The notes under the pieces: generated by a model
The model's database searches: none
What the model saw: only the letters and a program-made list of their open reading frames with translations
What the model was told of the DNA's origin: nothing
In this document: positions 1-32,230 of the stretch, one piece after another
Layout of the letters: each line of letters opens with the position of its first letter
Position numbering within the stretch: the first letter of the stretch is position 1
Program-made: the position numbers and the translations under genes
Virus record (IMG/VR): IMGVR_UViG_3300022468_000843
Length of the DNA stretch: 32,230 nucleotides
From: an uncultured virus (IMG/VR IMGVR_UViG_3300022468_000843)
Taxonomy: Duplodnaviria; Heunggongvirae; Uroviricota; Caudoviricetes
Strand: one strand, 5' to 3'

Positions 1-1
1 A

Positions 2-832
2 GGCGCCTGGGGCATCGGATGACGCTACCCCAGCGACACCGTACGAATCGGCCAGGCTGGACCCCGCCGTGGCCCGCACAGCGTACGCGCCGGCGACGTT
101 GGCGGCCACGGAAGCCAGCACGGCATGGGCGCCGGGATGATCGGCCGAAACCGCGCTGGCGATGCCGTACGCGCCCGGGGCGTTTGCGGCGACGCCGGAC
201 AGCACCAGGTAGGCGCCTGTCGCGCTGGCTGCCACCGAGGACGCGACGCCGTAGGCGCCTGGGGCATCCGCAGCGACCGAGGAAATGATGGCGTAAGCGC
301 CCGAGCCGTCCGCTGAGGTGGTGCCGGCAACCCCATAGCCGGTCGCCAGATCGGCGGCGACGCCGGACAGGATGCCGTAGGCGCCAGGACCGTCGGCTTG
401 GGCGCCGGACAGCACGGCGAACGTGCCGGCGTGGTCCGCGGAAACGCTGGCCAGCGCGGCGTGCGCGCCCGCAAGGTCCGCGGACACGGCGGACAGCACG
501 GCATATGCCCCAGGCTGGCCAGCCAGGACGGACGAGAGGACGCTGTAGGCCCCGGGTTGGTCTTGCGCGACCGAGGACAGGATCGCAAACGACCCGGTCA
601 TGTCGGCGGCCACGCCGGCGAGGATGGCGTGGCTACCGCTGGCGCTGGCGGCCACGACCTGAAGCACGCCATAGGCGCCCGCCAGGTCGGCGCCCACCAC
701 GGACGTGCCAGCCGTCGCCGCGCCCGTCTCGAAGACGGCCGGGTCGAAAACATCAGGGCCGTCGAACAGTTCGGCGCTGCCACCGAACAGCGCGCTGTCG
801 AATACCCCGCTATCAAAGACGGGGGTCGCCAT
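2..832 (-). CDS. Virion fibre-like protein with 14-aa tandem repeats (runs off the window edge)
   Basis: Absent from the ORF track because there is no stop in the window. ATG at 832 lies 2 nt past the stop of 835..1773. Manual translation gives MATPVFDSGVFDSALF... then at least 16 repeats of V-x-A-D-x-x-G-A-Y-x-V/I-L-x-x, open to base 2. Confidence 0.75.
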   Translation of the reverse strand, partial: MATPVFDSGVFDSALFGGSAELFDGPDVFDPAVFETGAATAGTSVVGADLAGAYGVLQVVAASASGSHAILAGVAADMTGSFAILSSVAQDQPGAYSVLSSVLAGQPGAYAVLSAVSADLAGAHAALASVSADHAGTFAVLSGAQADGPGAYGILSGVAADLATGYGVAGTTSADGSGAYAIISSVAADAPGAYGVASSVAASATGAYLVLSGVAANAPGAYGIASAVSADHPGAHAVLASVAANVAGAYAVRATAGSSLADSYGVAGVASSDAPGA

Positions 833-834
833 GG

Positions 835-1773
835 TCAGTAATCAGTCTCGATGTAGATGCCGCAGACATCGAGGCCAACAGCCGCGGCTGTTGCATTGTT
901 CGTGCGCCAGAGCTGGTGGCACAGCAGCGTGGTGCCGGCGGGGCACACCAGGGCCGCCAGGAACCCGGAGGCCTTGGCACCGGTGTTGAGGCGGGTGACC
1001 TCGTAGTAGCAACCACCAGAAGTCGGCGAGAAAAGCGTCAGCTCATAGACGTCCTGCGACGCCGTGTTTGCCGGAAAGCCAGCCCCAAGGTCGATCGGCG
1101 CTTGCGCGACACTGCCGCCATAGACGATCTGCAGGTTTGCAGAAGTGGATAGCTGCGCCACGCCGATGACGTTGACCAATGTGGATGGCTCGACGTTCGT
1201 TGGCGCGCCGGTTGAGGCGGCGAGGCCGACAAACATGCGAGCACCGGCCACGTTCGCGGCATCCGATGTTGCGAACCGGTAGCGGGCAAAGAAGCCGCCC
1301 AGGCCAGCGCCGGCGCCGGTCGTGTACTTGGCGACGGCCTCGCGGGCGCCGGCAAGCGCTGCAGCCGTTGCGGCGGACACGTACGCCAGCCGCGTCATGC
1401 GGGTCAGCATGTTGGTCGTGGCCACGTTGCGCGCCGTAGCCGTTCCGGTACCGGTCAGCGCGGCCATGCCGAATACGCCGGGCGCCGTGGTGCTGTTTCC
1501 CGGCGGCATCCACAGCGCTACCTTGTTGCCGCCAAGGTTCGGCTGCAGGGTCGTATCGAGGCCGGACGGCCCCATCTGCGACAGCATCGTGCGGCCGCCG
1601 ATCTTCTTGCCGTACAGGGTAAGAAAACCATCGGCTGGCGCCGCCGGGTCGGAGGTCAGCACCGGAATATCCACCTCGGAATCGATAACGTGGCCATCGT
1701 TCCAGCGATCGACGGAAACCTGCTTGGCGCCATCGTTGACGCCGGTCGCCTGGTAGTTATGGCGGATTGGCAT
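835..1773 (-). CDS. Putative virion structural/fibre-associated protein
   Basis: 312 aa, rich in Ala/Gly/Thr and beta-strand-like segments, tightly packed in the operon downstream of the capsid genes. Confidence 0.6.
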   Translation of the reverse strand: MPIRHNYQATGVNDGAKQVSVDRWNDGHVIDSEVDIPVLTSDPAAPADGFLTLYGKKIGGRTMLSQMGPSGLDTTLQPNLGGNKVALWMPPGNSTTAPGVFGMAALTGTGTATARNVATTNMLTRMTRLAYVSAATAAALAGAREAVAKYTTGAGAGLGGFFARYRFATSDAANVAGARMFVGLAASTGAPTNVEPSTLVNVIGVAQLSTSANLQIVYGGSVAQAPIDLGAGFPANTASQDVYELTLFSPTSGGCYYEVTRLNTGAKASGFLAALVCPAGTTLLCHQLWRTNNATAAAVGLDVCGIYIETDY

Positions 1774-1785
1774 GGGGCAGACCTA

Positions 1786-2274
1786 TCAAGCAGCCGTATC
1801 GCACTCGACGCGCAGCGTGTACGTGTCGTTCGCGGCGGGTGTCGCGGCGCCGATCGTCCGGCGAACCCAGACGGCACGGTGCTGTCCTGCGGGGATGTTG
1901 CCCAGCGCCAGGCCTGCGCCCTTTGTGGCGGGCTGGCTGAACGTCACGCCGGCGGGAGCGGTGTTTTCGTCGGCCACGGCCGTTTCGGTGGCGTTGACAG
2001 CCGAGGCGCCCACGCCGATCGCAATGCGGTTGCCTGTGGTGTTTGCCTGAATGTAGACCACCGCATTCTGCATCGCCAGAGTGGCGTTCGCGTTGTGCAC
2101 GTAGAAGCAGCGGTACTCGATGTCGCCGGCCGAGCTTTCAGCGCTGGTGACGTCATCGAACAAACCAGCCGGCACCACGTTGGCAGACTTGGCGCCACCG
2201 ATCGACGCCAGGGCGCTCGCGTTGGCAGCGCCGCCGGACAGGCGGTAGACGATTTCAGTGGTAATGATTGGCAT
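1786..2274 (-). CDS. Phage virion protein (hypothetical)
   Basis: 162 aa with GAGG RBS; motif LFDDVTSAESSAGDIEYRCFYVHN resembles conserved phage structural hypotheticals; preceded by a copy of the late-promoter motif. Confidence 0.65.
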   Translation of the reverse strand: MPIITTEIVYRLSGGAANASALASIGGAKSANVVPAGLFDDVTSAESSAGDIEYRCFYVHNANATLAMQNAVVYIQANTTGNRIAIGVGASAVNATETAVADENTAPAGVTFSQPATKGAGLALGNIPAGQHRAVWVRRTIGAATPAANDTYTLRVECDTAA

Positions 2275-2297
2275 ATAAACATCCTCGAATTATGCGC

Positions 2298-2313
2298 ATT
2301 CTGCTGTCACGAA
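2298..2313 (-). promoter_or_regulatory. Late-promoter motif, leadered variant (TTCGTGA-CAG-CAGAAT)
   Basis: One mismatch to GTCGTGA with the same N3 spacing to an xAxxxT hexamer; overlaps the upstream terminator U-tract; followed by an RBS and the ATG at 2274. Confidence 0.55.
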
Positions 2314-2337
2314 AAAGGCCGCGTGCAGCGGCCTTTT
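2312..2337 (-). terminator. Rho-independent terminator (possibly bidirectional)
   Basis: AAAAAGGCCGC-GTGCA-GCGGCCTTTT hairpin flanked by A and T tracts, just after the head fibre gene. Confidence 0.8.
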
Positions 2338-2362
2338 GATCCTCGGGAGAAGCCGATGGCGA

Positions 2363-2566
2363 TCAGCTCGATGCAATCACGCCAGCGTTGCGCAAGCTGT
2401 TGAGCAGCGCATCAAACTCCGCCTTGGTCGGCGCAGCGGCCGCGTTGGGCACGTGCACGCCTTGGGCCGTGGGCAGGCCCTTGTCGAGCAGGTCGCCCAG
2501 CTTGGCGGTCTTCGCGCCAGGCGTGAGGGAGTTCAGCAGTTTTTTTGCAGTCGCGGTAATCGCCAT
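2363..2566 (-). CDS. Head fibre/decoration protein
   Basis: C-terminal HVPNAAAAPTKAEFDALLNSLRNAGVIA is typical of the short head-fibre trimerisation motif; AGGAG RBS; two genes after the capsid gene. Confidence 0.7.
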   Translation of the reverse strand: MAITATAKKLLNSLTPGAKTAKLGDLLDKGLPTAQGVHVPNAAAAPTKAEFDALLNSLRNAGVIASS

Positions 2567-2575
2567 GATGGCTCC

Positions 2576-2971
2576 TTAAAAAACGTTGGGGTCTTCGTTG
2601 CCCGCTTCGCCGGCAGCACCAGGGGCTGGCTCTTGCGAATCGGGGGCTTGCGGGCCGGTGCCATCAGCGACAGGCGCAGTCACTTCTGGAGCGGCAGCAG
2701 GCGCAGGCGCCGGAGCCGCGGCGGCCTTTTTGATGGCAGCGGGCTTCGCGGGCGCAGCGGGCGGCTTTGCGGCTGGTGCCTTGGGCTGCGTTGCGACGGG
2801 CTTCTCCTCGCCTTGCTCAGCCAGCTCGTAGCCTTCGATGGACAGGAACAGCTCAGCAGCCTCGTCGCCGATTTCCTCGGAGATGACGCCGCGGCCGTCT
2901 TCGGTCGGGGTGAAATTTACGCCGTTGATGTTCAGGCTGGCGTTCGGGCGCGTGCAGATGACTTTGGGCAT
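2576..2971 (-). CDS. Hypothetical capsid-associated protein with Pro/Ala-rich tail
   Basis: 131 aa directly downstream of the major capsid gene; compact N-terminal domain plus low-complexity C-terminus. Confidence 0.65.
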   Translation of the reverse strand: MPKVICTRPNASLNINGVNFTPTEDGRGVISEEIGDEAAELFLSIEGYELAEQGEEKPVATQPKAPAAKPPAAPAKPAAIKKAAAAPAPAPAAAPEVTAPVADGTGPQAPDSQEPAPGAAGEAGNEDPNVF

Positions 2972-2995
2972 GACAGTTACTCAGGTGATGGTGGA

Positions 2996-3023
2996 ACAAA
3001 CCGGACGCCACAAGGGCGCCCGG
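2996..3023 (-). terminator. Terminator/attenuator after the major capsid gene
   Basis: Minus strand CCGGGCGCC-CTTGT-GGCGTCCGG-TTTGTT, 20 nt after the capsid stop. Confidence 0.6.
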
Positions 3024-3042
3024 TATCTACCCTGCCCGCTGA

Positions 3043-4551
3043 TTATTCAGCGGTGAACGGACGCCACTTGGCGTTGCTCGGCAGGATGTTCTTGATGAAG
3101 CCGTGGTGCTTCGGCTTCGTGATCCGCAGGTACCCGAACAGGAACTGGAACCACGAATACTGAGGCACGCCACCGATACCAAACGGCAGCGGAATCTTGG
3201 TCATCGGCTGGAACTGGCGCCATCCGATGGCGTCCGAACCGGTCGACAGATTCAGCACAGGCACCATCACCGTACCGGGGATGTCGCGGTTCTGGTCGGT
3301 GTAGGTGGTCGTCGCGCCGGTCTTCTTGATCACGCGCACCAGACGGAAGTCGTTGGTGGCGTTCGTGCCGTCCTGGCGGCTGCGATAGATCGCATAGCCA
3401 GTCTCGGTGCCAGAAGCCGACTGGCTGATCGTCAACACAGCGTTCTTGCCGGCGGCAATCGCGGTCTGCGTGGACTTCACCACTTCGGACAGGCCCTTGC
3501 CGGTGCCGTCGATGGCGGCAACAGCGTAGTAGTAGTTGCCGGCGCGGGGCGCAGTGAAGCGCGACGCGGTGTCATTGGCGGTTGCGTTGACGGCAACACC
3601 CACGGGCTTGATGGCAGCGTTGCTGACGGCGATGGCGGCGTTGTTCACTTCGAACGGATAAACCATGGGGTTTTCTTCGTCCTGGATGAACGTGTCGAGG
3701 TTCGTCTTCAGGATACCGCTGGTGATGCGGATGCCTTCGACGTGGCCACCGAGCACGGGCGTGTTGCCACCGGCAGGGCTCCAGCGGTACGCAGGGTCGA
3801 GGTTCTTGTTCAGATCGACCTGCACCGAGTTCGGCAGGAACACGTCCGTGCTCTTGCCCCAGGAGCCGTAGCGGCTCGCGGCGGTGTTGATGCGCGAGAA
3901 CGGATCCACATCGACCAGGGTGCCACCGTTCAGATCGACGATGTTGTCACCGGACATATTGCCGGCAGCCACTTCCTTCTCGATCTGGCTGAAGATGCCG
4001 TCGAACTGCACGGGGCTGGCGTCCGAGTTGCCGTGGTACAGCGAGTAGTTCGCATCGGTCAGGAGCTGCAGGGCGCCGTTGCGCTCTTCCAGGGCCACAG
4101 GCTCGGCGATGTTCTTGCCCACGGTCAGGACGTAGCCGACCTGACGCAGGGTCATGAGGAACTTCACCATGCCGACTTCACGGCTGTACTCGCCCTGCGC
4201 GGAGCGGACAACACCCATCTGGGAGTTGAAAGCGCCACCCAGGAAACCACCGACGTTCGTCTGGCGGCTGTACTCGTCCACGATGTTCGTTGCGCTGGTC
4301 GAGGCCAGGCGGTTGAACAGCGTGAAGTGGTCGTTTTCCTGGATCGTGGTCTTCATCGCCGTGTCCAGCGACTGCACGCCCAGGGCGCCACCACCGGTGA
4401 GGGTGGCGACATCGGTCTGGTAGTTGGACGCTTCCAGTGCCTTTTTCAGGTCACCGAGCTGGTCCAGGGAACCGCCCGCAGAGCCACCAAGGGCCGGGGC
4501 GCCGCCGGGCGACATGCCGGCAAACTGTTGCAAAAGGGCTTGGGCGTCCAT
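3043..4551 (-). CDS. Major capsid protein
   Basis: 502 aa following protease and scaffold; GAAGGA RBS; N-arm KALEASNYQTD...GGGALGVQSLD and LYHGN...QFDGI motifs resemble SPO1/K-like capsid proteins; has an Ig/FN3-like insertion (YYYAVAAID...GLSE). Confidence 0.85.
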   Translation of the reverse strand: MDAQALLQQFAGMSPGGAPALGGSAGGSLDQLGDLKKALEASNYQTDVATLTGGGALGVQSLDTAMKTTIQENDHFTLFNRLASTSATNIVDEYSRQTNVGGFLGGAFNSQMGVVRSAQGEYSREVGMVKFLMTLRQVGYVLTVGKNIAEPVALEERNGALQLLTDANYSLYHGNSDASPVQFDGIFSQIEKEVAAGNMSGDNIVDLNGGTLVDVDPFSRINTAASRYGSWGKSTDVFLPNSVQVDLNKNLDPAYRWSPAGGNTPVLGGHVEGIRITSGILKTNLDTFIQDEENPMVYPFEVNNAAIAVSNAAIKPVGVAVNATANDTASRFTAPRAGNYYYAVAAIDGTGKGLSEVVKSTQTAIAAGKNAVLTISQSASGTETGYAIYRSRQDGTNATNDFRLVRVIKKTGATTTYTDQNRDIPGTVMVPVLNLSTGSDAIGWRQFQPMTKIPLPFGIGGVPQYSWFQFLFGYLRITKPKHHGFIKNILPSNAKWRPFTAE

Positions 4552-4592
4552 GCTTTTTCCTTCGGGGTATGGATGGGGTTGCTGGGGGGGGG

Positions 4593-5237
4593 TTAAGCGA
4601 GGGCAACCTTCTGGAGAATGCCCGCATCGATGGGCCAGCCGTTACGCAGGCATGCATCGATCGTGTTCAGTTCGGTGCCGGAGATCTTCTTGGCGGCGTA
4701 GGCCGCGTTCGACTTCGCCAGCAGCTCACCAGGGGTGATGTTGCCGTCTTCCGCACCCGAGGACTTGGCGAGCACATCGGCAACGCCGGGCTTGTCGGCG
4801 ATCGTGACCAGCGTCTTGCGACCGCGGCCCTGACCAGCCAGCGTGCGGACTTCGGCCTGCAGCGACTTGATCAGCTCGTTCTGCTTGCCCATCGCGCCGG
4901 CCATCGTGGTCAGCGCCTTGGCGAGAACGCCATCGGTGCTGTCCTGGCGGGCCATGAGCGACTTCACCAGCTCGGTGGCGTCGATCATTTGGTTTCCGTC
5001 GGCGTCAGCGCCCAAGGACTTACCGAAGTCCTGGCCATCTTCATCGCCTTTGACGTCATCGTCGTCGCCATCCATGACGGGGGCGTCAACGCCAGAATCG
5101 GCGGCGGCAGCGGCCACAGTCTTGTCGTCGGCGGCAGCGGGTGCGGCCTTGGCGAGCGTGTCCGTGCCTTCCGCGACTTGCGCGAGCGACTTCAACAGCT
5201 CGTCGAAGTTGCTTTCGTTGTTTTCAACACTCATCAT
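4593..5237 (-). CDS. Capsid scaffolding protein
   Basis: Acidic, coiled-coil-like, located between protease and capsid genes; eight [L/F]-x-K-[S/A] repeats. Confidence 0.7.
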   Translation of the reverse strand: MMSVENNESNFDELLKSLAQVAEGTDTLAKAAPAAADDKTVAAAAADSGVDAPVMDGDDDDVKGDEDGQDFGKSLGADADGNQMIDATELVKSLMARQDSTDGVLAKALTTMAGAMGKQNELIKSLQAEVRTLAGQGRGRKTLVTIADKPGVADVLAKSSGAEDGNITPGELLAKSNAAYAAKKISGTELNTIDACLRNGWPIDAGILQKVALA

Positions 5238-6139
5238 TTACTCCGTTTGAGTTTGGAAAGACCTGATTTCAAATCGCTGAGAAAGCGATCCACCCACTCA
5301 GCCGCCTCATCGTGAGACAGCGAGTATTTCCCGGCGCAATACTCCACCAGGCTCGCCGGCGAACCGACCTTTGCGGCGCCCGTTTTCACGTCGCCAGAAA
5401 GGCGGTTGCGGAAATCGAAATACGAATGCGGAGCGCCCGTATCGAGCGACTGCGCACCGAAGGCGGCGCCTCCGGTTTTGCCTGCCGCATCGGTCGCGTA
5501 GCTGGCCTCCAGGGCCTTCGCCATGTCGAAGCCGCCATCGGCGCTCCAGGACTTTGCGAGGACGCCGAACGGGATGGTCTGGATGCCACCCACGTGCTGA
5601 TTCACGGGCTGCTGGCTGATAGCGACATTGGTCCAGCGCACGCCACTGACCACGCCGTACTTGGCGCCCGACTTTTCGTCGATGCGGATGGACTTCGCCA
5701 GGATCTTGCCGCCGACGCTGGGGTACCACTTGCGGGGCGGGTTCAGCTTCGTCATGCTGTCCCACACCATGTTCGCGTTTGCGGCCAGTTCGGTATCACC
5801 GGTGTAGAGCTGCGCCTTCACGAACGTGGACGCGCCATCAACGCGCACCTCAACAGGCGAGCCGACTTCCCACAGATCGGGGCGGTCGATGCCGTGCATC
5901 TTCGCGACGGCGGGCATCGACTTGTGGTCCAGGTCGATGTTGCCGAACTTGAGGTAGTGGTCGGCCGACTCTTCCAGAGCCTTCGCGAGCACCACGTCGT
6001 TCTGGAGGTCGCGAGCTTCGCGGGATGCCTCCAGGTACACGAACCGCTTGTCGCCCTCTTGGGCGGGCGTAGCCTTCAGCATCATTTCGATGCTGAGGTA
6101 TTCGGGGATGCCCGAAAGGAGCTGCTCGCCTGGATTCAT
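5234..6139 (-). CDS. Prohead (maturation) protease
   Basis: HK97/herpes-type pattern ASREARDLQNDVV...NIDLDH...PSVGG...VAISQQPVN with candidate catalytic His and Ser; positioned before scaffold and capsid. Confidence 0.75.
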   Translation of the reverse strand: MNPGEQLLSGIPEYLSIEMMLKATPAQEGDKRFVYLEASREARDLQNDVVLAKALEESADHYLKFGNIDLDHKSMPAVAKMHGIDRPDLWEVGSPVEVRVDGASTFVKAQLYTGDTELAANANMVWDSMTKLNPPRKWYPSVGGKILAKSIRIDEKSGAKYGVVSGVRWTNVAISQQPVNQHVGGIQTIPFGVLAKSWSADGGFDMAKALEASYATDAAGKTGGAAFGAQSLDTGAPHSYFDFRNRLSGDVKTGAAKVGSPASLVEYCAGKYSLSHDEAAEWVDRFLSDLKSGLSKLKRSK

Positions 6140-6161
6140 GCCCCAATGATGCCGTCACGAC
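6140..6161 (-). promoter_or_regulatory. Late-promoter motif for the protease-scaffold-capsid operon
   Basis: GTCGTGA-CGG-CATCAT-TGGGGC-ATG. Confidence 0.7.
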
Positions 6162-6191
6162 TTTTTCGCGGCGGGCTCCATCGGCGAAATT

Positions 6192-6449
6192 TTAGGGGGC
6201 CAGGGCCTTGCGAGCTTTGGCGATGACCACGTCCAGTTGTCCGCGCTCGGACACCAGATCGGTGTAGCGCTGCTGGGCTGCATCGCTGGCGCCATCAGCA
6301 CCAGGACGCGCGCGCTCGATGGCTGCGCAGACCTCGGCGTGGCGCTTCTCGGCCGCGGCCAGAATGTTGCGCTCGGTGCGCTCGGTCTTGGCGGCAAGGT
6401 CGTGCAGGTCGCCCAGGCCGGCGCGGGCTTTCTCGATATGTCGCTTCAC
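6192..6449 (-). CDS. Hypothetical helical protein (85 aa)
   Basis: GTG start overlaps the upstream TGA (GTGA); it is the C-terminal part of listed ORF 6192..6758. Confidence 0.6.
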   Translation of the reverse strand: MKRHIEKARAGLGDLHDLAAKTERTERNILAAAEKRHAEVCAAIERARPGADGASDAAQQRYTDLVSERGQLDVVIAKARKALAP

Positions 6450-6679
6450 CGGCGCACCTCGGCAAGGCAAACCGCGCGCAGACCGCTGCTCTGGATGTTG
6501 TAGCAGCGCCCGGGGTCGCGATGAGCCATGGCCAGGCAGTAGGCGCGGGCGTCGGGGCTTCCGACGCCGTAGCATGCACTGGCGGCGGTTGAGGCGACGG
6601 CGGAGTGAGGCGCCACCAGCAAAGCGGCGGCGTAGGCGATCAGAAGGATGATGGTGCGCATCGGGCGAATGTAGCTCAA
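6446..6679 (-). CDS. Small secreted Cys-containing protein
   Basis: Signal-peptide-like hydrophobic N-terminus, then two C-Y-x(10)-C-L-A repeats. Confidence 0.65.
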   Translation of the reverse strand: MSYIRPMRTIILLIAYAAALLVAPHSAVASTAASACYGVGSPDARAYCLAMAHRDPGRCYNIQSSGLRAVCLAEVRR

Positions 6680-9600
6680 AACAACCCCCCTTGTTCCGCC
6701 TGAGCGGCCGAGCGCCGGGCGTGGATTGCCCCGGCCACGCCGGAGTCGTCCAAGCCATCCAGGGGCGACGCCATCATGTCCTTGAGCGCGTACTTCTTCT
6801 CCAGGCGCTCGCGGCTGCGGCGTTCCTCCTTGTGGTCGGCCTCCAGGTCGATTAGCTCGATGCCGTTCTTCTGTCCAATCCGGTCGATTCGCGCATTTCG
6901 CTGGCTGTGGGTCTTGGCCGTCATAGGCACATCGTGCTGGATCAAATATTGCCCAGATTGCAGGTTCATGCCCACGGCGCCTGCGTCGGATGCTATCAAA
7001 ATATCGGCTTCCGGCGCCCCCGTTTCCGGGTTGAACATCCGGCGCTTGCGATCTTTGTCCTTGGCGCTGTCGCTGCCGGTGATGACCACGACGCGCTTGC
7101 CGGCCTTCTCCATCGCCGCCTGGTACTGGGCCACGCTCTCGCGGTTGCGCGCGAAGATCACACCCTGCTTGCCGGGGCGCGCAGCCACCATCGATACGGC
7201 GTGCTGCACCTTCGCGTTGTCCGGGTGCGCGTTGATGATCCGATTGATGGCCGACGACTTGAGGATGCCGACCGACTTCTGCAGGTTGGCGGCGATCGCC
7301 TCGTGCTCGGACTCCGGCACGCCCCCGAACGAACCAGGCGAGATGCCGCGCGCGGCTTCCACATCGACCTTGCCGGCGCGCTCGGCCAGGCGGGCGCGCG
7401 CCAGGTGCTTGTCCAGCTTGCCCAGGGCCTCGTGCTGGCCTGGCGACAGCTTCACCACCTCACGCTTGCGCGAGCGCGCCACGTCCGGGGTGATGGAGGT
7501 CGGGAACACGTAGCGCGCCATTTCCCGCTGCAGGGCCTGCTTGCTGGCAATGGTGTCAGCGCCGTACCGCCGCATGAAGGCAGCCCGATCGCCGTAGCGC
7601 TCCGGGTCCATCTTCTGCAGCATCGAATGAATTTCGCTGGCGTCGTTCTTAATCGGGTCGCCCGACGCATACACGTGGTACGGCGTGTGGTGGCCAACGG
7701 CCTCCAGCACGTTCGACAGGCTGGAATTTTCCTTGCCGGCGCGGTTCAGGGTGTCGTGCGCCTCGTCGATGAACGAGGCGTCGAAGTTGATGCCCTCTTT
7801 CTCCATCACGCCAGACACCCAGGCCTTGCGCTCCAACGGCGACATGGTCCCGAGCTGGGCGGTCATCGCGGCCTCATCGACGCCGGCGTGCTTGGCCCCC
7901 AGGTGCACCATGTCATCCCGGAACGACTGGTGGGTCATCACACAGATGTGCGTGCCGGGATCCTTGTAGGCTGCGATGCGTTCGGCCTGCGAGGCGCCCG
8001 GCTGAATGTGGGTCTTGAACTTGCCAGCTTCGAGCAGGCGCAACGCCTCGCCGTTGAACTGGCCCTGCACGATGCTAGGCACCATCATGATCGACCGCTT
8101 GACCTTGCCCAGGCCGGCCAGGTGCGCGTGCGTGCCCAGCATGATGTTTGTCTTGCCGCTGCCAGCGCCGGCAGCGAGCGCGACGCGCTTGTTGGCTGCC
8201 ACCAACTTAACGGCGCGCTGCTGGGCGGCGTATTTGCCGGACATGGACACACCCCAGAGCTTCGTGGGCTGGCCGGGTTTGAAGTTGGCCCCGACGTGGC
8301 CCATCATGGCCGCGATTTGCCGTTCTGCGGCATGCCCCAGGGTATGGCGCTCATCGGCCCCCAGTGAGGCTGGCTGACCCCCTGCTGAGGCATCCGGCAC
8401 ATCCTCGCTGGAGAAGAACCCCATCTGCGCCTGCTCGAAGGCGGCCTGCTGCTGCTTGGCGGCCTCGATCTTGTCGTTGACGCCGCCCGATGCGTACTTG
8501 CCCCCCACCCGCTCGCGCAGGCGATCAATGAGGGCCTTGTCCTTTGCCATGCGCGCGGCGCGGGCGTCGGAATCCACGGCGTCGAGGTGGTCCAGGTTGT
8601 TGCGGATGACGCGCTTGCCCAGCTTCAAGGGCGAGCCCGGATTCAGCTTATTGTGGGCATCGACAAACGTCTTTGCCATCTTCGAGCGGATCACGTCCTG
8701 AACGGCCTCGTACGCGCGCTCGTTGCCGCCCATGGTTTTCAGGTACTTGCCCCAGGTCAGGCTGCTGGCGTTCAGCTTTTCCGCCAGGCCGTCGCGGTGC
8801 GCTTTCCAGTCCTTCCAGTCGGGGTTCGGCACGGTGTCGCCGAACATATCCGACGTTTCCTTTTCCGGCTCGGCGGCGTGCGCTTCCTCCAGCTCCTTGC
8901 GCAGCGCGCCGGCGGCCTCGTCCTCGCGGGCGATGTGCTGGTAGAAGTGCTCGCGCAGGGCGGCCTGGTCCTTGGGCGTCAGCTCTCCGATCTGCTTGTA
9001 GGCGGCAGTGCCCTCCGGCGTTTCGGCCAGAGCACGGTGCAGCGCATCGACGGAGTGCTGGTCAACGGCGATTTTCTGGCGGTTGAGCGTGGTGCGATCG
9101 CCGCCCAGCGAGGCGACGTGGTCATCGGCGTACTTGTCGAAGGTGTCGGACAGGGCCTCGGCCCGCTGCTGCTTGCCGTCCGCGTCCTTGAGCGGCGCCA
9201 CCGCATCGAGCGCGGCGCGGTATTCCTCGGTGCGCTCGATGCCGACCTTTTGAAAGAAGTCCGCGGACTGCACGTCCGACAGAATATCGGCCGGGGCATC
9301 GCCATCCGCCGCGCGCGCGCCGATGTAGGAGCGCAGGGACGCCTGCAGGTCGTCGCCAGCCTGGAACGGCTGCGCCAGGCGCTCGGCCACGCCAGGCTTC
9401 ACGTCCATGACCAGGTCGGGGCGGTTGGCGACACCCAGGGGCAGCCAGCCGTCCTCGTCCTGGTCGCCGCGGATGATGCTGAGATTGCGGCTCACCTGCG
9501 CCACATCCTCGCGCGCAACGGGGCTGGCCAGGCGGGACATGCCAGCGGGCGTCACCGTGAGGAACGTGTCGCCTCCGACCTTCTCCAGGGAGTAGTCGCC

Positions 9601-11220
9601 GGGCTTGAGGCCGATGGCGCGCACCTGGCGGATCGCCTGGTCAGGCGCCGTCTTGCCCAGGGACACCTGGAAGTCGCCGGTACCGGGCGCCTTCATGGCC
9701 ATCACCAGGGCGGCATTCGCCTCCATTTCACCCAGGGACTGCCCCAGGATGCGCTGGGCGTCACCCACGCAGGCGCGCCGGCGGGCGTTCAGCTCCTGAG
9801 CCACGGCCAGGTCGGCGCCGTTGGTGGCGTCCTCGGACACCTCGATGGCCTTGGCCGCATCCGAGAGGTCGCGGGCCTTCTTGAGGGCTTCGGTGCTGGC
9901 GGCCATGTAGTGGTTCATGTGCCAGTCCTGGATGCCGGCTGCCACGTGGGCGACCTCGTCCGGCGGCAGGTCGGCGTGCACGCGGCGCGCGAGCACCTGC
10001 GCGGCGCCAGCGATACCCAGCACGTCCACCACGCTGCGATCGACCAGGGCATCACCACCGACGGCCAGCGCCAGGGCGTTGATGCTGTTGTACGCGCCCA
10101 CGCCGATGTGGCCACCCAGGGTTTCCGTCGGGTTGCCGCCGGCGATCTTGCCCACCTCGGACAGGAAGGCGACGGTTTGCGCGGTGCGCAGATCGCCCTC
10201 GACGGCCTTGCGCGCGGCGGCATCCAGGTCGGCATCGTCGCTGGTTTCCAGCACGAACGCCTTGGGCTCGGTGGACGCCTTGTCCACGTCGGCGTTCGCC
10301 TCGCGCGCTTGGCGCTCGATTTGCTGCAGGCGCTTGCCCTCCTTCACCAGCTCGAGCGCATCCTTTGCGCTCAGCAGGCTGGCGTCGGCCTTCGGGGCGG
10401 CGGGCTCCTTGATGCCCTCCAGCTCCTTTTTCAGGAGGTCGGCGGCAGCGCCGCGGGCAAACGCAGACTTGCGCTGCTCGTCGGTCATGCCGGCCAGCTT
10501 CACCTGCATGGCCTCGGCCGCCAGCGATTCCTCGTTCAGGCCCGCCTTTTCGGCCCGCCCCTTGTAGTCCGCCTGGAAGCCCAGGCCCGAGCCGACCGCC
10601 TTCACCGGGTCGAGGTCGTTCACGGACAGCACGTCCGGCGAGCTCGAAAACAGCGGCACCTCGCCCACGCCAGCATCAGCGCGCGCGCCGGCGTCGTTGA
10701 CCAGCTTCTCGCGGCTCTGCTTGATCACATCCTTGGCGCGCTGCAGTAGGGCTTTGTGGTGTTTTTCCCGCACCTTGCCCAGGGCCTTGTCGGACAGGTG
10801 CGCGTAGTCTTCCTCGGGGAATTCGAGATCCTCTGGTGACCACCCGGCCTTTTTCGCGACGGCCTCGATGACGCCCCGCTCGGCGGCCTTGCGCTGCTTC
10901 TGGATTTCCTCTCGCGCCTCCTGCTTGGCGCCATGGATGCCGGCTGCTTTGTCGGCGGCCGTCTGCTCCTTGCGGGCGGCCGCGCGCTTGGCCTGGGCAG
11001 TTTTGGCCTCGGCCTTGTAGTCCGAGTGCGACTTCACGCCGCGCAGGCGTAGATGGTTCAGCGAGCCGCCGGCGCCGCCGATGACCTTTGCGCTGCCGTC
11101 GGACTGGGGCTGGATGAGCACAGCCTGCCCCTTGCCGGTACCGCCGGGGTGAACTGTGATCCACCTGGCGTCTGGCGGGATGGCGTCGGCCTTGATCAGC
11201 AGGGTCGGAAATTTGGGCAT
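6676..11220 (-). CDS. Large SNF2/SF2 helicase-domain protein (DarB-like, putative virion cargo)
   Basis: Motif I AAGAGSGKT, motif II IDEAH, motif III ASGDPIKN, motif V SDAGAVGMNLQ, motif VI QRNARIDRIGQ; about 1000-aa helical N-terminal region. Confidence 0.85.
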   Translation of the reverse strand: MPKFPTLLIKADAIPPDARWITVHPGGTGKGQAVLIQPQSDGSAKVIGGAGGSLNHLRLRGVKSHSDYKAEAKTAQAKRAAARKEQTAADKAAGIHGAKQEAREEIQKQRKAAERGVIEAVAKKAGWSPEDLEFPEEDYAHLSDKALGKVREKHHKALLQRAKDVIKQSREKLVNDAGARADAGVGEVPLFSSSPDVLSVNDLDPVKAVGSGLGFQADYKGRAEKAGLNEESLAAEAMQVKLAGMTDEQRKSAFARGAAADLLKKELEGIKEPAAPKADASLLSAKDALELVKEGKRLQQIERQAREANADVDKASTEPKAFVLETSDDADLDAAARKAVEGDLRTAQTVAFLSEVGKIAGGNPTETLGGHIGVGAYNSINALALAVGGDALVDRSVVDVLGIAGAAQVLARRVHADLPPDEVAHVAAGIQDWHMNHYMAASTEALKKARDLSDAAKAIEVSEDATNGADLAVAQELNARRRACVGDAQRILGQSLGEMEANAALVMAMKAPGTGDFQVSLGKTAPDQAIRQVRAIGLKPGDYSLEKVGGDTFLTVTPAGMSRLASPVAREDVAQVSRNLSIIRGDQDEDGWLPLGVANRPDLVMDVKPGVAERLAQPFQAGDDLQASLRSYIGARAADGDAPADILSDVQSADFFQKVGIERTEEYRAALDAVAPLKDADGKQQRAEALSDTFDKYADDHVASLGGDRTTLNRQKIAVDQHSVDALHRALAETPEGTAAYKQIGELTPKDQAALREHFYQHIAREDEAAGALRKELEEAHAAEPEKETSDMFGDTVPNPDWKDWKAHRDGLAEKLNASSLTWGKYLKTMGGNERAYEAVQDVIRSKMAKTFVDAHNKLNPGSPLKLGKRVIRNNLDHLDAVDSDARAARMAKDKALIDRLRERVGGKYASGGVNDKIEAAKQQQAAFEQAQMGFFSSEDVPDASAGGQPASLGADERHTLGHAAERQIAAMMGHVGANFKPGQPTKLWGVSMSGKYAAQQRAVKLVAANKRVALAAGAGSGKTNIMLGTHAHLAGLGKVKRSIMMVPSIVQGQFNGEALRLLEAGKFKTHIQPGASQAERIAAYKDPGTHICVMTHQSFRDDMVHLGAKHAGVDEAAMTAQLGTMSPLERKAWVSGVMEKEGINFDASFIDEAHDTLNRAGKENSSLSNVLEAVGHHTPYHVYASGDPIKNDASEIHSMLQKMDPERYGDRAAFMRRYGADTIASKQALQREMARYVFPTSITPDVARSRKREVVKLSPGQHEALGKLDKHLARARLAERAGKVDVEAARGISPGSFGGVPESEHEAIAANLQKSVGILKSSAINRIINAHPDNAKVQHAVSMVAARPGKQGVIFARNRESVAQYQAAMEKAGKRVVVITGSDSAKDKDRKRRMFNPETGAPEADILIASDAGAVGMNLQSGQYLIQHDVPMTAKTHSQRNARIDRIGQKNGIELIDLEADHKEERRSRERLEKKYALKDMMASPLDGLDDSGVAGAIHARRSAAQAEQGGLF

Positions 11221-11242
11221 CGCCCAATGATGAAGTCACGAC
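11221..11242 (-). promoter_or_regulatory. Late-promoter motif for the helicase gene
   Basis: GTCGTGA-CTT-CATCAT-TGGGCG-ATG. Confidence 0.7.
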
Positions 11243-11387
11243 ACGCGACGCGCGCGGCGTGTGAGTTTTTCACAGGGCTCTGATACTTTCTGCTGATCCA
11301 ACCAAAAATCTTGTGATTTGTGCACCGCATAGCAAACGGATTAGCTCCTCACCGTTGATTACGCGCAAACACAGGAGCAAGCGGGAA

Positions 11388-11744
11388 ATGCGACGGGCGG
11401 TCAACGACAACCACAAACGAAGTATCGGGCGTGCACTCCAGTGCGCGAACGACAACGAGCGCGAGGCGGTCACGGTGGAAGAAATGTCTCTGGCGGCGGG
11501 CATGAGCCCCTTCCACTTCTCCCGGGTATTCAAGACGATCACCGGTGTATCACCGCACCAGTACCTGGTGCAGAAACGAATCGAGCAATCGATGAAACTC
11601 CTGGTGGCCAGCGGCCGCCCGATAGCCAACATCGCGCTAGAGTGCGGCTTTTCCAGTCAAGCGCACTTCTCGGCGACGTTCAGGGCGCGGGTGGGCTTTT
11701 CGCCTCGGGAGTTCCGGTACCGGGGCCCGGAGATCCAGGATTGA
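11388..11744 (+). CDS. Stand-alone AraC-family DNA-binding protein (MarA/SoxS-sized)
   Basis: VTVEEMSLAAGMSPFHFSRVFK...IANIALECGFSSQAHFSATFRARVGFSPREFR is the AraC double HTH signature; AGGAG precedes the ATG at 11388. Confidence 0.9.
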   Translation: MRRAVNDNHKRSIGRALQCANDNEREAVTVEEMSLAAGMSPFHFSRVFKTITGVSPHQYLVQKRIEQSMKLLVASGRPIANIALECGFSSQAHFSATFRARVGFSPREFRYRGPEIQD

Positions 11745-12888
11745 GGATGCCGGCCAGCACAGCGGCGAAGGCCGGGTCATCGTCCGGGTCTGGGCCGTTG
11801 TCCAGCACCACCCAGCGCCCGCGACAGTTCGGGTGCGCCAGGCCAGCAGGTAGCTGCCACATCTCGTGCGGCTCCCGCTCGATCAGCACATCCCCGACGC
11901 GCTTGCGTGGCGAGGCGGAGCGACCGACGTTGTTCTTGCCGACCCACACCTGCGTGTCGGGATCCTTCTCTGGCGCGGCCGGGTCCACCACTGTGGCCAC
12001 CACGCCGTCGATCTTGCGGCAGAAGGCACACGCGCCCTCGTACTGCTCGATGCGCTTCACGCGCGAGCCATAAGGCAAGCTGGCGATCAGCCCCTGGAGC
12101 TGGGCCTCGCCCGCTTCGGTGATGGCGATGCGCCGCCAATCGCGATTGAGGATCCCGAACTCGTCCAGCAGCTTCGTCTGCAGGGATGAACCCTTGGGGC
12201 CCGAGGTGGCCACGTGCTCCAGGTGTTGAAGCACGACGCCGCGCATCCGGTGGCGAACGGAATCCGACAGGGCGCGGACATTCTCGACGCTGCGCACGCG
12301 GGCAAAGTCGAGCATGGTGGCTTGCGCCTTGGTCAGCTCGAATTGCTGCACGGCGCCGGCGACCGTTGACGGCATGGCCGCCAGGATGGCGTCGGCCTGC
12401 TTGCTTGTTGGCGGCTTCGCCATGTTGGCCTGCACCTTGCCCATCATGCCGGCGCGGGTTGACAGCCACTCCGCCTCGGTGGCCAGGGCTTCCGCGGGCA
12501 GGTAGCGCTGGATGGTGTAGTCCACCGCCATCATGTGGTCGTCGAGCGTCCACTGCGCGGGAGGCAGGGCCTCCAGGTAGATGCGCACGAGGGACAGCTC
12601 CGCCTCGTTCCACCGCTGCATGCCACCGGGCGGCGGCGCGATCGGGGCGCTGTGGTGGGGCGCGTGGCGCAGACCCAAGGCCCAGGCCTCGATTTCCTTC
12701 TTCACGCTGGACAGGCGATCCAGCCCACGTTCGGTGAACAGCTCAACCAGGCGCTTGAGCAGCGGCGAATCGTGCGGCGACCAGATGCCGTCGCCGTGGT
12801 CGCCGTGCCCCTGGGCCTTGTAGATGTAGTCGAGCGCATCGTCCGTGGCACGCGGAGACAAGCGAATGAGATCGATGAATAGGCCCAT
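11680..12888 (-). CDS. Head morphogenesis protein (MuF/SPP1 gp7 family)
   Basis: RIAITE, ACAFC and HPNCRGRW motifs; located downstream of the portal. Confidence 0.8.
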   Translation of the reverse strand: MGLFIDLIRLSPRATDDALDYIYKAQGHGDHGDGIWSPHDSPLLKRLVELFTERGLDRLSSVKKEIEAWALGLRHAPHHSAPIAPPPGGMQRWNEAELSLVRIYLEALPPAQWTLDDHMMAVDYTIQRYLPAEALATEAEWLSTRAGMMGKVQANMAKPPTSKQADAILAAMPSTVAGAVQQFELTKAQATMLDFARVRSVENVRALSDSVRHRMRGVVLQHLEHVATSGPKGSSLQTKLLDEFGILNRDWRRIAITEAGEAQLQGLIASLPYGSRVKRIEQYEGACAFCRKIDGVVATVVDPAAPEKDPDTQVWVGKNNVGRSASPRKRVGDVLIEREPHEMWQLPAGLAHPNCRGRWVVLDNGPDPDDDPAFAAVLAGILNPGSPGPGTGTPEAKSPPAP

Positions 12889-12909
12889 GTCTCAGTGTTG
12901 CATCACGAC
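12889..12909 (-). promoter_or_regulatory. Late-promoter motif for the MuF-like gene
   Basis: GTCGTGA-TGC-AACACT-GAGAC-ATG. Confidence 0.7.
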
Positions 12910-12935
12910 AAAAAAAGACCCGCACGAGGCGGGTC
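12910..12935 (-). terminator. Rho-independent terminator downstream of the tRNA
   Basis: Minus strand GACCCGC-CTCGT-GCGGGTC-TTTTTTT. Confidence 0.85.
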
Positions 12936-12967
12936 AAGGGTGCAGCGGGAGAGCAGCAGAAAAAGGG

Positions 12968-13043
12968 TGGTTGCGATGGCTGGACTCGAACCAGCGACCT
13001 CCGGGTTATGAGCCCGCCGAGCTACCAACTGCTCCACACCGCA
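12968..13043 (-). tRNA. tRNA-Met(CAT), initiator (fMet) type
   Basis: 76-nt cloverleaf TGCGGTG...CTCATAA...GGTTCGAGTCC...CATCGCAACCA with encoded CCA, three consecutive G-C pairs in the anticodon stem and A11-U24; has U1-A72 instead of the usual C1xA72. Confidence 0.92.
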
Positions 13044-13136
13044 CCTTCAAGAACAAGCACTGTCAACCGTTGGCTTGTGGGGCGAACCCTGCGCGCCTTG
13101 CGGAATCGAACCGCGCCCGGTGCTTGTTCTTGAAGG
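13044..13136 (-). ncRNA. Candidate tRNA-like structured RNA
   Basis: Perfect 17-bp terminal inverted repeat (13044-13060 / 13120-13136) enclosing a T-arm GCGG-TTCGATT-CCGC and a GGG-TTCG-CCC hairpin; abuts the tRNA 5' end. Confidence 0.5.
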
Positions 13137-13253
13137 CCCTGCTGGCGAAAGGACGAAACCCCAGCAGGATCAACAAGGGCCCTTTGCCAGTCAGCGTTTG
13201 CGGTCGCCACCGTTGCGCTTACCAACACACAACCAGAGGACTGAATAGTACAA

Positions 13254-13460
13254 CAAAAAAGGCGCGCCGACGACAGCGCAAACTGCCGCCGGCACTTCCC
13301 ACCATCCGACTACGGCTCGCCGAAGCATTGCCGCTGGTGAGCTGCGGGTGCCGCCTACCCACCGTACGACGTTACCGCCGCCGACCCCAGGGCGCTCTGG
13401 AGAGTTCTCGTATCCCGGCAGCTTCACCCCTGCCGGACCTGGTGGGCTCCAGGGCTCACG
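13254..13460 (-). ncRNA. Candidate structured RNA of about 200 nt
   Basis: Intergenic; several hairpins with G-U pairs and GUAA/UUCG tetraloops on the minus strand; long-range CCCACCA/TGGTGGG pairing; ends in an 11-bp hairpin and a T6 tract. Confidence 0.4.
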
Positions 13461-13466
13461 GGCTGT

Positions 13467-13763
13467 TCAATATTTTGCGGACTTCGCCAGTTCGAGGCGT
13501 TCCGCGCGGGCCTCGGGCGGGATGCTGACCAGGCGGCGCTTGCCGCTGGCATCCTGCACGATCAGGCCGTCCTCGCCTTCCTCCACCACCGTGTACCGCT
13601 GCGGCGCGCGTTTCTTGTGGCCGGCCAGGTGCTCCCACTTGAGCTTATGCTGCTCGCCGCCAGCGTCCACCGTGCAACCGTGCTTGCCGGTGCACAGCAC
13701 CTTGCCCGACTTGGGGGTTCCCCGATGGTGGAAATAAACCTCATCATCAACGCTTGCCGTCAC
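13467..13763 (-). CDS. Hypothetical protein with SH3/KOW-like beta domain
   Basis: GTG start overlaps the HNH stop (GTGA) after AGGAG; pattern DEVYFHH...GKVLCTGKHGCTV. Confidence 0.65.
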   Translation of the reverse strand: MTASVDDEVYFHHRGTPKSGKVLCTGKHGCTVDAGGEQHKLKWEHLAGHKKRAPQRYTVVEEGEDGLIVQDASGKRRLVSIPPEARAERLELAKSAKY

Positions 13764-14263
13764 AACATTGCTCCTATCCACTCACCCGGCTGGGTGATGA
13801 CCATCTTGTTGCTTTTCGACCTGTTCATTCGCCTCGGTATCACCTGGCAGTTATTCCAAACATGCAGGCCGCTGGCTTCCTTGGCCTTCACAGGGATCAT
13901 GTGATCCGCCTGCCACGCAAAGCCAGTAGCAAGCGATCGTGCGACGCTTAGGCTCATCGCCTCCTGCCACACGAAACAATCCAGCTCGCCGAACCAGCAC
14001 GGAACAGAGCGCTTCACGTTTTCATGCCGGACTCGTGCTGCCGCCTTGAAGCCGGAGGGATCCTGCGCGTATCGGCGAGCCTGTTTTGCCCTGGCGTTTG
14101 CGCGCCTTTTTTCTATGTTTTCGGCATAGTAACGACGCTGACGCTCGCGGCTTTTTTCGAGATTTTCGGCGTACTTCTCTCGCTGCGCTGAATTCAGGGT
14201 GTCCCTGTTATTCAGCCAGTAACGGCGGTTGTACTCGCGCGCGGCGTCTACATTGGCGCTCAT
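13760..14263 (-). CDS. HNH endonuclease (homing type)
   Basis: WQADHMIPV...SGLHVWNNCQVIPRRMNRSKSN; basic helical N-terminus; ATGA overlap with the portal stop. Confidence 0.85.
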   Translation of the reverse strand: MSANVDAAREYNRRYWLNNRDTLNSAQREKYAENLEKSRERQRRYYAENIEKRRANARAKQARRYAQDPSGFKAAARVRHENVKRSVPCWFGELDCFVWQEAMSLSVARSLATGFAWQADHMIPVKAKEASGLHVWNNCQVIPRRMNRSKSNKMVITQPGEWIGAML

Positions 14264-15987
14264 GGCTCCACCGAGAAAACAGGCAGCCCGAAGGACTTCT
14301 GCATGTCCGGGCCGTTGCCGTCGTCACCATCGGGGCCAGCGGGCCCGCCAGGGCCGGGCTGACCACCGCCGAAGGGCGGAGCACCTCCGCCCTCTTCATC
14401 GCCGCCGTCGGCCCCGGGAGGGCCGCCGTTGGGGCCGGGTTGACCTGGCGTGCCGTAGTCCTCGCCTGCGGCCTGCTGGCTTTGCATGTAGATGCCCATC
14501 AGCGGCTGGTACAGCGGGGCGTCCGCCCAGTCTTCCTTGATTTCTTCCTTGCCCATGGCCTTGCGGGCTTCGTTCCAGGTGCTGGTGGTCTTTTCCTTGT
14601 CCCAGCGCGTGGCGGGATCTTCCTCGTCCAGACCGGTCCAGCGGAAGCAATACTTCTCGCCGAACTCCGACACGATGTAGTCGGAAAACAAGTCCTCGTA
14701 GTGCGCCAGCAGCGGGCGCAGGCCCTTGTCCTTCGAGTTGACCAGCTTCTCTTCGGTGTCCGAGCCGGACAGCGACGAGGTGCCCGCGGTGAACGACTCG
14801 AAGTTGATCTCGTCCGGCGCGATGCCGTAGATCGCGCAGATGATCGACGTGAGGAACGTCATCCACTTGGCGAACATGATCTCGTTCACTTCGACGCCGA
14901 AGTTTTCAAACGAAGCCTTCGACTCCTGGTCCTTCGAAATCATCACCGGGAGCGACCACGCGTTGTTGATGCCGCGCACCATCGCGTTCCAGTAGCGACG
15001 GAAGGACGCCAGGTCGTTCTGGTCGTAGTTGCCGGACAGGTGCAGCATGCCCTTCGGGATGCTGTTCTTGTCAAAGTAGCTGGTGTTGTAGGTGAACGCG
15101 TTCAGGAAGCCGGTCACGGCGCGCACCAGCAGCTCGGGTTCGGCCAGGCCATACCCTCCCACCAGGACGTCCGTGCGCGGGTTGCGCGGCACGTAGATCA
15201 GATCGTCGAAGGTGTAGGCGGCGCGGATGTTTCCATCGACCACCTGCAGCGCGAAAATCTCGTCCTCATCCCGGTAGCCCTGGTCGCTGGCCAGGCGGAT
15301 CGTTGCACCGTCCACGGCATAGAAGCCGTCAAGCCCCAGGGACTTGTCGCGCTTGTATTCCGTCTCGATCGGGGCGCTGTCCATGGTCAGCGTGTCGCGT
15401 ACCGACTTCGCCATGAACTGCGAAAAGTTGTCCCGGCGCAGGCGCGCGCGCTGGCGCGGGTTGCGCTCCCAGCCGTTGTTCGTGAAGAAGCCCTGCAGCA
15501 GGCTGACGGTTTGCTGCTCGTCCTTGCCCAGCTTGGCGTTCGCATCCTTGAGGGCGATCTGGAAGCCGGGGCCGGTACCGCCGCTGTTGGGGCGCAGGAA
15601 CCGCTGCACCTGGCGCACGCGGGTCATGACCACGGCGCTGAGCACGGGCGTCTGGTCGACCATTCCGCGCAGCATGTCGAAGTTCATGCCGGACCAGCGC
15701 TCGCGCCACTCGCCCATCGAGTTCCCATAGCTGTCGTTCAGCCAGACCGACTGCATGCCGGGCTTGCCTTCCTTGATCGCCTTGCTCGGGAACGGCACGA
15801 CGTTCGGCTTTGACAGCGCCTTGTGCATCTCTTGCTCTTGGTACTGCTCCTGCATGAACTGCACGATCGGCAGCATGTCGGGCACGCTGGACGGCATGGC
15901 GGCGGCTTGCGCCTCAGCCATGGCTTGCGCGCGCTCGTCACCAGGCGCCGAGCCATTGAAGGCGGTTGTAAGTGCAGTTTCAGCCAT
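14260..15987 (-). CDS. Portal protein
   Basis: Follows the terminase; motifs FYAVDGATIRL, LIYVPRNPRTD...GYGLAEPE, YFDKNSIPKGML and TWNEARKAMG are typical of phage portals. Confidence 0.9.
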   Translation of the reverse strand: MAETALTTAFNGSAPGDERAQAMAEAQAAAMPSSVPDMLPIVQFMQEQYQEQEMHKALSKPNVVPFPSKAIKEGKPGMQSVWLNDSYGNSMGEWRERWSGMNFDMLRGMVDQTPVLSAVVMTRVRQVQRFLRPNSGGTGPGFQIALKDANAKLGKDEQQTVSLLQGFFTNNGWERNPRQRARLRRDNFSQFMAKSVRDTLTMDSAPIETEYKRDKSLGLDGFYAVDGATIRLASDQGYRDEDEIFALQVVDGNIRAAYTFDDLIYVPRNPRTDVLVGGYGLAEPELLVRAVTGFLNAFTYNTSYFDKNSIPKGMLHLSGNYDQNDLASFRRYWNAMVRGINNAWSLPVMISKDQESKASFENFGVEVNEIMFAKWMTFLTSIICAIYGIAPDEINFESFTAGTSSLSGSDTEEKLVNSKDKGLRPLLAHYEDLFSDYIVSEFGEKYCFRWTGLDEEDPATRWDKEKTTSTWNEARKAMGKEEIKEDWADAPLYQPLMGIYMQSQQAAGEDYGTPGQPGPNGGPPGADGGDEEGGGAPPFGGGQPGPGGPAGPDGDDGNGPDMQKSFGLPVFSVEP

Positions 15988-16009
15988 AGTCCAAGTTTGC
16001 CATCACGAC
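15988..16009 (-). promoter_or_regulatory. Late-promoter motif for the portal gene
   Basis: GTCGTGA-TGG-CAAACT-TGGACT-ATG. Confidence 0.7.
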
Positions 16010-16017
16010 CCCCAATG

Positions 16018-18648
16018 CTACTCCCGACGCAGGAAACCAACGCAGCCGGGGTCGGTTTCCTTTGTTTTCATGAACACCTCGGTGCAGTAGCCCGACACAT
16101 CGTCGCGGTTGGCGCACCGCCCGCAGGTGTCGGCGATCGCCACCTCGGCGACGGCAAGAGCCTTCGGCATGCCCGCCACGGCGGCCACGTGCTCGGACAT
16201 TTCGCCCCGAGGCGTCAGCGGCGCGCCATCGGGCAGCAGGAAAGTGGACGTGCCGTGCGCGCGGGCCCAGGCCACATCGCACAGCATGTTTGCGTAGCTA
16301 GTGTGCGGGTCTATCCCCACTTTCACTACCCGCCGTTTGAACTTCTTCTCTTCCTCGTCCTTTTCGGCCACCAGCGCGGTGCGCGTGAAGTGGAAGAAGG
16401 CGTACTCCTTGCACACAGCAGCCATGCGGCGCTTGCCCTTTTCGAGCACCTCCTGCACCAGGCCGTCGGGATCCGGGAACAGGCACATCTTGCTCGCGAA
16501 CCGGGCCATGGACACCTGCATGCACTTGTACTGGTCCAGGCGCACGGTGTAGCGGTCGCGCAGATCTTCGTCGGTGCGCCGCTCGGACACGGTGAGCTGC
16601 GGGGCGTCGCCCCAGGCCAGCATGTCGCCGTCCATGTTGCCGTAGCCGGCCAGGAACACCTTGCCGTTGTGCCGGCGCGCGAAGGACTTGGCGCTGTCGT
16701 AGTTGGGCAGCGCTTCCACCACGCAGATCTGCACGCCGTAGGCCTCCATCAGCTCGTCGCAGCGGCGCCAGGGCGAAGCGTCTGGGTCGGCCGCCGTGGG
16801 TGCGATGAAGATGTACTCGACGTGGATGACGGCCTGCCGCCCGTCGGGCATCCGGCGTTTCAGGATGGCCACGATGAACGAGCCCATCTGGTCCAGGCCC
16901 ATGAACGTGCCCTTGCCATTGCGCTCCCACACGAGGCCAGCCTTCATGCCCTCCTTGGCGCACTCGCCGAGCATTTCAAGGTTCACCGGCACCTGCGACG
17001 GATCGGTGTAGGGCTTGCCCAGCACGCGATTGAAGAAGTTCTTCATGTCGTCGGCTTCGTGGTAGCCCTCGATGATCTTGCGCGGCGTGATGGTCGGCGA
17101 CAGGAACTGCGGGTAGTGCACCGAGCGAATGGACGCCTCGGGCTCCTTCGGGATCCACTCGCCGTCCTGCGGGTCGTCGATCCAGCCCTCGCACTTGTGG
17201 CACCGGTACCGGTACTCGCCCACCATGCCCGCTTCGCGCTCGCGCTCGTTCGCGCGCGGGGCTTCCGGGTCGTACCCAATGCACTGCGGGAAGTGCTCGT
17301 CCAGCACCTGGAGCTCGCCACAGCACGGGCAGCGCGAGTGGAACTGGTGCTGCGTGCCCTTTTTGTACCACCAGTGGATATCGGAATCAGGCCAGTTCGC
17401 CGTCGAGCCCATCAGCGTGTAGCGCACGCTCGAGGCGGACATACGCTCGCGGGTTTTTTCCATGTCCGCGATCGACATCTCTTGCACTTCGTCGAAGGAC
17501 ACGATGTCCATGGGGTTCGACTCGGTGGACACCTTGCCGGTGGTCCAGAGGAAGTGGAAGCGGGACGAGCCCAGCTCGCGCACCAGGACGTTGCCCTCGC
17601 CACCGCGGCGGCCCTTGGCGGCGTTGTCGGTCATCAGGGCGTGCACCTGGGGGATGGTGCGCACCACGGGCATAAAGCGAATCGAGGACTTCGTGGTGGC
17701 CGCGGTGATGGCCGGCATGAACATGCCGATCTTCGCAGGCGAGAAGCGCAGCGCCATGTAGATCATGGCCAGCATTTCCATGACGGTGAAGCCCACCTGC
17801 GTGCACTTCATGATCACGTCCACACGGTCGAAGGCCTCGGTCACCGACGACGGGATCAGGTCGTAGATGAACCGCATGGTGGGGCGATCGGACAGCGTGA
17901 ACGGGTGGCCGTCCACCTTGAGGCCGTCGGACTCCAGGCGCTCGCACCACATCAGGAACGTCTCGCCCGGGTGCACGATCCGCTGCTCGGCCGTCAGCTC
18001 GATGGCCACATCCAGGAACTCCGCCTCGAACCGCTGCAGGCGCTCCGGCTCGCTGACGGTATCGCACTCGTCCCACACCTCCTTCGATAGGTGCGGGTTG
18101 CACCAGGACGCGAGCTGCCACGACGACCACTCCGGGTCGCCCTGGGCCATGCGCAAGAGCTTGTAGAAGTGGTTCTTTTTGCCGTACGCCCCGGACAGGA
18201 TCCAGGCCGAGCCCTTGTGGGTCTTGAGAGCGGGCCGCAGGTGGTCCTCCCACAGGTCCAGCAGGGCATGCGCGTGGCGCGCGTCGTCCACCACGATCAG
18301 CCCGTACTGCTCGATGACGTCCGGCAGGGCATCCAGGGAATAGAAGTCGATGACGCCGCCCGAGGTGAGCTCGACGCGGCGCGCGTTCACCCGGCGCTTG
18401 AGCAGCGGGTCGATCAGGCGGAGGATTTGCCGGCGGGCCTGAACCAGGCTGTTTTCGTCAGCGGAGAACCACGCGACGGGCGCGCGGCTGTTCAGCGCGC
18501 CCTTGCTGGTGGCCAGCAGGGCTTCGATACCAAGCGTGGTCTTGCCGCCCTGCTCGCCCATGGCGACGATGTTGTACCGGCTCGCCCGGTCCAGAATTTT
18601 TTGCTGGGCCGGGTGCGGCGTGGGAAGGGCAATCTTGACTTGAGCCAT
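16018..18648 (-). CDS. Terminase large subunit (lambda GpA-like) with an extra N-terminal terminase-ATPase-like module
   Basis: MKCTQVGFT Walker A, SFDEV Walker B, GSTAN, CPCC...CHKC zinc motif, FFNRVLGKPY and MGLDQ nuclease motif; the N-terminal ~215 aa read PHPAQ...GEQGGKTT...IVVDDA. Confidence 0.88.
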   Translation of the reverse strand: MAQVKIALPTPHPAQQKILDRASRYNIVAMGEQGGKTTLGIEALLATSKGALNSRAPVAWFSADENSLVQARRQILRLIDPLLKRRVNARRVELTSGGVIDFYSLDALPDVIEQYGLIVVDDARHAHALLDLWEDHLRPALKTHKGSAWILSGAYGKKNHFYKLLRMAQGDPEWSSWQLASWCNPHLSKEVWDECDTVSEPERLQRFEAEFLDVAIELTAEQRIVHPGETFLMWCERLESDGLKVDGHPFTLSDRPTMRFIYDLIPSSVTEAFDRVDVIMKCTQVGFTVMEMLAMIYMALRFSPAKIGMFMPAITAATTKSSIRFMPVVRTIPQVHALMTDNAAKGRRGGEGNVLVRELGSSRFHFLWTTGKVSTESNPMDIVSFDEVQEMSIADMEKTRERMSASSVRYTLMGSTANWPDSDIHWWYKKGTQHQFHSRCPCCGELQVLDEHFPQCIGYDPEAPRANEREREAGMVGEYRYRCHKCEGWIDDPQDGEWIPKEPEASIRSVHYPQFLSPTITPRKIIEGYHEADDMKNFFNRVLGKPYTDPSQVPVNLEMLGECAKEGMKAGLVWERNGKGTFMGLDQMGSFIVAILKRRMPDGRQAVIHVEYIFIAPTAADPDASPWRRCDELMEAYGVQICVVEALPNYDSAKSFARRHNGKVFLAGYGNMDGDMLAWGDAPQLTVSERRTDEDLRDRYTVRLDQYKCMQVSMARFASKMCLFPDPDGLVQEVLEKGKRRMAAVCKEYAFFHFTRTALVAEKDEEEKKFKRRVVKVGIDPHTSYANMLCDVAWARAHGTSTFLLPDGAPLTPRGEMSEHVAAVAGMPKALAVAEVAIADTCGRCANRDDVSGYCTEVFMKTKETDPGCVGFLRRE

Positions 18649-18670
18649 CCCGCATTATTGCGCTCACGAC
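18649..18670 (-). promoter_or_regulatory. Late-promoter motif for the terminase large subunit
   Basis: GTCGTGA-GCGC-AATAAT-GCGGG-ATG. Confidence 0.7.
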
Positions 18671-18686
18671 GGAGCGCGGCGGGAGG

Positions 18687-19592
18687 TTACTGCCCGATGG
18701 ACGCTTTCACCTTGAGCTTCGGCTTGGCTTGGGCCTTTTGGGATCCGGATGCATAGGCGTGCTTGAGCGCGTGCTTCAGCGAGCCCTTGCTGACATCCTT
18801 GAAGTCTTCGTGATCGCGCCCCGCCTGCTCCAGGGAATCGAAGTGGGCAAAGTGCTTCGCCGCCTCGGACACCACGGCATCGCGGTGCGCGCCGCCCTTT
18901 GAGTGGCCTGCGCCCGCATCGTAGGCGTGATGCAACGCTGCCTTGAGCCCGCCCTTGCCGGTGTCCACAAAATCCTCGCGGTCGCTGCCGACCTCATCGA
19001 AAGAATCCAGATGCAGGTGCTTCTTGGCCGCCGCGTGGGCGACCTCGTTCATGTGGGCATCTTTGCCCGACTGCGCGACGTGATTCAACGCGCCAGCGTG
19101 ACGATCCGCAACACCCTTGTCGTGCAGGACGATGTGGTGCTTGCCACCTGGCTCCTTGATCTGATGGCCGCCATGCTTGAATGGAGCGACAGAGTAGCCG
19201 CCAGTCTTTGTCGAGTTGGCCGCCATGGCTGCGCGCACATCATCCCCGGCCGCACGCGAGGCGGCAGGGTCGGCCCGCTGGGGAACACCACGCGCAGGAG
19301 TCACATGCTCATGGTCAACGTGCAAGGTGCCGAGCTTGTCGTGCTGGACAACCGACTTGCCGTCCTTCGCCCCCTGGTACTTGGCAATCGTTTTCTTGCC
19401 GGTTTCCGGGTGCTTCACGAACACTGTCTGTCCAGCGGAGAAGCCCTTGGGGTGGGCACCAGCCGCCGGCTTCGGCGCGGCCGCCTGCTTGCCGTTGTCA
19501 TGCGCCTGCACCATGACGCCATCCTTGCGGGTGAAGGCGGCAACCTGGGACTTTGCCAGCATGCTGGCGTCAACGACGAGTTTCTTGGTCAT
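18687..19592 (-). CDS. His/Lys-rich multidomain protein, putative internal head protein
   Basis: N-terminal LAKSQVAAFTRKDG, an SH3-like module, then two tandem ~45-aa repeats (KHLHLDSFDEVGSDREDF...LKAALHHAY). Confidence 0.75.
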   Translation of the reverse strand: MTKKLVVDASMLAKSQVAAFTRKDGVMVQAHDNGKQAAAPKPAAGAHPKGFSAGQTVFVKHPETGKKTIAKYQGAKDGKSVVQHDKLGTLHVDHEHVTPARGVPQRADPAASRAAGDDVRAAMAANSTKTGGYSVAPFKHGGHQIKEPGGKHHIVLHDKGVADRHAGALNHVAQSGKDAHMNEVAHAAAKKHLHLDSFDEVGSDREDFVDTGKGGLKAALHHAYDAGAGHSKGGAHRDAVVSEAAKHFAHFDSLEQAGRDHEDFKDVSKGSLKHALKHAYASGSQKAQAKPKLKVKASIGQ

Positions 19593-19614
19593 GGCGCTAG
19601 TTTCGCATCACGAC
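19593..19614 (-). promoter_or_regulatory. Late-promoter motif
   Basis: GTCGTGA-TGC-GAAACT-AGCGCC-ATG. Confidence 0.7.
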
Positions 19615-19615
19615 G

Positions 19616-19987
19616 TCAAAGCATCGACCGCTGGCGACCACGGGCAGCCGCAGCGCCCGAGTAAGGCCGAGTTGGCTGCAGGCGGGCCATGATGCCCCAG
19701 ACGGCGGCGTAGGCGTCGTGCAGGGCGTTGTTGCGCACGCTGTCTTTGAAGTTGCCGTAGTCGATCGTCATCACGCGATCTGCAACGATGGTGGCCACCA
19801 CCTCACGATCAATCAGGGCGCGGAACAGGTAGTCGCGCTCGGGGCGCTTCTCGACCGTCACGCCAGGGAAGACGGCCTCAATGTCGCCAGCGCGGCGGGC
19901 GCGCACCAGGAGCTGGGGCGACTTGCCGCCGGCGCGGGGCTCAGGCTCGACGATGGACAGAAATGCGTTGTTGAAAGAAAGCCACAT
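19616..19987 (-). CDS. Conserved-looking hypothetical protein (123 aa)
   Basis: GGAG RBS before the ATG at 19987; MWLSFNNAFLSIV...LLVRAR...DYLFRA...IDYGNFK. The upstream part of the listed ORF overlaps the NUDIX gene and is not credible. Confidence 0.75.
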   Translation of the reverse strand: MWLSFNNAFLSIVEPEPRAGGKSPQLLVRARRAGDIEAVFPGVTVEKRPERDYLFRALIDREVVATIVADRVMTIDYGNFKDSVRNNALHDAYAAVWGIMARLQPTRPYSGAAAARGRQRSML

Positions 19988-20051
19988 GAAATTCACTCCG
20001 GTTGTTGATGGAGCGAATGTTACCTCAAAAATTTTGAGGCATGTAGTTGTT

Positions 20052-20843
20052 TCAAAACAACGACTTACCACCACCCCACTTTGCAGGCGGGGGTGCTGGC
20101 TTTTTGGGCGCGGGGCCGGCGCCGACGGCCTCGGCCACCGGATGGTCGGCCCAGCCGTTGAGCAGGTCGTACAGGTCACCCTTGGGGCATAGGTGCACAG
20201 CCTGGCTTTCCCAGCCGGCAGCAATCGGGGTGCCGCCGACCCGCACGGCGCGGTACATGCGCGCGACGGACGTGGTGCGCTCGTAGTCCCCGACAAAGCC
20301 GGTGATACGGACCTGCAGCCCCGTCTCCTCAAACGCCTCTTTGATGGCCGAGGCCTGCATAGAGAGCCCGTCCTCTACGGTGCCCTTGGGCCAGGTCGCC
20401 TCGTAGCCGCCAAACTTGTTCGTTGGGGCTGTGAGCCACACCCGCCCGTCCGGCTCTTCGATGATGACCCCAGCGCCGATCGACTTGCCAGGCTTGGGCT
20501 TGATCGGTGGCTCATCGAGGTTGTCATCCACGCCATCGACGTAGTCCCAGCCCTCGGCTGTGGTTGGGTGGTCGCGCCAGCGGCGGAAGGGCACGCCGTT
20601 CAGCTCAAGCGGGACATCTCCGCCAGGCACGAACGTGGCCACCGCATCGGCGTTGTGCCAGGTGCTCGGGGCGGACGCATGCGTGGGCTGCTTGATCAGC
20701 ACGGCCTTGCCCTCGTGGTCCAGCTCCGGGTGGTGGTGTGGCTCGGGGTGGCTGGGGCCTTCGCCATCACGCTCATACGGACGAACGTAAGTGGATCCGC
20801 GCACGTGGCCCTTTACATGGGCTTTGACCAGATCTTCAGTCAT
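20052..20843 (-). CDS. NUDIX hydrolase with N-terminal extension
   Basis: NUDIX box GTVEDGLSMQASAIKEAFEETGL; start MTEDLVKAH overlaps the upstream stop. Confidence 0.88.
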   Translation of the reverse strand: MTEDLVKAHVKGHVRGSTYVRPYERDGEGPSHPEPHHHPELDHEGKAVLIKQPTHASAPSTWHNADAVATFVPGGDVPLELNGVPFRRWRDHPTTAEGWDYVDGVDDNLDEPPIKPKPGKSIGAGVIIEEPDGRVWLTAPTNKFGGYEATWPKGTVEDGLSMQASAIKEAFEETGLQVRITGFVGDYERTTSVARMYRAVRVGGTPIAAGWESQAVHLCPKGDLYDLLNGWADHPVAEAVGAGPAPKKPAPPPAKWGGGKSLF

Positions 20844-21345
20844 TTCCAACCACCCCCAGCAGCGTGCGGGCCATGGACTGCACGGAGCCCACCAGGGATT
20901 CTTGCACCTCATCTTCCGGGGCGTTACCCGAGGCTTCGCGCAAGAGGTCGTAGACCTGGTGCACGAACACGGCGAGCGCCTGGGCGATCAGCTTGGCATC
21001 GTCGTCCTCTGGTTGCAACGAGGCCACCATCTGCAGGCGCAGGTGGTCGGCAAGCGCCTTGCCGTTCCACCCGGGCACGGTGATGTAGGCATCACCCTGA
21101 CCAGCGAAGGCCCGGCCCAGCTCCAGGCAGCGGGCCATGTCGGCGGCCGAGGCATCCGACGGGGTGAGTACGCCATGGCCGACCTCGTCGAAACGCGTGA
21201 TCACATCCGAGGAAAACTCGCGCAGGATGCGGTCCACATCGGCCAGGTTGCCCAGGTACGGACGCCCGCCAGACCCCGCTCGCAAGGACTCAAGGAGCCC
21301 GGAGGGGTCTGTGTGGCGATCCAGTTTTTCCTCTGCCATGGGCAT
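20836..21345 (-). CDS. Acidic helical hypothetical protein between the ART and NUDIX genes
   Basis: 169 aa, starts 3 nt after the ART gene stop and overlaps the NUDIX start. Confidence 0.7.
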   Translation of the reverse strand: MPMAEEKLDRHTDPSGLLESLRAGSGGRPYLGNLADVDRILREFSSDVITRFDEVGHGVLTPSDASAADMARCLELGRAFAGQGDAYITVPGWNGKALADHLRLQMVASLQPEDDDAKLIAQALAVFVHQVYDLLREASGNAPEDEVQESLVGSVQSMARTLLGVVGND

Positions 21346-21348
21346 CCT

Positions 21349-24300
21349 TTACGTTGGGAGAATGACGGCTTCAACGATATGCGTGCCGTGTTGACCGAAA
21401 CCATCGCTGTCCGGGCCCTTTTTCACAGCCACGATCAGCATGCGGGTGCCGGGCGGCAGGATCATTTCATCCTCGCTCGCATGCTTGGACAAGGCGCCGC
21501 CACCAGGCTTTGACCCAGGACCAACCCACAAACCCTTCACCCCGGGGCCAACGTGCAGCTTGAGCTGGATGTTGCCACTCCAAGACGACGGCCGGATCGA
21601 GGTGGACATGATCGCGGGCTCCTGCAGGATTTTCCCACTGGACGCGAGCATGGCCTCCAGATCGGCGCCGTGCAGGTTGATTTTACGCGACAGCACCGTG
21701 CCAGGCGCAATCTCGTGCCCAAGAGTTTTCAGCGCCTCGCCGGCGGACTTCGCTGCGCCCGTCGGATTGCCAGCCCAAAGCGAGCTGTTCATGGCGTGGT
21801 ACGAGCTGCCGGTGTAGCTCTGCACGGCCTGTTGCTGGGTGGCCGGCATCTTGGCGATAGAGGCCTGCGCCGCGGGCGAGTAGGTCTGCTGGCTGAGCGT
21901 GCCGCCTTGCGACGAGTGCGTGATCTTTGGTGGCAGCGCCAGGTCTTCGAGTTTCACCGTGCCAGGGGTGCCGAGCACGATGTACTTGCCCAGCTTCTGC
22001 GCGGCTGCGCTCGATGGCGCGCCGTGGTGCGCGGGATAGGCTGCGTTCAGCGAGTGCAGCGGGTGCCCACCATCAAACCTGAACCGCTTGGGCGGGTTCA
22101 TCTGGTAGTTGATTTCGTTGATGACCTGCTGCGCGTAGCCCTTGATGTGCTGGCTCGGATGTTCGAGCACCGGCTTCGAGCCCGACACCGCGCCCGTGTC
22201 CTTGTCGTACACGTTGGCCTGCAGGGACTTGATGGCGTCCAGGTTGCCGGTTTTGGCAGCCTGGTAGATTGCCTGCGCCGCTTCCTCGTTGGCCTTGTTC
22301 AAGAACTCCTTGCTGGACGGCCCGCTCTTGCCAGAGCCGCCCCAATTCAGGAACGAAGGCGGCGCGCTGACCTTGGACGGGTCGAAAACAACGGCCTTTT
22401 TCTTTTTTGCCGCCTGCGGATAGCGCTTCAGGAGGTCAGCCTTGCGCGCGATCAGCGTCTCGGCCAGCTTCGCCTTTTGATCCTGTGTGCCAGGACCGTG
22501 CTGGTTCACCATCGCGCGAATGGTCACGTCGCTGATTGCAGCCACCTTGGCAACCGACGCAGTGATGTCCGCCTTTGTCATCTTGCCGAAAACGGCCGCG
22601 GCGTGTGGGTTTTTGGCCGCATCGCGCAGAGTGTCGATCTCGTCGACCTTGACGCCGAAGGGCTTCTTTTCGCCCTGGGCGCGGTACTCCAGCGATCCGC
22701 CAGCATCGACCCGGTGGGCCTTGCCGTCGGGGCCCACCTGAAGATTGTCGAGCGACATGCCGACCACGTCCCAGTTGCCCAACCAGGCATCGACAGCGAA
22801 GCCGGAATGCACGCCGTCGACCTTGGCCAAAGCTGCCGCGCTGGACGCCTTTTTGATATCGGTCCATTTGGTGGCGATGCCGACCTTGCCGCCCTTGCTC
22901 ACCAGGATGGCGTCTTGCCCGGATAGGCCAGCCAGGCCGTACAGCTTGGCGGCGAGCACTTCGGACTTTGCTGTGGCCTCGTCGCTGGGGAACTTGCAGT
23001 ACCACTCCTGGCCGGTCGGATCCTTGAACTTGCCGCCCGGGTTCGAGCCGCCCTGCCCGCCGGTCTGGACCCACGAGTCCATGGAAGGCAGGCCGTTCGC
23101 CCCAACGGTGAACGCGGCAGGCTGCGTGGCGGCTGGCTTGGCGGCGGGAATGTCCGAGGCCTTGAAGGCGGGATCGAGCTTTTGCATCGCCGCAAGCGGC
23201 GGGGCGTCGTACCCGGCTGCGACCATCTTCTTCAACAGATCTGGCAGAGAGGCGCCGATCAGCGGATCCGGGTCGTCGTCAAAATCGAAGTGGAACTCCG
23301 CCTGTCCTTCCTCCGCGTTCCAGGCGATGATCCCGACATCGTTGGTCAGCGAAGGGTGGCCGGACATACCCATGTCGCTGGCGGCGTAGCTCCACCCGCC
23401 CATACCGCCCAAAGGAGCCACCTGGCCAGCGCCCATGGCTGCCAGCAGCTTGTCGGCCAGCTTTTGCGTGATGGGCATCTTGCCGGCGTTGGACGCCTTC
23501 CATTTTTGGATAGCGGTGGCATCACCAGCCAGGGCGGCATGTTTGAGCACCTTGGCGAACTCCGACTTCGAGTAGCCGGAGGTTTTGGCCTTGATGTTTT
23601 CCAGATCGCCGGGGGTCAAGGCCTTTGGACCCTGGCCCACCTTCACCCAGTGCCCATCTTTGAGCACCAGCATGCCGTCGGCGCCCTGCTTGGTGTCGCC
23701 TTCCTTGGGGCCCGTTTCAGGCGCACCAGCGGACACCGTGACCTTGTGCCCAAAGATGGCGCCCTTGGACTCATAGCCCTTCTTCAGCTTTTCCTGCTTC
23801 AGCGCCCCGGCGGCACTTTGCGCCGCATCTACGGTGGGAAAGCTCTTGACCGTTTTTTGCTGGGTACCACCGATCTTCCCGTACTCGGTGACCATGTCGG
23901 CGCCACCCGAGGCGTTGGGGGCAACATACACCGACCAGGACTTGTTGTGGCCGCCCGTGGTGTTGTGCAGGATGAACTTGGGCGCGGTGACGGTCTTGGG
24001 GGCGGCGGAGGCAGCCGCTGGCGCTGGTGCCGGCGCGGGCGCGGGCGCAGGGGTTGGGGCCGGCGCGGGCTTCACCGGTACCGCTGCTGTGGCGCCAGGC
24101 GTGCCCAGGGCAGCCAGGGCGGTCTGCGCGGTGAGCACCTGCTTCTTGGCATAGGTCTGCTTGGCCGCGCCCTTGGCGTCGATGAACGCCTGCAGGCCGG
24201 CCTTGTCGCCCGCGAAGGCCATGGCATGGATCTTGTCGAGCGCGGCGTTGTGGCTCTTGGCGTTGGTGTTTTCCGCCGGCAGCTTGAGCTTGAACCAGGG

Positions 24301-25986
24301 GATGGATTGCAGGTTCTGGAGCTGCTGGGCGTTGAGTCCGCCGGATTCTGGTGTGACAACGGGAGTCGCAGCCGGCGCGGGTTGTGGGGCGCTTTCCGGT
24401 TTCGGCTGTGACAGCTTTGCCTGCATGAGCGACAGCAGCAGCTTGGCATGCACCAGCGGCTTGTAGGTTTCGTTGCCTGGGGTATCGAGGTCGTTGATGA
24501 AACCCTGCAGGCCGCGCACATCGCCGGCGAGCGCGAAGTTGTTGGCCTTATTGACGTTGGCCTCGGCGCTGGAGCCGATGAAACCGATGAAGGGCAGCTC
24601 ATACTCGGTCAGGGCGCCTGGCTTGGCTTCCGCGTCCGGCATCTGCACCACCAGCGACATACCGAACTTCTTGGAGAGCACCTTCTCGGCAGCCATCGCC
24701 TGGGCGCCAAACCCGGCGGCATCGAACGCGTCCTGCTCGTCCTCGCCAGATTCCAGCGCGGCCACGAACTTGTCGACCTTCGGACCCATGTCTTCGGTGA
24801 GCACCGCCTTCAGCGGGGCGGCCATGGGAGCGTAGGGGCTGGCCTGCCCGCCCTGCTTCACCCAGTGGCCATCCTTGAGCACCAGGGTGCCGCCATCGGC
24901 GCCGGGCTTGGTGTCGCCCTCGTTCGGGCCGCTGGGCGCGCCAGGCTTGGAGGACGAGGCGGGCGGTACGCCGGTACCATCGGACCCGCCACCGGTCGCG
25001 TGCGCCACCGCGGCATCGTGCAGTGCGAGCAGCTTCTTCGAGTTGGCTGTCTTGCCGAGCCAGGTGTTCGGTACCTTACCCTTTGCGTTGGGCTTGAGGC
25101 CGTCGGCCTTCATGTCCTCCAGGACGACGCCGTTGCCAGCGTGCCCGTGGTCGATGACCTTCTGCGCGACATTTTCGTAGTGCTTCTTCACGCCGACGGT
25201 TTGCTTGCCTTCCTCGAAGGTGGGCATGGTCAGGGGGCCGGCGGGGGCAGCGGCCGGCGCCGGCGCCTTGGCCTGCAGCTCCGCCAGCTTCTTCTGCGCG
25301 TAGGCCACGATCTGCGGGTGCTCGGGGTTGTTCTTGGCCACGTTGGACAGGAACTCGACGTCACCCTCGGCGGCCTTGTCGTCCAGCGTGTTCATGACGT
25401 GCTGCGCCAGCGGGGCGAGCGGACCAGGCTCCTGCAGGCCATCAGTCACGGGCGGGGCGGCCTTGGGCGCCAGGTGCTCAGGCAGGCCAGACGGGTGGGG
25501 CACGGTCGGTACCGACTGCAGGGCGGCGTGCGTGCCCGCCTTCTGGCCGGGCGCAACCTGGTGCTTTGAGCCGTGCAGCCCGAGCAGGTGGTTCGCGATC
25601 TTGGCGAGCTTCTGGCCGTAGGTGTTCGAGCCGTAGGACACGGCCAGCATGCCGGTGACGTTGCCGGCGTCCGAGAGCTGCTGCAGGTTCGCCAGCGCCT
25701 TGTTGTACGACGGCGCGTTGGTGTTGGTGTCGGGCAGCTTGAGCGCGTCCCATTGCTCCTGCGTGAAGTGCGCAACGGCAGCATGGTCGCCGCCAGACTT
25801 CGGGTGGGCCGCGATCGGCGCGCCCTTGGGGGCGGGCTTGTCCTTGTGGAGTTTGTGCCACCGGCCGTTCAGCAGGTAGTAGCCACCCTGGTGCTTATAC
25901 ATCCCGTCGTGGTGGTGGGCCGCTTTGAGCAGAAGACCGCGGGAAACAACCAGGCGAGCGTGTGGAGTGGCGGCATTTTGCGTCAT
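21349..25986 (-). CDS. Giant multidomain effector: repeats + WGR-like + PI3/4-kinase/HipA-like + C-terminal R-S-E ADP-ribosyltransferase
   Basis: ART: SYTGSSYHAMNSSL, VLSRK, MSTS, EDEMILPPG. Kinase-like: GGSNPGG, WYCK, SEVLAAKLY, DAWLGNWD..G..DN, VDAGGSL. WGR-like: HNKSW...EYGKIG...EKLKKGY. Confidence 0.85.
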   Translation of the reverse strand: MTQNAATPHARLVVSRGLLLKAAHHHDGMYKHQGGYYLLNGRWHKLHKDKPAPKGAPIAAHPKSGGDHAAVAHFTQEQWDALKLPDTNTNAPSYNKALANLQQLSDAGNVTGMLAVSYGSNTYGQKLAKIANHLLGLHGSKHQVAPGQKAGTHAALQSVPTVPHPSGLPEHLAPKAAPPVTDGLQEPGPLAPLAQHVMNTLDDKAAEGDVEFLSNVAKNNPEHPQIVAYAQKKLAELQAKAPAPAAAPAGPLTMPTFEEGKQTVGVKKHYENVAQKVIDHGHAGNGVVLEDMKADGLKPNAKGKVPNTWLGKTANSKKLLALHDAAVAHATGGGSDGTGVPPASSSKPGAPSGPNEGDTKPGADGGTLVLKDGHWVKQGGQASPYAPMAAPLKAVLTEDMGPKVDKFVAALESGEDEQDAFDAAGFGAQAMAAEKVLSKKFGMSLVVQMPDAEAKPGALTEYELPFIGFIGSSAEANVNKANNFALAGDVRGLQGFINDLDTPGNETYKPLVHAKLLLSLMQAKLSQPKPESAPQPAPAATPVVTPESGGLNAQQLQNLQSIPWFKLKLPAENTNAKSHNAALDKIHAMAFAGDKAGLQAFIDAKGAAKQTYAKKQVLTAQTALAALGTPGATAAVPVKPAPAPTPAPAPAPAPAPAAASAAPKTVTAPKFILHNTTGGHNKSWSVYVAPNASGGADMVTEYGKIGGTQQKTVKSFPTVDAAQSAAGALKQEKLKKGYESKGAIFGHKVTVSAGAPETGPKEGDTKQGADGMLVLKDGHWVKVGQGPKALTPGDLENIKAKTSGYSKSEFAKVLKHAALAGDATAIQKWKASNAGKMPITQKLADKLLAAMGAGQVAPLGGMGGWSYAASDMGMSGHPSLTNDVGIIAWNAEEGQAEFHFDFDDDPDPLIGASLPDLLKKMVAAGYDAPPLAAMQKLDPAFKASDIPAAKPAATQPAAFTVGANGLPSMDSWVQTGGQGGSNPGGKFKDPTGQEWYCKFPSDEATAKSEVLAAKLYGLAGLSGQDAILVSKGGKVGIATKWTDIKKASSAAALAKVDGVHSGFAVDAWLGNWDVVGMSLDNLQVGPDGKAHRVDAGGSLEYRAQGEKKPFGVKVDEIDTLRDAAKNPHAAAVFGKMTKADITASVAKVAAISDVTIRAMVNQHGPGTQDQKAKLAETLIARKADLLKRYPQAAKKKKAVVFDPSKVSAPPSFLNWGGSGKSGPSSKEFLNKANEEAAQAIYQAAKTGNLDAIKSLQANVYDKDTGAVSGSKPVLEHPSQHIKGYAQQVINEINYQMNPPKRFRFDGGHPLHSLNAAYPAHHGAPSSAAAQKLGKYIVLGTPGTVKLEDLALPPKITHSSQGGTLSQQTYSPAAQASIAKMPATQQQAVQSYTGSSYHAMNSSLWAGNPTGAAKSAGEALKTLGHEIAPGTVLSRKINLHGADLEAMLASSGKILQEPAIMSTSIRPSSWSGNIQLKLHVGPGVKGLWVGPGSKPGGGALSKHASEDEMILPPGTRMLIVAVKKGPDSDGFGQHGTHIVEAVILPT

Positions 25987-26008
25987 GCCGCCATGTTGCA
26001 GTCACGAC
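25987..26008 (-). promoter_or_regulatory. Late-promoter motif for the ART operon
   Basis: GTCGTGA-CTG-CAACAT-GGCGGC-ATG; the TGA of the motif is also the stop of the upstream gene. Confidence 0.7.
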
Positions 26009-26544
26009 TGGGGCGCCGCGTCTTTCTCCCGCATGGCCTTCTCGCGATCGCGCACCTCGCGCAGGTCGTAGCCCCGCGTGCGCATGCGGCGCACCTCGTT
26101 GGGCGACAGGTTTGCCAGCTCCCACTCGGCGTCTTTTTTGAATTTGCGCTTGAGGCGTTTCACCTCGCGCTCGGCGGTCGGCTTGCCGGCCCACACGATC
26201 GTCCAGACCATGCGCCGGCCAGGATCCTGCGACGGCCAGCCCGGGATGAAGAACAGGATGACGGGCCGCTTGCGCTGCCGTTTTTCCTCCTTTGCCGCGG
26301 CGACCGCAGCCACACCCGGCGACACGTCGGGCGCGGGGGCGCTGGGCGTGGGGGCGGCGGCCAGCTCGAAGACCCGGCAGCTCGCCCCGCCCCGACGCAG
26401 GATGACGCCAGCCTTGCGCAGCGTGTGCACGGCGTCCCAGAGCGGCTGGCCCTGGACGCCGACTCGGGCGCCGATTTCCTGCATTGAGCCCGGCAACGCC
26501 GCCAATACGGCGTCGTGCAGGGCGTTGATGCCGGAATCGGTCAC
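26002..26544 (-). CDS. Hypothetical protein with N-terminal winged-helix-like segment
   Basis: GTGA overlap start; SMQEIGARVGV...LWDAVHTLRKAGVI pattern. Confidence 0.55.
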   Translation of the reverse strand: MTDSGINALHDAVLAALPGSMQEIGARVGVQGQPLWDAVHTLRKAGVILRRGGASCRVFELAAAPTPSAPAPDVSPGVAAVAAAKEEKRQRKRPVILFFIPGWPSQDPGRRMVWTIVWAGKPTAEREVKRLKRKFKKDAEWELANLSPNEVRRMRTRGYDLREVRDREKAMREKDAAPQS

Positions 26545-26843
26545 AGCGGTACCGCGGGCGCAGGGGGCGCGCGCCGGCCTTGCTCGAACCAGTACCAGGC
26601 GTGGCGGTCGATCTCGCCGCCGCACTCGATGCACCGGTACCGCTGGCGCAGGGGCGCCATGGGCGTGCCCTGGGGCATCTGCACCGGTGCGAACTCGTGG
26701 TACGGGCAGGAATCCAGACGCTCCGCGTTGGCCTTCACCTCGGCCGCCAGGTCCGCCATGGACGTGCGCGACAGGCCGGTCAGGTCGGCCATGACGCCCA
26801 CGCCGTCGTAGGTGCCGTCCGGGTTGCGGTTTCGCTCGAGCAC
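26541..26843 (-). CDS. Small putative zinc-binding phage protein
   Basis: CPYHEF...YRCIECGG; tight operon packing. Confidence 0.65.
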   Translation of the reverse strand: MLERNRNPDGTYDGVGVMADLTGLSRTSMADLAAEVKANAERLDSCPYHEFAPVQMPQGTPMAPLRQRYRCIECGGEIDRHAWYWFEQGRRAPPAPAVPL

Positions 26844-26844
26844 A

Positions 26845-27198
26845 TCAGGCCCCGGGGACGACCAGGCCGGCTTCGCGGGCGCTGGCCTTGATCATGGCCT
26901 GCGTGCTGATCGCGTTGATGTCGCCGGAATCGGCCGCCACGCGCAGAGCCTCAGCGGCGCCCGGGGCGTCGAAGAACGACTGCGCCATTTCGACATCAGG
27001 GCCGAAGACGGACGAGTCCCAGGCGACGGGCACGAGGGTGGTGTCGGGGGCGGTACCGAGCGGCTGGCAGGTGTGCAGGCTGATCGGGGGCATGGCCGAC
27101 ATGAACACGCCGTCGCCCATGTGCACCATGGGGTACGTGGCGCCCTCGGGCGTGATGACGGGCAGCGTGATCCACTTGGGCAGGGTGAACTTGAACAT
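26845..27198 (-). CDS. Hypothetical protein (117 aa)
   Basis: ATG at 27198 just after the methyltransferase stop; stop abuts the next start. Confidence 0.55.
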   Translation of the reverse strand: MFKFTLPKWITLPVITPEGATYPMVHMGDGVFMSAMPPISLHTCQPLGTAPDTTLVPVAWDSSVFGPDVEMAQSFFDAPGAAEALRVAADSGDINAISTQAMIKASAREAGLVVPGA

Positions 27199-27208
27199 TT
27201 GTGGGGCC

Positions 27209-28699
27209 TTAGAACGGGTCGGCGGGATTGCCGGTGGCGGGCGCAACCGGCGCCGTGACGGCCTCGACGGTGGCGCGGACAGCGCCCTCGGCGGGAAAGG
27301 GTTCGCCGGTGACGGCATGGACCGCGCGGCGGCCGGTGAGCATTTCCCAGCGGCGCACAGCCACATCAACGAACTTCGGATCCAGGTCGCAGACCCGGGC
27401 GATCAGGCCCATGCGGTCGGCGGCGATCAGCGTTGTGCCGGAGCCGGAAAACTGGTCGATGACGATATCGCCCGGCCGGCTGGACGGCTTCATGAGCTTT
27501 TCCCACAGGCCCACGGGCTTCGTGGTCGGGTGCAGCTCAGAGCGCGAGGGCTTGTCGTGGTAGACCACGGACCCGGGCATTTCCTCCAGTGTGGCCTGGC
27601 CATCGACGATGAGGACGTTGTCGCCCACGGTGATCGCCCAGCGGCCATCTTCGAGCCGGCGCACGGGGCCGTGCTCGCCGTACTCGACCACGGTCGTGCG
27701 CTTGCGGCCACCATACCAGCGGTGCGCGGCGCCAGGCTTCCAGCCGTACAGGATCGGCTCGTGCTGCCACTGGTAGTCCGAGCGCCCGAGCACGAGCGAG
27801 TTCTTGCGCCAGATGAGGCAGCCGGACAGCTTGAAGCCGGCCGCCCGGAACTCGCTGCGGAAGTTCAGGCCCTCGGTGTCGGCGTGCGCCACGTAGATCG
27901 GGGCGCCGGCCTTCATGCACGCGAACGCGGTGTCGTAGGCGCCGCGCAGGAACTCGCGGAACTCCTTGTCGCCCATGTCGTCGTTTTTGATCTTGCCGGC
28001 CAGCTTGGATTCGTAGGCCACGTTGTACGGCGGGTCCGTGATGCACAAGTCCGCCAGCTCGCCCTGCATGAGGCGGTCCCACAGCTCCTGAGACAGCGAG
28101 TCGCCGCACGCCACGCGGTGCGGGCCGCACACCCAGATATCGCCGACCATGGACACCGGGTTGTCCGGCGTGGGCGGTACCGCCTCGGGATCCGCGCCGC
28201 CCTCGGGCATTTCGGGCTCGGGCATGCCCTCGAACATCTTGGCGAGATCTTCCTCGGCGAAGCCCAGCTCGGCCTCCAGGTCGAAGCCGGCCGAGCGCAG
28301 GTAGTCCGTTTCGGCTTTGAGCATTTCGAGGTCGTAGCCGCCGCCGATTTCAGCCGACCGGTTGTCCCAGATGACCAGGGCCCGGCGCTCGTCCTCGTTG
28401 AGGTGCGACAGGTCGATGGTGGGCACCCGCTTCAAGCCCAGGTGGTTCGCCGCCAAGATCCGGCCGTGGCCAGCAAGGATGCCGTCGTCGGCGGTGAGCA
28501 CCGGGTTCGTGAAGCCGGCCGGGCCCTTCATCGAGCGAGCCAGGGCCTCGATCTGGGCCTGGCTGTGCTTGCGCGAGTTGCGCGCGTACGGCAGCAGCTC
28601 GGCGACGAGGCGCAGCTTGATCTCGGTCGGCATGCGCACGCCGTCGATGAACTGGGCGCCGTTGTTGGCGTCCGCGGCGAGTTTCAGGTGGTCGGCCAT
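27209..28699 (-). CDS. ParB-N domain fused to N6-adenine/N4-cytosine DNA methyltransferase (beta class)
   Basis: LLPYARNSRKH...GFTNPVL...LAGHGR (ParB-like); TDPPYN catalytic motif; HPTTKPV; DQFSGSGTT SAM-binding motif. Confidence 0.92.
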   Translation of the reverse strand: MADHLKLAADANNGAQFIDGVRMPTEIKLRLVAELLPYARNSRKHSQAQIEALARSMKGPAGFTNPVLTADDGILAGHGRILAANHLGLKRVPTIDLSHLNEDERRALVIWDNRSAEIGGGYDLEMLKAETDYLRSAGFDLEAELGFAEEDLAKMFEGMPEPEMPEGGADPEAVPPTPDNPVSMVGDIWVCGPHRVACGDSLSQELWDRLMQGELADLCITDPPYNVAYESKLAGKIKNDDMGDKEFREFLRGAYDTAFACMKAGAPIYVAHADTEGLNFRSEFRAAGFKLSGCLIWRKNSLVLGRSDYQWQHEPILYGWKPGAAHRWYGGRKRTTVVEYGEHGPVRRLEDGRWAITVGDNVLIVDGQATLEEMPGSVVYHDKPSRSELHPTTKPVGLWEKLMKPSSRPGDIVIDQFSGSGTTLIAADRMGLIARVCDLDPKFVDVAVRRWEMLTGRRAVHAVTGEPFPAEGAVRATVEAVTAPVAPATGNPADPF

Positions 28700-29433
28700 C
28701 AGAACTCCCCGCCAGCGTCAGGGGGCATGCCATCGGCACCAGCGTGCGCGGCAGCGACCACATCAGGTCCGCCGGTGCGCACCTCGGAGGTGGTGCCGCT
28801 CTGGCGGTCGATGACCACCACGGTACCGCCGTCAGCGCCGCGGGCCGCCTCGTTCAGACCAAAGGCGCGGCACTCGCCCACCTGCACGATCTGGAGCGTC
28901 TCGGCCGTGATCTTGGCGAGCTTGGCGCGCTCGAAGGCGTCCGTTTGCTTGCCCTGGTTGGAAAGCTGGATGGCGTCATAGGCCAGCTTGCGCGGGGCCG
29001 ACCACTCCTTGCGGTGGCGATCGAGCACGCCGGCGCGGATATCGACCGCATGCTGCATGGAGACATCGCGGCTGGCTTCTTGCGCAGCCACCTCGTCGGA
29101 TAGGGGTTTGCCAAGTTCGGACATACGGACCTTGAAGGAGTTGGCCAGAGCGGCAGCCCTGGCGGGTAGATCGGTGACGGTGCGGGCGACGGACTTCCAG
29201 CCGTCCTCGGCCTTCCAGCGCCGCAGCGTGCTCTCGGGGACTTTGCCGCCCAGCTCCTGGAACACGAGCCCGCAGGTCGCGCCGGGCGTGGCCTCGTAGA
29301 TCGCGCGGGCTGCGGCGCGGGCGTCCGGGGCTTTGATGGGCTGGTTTTTTCCGCCGCGATTGGCGGTAGGCATCTGCCCGCCGCGACCAGGTCGGGCGGG
29401 CAGCGCATCGCTGGGCGGTTGCGTGTTCGTCAT
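28699..29433 (-). CDS. Putative terminase small subunit
   Basis: HTH-like ARAIYE...ESTLRRWKAEDGW plus helical middle; preceded by the late motif; adjacent to a ParB-methyltransferase as in many packaging modules. Confidence 0.55.
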   Translation of the reverse strand: MTNTQPPSDALPARPGRGGQMPTANRGGKNQPIKAPDARAAARAIYEATPGATCGLVFQELGGKVPESTLRRWKAEDGWKSVARTVTDLPARAAALANSFKVRMSELGKPLSDEVAAQEASRDVSMQHAVDIRAGVLDRHRKEWSAPRKLAYDAIQLSNQGKQTDAFERAKLAKITAETLQIVQVGECRAFGLNEAARGADGGTVVVIDRQSGTTSEVRTGGPDVVAAAHAGADGMPPDAGGEF

Positions 29434-29456
29434 GAGCGGTAGTGTCGCGTCACGAC
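29434..29456 (-). promoter_or_regulatory. Late-promoter motif (first in transcription order)
   Basis: GTCGTGA-CGC-GACACT-ACCGCTC-ATG. Confidence 0.65.
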
Positions 29457-29470
29457 ACGCAAAGGACGCG

Positions 29471-29647
29471 CTACCGGATCGGGCAGTCCGGGTTGTCCGA
29501 GCCGCAGGTGGCAGGCGGGCCGCCCCGGCGCTCCAGGCCGCAGGTGGGGCAGATCCACCAGGTGGACACGAGCGGGCCGGTGTCGTCGGGCAAAACCTTG
29601 TTGAGCGGCTCGTGCTGCTCGGGGCGGAGCAGGTCGGGGTCGGTCAT
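29471..29647 (-). CDS. Small Cys-rich hypothetical protein
   Basis: ATGA overlap start; WWICPTCG...CGSDNPDC. Confidence 0.5.
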   Translation of the reverse strand: MTDPDLLRPEQHEPLNKVLPDDTGPLVSTWWICPTCGLERRGGPPATCGSDNPDCPIR

Positions 29648-30243
29648 TCCGGCACCTTGCCAGCGTAGGCATAAGGGCGCGGAGCCCACGCAATCGGGCG
29701 GAAGAAGTAGCTGTGCTGGAAGGTGAACTCGCCTTCGTGCATCCACTTGTTTCCACCCTTGTGCTCGAGCACGTGCACCTCGCGGCCGCTGTCGGTTTCG
29801 ACGGTGACCAGCCACTCGCCCCGGGCGGGCAGAGACGCGTGGGCGCCGTCGGCCAACGCGATCCAGGCGATCGCGGGGGCTGGAGCGGCTGGCTCCAGCG
29901 GACGCAAGGCGTCACGGACTGCCGCGTTCAGTAGCCGCTCGCGCTCGGCATAGACCACCATGTCGTAGGCCTTGTCGAAGGCGCGACGACGGGCGGATGC
30001 GCGGGCACGCTCGGGGTCAGGCTTGCTCAGATCCTGCAGCAACGCCTCGCCGGTCACGAGGTGGCCGTTCTTGAGCACCAGGACGCAGAACTGCACGCCG
30101 GTGAGCGGGTCGTGGGTGCTGAGGGACATATCGCCACCGGTCGCCCGGACGTGGGCGCCGTTGGAGCCGTCCTGACCGGTGAAATAGTGCTCGCTGGCGA
30201 TGGCGGCCTCGACCATGGCCGGGGTGACTTGCGGCGCGCTCAT
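29644..30243 (-). CDS. N4 gp49/Sf6 gp66-family protein with an extra C-terminal domain
   Basis: VTPAMVEAAIASEHYFT...FCVLVLKNGHLVTGE pattern; ATGA overlap start at 30243. Confidence 0.7.
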   Translation of the reverse strand: MSAPQVTPAMVEAAIASEHYFTGQDGSNGAHVRATGGDMSLSTHDPLTGVQFCVLVLKNGHLVTGEALLQDLSKPDPERARASARRRAFDKAYDMVVYAERERLLNAAVRDALRPLEPAAPAPAIAWIALADGAHASLPARGEWLVTVETDSGREVHVLEHKGGNKWMHEGEFTFQHSYFFRPIAWAPRPYAYAGKVPE

Positions 30244-30725
30244 TGGCAGCTCTCGCAAGCACCCTCGCTCGACAGGTCGCAGGCCGGGGCCAGCGGGGCG
30301 TCGGAGGACAGGTCGAGGCTTGTGGACTGGGCCTGAGCCACAGCCAGCCGCACGTCGGCACCCAGCGGCGCTGCACCCAGCGGCGTGGTGGCCGTGATGG
30401 CGCGATCGATGGCGGCATCGCGGCGGGCCTGGCCTTGCTGGTAGGGCATCCACTCGGCGTAGAAGCCCACGGCGGGTACTGGGTCGCCGGGCTGGAGCAT
30501 AGGCACGCTGGTGGCGATGAACGGGTGGCCGTAGTGGTCGAGCACGGCCAGGTTCACCATGCGGTCGTTCCACACGTAGACCACGGTGGCGTCGAGCGGC
30601 TGGTCGCCCATGGTTGTGAGGTGGCTGGGCATGTATTCGGTGGTGCCGGCGCGCCGCAGCAGGGTGTTGCCGTTGGGGCGAAACCAGACCTTGCGGCCGA
30701 CGGTGGGGGTGATGACTTGGGACAT
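30240..30725 (-). CDS. Conserved phage hypothetical protein
   Basis: PTVGRKVWFRP...QPLDATVVYVW...MVNLAVLD...EWMPYQ. Confidence 0.75.
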   Translation of the reverse strand: MSQVITPTVGRKVWFRPNGNTLLRRAGTTEYMPSHLTTMGDQPLDATVVYVWNDRMVNLAVLDHYGHPFIATSVPMLQPGDPVPAVGFYAEWMPYQQGQARRDAAIDRAITATTPLGAAPLGADVRLAVAQAQSTSLDLSSDAPLAPACDLSSEGACESCQ

Positions 30726-30813
30726 TTTGCGGGGGTGGTTGATTGCCGGCAGCCGGCCGGCGCGGGGTTTGGGGCAAGTCCCGCCGGGCGCGAGCTTGCT
30801 ACAGATTCAATAG

Positions 30814-31086
30814 CTATCGACGCAATCGCAGCGTGCCTCTACACCGCCAAAGCCAGCGAATCGCGATGAACGCGAAGCCCAGGGCGGTGAGGACAAGGAT
30901 TAGCCCGGAGAGGATGAACGGCGTGGCCAGCAGCACGATCTGCCAAGGACCGTCGGAGACGACGAGCCAGGCCAGCAGGGCCAGCCAGACGACCGCGGCG
31001 TAGAGGAACGAGACGAGGACGTGCACGGCGGCAGCTCCAGGGGGCGATGCCCGGGAGGATAGCGGCGCGGCGTGCACGAGGGTCAT
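30814..31086 (-). CDS. Small membrane protein (2 TM segments)
   Basis: Two long hydrophobic stretches and a basic tail; ATGA overlap. Confidence 0.55.
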   Translation of the reverse strand: MTLVHAAPLSSRASPPGAAAVHVLVSFLYAAVVWLALLAWLVVSDGPWQIVLLATPFILSGLILVLTALGFAFIAIRWLWRCRGTLRLRR

Positions 31087-31520
31087 GAGGAAGCAGGTGT
31101 TTGCGGGAGGTCGGCGCGCCACTTGCAACCAGCGCAGCGCTGGTCAGCCTGGCCCAGCGAAGACAAAGTGTAACGGCAATCCGGGGCCATGCGGAACGTG
31201 AACGAGTGGCCGTCGGGCAGGGAAACCTCGGGCTTGAACGGCTCGCGGTTGTGGCAGGCGTAGGGGTTGGCGGGGCGGGGCGGCGCGGGCAGCGTGTAGT
31301 TGCCGTCGTGGCGCGGCGTCAGGCGGATGAGGTCGGCGCGGGACAGCAGCTCGGATCGGGTGAGGACACTCAGCGGGGTGCCGCTCGAAGCGGGCAGCAC
31401 AAGGCACTCACCCAGCGGCACGCCGTACAGCATGGCGAGCTGGCTGGCGCTGACGTGGTGCCAGTCGCCATCGGCGCACGAGCGGACGGTACCGGGGCAG
31501 AGCAGGTAGCGGGCGGTCAT
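31083..31520 (-). CDS. Hypothetical protein with C-terminal Cys cluster
   Basis: ATGA overlap; YACHNR...DCRY...RCAGC. Confidence 0.6.
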   Translation of the reverse strand: MTARYLLCPGTVRSCADGDWHHVSASQLAMLYGVPLGECLVLPASSGTPLSVLTRSELLSRADLIRLTPRHDGNYTLPAPPRPANPYACHNREPFKPEVSLPDGHSFTFRMAPDCRYTLSSLGQADQRCAGCKWRADLPQTPASS

Positions 31521-31744
31521 GAGCGACGCCCCTTGCGCTCGGTCTTCCACTGGGCCTTGCGGCGGCGCTCACGGGGCGGCCCGAGGTCCACAGCGCGGGG
31601 CAGGTTGAACGCGGGCAAGTCCGGCTCGTCGGTCTTGACGGTGATGGTGCCGGTTCCGATCTCCACGAAGGCGTCCCGGTCCAGCAGTGCGACAGCCAAA
31701 GCCAGGGAGGCGCGGCCGTGGTCGGCGATGAGGATGCGGGTCAT
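31517..31744 (-). CDS. Hypothetical protein
   Basis: ATGA-coupled at both ends; MTRILIADHG...KAQWKTERKGRRS. Confidence 0.55.
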   Translation of the reverse strand: MTRILIADHGRASLALAVALLDRDAFVEIGTGTITVKTDEPDLPAFNLPRAVDLGPPRERRRKAQWKTERKGRRS

Positions 31745-31896
31745 GGCAGATGGCGCGCAGCGAGCACGCAGAGGGCGGGGAAGACGACGAGGGAAGCGAA
31801 GGCGGCAGCGTCCAGCGGGTCGCGGATGCCGCCCCGCGTTTGGAACAAGCCGACCCACAGGATAGCCCAGGCAGCGAGCATGAGGTTTGCGATCAC
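31741..31896 (-). CDS. Small membrane protein
   Basis: GTGA overlap start; two hydrophobic segments. Confidence 0.45.
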   Translation of the reverse strand: MIANLMLAAWAILWVGLFQTRGGIRDPLDAAAFASLVVFPALCVLAARHLP

Positions 31897-32189
31897 AGGC
31901 CACCCCGCTCGACGATGGCGGCATAGCACTGCTCGCGGGCCATGCTGGCGTCGAAGTGCCGGAAGAAGCTCTGGCTGCGCACGGCATCGGCGCAGGCCCG
32001 GCGCTCGGCCAGGACGGCGGCATTCACGATGTCGGTCACCATGGGCATGGCATCGGCCACACCGCGCGCGTGGGCTTTGCGGATGAGGTCGAGCACCTTG
32101 TGCGCATCCTCCAGCGCCAGGGGCACGCCGATGGCTTCGACGATGCCGATCTCGGTCTCTGCGAATGGGGGGTTTTGCGGGGCAGTCAC
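31893..32189 (-). CDS. Hypothetical protein
   Basis: AGGAGG RBS; AVLAERRACAD motif common in small phage proteins. Confidence 0.6.
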   Translation of the reverse strand: MTAPQNPPFAETEIGIVEAIGVPLALEDAHKVLDLIRKAHARGVADAMPMVTDIVNAAVLAERRACADAVRSQSFFRHFDASMAREQCYAAIVERGGL

Positions 32190-32230
32190 AGGGCACCTCC
32201 TGGGGCGAGACGGGCGGGGGCAGACCGGGG

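Follow-up and report, generated by a model that had tools for sequence, protein, structure and literature searches.

The window, the whole 32,230-nt stretch of uncultured-virus DNA analyzed here, covers the head genes of a myophage of roughly 90 kb that belongs with Bordetella PHB04, Aeromonas ST4, and Pseudomonas Dolphis, and the head that it encodes is of the SPO1/A511/K type (Table 1). The capsid protein is 62–75% identical to those of ST4, PHB04, Dolphis, Jeremy, ECML-606-1, phiT5282EW, and fHe-Yen8-01, and its sequence matches in the PDB include SPO1 Gp6.1 (9vel) and the phage K-type major capsid protein (5lii, 9row). The minor head protein, tentatively MuF-like, has no match in Pfam, NCBIfam, or PHROG.

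Table 1. Genes, predicted cut sites (↓), and upstream boxes of the head-gene block
Feature	Position (nt)	Strand	Basis
Major capsid protein, SPO1/A511/K type, 502 aa	3043..4551	-	phrog_752, E 4e-92
Predicted capsid maturation site, L35-K-K37↓A38	4438..4449	-	conservation; alignment to SPO1/A511/K
Scaffold protein, 214 aa, 8 sites	4593..5237	-	shuffles; homologues
Prohead protease, 301 aa	5234..6139	-	phrog_1028
Protease segment 206-236, MAK↓ALEASYATD..TGG..G.QSLD, copy of mature capsid N-terminus	5432..5524	-	BLASTP
GTCGTGA box, 22 nt upstream of protease ATG	6155..6161	-	motif copies
Small ORF, 85 aa; IEKA not a conserved site	6192..6449	-	homologue N-termini
C-terminal SNF2/DEAD helicase protein, 1514 aa, candidate cargo	6676..11220	-	Pfam; phrog_62
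Helicase leader, MPKFPTLLIK↓A	11188..11220	-	homologue conservation
Minor head (MuF-like?) protein, 402 aa	11680..12888	-	
MuF-like protein IYK↓A, residues 22-25	12814-12825	-	homologues
Portal protein	14260..15987	-	Pfam Phage_portal
Portal MHK↓A, residues 54-57	15817-15828	-	kept in 10/12 homologues covering the site
Portal MQK↓S, residues 562-565	14293-14304	-	kept in 14/14 homologues
DUF6900 protein, 301 aa	18687..19592	-	Pfam DUF6900
DUF6900 leader MTKKLVVDASMLAK↓S, then hairpin motif QVAAFTRKDGVMVQAH	19494-19592 (together)	-	tag matches in relatives
NUDIX hydrolase, 263 aa	20052..20843	-	Pfam NUDIX
NUDIX leader MTEDLVK↓A, then HVKGHVRGSTYVRPYE	20763-20843 (together)	-	homologues
WGR + C-terminal ADP-ribosyltransferase (ART) protein, 1545 aa	21349..25986	-	Pfam WGR, ADPrib_exo_Tox; phrog_3895, phrog_802 (Alt-like)
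ART leader, residues 1-21, ending LLK↓A	25921-25986	-	homologue N-termini
Further box starts: helicase; MuF-like; portal; TerL	11242; 12909; 16009; 18670	-	motif copies
Further box starts: DUF6900 protein; ART protein; TerS-like	19614; 26008; 29456	-	motif copies

A recurrent motif among the head genes

Many proteins of this block share a short motif, [L/M/I/F]-x-K-[A/S], written h-x-K-[AS] below. A sequence-only reading of the window had listed its occurrences on structural proteins and enzymes alike, and a residue check of the translations finds every listed site in place, as well as two more, FVKA106 of the protease and MAKS192 of the portal. The scaffold has eight (LLKS14, LAKA28, FGKS71, LVKS90, LAKA105, LIKS122, LAKS156, and LAKS173). 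The protease has in addition MLKA20, LAKA51, LAKS147, LAKS194, and MAKA206, and the portal MHKA54 and MQKS562. Single sites toward the N-terminus occur in the capsid protein (LKKA35–38), the MuF-like protein (IYKA22), the helicase (LIKA8), the ART protein (LLKA19), the NUDIX hydrolase (LVKA5, numbered from the ATG at 20843), the DUF6900 protein (LAKS12), and the 85-aa ORF (IEKA5). TerL, HNH, and the methyltransferase were said to be without an N-terminal site, and this is borne out.

Several of these genes also have a GTCGTGA box in front of them. The contig holds 13 copies on the coding strand and none on the other, mostly 21–23 nt before an ATG. Among relatives, the box stands before the protease start in 64 of 69 cases, before the helicase start in 24 of 34, before the capsid start in one of 62, and before the scaffold start in none of 35. 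From this placement, the helicase, ART, and DUF6900 genes appear to be co-regulated with head genes through a common box.

The prohead protease and its probable cut site

Could chance explain the motif? An Ala-, Lys-, and Leu-rich proteome might yield it often enough to account for everything. Measured against 2000 composition-preserving shuffles per protein, [LMIF]-x-K-[AS] occurs eight times in the scaffold with 0.66 expected, a number that no shuffle reaches, six times in the protease with 0.85 expected (P = 0.0005), and three times in the portal with 0.75 expected (P = 0.04). A whole-protein excess is absent from the capsid protein (1 versus 0.63), the helicase (5 versus 3.76), and the ART protein (4 versus 4.68), and the shuffles likewise reproduce the counts of TerL and the methyltransferase. 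The helicase and the ART protein show no depletion either, so their seven internal sites must be buried or cut. Some sites do look like chance matches: LNKA19 of the ST4 TerL is not conserved, and portal MAKS192 is not supported, its P1′ residue not being conserved in homologues. The IEKA of the 85-aa ORF, put forward earlier as one of the tagged N-termini, is found in none of 26 homologue N-termini and is a coincidence.

The window alone thus gives strong enrichment in the scaffold and the protease, and most of the case rests on what relatives have conserved. The capsid motif stands at the same alignment column in all 64 distinct N-termini. The 65 scaffold homologues carry 5–9 sites each, with a mean of about 6.75–6.77 where 0.61 are expected, and 40% of the Lys residues of the family fall within the motif; their columns hold position despite only 26–51% identity. 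Variants of the motif are rare in the same proteins, with 0.06 h-x-R-[AS], 0.15 h-x-E-[AS], and 1.82 reversed copies per protein. The 64 protease homologues average 5.03 sites versus 0.60 expected, with the Lys columns again held in position. The strict motif of the MuF-like protein recurs in 17 of 18 homologues, the remaining one having V at P3. Given the scaffold and protease excess (P at or below 0.0005), these fixed positions, and the rarity of the Arg, Glu, and reversed versions, chance is already contradicted for the core set of sites, and as an explanation of the whole it is extremely improbable.

What, then, does the motif do? In the capsid protein, DLKK↓ALEAS aligns with DALNK23↓ALEAG of SPO1, EDALK23↓SFTTGYG of A511, and EDVVK24↓SFQTGYG of phage K. 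PDB chain 9row (439 aa) is shorter by 24 residues than the phage K protein (463 aa) and begins at its Ser25, just past the Lys. The phage K site is therefore backed by chain length as well, and that of A511 here by the genome sequence only; Loessner and Scherer reportedly placed the A511 cleavage at Lys23/Ser24 in 1995.

The protease itself points the same way. An AF2 model (pLDDT 80) lays it out as a core (residues 24–180), a flexible linker (181–233), and a helical C-domain (240–300). Foldseek ranks T4 gp21 first (5jbl, E 9e-7, prob 1.0) and herpesvirus proteases next, so that, as modeled, the enzyme has the T4 gp21/assemblin fold. Invariant in the family are H72, S141, K22-A23, K196, and K208-A209. 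Residues 200–249 match residues 34–83 of the capsid protein (50% identity, E 1e-10, BLASTP), and this copy of the capsid N-terminus is conserved in the family and also occurs in the proteases of A511 and phage K.

Taken together, the invariant capsid site, its K↓S or K↓A homology, the start of 9row, the scaffold positions, and the predicted fold agree with the earlier proposal that the motif is the prohead-protease site, and very probably it is. A serine protease with H72 and S141 as candidate catalytic residues would cut after the Lys of [L/M/I/F]-x-K↓[A/S], more fully [E/T/D]-[L/M]-[A/I/V]-K↓[S/A]-L. In the prohead, the capsid protein would lose 37 residues, the scaffold would be cut to pieces at about seven sites, and the portal would be trimmed at both ends. 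The protease is predicted to cleave itself at its N-terminus and in the flexible linker ahead of its C-terminal domain.

Leaders on enzymes encoded among the head genes

The same site stands at the N-termini of four enzymes encoded among the head genes, where it would end a leader of 7–21 mostly hydrophobic residues. The sequence-only reading had made its case depend on N-terminal enrichment over background, and there is such enrichment, of moderate size: on the whole 55-kb contig, with automatic longest-ORF calls, a site starts within residues 1–25 in 6 of 47 ORFs versus 1.52 expected (P = 0.004), and in 7 (P = 0.0007) if the NUDIX hydrolase is counted from its homologue-supported start. All of these fall within the run of 15 ORFs that the ART and capsid genes bound; the 25 ORFs lying downstream of the capsid gene and the 7 upstream of the ART gene have none. 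In independently annotated relatives, 15 of the 37 CDS that run from the upstream genes to the capsid gene inclusive have an N-terminal site, versus 1 of 39 tail-side CDS.

Conservation of the leaders is again at odds with chance. The helicase, whose Helicase_C, DEAD, and SNF2-rel_dom domains lie at residues 998–1449, has the motif at most 16 aa upstream of an RWITV anchor in 31 of 31 distinct homologues, versus 99 of 2831 control windows (3.5%). The ART leader ends in h-x-K-[AS] in all 13 recovered homologue N-termini, most reading PRL-h-L-L-K-[AS], and the NUDIX leader is found in 14 of 14 full-length homologues and in phage ST4. The N-terminal tag of the DUF6900 protein matches the N-termini of unrelated proteins in relatives, NUDIX among them. 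The few deviating homologous leaders differ by a V at P3 or, at P1′, by a T or G.

What follows the site differs between the helicase and ART leaders and those of the NUDIX and DUF6900 proteins. In NUDIX and DUF6900-type proteins, K-[AS] directly adjoins a hairpin motif, H-V-x-G-Y-T-R-K-D-G-T-x-V-x-x-H, so that its conservation there could be partly structural. A scan for this hairpin motif found the strict site at most 8 aa upstream in 19 of 25 occurrences, and near-variants in 4 more. A profile of site plus hairpin motif matches 1,831 protein clusters, among which polyvalent proteins are numerous, and the domains on tagged proteins include InPase, ART-PolyVal, PBECR3, LPD3, ddrB-ParB, NUDIX, and Zeta toxin.

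The site is not confined to N-termini. In six longer fusion proteins the helicase-type site is internal, as an interdomain joint, and in L017, L018, L032, and L069 MIK↓[SA] and L-x-K↓[AS] link an InPase-like domain, a mini-module (about 27 aa), and the helicase body. In PHB04 these parts are encoded individually, every gene having a leader of its own; its leader-bearing genes include a 2097-aa protein annotated as a DNA methyltransferase and an HD phosphohydrolase. The N-terminal motif that the first reading had noted on the enzymes is thus conserved in homologues and recurs as a fusion joint.

Perhaps the site is real on capsid, scaffold, portal, and protease, but on the enzymes does no more than form the first strand of some small, conserved N-terminal fold or binding element; the enzymes would then be ordinary cytoplasmic late proteins, uncut and unpackaged. 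The contiguity with the hairpin motif is in keeping with this, as is the occurrence of that motif, away from any protease context, in tandem repeats of Ser-rich proteins, among them a protein-kinase fusion. However, the tandem copies in these Ser-rich proteins, which we take to be bacterial, lack K-[AS], and the site precedes 0 of 34 InPase domains from other phage lineages; for these reasons the leader is best seen as something added in this lineage, separate from the domain. Moreover, helicase, ART, and InPase-type proteins carry the leader without the canonical hairpin motif, and modules inside the fusion proteins are bracketed by the same site. The leader region is also predicted to be flexible or disordered rather than packed (in the NUDIX AF2 model, residues 1–57 have pLDDT below 50 and the core above 85). 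That the motif is no more than a fold or binding element on the enzymes is therefore unlikely.

Proposed loading and delivery in the light of known systems

The reading that we favor, and think fairly probable from the sequences, is that the enzymes are loaded into the head, lose their leaders there, and are delivered with the DNA. A literature search found no virion proteome or N-terminal sequence for this phage or close relatives. Or are the enzymes cut by the head protease and never delivered? The leader would then hold them inactive or tethered up to the time of head assembly, or flag them to be destroyed, with their action confined to the producing cell. Conserved sites and apparent co-regulation with head genes suit this, but prohead proteases, such as T4 gp21 and HK97 gp4, ordinarily work only within proheads. 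Also against it, the same gene slot in relatives holds the annotated methyltransferase and a "Ulx-like anti-restriction" protein, and P1 has DarB and Ulx in its virions, according to the accessible parts of PMC11437467 and PMC9024508. ART, NUDIX, InPase, Acb1, and Zeta-type domains, in turn, make up the set predicted for polyvalent proteins that are injected in the accessible text of PMC5512222. Cutting without delivery is decidedly unlikely.

How do loading and delivery compare with known systems? T4 has a capsid targeting sequence on IPI–III and Alt that prohead protease gp21 removes. Common to T4 and the window are a short leader on unrelated proteins that ends in the capsid/scaffold site of the head protease, an ADP-ribosyltransferase as one candidate cargo, and a protease of predicted gp21 fold. 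The differences lie in the site (h-x-K↓[A/S] versus [L/I]-x-E↓ in T4), in leaders without sequence similarity, in candidate cargo that includes 1500-aa multidomain enzymes, and in the additional use of the site to join domains in polyproteins. By analogy, the window would encode a variant of T4-style capsid targeting.

The Herelleviridae (SPO1 Gp6.1, Cps of Listeria phage A511, and MCP of Staphylococcus phage K) share the homologous capsid with its aligned cut after Lys, and ORFs in the scaffold position that abound in h-x-K-S: [LIV]-x-K-S sites number 11 in the ORF that lies upstream of the SPO1 capsid gene and 7 in that of phage K. In A511 and phage K, the protease's C-terminal part likewise copies the mature capsid N-terminus. 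Unlike the window phage, these are phages of Gram-positive bacteria with 130–150 kb, and we know of no report of enzymes loaded by such leaders in them. In phiKZ and 201phi2-1, many head and inner-body proteins are processed by protease gp175 at one consensus site, a similar arrangement with another site in another lineage, established by mass spectrometry, whereas the window system is read from sequence.

That T4 and P1 are precedents for packaged enzymes, as had been proposed, is right as a concept in the accessible parts of PMC9024508 and PMC5512222; in the former, the T4 capsid-targeting sequence serves as precedent and the N-terminus of P1 DarB holds a 30-residue targeting signal shown by experiment. 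The P1 Dar system (DarB, Ulx, DarA, Hdf, DdrA, and DdrB) resembles the window in its large enzymes, which P1 carries in its head and frees upon infection, and PHB04 has its methyltransferase and "Ulx-like anti-restriction" genes beside the helicase gene. However, the analogy is functional only, because the P1 capsid protein is cut after Glu, at MLE↓SVAAEM, and DarB has no h-x-K-[AS] leader at its N-terminus; the window helicase has no tblastn match in P1 at E 1e-5.

The polyvalent proteins of phages and conjugative elements, predicted to be packaged by Iyer, Burroughs, Anand, de Souza, and Aravind in 2017 (PMC5512222, accessible text), have the same domain repertoire as the tagged proteins and genes among head genes. 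Their processing is ascribed there to their own metallopeptidase domains, whereas here the joints carry the head-protease site; the words "leader", "linker", and "capsid targeting" are absent from the accessible text.

If loading and delivery are as we propose, the leader would direct the enzymes into the assembling prohead and then be removed, like the capsid-targeting sequence of T4, and the trimmed enzymes would exit alongside the DNA and be active in the cell just infected. In relatives, the site joins the domains of long polyvalent proteins, so that the head protease would also free single domains.

The lysine site of the head genes

The site [LMIF]-x-K-[AS], for which cutting is predicted between the Lys (P1) and the Ala or Ser that follows (P1′; ↓ marks the cut), is very probably recognized by the head protease of this virus. 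The window covers 32.2 kb at the right-hand side of a viral contig of 55 kb, with a G+C content of 63-70%, and all of its genes lie on the minus strand.

Features of the window
Feature	Position	Strand	Assigned by	Placement
ParB-methyltransferase	27209-28699	-	family searches	
1545-aa protein, WGR domain and C-terminal ADP-ribosyltransferase (ART)	21349-25986	-	family searches	
169-aa protein		-		between ART protein and NUDIX in transcription order
NUDIX hydrolase	20052-20843	-	family searches	
DUF6900 protein	18687-19592	-	family searches	
TerL	16018-18648	-	family searches	
Portal	14260-15987	-	family searches	
HNH	13760-14263	-	family searches	
tRNA-Met (CAT)	12968-13043	-		between HNH and MuF-like genes
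402-aa minor-head-like (MuF-like) protein	11680-12888	-		
1514-aa protein, C-terminal SNF2/DEAD helicase	6676-11220	-	family searches	
85-aa ORF	6192-6449	-		between helicase and protease genes
Prohead protease	5234-6139	-		
Scaffold	4593-5237	-		
Major capsid protein	3043-4551	-		
GTCGTGA(Y)GC(R)A box	6161, 11242, 12909, 16009, 18670, 19614, 26008, 29456	-		

The scaffold has no match in Pfam or NCBIfam. As for the 402-aa protein, which the sequence-only reading had called MuF, no profile supports that label: Pfam (E up to 10), NCBIfam and PHROGs give no match, including none to the profile of the MuF / SPP1 gp7 family (Pfam Phage_Mu_F). The name derives from gene position, from the Mecenats66 annotation "putative minor head protein" and from an HPNCR motif. 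TerL is long (876 aa), with an extra N-terminal region corresponding to the terminase PHROG phrog_2 (residues 9-215) before the gpA-type ATPase (256-494). The tRNA-Met is 93.5% identical to that of Janthinobacterium phage Donnerlittchen. A 104-aa ORF (13467-13781) that terminates in LAKS-AKY has its homologue in the N-terminus of PHB04 gp034 (493 aa), of which it may be a split or shortened version. Downstream of the capsid block, an ORF at 2-832 (637 aa, continuing upstream on the contig) contains many tandem repeats of ~18 aa, Ala/Ser/Gly-rich and of the type GAY-x-VLS-x-V-x-AD-x-P; it may be a fibre or decoration protein.

Every site listed in the sequence-only reading was located in the window proteins, along with two more in the protease than the four listed there (FVKA106 and a second LAKS) and a third in the portal, MAKS192. 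The latter was discarded as a chance occurrence: it is not conserved, because its P1′ residue varies. When each protein was shuffled 2000 times for comparison, the scaffold has 8 sites, a number that no shuffle reached, versus 0.66 expected, the protease 6 versus 0.85 (P=0.0005) and the portal 3 versus 0.75 (P=0.04). When ORFs were called automatically on the whole contig, 6 of 47 had a site starting within the first 25 residues, versus an expectation of 1.52 (P=0.004); taking for NUDIX the start that its homologues support raises this to 7 of 47 (P=0.0007). All of these fall among the 15 ORFs that span the ART gene to the capsid gene, with none in the 25 ORFs downstream of the capsid and none in the 7 upstream of the ART gene. 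Enrichment over composition is seen for the scaffold, the protease, the portal and the N-terminal placement, but not over the whole length of the capsid, helicase, ART protein, TerL or methyltransferase. In independently annotated relatives, a site starting within residues 1-25 is present in 15 of the 37 CDS that run from the upstream genes to the capsid gene inclusive, versus 1 of 39 tail-side CDS. Two of the 15 belong to PHB04: an HD phosphohydrolase and gp027, a 2097-aa protein with the annotation DNA methyltransferase, whose gene adjoins one annotated "Ulx-like anti-restriction". LNKA19 of the ST4 TerL, absent from the window TerL, was set aside as chance.

Conservation was followed in 79 IMG/VR loci around capsid homologues. 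The capsid motif occupies the identical alignment column in all 64 distinct N-termini (62 LxKA, 1 MxKA, 1 LxKS), and it is retained down to 43% identity. The 65 scaffold homologues, only 26-51% identical, retain 5-9 sites (mean 6.75 versus 0.61 in shuffles), and 64 protease homologues retain 3-7 (mean 5.03 versus 0.60), with the Lys columns conserved in position. As many as 40% of all scaffold lysines sit inside the motif; per scaffold, h-x-K-[AS] (h being L, M, I or F) occurs 6.77 times, versus 0.06 for the Arg version, 0.15 for the Glu version and 1.82 for the reversed motif. Written out more fully, the consensus is [E/T/D]-[L/M]-[A/I/V]-K↓[S/A]-L. The two near-terminal sites of the portal are kept in 10/12 and 14/14 homologues, and [ILMF]-x-K-A near residue 22 of the MuF-like protein is kept in 17/18.

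The capsid protein and its protease

The window capsid (phrog_752, E 4e-92) shares 62-75% identity with its counterparts in Aeromonas phage ST4, Bordetella phage PHB04, Pseudomonas phages Dolphis and Jeremy, and related Escherichia, Enterobacter and Yersinia phages. Identity to SPO1-type Bacillus phage capsids is ~26%, and Listeria and Staphylococcus phages are matched as well (by tblastn, 216 Bacillus, 55 Listeria and 13 Staphylococcus phage records). In the PDB, a sequence search retrieved SPO1 Gp6.1 (9vel, E 1e-21) and the phage K-type capsid protein (5lii, E 8e-10). The latter is deposited as a 463-aa chain (5lii) and a 439-aa chain (9row), whose alignment numbering is consistent with a start at Ser25; since 463 - 24 = 439, the deposited mature chain begins directly after Lys (K24). 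This start aligns within 1-2 residues of K37↓A38, the predicted capsid cleavage in the window. The corresponding sites read from the genomes are DALNK23↓ALEAG in SPO1, EDALK23↓SFTTGYG in A511 and EDVVK24↓SFQTGYG in phage K, and the ORFs upstream of the capsid genes hold 11 [LIV]-x-K-S sites in SPO1 and 7 in phage K. In the literature searched for the A511, K and SPO1 cleavage site, no passage stating it was found. Because the capsids are homologous and their sites align, the window head module is assigned, at the level of sequence, to the SPO1/A511/K type (Herelleviridae).

Sequence-only searches with the protease gave Peptidase_S78_2 at E 0.1 as the best Pfam match and no relevant PDB match. 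Its AlphaFold model, built from a 30-sequence alignment (pLDDT 80), has T4 gp21 as the best Foldseek match (5jbl, E 9e-7, prob 1.0), followed by herpesvirus proteases, and H72 and S141 are invariant in the 30 sequences. As modelled, the protease has the gp21 / HK97 gp4 / assemblin fold with conserved His and Ser. Its conserved sites K22↓A23, K196↓S and K208↓A are found at the N-terminus and within the disordered linker (181-233) that leads to the helical C-terminal domain, a placement that suggests that the protease trims itself.

Directly after a conserved MAK↓A, protease residues 206-236 (5432-5524) copy the mature capsid N-terminus (capsid residues 35-66, 4354-4449): the shared pattern is ALEAS.Y.TD....TGG.A.G.QSLD, with 50% identity over 50 aa (E 1e-10). 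In A511 and phage K, the protease mimics the capsid likewise, with FMK↓SWTTGHGTTPDTQVNAGALRRE in the protease and ALK↓SFTTGYGITPDTQTDAGALRRE in the capsid. What could such a copy be for? Its role may be to anchor the protease in the shell where a capsid N-arm would otherwise sit, or it may be an extended substrate mimic.

Leaders on enzymes and an upstream box

The same site closes a short N-terminal leader on four proteins that are candidate cargo. In the helicase, the motif lies at most 16 residues upstream of the conserved RWITV anchor in 31/31 distinct homologues, versus 99/2831 size-matched control windows from those proteins. All 13 ART-protein N-termini recovered from relatives carry a leader ending in h-x-K-[AS], mostly PRL-h-L-L-K-[AS], and NUDIX has one in 14/14 full-length homologues and in phage ST4. 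In the DUF6900 protein, the first ~50 residues have matches at the N-termini of several proteins of unrelated kinds, among them the NUDIX of other genomes; the common unit is the leader with K↓[AS], followed by a hairpin motif, H-V-x-G-Y-T-R-K-D-G-T-x-V-x-x-H. For 25 distinct occurrences of the hairpin motif in the fetched loci, a strict site precedes within 8 residues in 19, near-variants in 4 (LVLKA twice, LLLKT, LLIKG) and a site 11 residues upstream in 1; the remaining one is a false match in a capsid protein. A comparison by eye of this tag with the tail of the scaffold showed no convincing resemblance. Leaders thus occur on unrelated proteins encoded with head genes, namely the helicase, ART, NUDIX and DUF6900 proteins of the window and the HD phosphohydrolase, gp028, gp027 and helicase of PHB04.

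Could the site on the enzymes be merely part of a domain? Three observations speak against this. It precedes none of the 34 distinct InPase (inorganic-pyrophosphatase-like) domains of other phage lineages found with a polyvalent protein query; the hairpin motif also exists without K-[AS], as tandem repeats in Ser-rich proteins; and the NUDIX model has a confident Nudix core with residues 1-57 at pLDDT below 50, so that this leader is predicted to be flexible and accessible. The four leader regions have no Pfam match at E up to 10.

Fusion proteins give another view of the leader. In six longer helicase homologues (1578-2103 aa), the site is internal (residues 84-401), still directly before the helicase body. 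Four relatives (L017, L018, L032 and L069) have an extension in which an InPase-like domain is followed by MIK↓[SA], a mini-module of ~27 aa (ITLIFPNGN...) and L-x-K↓[AS]. PHB04 instead encodes the InPase-like gp028 (VGAVVLLKA...) apart from its helicase (MKPILFLKA...), and each of the two genes has its own leader. The window has no InPase domain.

Eight genes of the window, those for the protease, helicase, MuF-like protein, portal, TerL, DUF6900 protein, ART protein and TerS-like protein, have a GTCGTGA box that starts 22 nt ahead of the initiation codon. All 13 copies on the contig are on the coding strand, with 0 on the opposite one; those beyond the eight fall among the tail genes, most of them a short distance before an ATG. 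In relatives, the box stands before 64/69 protease and 24/34 helicase starts, but before only 1/62 capsid and 0/35 scaffold starts; these capsid and scaffold genes use a Shine-Dalgarno site or translational coupling. The box could be a promoter or a translation signal. Since cargo and structural genes share it, it supports expression of the former with the head genes, with no implication as to timing.

Collectively, the earlier proposal of one site common to structural proteins and enzyme leaders holds across the capsid, scaffold, helicase, ART and NUDIX families. Its reading as a packaging tag stands in part, for the motif as a head-protease site and for the conserved leaders of the four enzymes; it fails for the 85-aa ORF, where the site occurs in 0/26 homologues and IEKA is therefore due to chance. 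We consider it reasonably probable that the four enzymes are loaded into the head and trimmed through their leaders. Their injection with the DNA would be a further step, plausible and more tentatively held.

Polyvalent proteins, known systems and perspectives

A profile of the cassette (leader plus hairpin motif, 25 sequences), run on 1.84 billion representative proteins, gave 1,831 matches with an E-value of 0.001 or less and 244 with one of 1e-10 or less; 2-11 copies per protein are common. From the best 150, 52 proteins chosen by rank and length were surveyed with Pfam: InPase was found in 10, ART-PolyVal in 5, PBECR3, NUDIX, Zeta_toxin and DUF6900 in 2 each, and LPD3, ddrB-ParB, Acb1, PolyA_pol, RadC+ADPrib_exo_Tox and Pkinase in 1 each; 25 had no Pfam family, and 3 further had only matches below the curated cut-off. 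A hairpin variant, V-x-G-Y-T-R-x-D-G-T-x-V-x-x-[HY], is present as 3-6 tandem repeats in five Ser-rich representative proteins (P0012-P0015 and P0018), one of which has a protein kinase domain; no Pfam family covers these repeats.

Polyprotein P0002 has four copies of the junction unit and comes from a contig of the window's own lineage (portal 57%, TerL 47% and MuF-like protein 42% identical). It sits in the slot of the window's ART gene, and L153/P0002 carries InPase, PBECR3 and LPD3.

The cassette proteins, with their ART, InPase, NUDIX, Zeta-toxin, Acb1, PBECR and ParB-type domains, correspond to what Iyer et al. 2017 (PMC5512222) named "polyvalent proteins". The window ART protein likewise joins several domains in one polypeptide among virion genes: WGR, ADPrib_exo_Tox (the ART-PolyVal model is not matched) and large unassigned regions. 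Its central region, like the helicase N-terminal half, has no Pfam match. The best-conserved part of the ART protein, residues ~940-1195 (22400-23160), lies between the WGR and ART domains, is 67-77% identical in relatives and has no Pfam match even at E 1. Passages of Iyer et al. 2017 propose packaging and self-processing by metallopeptidase domains (PMC5512222); the words "leader", "linker" and "capsid targeting" are absent from its text, and the leader idea was not found in the passages drawn from the literature searched. Literature on virion proteomics or N-terminal data was sought for PHB04, Dolphis, Mecenats66, Touem01 and fHe-Yen8-01 and none was found; the Mecenats66 paper contains no mass spectrometry.

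How does this scheme relate to known systems? In its logic, the proposed scheme follows the capsid-targeting sequence and gp21 processing of T4. The T4 site, [L/I]-x-E↓, differs from that of the window, which has Lys at P1 (h-x-E-[AS] occurs 0.15 times per scaffold), and the leader sequence of T4 is not shared either. In P1, the capsid protein is cut after Glu (MLE↓SVAAEM), DarB and the other Dar proteins have no h-x-K-[AS] leader, and P1 is not among the 13 phage records matched by the window helicase (tblastn, E 1e-5). Membership of the Dar family is therefore unsupported, and P1 was rejected as a relative at the sequence level; only the proposed mode of action is similar. Unlike the DarB methyltransferase-helicase, the window helicase protein has no methyltransferase domain in Pfam.

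A small number of phage proteins are known to enter the cell together with the DNA and to disarm the host; examples are Alt and the internal proteins of T4, DarB of P1 and the RNA polymerase of N4. To our knowledge, the head entry and cutting of the polyvalent enzymes of uncultured phages have so far been a matter of prediction only. It is possible, and held more loosely than injection of the four enzymes, that the head protease of this lineage is a general processor of polyvalent proteins and that the portable cassette, a hydrophobic leader closing with L-x-K↓[A/S] that the hairpin motif often follows, is both a head-loading address and a cut-here joint, so that any enzyme could be plugged in as injected cargo, alone or within a polyprotein.

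If the Lys site is indeed address and joint, its 10-20-residue leader would become a candidate tag with which foreign proteins could be loaded into these capsids, following what has been achieved in T4 and P1. Sequence alone would then suffice to list everything that a whole phage lineage injects, and the cassette would make the cargo repertoire of uncultured phages readable in the same way.

What the first reader, a model, noticed from the sequence alone, without database searches (positions are those of the whole stretch)
21349..23980. One polypeptide joins WGR-like, kinase-like and Arg-type ADP-ribosyltransferase domains
Seen: WGR-like domain (~23770-23980, with YGK in place of WGR), PI3/4-kinase/HipA-like domain with candidate catalytic K, E, D-x-N and D residues (~22430-23085), and a C-terminal ART with R, STS and E-x-E (~21349-21830). 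Known: E-x-E R-S-E ARTs modify arginine; T4 Alt is a virion-injected ART acting on RNA polymerase; WGR domains bind nucleic acid and activate PARPs. Inference: an injected, possibly nucleic-acid-gated, dual-modification effector for host takeover or anti-defence. I do not know a characterised protein with this architecture.
Basis: partly seen in the sequence, partly recalled or inferred. Interest (0 to 1): 0.78.

Follow-up and report, generated by a model that had tools for sequence, protein, structure and literature searches.

The report
Phage giant kinase plus ADP-ribosyltransferase effector
A 1545-residue phage protein encoded just upstream of the DNA-packaging genes joins a nucleic-acid-binding WGR domain, an unannotated HipA/CtkA-like kinase and a toxin-type ADP-ribosyltransferase, and belongs to a large uncharacterised family of probable capsid-delivered host-modifying enzymes.

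Summary
One ORF (window 21349-25986, minus strand, 1545 aa) carries three domains. The first is a Pfam WGR domain at residues 674-741. The second is a domain at about residues 965-1197 with no Pfam, NCBIfam or PDB sequence match. It folds confidently (pLDDT 94.8) as an atypical protein kinase closest to H. pylori CtkA, CotH, PI4KII-alpha and HipA, and its Gly-loop, K, E, D, N and D residues are essentially invariant. The third is a C-terminal C3/VIP2/Alt-type R-S-ExE ADP-ribosyltransferase at residues 1352-1545.

The kinase, linker and ART form the conserved core of a very large phage family. WGR is an optional accessory, present in about 35-42% of relatives.

The gene lies in a phage morphogenesis region. 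A Nudix gene follows it in 52 of 61 informative related loci, and relatives fuse the kinase domain to MuF, portal, ART or Nudix modules.

My best reading is a polyvalent host-modifying effector, probably head-packaged, with two catalytic activities. Packaging and injection are inferred, not shown. PARP-style nucleic-acid gating is not supported.

I rate it a new variant of a known kind (polyvalent or head-packaged phage ART effectors). Interest 0.6.

The parts
21349..25986 (-). Whole ORF, 1545 aa (P0001), stop codon included
   Evidence: The N-terminus is conserved in relatives (consensus).
25537..25899 (-). N-terminal region (res 30-150), unknown fold; contains the first 'l.l.nGrWhK' hairpin-like motif and the first helical motif
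   Evidence: Covered by BLAST in about 62-69% of 240 relatives. No Pfam hit and no usable Atlas hit.
24853..24918 (-). First copy of the 'GDTKxGADGxLVLKDGHWVK' motif (res ~357-378)
24001..24081 (-). Ala/Pro-rich low-complexity linker (res ~636-662) preceding WGR
   Evidence: Translation; 0% BLAST coverage in relatives with SEG masking on.
23764..23967 (-). WGR domain (res 674-741), with YGK at 702-704
   Evidence: Pfam PF05406 45.0 bits vs cut-off 22; PDB 2ra8 E 6e-4; motif position.
23638..23703 (-). Second copy of the 'GDTKxGADGxLVLKDGHWVK' motif (res ~762-783); conserved in the family consensus
   Evidence: 68% coverage.
22396..23094 (-). Atypical protein-kinase-like domain (res ~965-1197): G-loop 979-985, K998, E1009, D1066, D1073, D1080-N1081, R1092, D1094
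   Evidence: Model pLDDT 94.8; CtkA Z 15.5, CotH 13.6, PI4KII-alpha 12.4, HipA 11.5; conservation in 44-46 of 46 relatives; 4623 cluster representatives at E<=1e-3.
22084..22389 (-). Conserved small alpha/beta linker domain (res 1200-1301), no known fold match
   Evidence: Model; best VIA Z 5.6 over this part; 83-95% coverage in relatives.
21352..21933 (-). C3/VIP2/Alt-type mono-ADP-ribosyltransferase (res 1352-1545): R1434, S1461-T1462-S1463, E1505-D-E1507
   Evidence: Pfam PF03496 35.2 bits; PHROG 3895 and 802; Vip2 E 5.6e-15; C3bot2 Z 17.2. ExE in 48 of 48, S1463 in 47 of 48, R1434 in 37 of 48.
20836..21345 (-). 169-aa lineage-specific protein; start codon 3 nt after the big ORF's stop
   Evidence: 41% identical to Dolphis gp118. 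39 clusters only. Found in 19 of 76 related loci.
20052..20912 (-). Nudix hydrolase with an N-terminal extension (likely true start near 20843)
   Evidence: Pfam NUDIX 44.6 bits. 63% identical to Dolphis gp119. Downstream on the same strand in 52 of 61 informative loci.
16018..18648 (-). Large terminase subunit (context)
   Evidence: PHROG 675 E 3.9e-91; Pfam GpA_ATPase.
14260..15987 (-). Portal protein (context)
   Evidence: PHROG 12 and 15361.

Best explanation
The ORF encodes a polyvalent phage effector: a beads-on-a-string protein with two intact catalytic modules. One is an atypical kinase of the CtkA/CotH/PI4KII/HipA structural group. The other is an Alt/VIP2/C3-type ADP-ribosyltransferase that is probably arginine-specific. 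An optional WGR module probably binds nucleic acid.

The most likely mechanism is as follows. The protein is made with the morphogenesis genes, incorporated into the capsid, and released into the next host cell with the DNA. There it phosphorylates and ADP-ribosylates host proteins to favour takeover or to blunt defence. The syntenic Nudix enzyme acts in the same NAD/ADP-ribose pathway.

Shown here: domain folds, catalytic-residue conservation, family size, gene neighbourhood, and fusions in relatives. Inferred: catalytic activity, packaging and ejection, targets, and the role of WGR, which I read as tethering or localisation on DNA or RNA rather than allosteric gating.
For: Domain identities.

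Catalytic residues: kinase K in 44 of 46, and E, D, N, D each in 46 of 46; ART ExE in 48 of 48.

Kinase-ART coupling: 208 of 240 relatives have a BLAST match to this ART. Several of the remaining 32 carry other ART families: PF03496, PF01129 or DRAT-like.

Phage morphogenesis context: TerL, portal, protease and major head protein lie on the same strand.

Head association in relatives: MuF in 7 of 40 scanned. BFVD structural matches include proteins labelled HK97 portal, head morphogenesis, minor capsid and MuF-ART fusion. In Sixama the kinase-like gp73 lies directly after the portal and beside the gp75 ART, before protease and capsid. In DSL-LC01 the domain sits inside a 3289-aa protein between portal and protease.

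Nudix linkage: 52 of 61 loci with at least 4 kb downstream; 63% identity to Dolphis gp119. One uncultured-phage protein labelled Nudix matches both the kinase model and the linker-ART model, and P0200 fuses Nudix, MuF and the kinase-like domain.

Precedent, from papers I read in sections: T4 Alt is head-packaged and injected, and Alt/VIP2 ARTs and Nudix proteins are fused to MuF or portal, or encoded by packaging genes (PMC5512222 section 9; PMC9503650 section 27 and passages).
Against: There is no direct evidence of virion incorporation. No proteomics was found for any relative: the Mecenats66 paper has none, and the Touem01 paper does not discuss the gene.

This protein itself has no MuF, portal or other known head-targeting domain. 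Its N-terminus matches nothing known.

The gene lies upstream of the terminase, next to a ParB-methyltransferase and small genes, not between portal and protease. It could therefore belong to an earlier transcription unit.

The kinase domain does not reach any Pfam kinase model, so the enzymatic assignment rests on a predicted fold plus motif conservation.

R1434 is K in 10 and G in 1 of 48 aligned relatives. This may be misalignment or real divergence.
Confidence: 0.6

Rival explanations
1. The domain content is the same, but the protein is not packaged. It acts inside the producing cell during infection, as T4 ModA and ModB do, modifying host proteins or phage assembly factors. Its position next to the packaging genes would then reflect timing only.
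For: No MuF, portal or targeting domain in this protein. The gene sits upstream of TerL, next to a ParB-methyltransferase and small ORFs. No proteomics was found. PMC9503650 section 27 itself notes that such contexts might instead mean action on the packaging apparatus.
Against: Relatives repeatedly fuse the same kinase domain to MuF or portal, or place it between portal and protease. TerL lies downstream in 38 of 50 informative loci.
Confidence: 0.25
2. The kinase-like domain is not a protein kinase. It phosphorylates a small molecule or lipid, for example an NAD- or ADP-ribose-derived signal, or it serves as a non-catalytic recognition module. In that case the kinase, ART and Nudix would form a nucleotide-signal-processing counter-defence unit rather than a protein-modifying one.
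For: Structural neighbours include the lipid kinases PI4KII-alpha and MavQ, as well as other atypical members of the fold. Nudix is tightly linked in 52 of 61 loci and occasionally fused. PMC9503650 (passages read) argues that phage Nudix proteins mainly counter soluble ADPr derivatives.
Against: The top structural matches (CtkA, CotH, HipA, Fam20, actin-fragmin kinase) are described as protein kinases in PMC3974213 (passage read) or from my recall. The ART is closest to protein-modifying C3 and VIP2 enzymes. The full K/E/D/N/D set argues against a non-catalytic role.
Confidence: 0.2
3. The locus is a toxin-antidote or superinfection-exclusion module. The ART and kinase would be toxic enzymes held in check by the 169-aa protein encoded 3 nt downstream.
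For: The start codon is 3 nt after the stop. The pairing is conserved in Dolphis. Two of the close ART structural matches are toxin-immunity pairs, 8za7 and 6drh.
Against: The 169-aa protein is present in only 19 of 76 related loci and forms only 39 clusters, whereas the large protein family is far wider. The context is a lytic-type morphogenesis operon. Binding could not be tested.
Confidence: 0.08

Closest known systems
Polyvalent proteins of phages and conjugative elements (Iyer et al. 2017, PMC5512222)
   Same: Several unrelated enzymatic and nucleic-acid-binding domains sit in one large polypeptide, encoded by a phage beside its packaging genes. Relatives carry the hallmark MuF and ART-PolyVal (PF18760) domains.
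   Different: [quoted passage not shown] Its kinase is a Ser/Thr/Tyr-type domain lacking the C-lobe, from Verrucomicrobia-Chlamydia and Bacteroidetes. Here the ART is R-S-E and the kinase is a CtkA/HipA/PI4KII-like fold with a helical C-terminal part. The main text does not mention WGR (0 occurrences). I did not see its supplementary domain lists.
T4 Alt and head-packaged Alt/VIP2-family phage ARTs (PMC9503650 section 27)
   Same: R-S-ExE ART. PHROG 802 'Alt-like' matches at E 7.5e-7. BFVD matches include T4-type Alt/RNA polymerase ADP-ribosylases. The gene lies near the packaging genes.
   Different: Alt has no kinase or WGR domain. Similarity to Alt is weaker than to C3 and VIP2. Packaging is not shown here.
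Helicobacter pylori CtkA (PDB 3akj/3akl), and the CotH, PI4KII-alpha and HipA atypical kinases
   Same: Best structural matches to the middle domain: Z 15.5, 13.6, 12.4 and 11.5. The secondary-structure order and the positions of the G-loop, Lys, Glu, catalytic Asp/Asn and metal-binding Asp are the same. CtkA is also encoded on a mobile element, the tfs3 ICE (PMC5536186, abstract seen in the listing).
   Different: Sequence identity to these is only 11-17%. Neither the protein nor the family profile gives a sequence-level hit. The catalytic loop has a longer Asp-to-Asn spacing (D1073 to N1081).
Clostridial/Bacillus C3 and VIP2-type ADP-ribosyltransferases
   Same: Fold (Z 16-17, rmsd 2.5-3.0) and aligned R, STS and ExE motifs.
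   Different: Those are secreted toxins of eukaryotic cells with their own delivery domains. This is the C-terminal module of a phage protein aimed, by inference, at bacteria.
PARP1-3 WGR-regulated poly-ADP-ribose polymerases
   Same: A WGR domain and an ART superfamily domain in one polypeptide.
   Different: The ART here is R-S-E, not H-Y-E. WGR lies about 600 residues upstream of the ART behind flexible linkers, and no helical regulatory domain was detected. WGR is absent from most relatives.

Membership tests
WGR domain (Pfam PF05406) | Match to the family HMM above the curated cut-off | tested here: met
   45.0 bits vs cut-off 22, E 1.2e-11, res 674-741.
WGR domain (Pfam PF05406) | Literal Trp-Gly-Arg motif | tested here: not met
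   The motif reads Y702-G703-K704. The solved bacterial WGR-containing protein 2ra8 aligns over that same stretch, so the variant lies within the family's range.
WGR domain (Pfam PF05406) | Nucleic-acid binding | not testable with these tools
   Needs EMSA or similar.
R-S-E ADP-ribosyltransferases, Alt/VIP2/C3 group (Pfam PF03496) | Match to the family HMM above the cut-off | tested here: met
   35.2 bits vs 23.4; family profile vs Vip2 E 5.6e-15.
R-S-E ADP-ribosyltransferases, Alt/VIP2/C3 group (Pfam PF03496) | ART fold | tested here: met
   C3bot2 Z 17.2, rmsd 2.5, 172 aligned; VIP2 Z 16.3; model pLDDT 92.9.
R-S-E ADP-ribosyltransferases, Alt/VIP2/C3 group (Pfam PF03496) | Catalytic Arg, Ser-Thr-Ser and Glu-x-Glu | tested here: met
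   R1434, S1461-T-S1463, E1505-D-E1507, aligned to the VIP2 motifs. ExE is present in 48 of 48 relatives.
R-S-E ADP-ribosyltransferases, Alt/VIP2/C3 group (Pfam PF03496) | NAD-dependent transfer to arginine | not testable with these tools
   Arginine specificity is inferred from ExE by established knowledge of the clade (recalled).
Protein-kinase-like fold, CtkA/CotH/PI4KII/HipA group | Bilobal kinase fold | tested here: met
   CtkA Z 15.5 (rmsd 3.5, 206 aligned), CotH 13.6, PI4KII-alpha 12.4, HipA 11.5; Foldseek CtkA E 1.4e-6; model pLDDT 94.8.
Protein-kinase-like fold, CtkA/CotH/PI4KII/HipA group | Gly-rich loop, beta-3 Lys, alpha-C Glu, catalytic Asp/Asn, metal-binding Asp at the expected structural positions | tested here: met
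   K49 ends strand 45-49, E60 lies in helix 54-69, D124 and N132 precede strand 133-135, and D145 follows strand 141-143 (domain numbering). Conserved in 44-46 of 46 relatives. Residue-by-residue superposition on a solved kinase was not available.
Protein-kinase-like fold, CtkA/CotH/PI4KII/HipA group | Match to a curated kinase HMM (HipA_C, HipA_2, PI3_PI4_kinase, APH) | tested here: not met
   No Pfam hit at E<=10 for res 950-1210 and none in NCBIfam. Some distant relatives do reach HipA_C, HipA_2 or APH, mostly as summed weak hits.
Protein-kinase-like fold, CtkA/CotH/PI4KII/HipA group | Phosphotransfer activity | not testable with these tools
   Needs an enzyme assay.
Polyvalent proteins (Iyer et al. 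2017) | Two or more domains of disparate biochemical activity in one polypeptide of a phage or conjugative element | tested here: met
   WGR, kinase-like and ART domains in a phage morphogenesis region.
Polyvalent proteins (Iyer et al. 2017) | Association with packaging or late genes | tested here: met
   TerL and portal lie 2.7-7 kb downstream on the same strand. A TerL homolog is downstream in 38 of 50 informative related loci.
Polyvalent proteins (Iyer et al. 2017) | Delivery into the host with the DNA | not testable with these tools
   Inferred only, from MuF and portal fusions in relatives.
PARP-like WGR-gated ART | H-Y-E catalytic triad with a WGR domain adjacent to a helical regulatory domain | tested here: not met
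   The ART is R-S-ExE. WGR is about 600 residues upstream behind low-complexity linkers.

The most novel reading that the evidence does not exclude
The kinase, the ART and the neighbouring Nudix may not be independent passengers. They could form an obligate three-enzyme module, delivered from the capsid, that acts in sequence on one host target or on one NAD-derived defence signal. For example, ADP-ribosylation could be followed by Nudix trimming and phosphorylation, producing a modification the host cannot reverse. WGR-bearing versions would be tethered to the incoming DNA. The kinase would then define a new, very large, phage-specific family of injected kinases.
Probability: 0.15. Interest if true: 0.85.

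Novelty: new variant of a known kind. Interest (0 to 1): 0.6.

Why it matters
Head-packaged ARTs are a predicted 'first-strike' strategy of phages, but only T4 Alt has been studied.

This family adds a second catalytic activity that current family libraries do not recognise. The kinase domain has no Pfam or NCBIfam model hit, yet it has 4623 cluster representatives at E<=1e-3 in a 1.84-billion-protein library and 490 stretches in IMG/VR. It is almost always coupled to an ART and a Nudix enzyme.

Cultured relatives exist in Pseudomonas putida phages. Virion proteomics, enzyme assays and knock-outs are therefore directly feasible. They could reveal new host targets or a new counter-defence route.

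Tried and rejected
- **Sequence searches for the kinase-like stretch** against Pfam (E<=10), NCBIfam and PDB gave nothing, or chance-level hits only. The family profile reached ARTs but no kinase in PDB.
Nothing was folded, so the partner question stays open.
- **ESM Atlas** look-up of the N-terminal 170 residues gave no usable hit.
- **Earlier scan notes** by place and by sequence held nothing.
- **Self-BLAST** printed no internal repeat pair. The five-copy helical motif rests on a pattern search and on an HMM built from those same five segments. They match it by construction, no sixth copy was found, and the 50-shuffle maximum was 0.4 bits.
- **BLAST of residues 1-960** against the seven MuF-bearing relatives gave no hit at E<=1. 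I therefore cannot say the N-terminus is a diverged MuF.
- **PARP-like allosteric gating by WGR** is rejected: wrong ART clade, optional domain, long flexible linkers.
- **Nudix subfamily** could not be assigned. The best matches were a Deinococcus MutT/Nudix family protein (PDB 1sjy, E 5e-5) and an Ap4A hydrolase, both far below the equivalog cut-offs.
- **First sub-region scan** failed on an out-of-frame coordinate and was repeated in frame.
Full report
**What is there.** The interval lies inside a single 1545-codon ORF on the minus strand, window 21349-25986. The upstream gene stops 15 nt before the ATG. A 169-codon gene starts 3 nt after the stop, reading TAAAGGATG. Relatives share the N-terminus (consensus), so the start is about right.

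**Setting.** The window is a phage morphogenesis region on one strand. PHROG matches identify the major head protein (3043-4551), head protease (5234-6139), a 1514-aa helicase (6676-11220), an endonuclease VII-like protein, the portal (14260-15987), the large terminase (16018-18648) and a Nudix protein. Upstream lies a ParB-like/DNA-methyltransferase fusion (Pfam). The assembly holding the window is one 55,162-base contig. The nearest named relatives are contractile-tailed phages of about 86-95 kb. They include Pseudomonas phages Dolphis and Jeremy (65% identity over 52% of the query), Touem01, Yersinia fHe-Yen8-01, Morganella Mecenats66 and Aeromonas ST4. In these the homolog is labelled 'ADP-ribosyltransferase' or 'hypothetical protein'. 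Myovirus morphology comes from PMC9503643 and PMC11256456, passages read.

**WGR.** Pfam PF05406 matches residues 674-741 at 45.0 bits against a cut-off of 22. The motif is Y-G-K. The only PDB sequence match, the Bacteroides protein 2ra8, aligns over that same stretch. The domain is flanked by Ala/Pro-rich low-complexity segments.

**Kinase-like domain.** Residues 950-1210 hit nothing in Pfam even at E<=10, nothing in NCBIfam, and only a chance-level row in PDB sequences. An exhaustive phmmer search found 4623 cluster representatives at E<=1e-3, and 1029 at E<=1e-30. The best 150 are nearly all long multidomain proteins, some with 2-5 copies of the domain.

With 45 relatives as the alignment, AlphaFold2 gave mean pLDDT 94.8 and pTM 0.89. 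VIA-align against 48,161 PDB representatives ranked the following:

| Match | Z | Notes |
|---|---|---|
| H. pylori CtkA | 15.5 | rmsd 3.5, 206 aligned |
| CotH | 13.6 | |
| PI4KII-alpha | 12.4 | |
| 7wcf (a kinase) | 11.6 | |
| MavQ | 11.5 | |
| HipA | 11.5 | |
| Fam20 | 10.3 | |
| HipT | 10.2 | |
| Actin-fragmin kinase | 10.1 | |

Foldseek agreed, with CtkA at E 1.4e-6 and TM 0.60. PMC3974213 (passage read) reports the same CtkA, Golgi casein kinase and actin-fragmin kinase neighbourhood for PI4KII-alpha.

The secondary-structure order is the kinase one. The Gly-rich loop (979-985) sits between the first strands. K998 ends the third strand. E1009 lies in the following helix. D1073 and D1080-N1081 lie in the loop before two short strands, and D1094 comes right after them. 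In the 46-row alignment, K is present in 44 with 2 gaps, and E, D1066, D1073, N1081, R1092 and D1094 are in all 46. The protein is not a member of any curated kinase family by sequence.

**ART.** Pfam PF03496 scores 35.2 bits against 23.4. PHROG 3895 and the Alt-like PHROG 802 also match. A profile of the family hits Vip2 at E 5.6e-15, followed by Vis, C3larvin, CdtA, ExoS, iota Ia, C2-I and C3. The family's R, STS and ExE motifs align to those of Vip2. The model of residues 1200-1545 (pLDDT 92.9, pTM 0.69) splits at a low-confidence loop. Residues 1352-1545 match C3bot2 (Z 17.2, rmsd 2.5, 172 aligned), C3stau2 (17.0), a Listeria ART toxin (16.4), Certhrax (16.3) and VIP2 (16.3). Residues 1200-1301 match nothing above Z 5.6. 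In 48 aligned sequences, E1505 and E1507 are invariant, S1463 is present in 47, and R1434 is present in 37, with K in 10 and G in 1. An ExE motif in this clade goes with arginine as acceptor. That is established knowledge which I recall and did not test.

**What is conserved.** I BLASTed the protein against the 240 relatives collected by similarity to the kinase domain. Those were restricted to 849-2704 residues. Coverage by segment was as follows:

| Segment | Covered in |
|---|---|
| Kinase domain | 99-100% |
| Linker | 81-88% |
| ART | about 82% |
| 'GDTK..KDGHWVK' motif before the kinase | 68% |
| N-terminal residues 30-150 | about 62-69% |
| WGR | about 35% |
| Most of residues 390-560 | under 10% |

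208 of the 240 have at least 120 aligned residues of this ART. I scanned 19 of the 32 without it, and 11 more as part of its set of 21 distant relatives. P0169 and P0195 were not scanned. Those scans found other ARTs: PF03496 in P0123, P0141 and P0198; PF01129 in P0209; DRAT-like matches near the cut-off in P0171, P0174 and P0179. They also found MuF or WGR.

By the precomputed Pfam labels of the 120 best hits, 20 have WGR plus PF03496, 30 have WGR only, 39 have PF03496 only and 31 have neither. PF18760 (ART-PolyVal), PF13673 (GNAT) and PF01129 also occur. The triple architecture therefore recurs. The constant pair is kinase plus ART, and WGR is an accessory.

**Evidence on delivery.** None of it is direct. 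Across, 7 of 40 relatives scanned carry an N-terminal Phage_Mu_F domain: P0141, P0155, P0198, P0200, P0182, P0222 and P0234. Structural matches to the kinase model in BFVD include a 1201-aa protein labelled HK97 portal (TMq 0.70, 25% identity), ART-labelled proteins, Nudix-labelled proteins and, more weakly, a head-morphogenesis protein. Matches to the linker-ART model include a MuF-ART fusion, 'minor capsid' proteins and T4-type Alt enzymes.

In Gordonia phage Sixama the kinase-like gp73 follows the portal and precedes a separate 1285-aa ART, the protease and the capsid gene. In phage DSL-LC01 the domain lies in a 3289-aa protein between portal and protease. PMC9503650 (section 27 and passages) had already argued from such contexts that Alt/VIP2 ARTs and Nudix proteins are head-packaged. 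It estimated that about 44% of phage ARTs sit in packaging-type contexts.

Against delivery: this protein has no MuF or portal module. Its N-terminus is unassigned. It lies upstream of the terminase rather than between portal and protease. I found no proteomics for any relative.

**The Nudix link.** The two downstream genes are syntenic with Dolphis gp118 (41% identity) and gp119 (63%). IMG/VR holds 490 stretches that encode a relative of the kinase domain, and I fetched 76 loci. Of the 61 loci with at least 4 kb downstream of the match, 52 have a homolog of the window's Nudix on the same strand, 1454-2814 nt further on, median 1740 nt. Three of the nine 'misses' (L046, L055, L061) have a second kinase-like hit and did show a Nudix hit. 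Of the 50 loci with at least 9.5 kb downstream, 38 have a TerL homolog.

The 169-aa protein is much narrower: 19 of 76 loci and 39 clusters. One uncultured-phage protein labelled Nudix matches both models, and P0200 combines Nudix, MuF and the kinase-like domain. The Nudix subfamily could not be assigned.

**Mechanism.** The best-supported reading (0.6) is a polyvalent effector with two active enzymes. It is probably carried in the capsid and released with the DNA, and it modifies host proteins by phosphorylation and arginine ADP-ribosylation. Nudix would work in the same NAD/ADP-ribose economy.

I read WGR as a tether or localiser on nucleic acid, not a PARP-type switch. It is optional, distant and separated by flexible linkers, and the ART is of the wrong clade for that mechanism.

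The rivals are the following:
- An intracellular, non-packaged enzyme of the ModA/ModB kind (0.25).
- A kinase-like domain that acts on a small molecule or lipid within an NAD-signal counter-defence unit (0.2). This concerns the substrate, not delivery, so it is compatible with either of the delivery readings.
- A toxin-antidote pair with the 169-aa protein (0.08).

**Comparison and novelty.** The class is known from comparative genomics as polyvalent proteins or head-packaged ARTs. Section 9 of the 2017 paper says Alt/VIP2 ARTs are not in genuine polyvalent proteins. The kinase it describes is a different, C-lobe-less type from other phyla. Neither that paper nor the 2022 survey mentions WGR (0 occurrences each). 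The 2012 polymorphic-toxin paper lists a different, lantibiotic-synthetase-type kinase.

Full-text searches for WGR plus phage, for HipA-like plus phage plus ART plus virion, and for phage, ART, kinase, packaged, capsid and ejected returned no description of this architecture. I did not see figures or the 2017 supplementary domain lists, which may name this domain.

I therefore rate it a new variant of a known kind. The most useful new point is a very large, unmodelled kinase family that travels with an ART and a Nudix enzyme in phage head modules.

Noticed in passing
window 6676-11220 (-): A 1514-aa protein sits between portal and head protease. Only its C-terminal third (res ~998-1449) matches helicase models (DEAD, SNF2-related, Helicase_C). 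PHROG 62 covers the whole length. It may be a second giant head-module (DarB-like) protein.
   Followed up: partly
window 27209-28699 (-): Fusion of a ParB-like nuclease/partition domain with an N6/N4 DNA methyltransferase (PHROG 498; Pfam N6_N4_Mtase). A homolog lies upstream of the kinase gene in 24 of 76 related loci.
   Followed up: partly
window 20052-20912 (-): The Nudix protein has an unassigned N-terminal extension of about 120-140 residues. At 63% identity to Dolphis gp119 it is more conserved than the large protein itself. The Nudix box reads KEAFEE, with Lys where Arg is usual (read by eye from the translation; the usual consensus is recalled).
   Followed up: partly
window 20836-21345 (-): The 169-aa protein has only a sub-threshold TetR_C_30 match (25.1 bits vs 26.3). 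It forms 39 clusters, found on contigs of the same lengths as those of the large protein.
   Followed up: partly
window 18687-19592 (-): A 301-aa protein with two DUF6900 repeats lies directly upstream of the terminase. Homologs were detected in only 3 of 76 related loci.
   Followed up: no
window 16018-18648 (-): The large terminase is unusually long at 876 aa. An extra N-terminal part of about 215 residues separately matches a terminase PHROG (phrog_2, res 9-215).
   Followed up: no
P0001 res ~86-134, 469-514, 571-615, 800-850, 1225-1275; and res 36-46, 368-378, 773-783: There are five copies of a helical motif (..N..A......A.AGD...L..F) and three copies of a short 'l.l.dG.W.K' motif. In the model, the copy at 1225-1275 forms the first helices of the small linker domain, which has no known fold match.
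   Followed up: partly
proteins P0123 (3416 aa), P0195 (7004 aa); loci L046, L055, L059, L061, L066, L069-L071: Some relatives carry 2-5 copies of the kinase-like domain in one protein or locus. P0123 also has an APH-type match.
   Followed up: no
BFVD entry S4VPE6: A Pandoravirus dulcis protein labelled 'Kinase VIP2 domain containing protein' matches the linker-ART model at E 5e-8. This may be an independent kinase-ART pairing in a giant virus of eukaryotes.
   Followed up: no
L001 (Pseudomonas phage Dolphis 75125-93507): Upstream of the homolog, Dolphis carries an annotated MazEF pair and a PAPS reductase / DNA methyltransferase / adenylosuccinate synthase cluster, which may be a DNA-modification module.
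   Followed up: no
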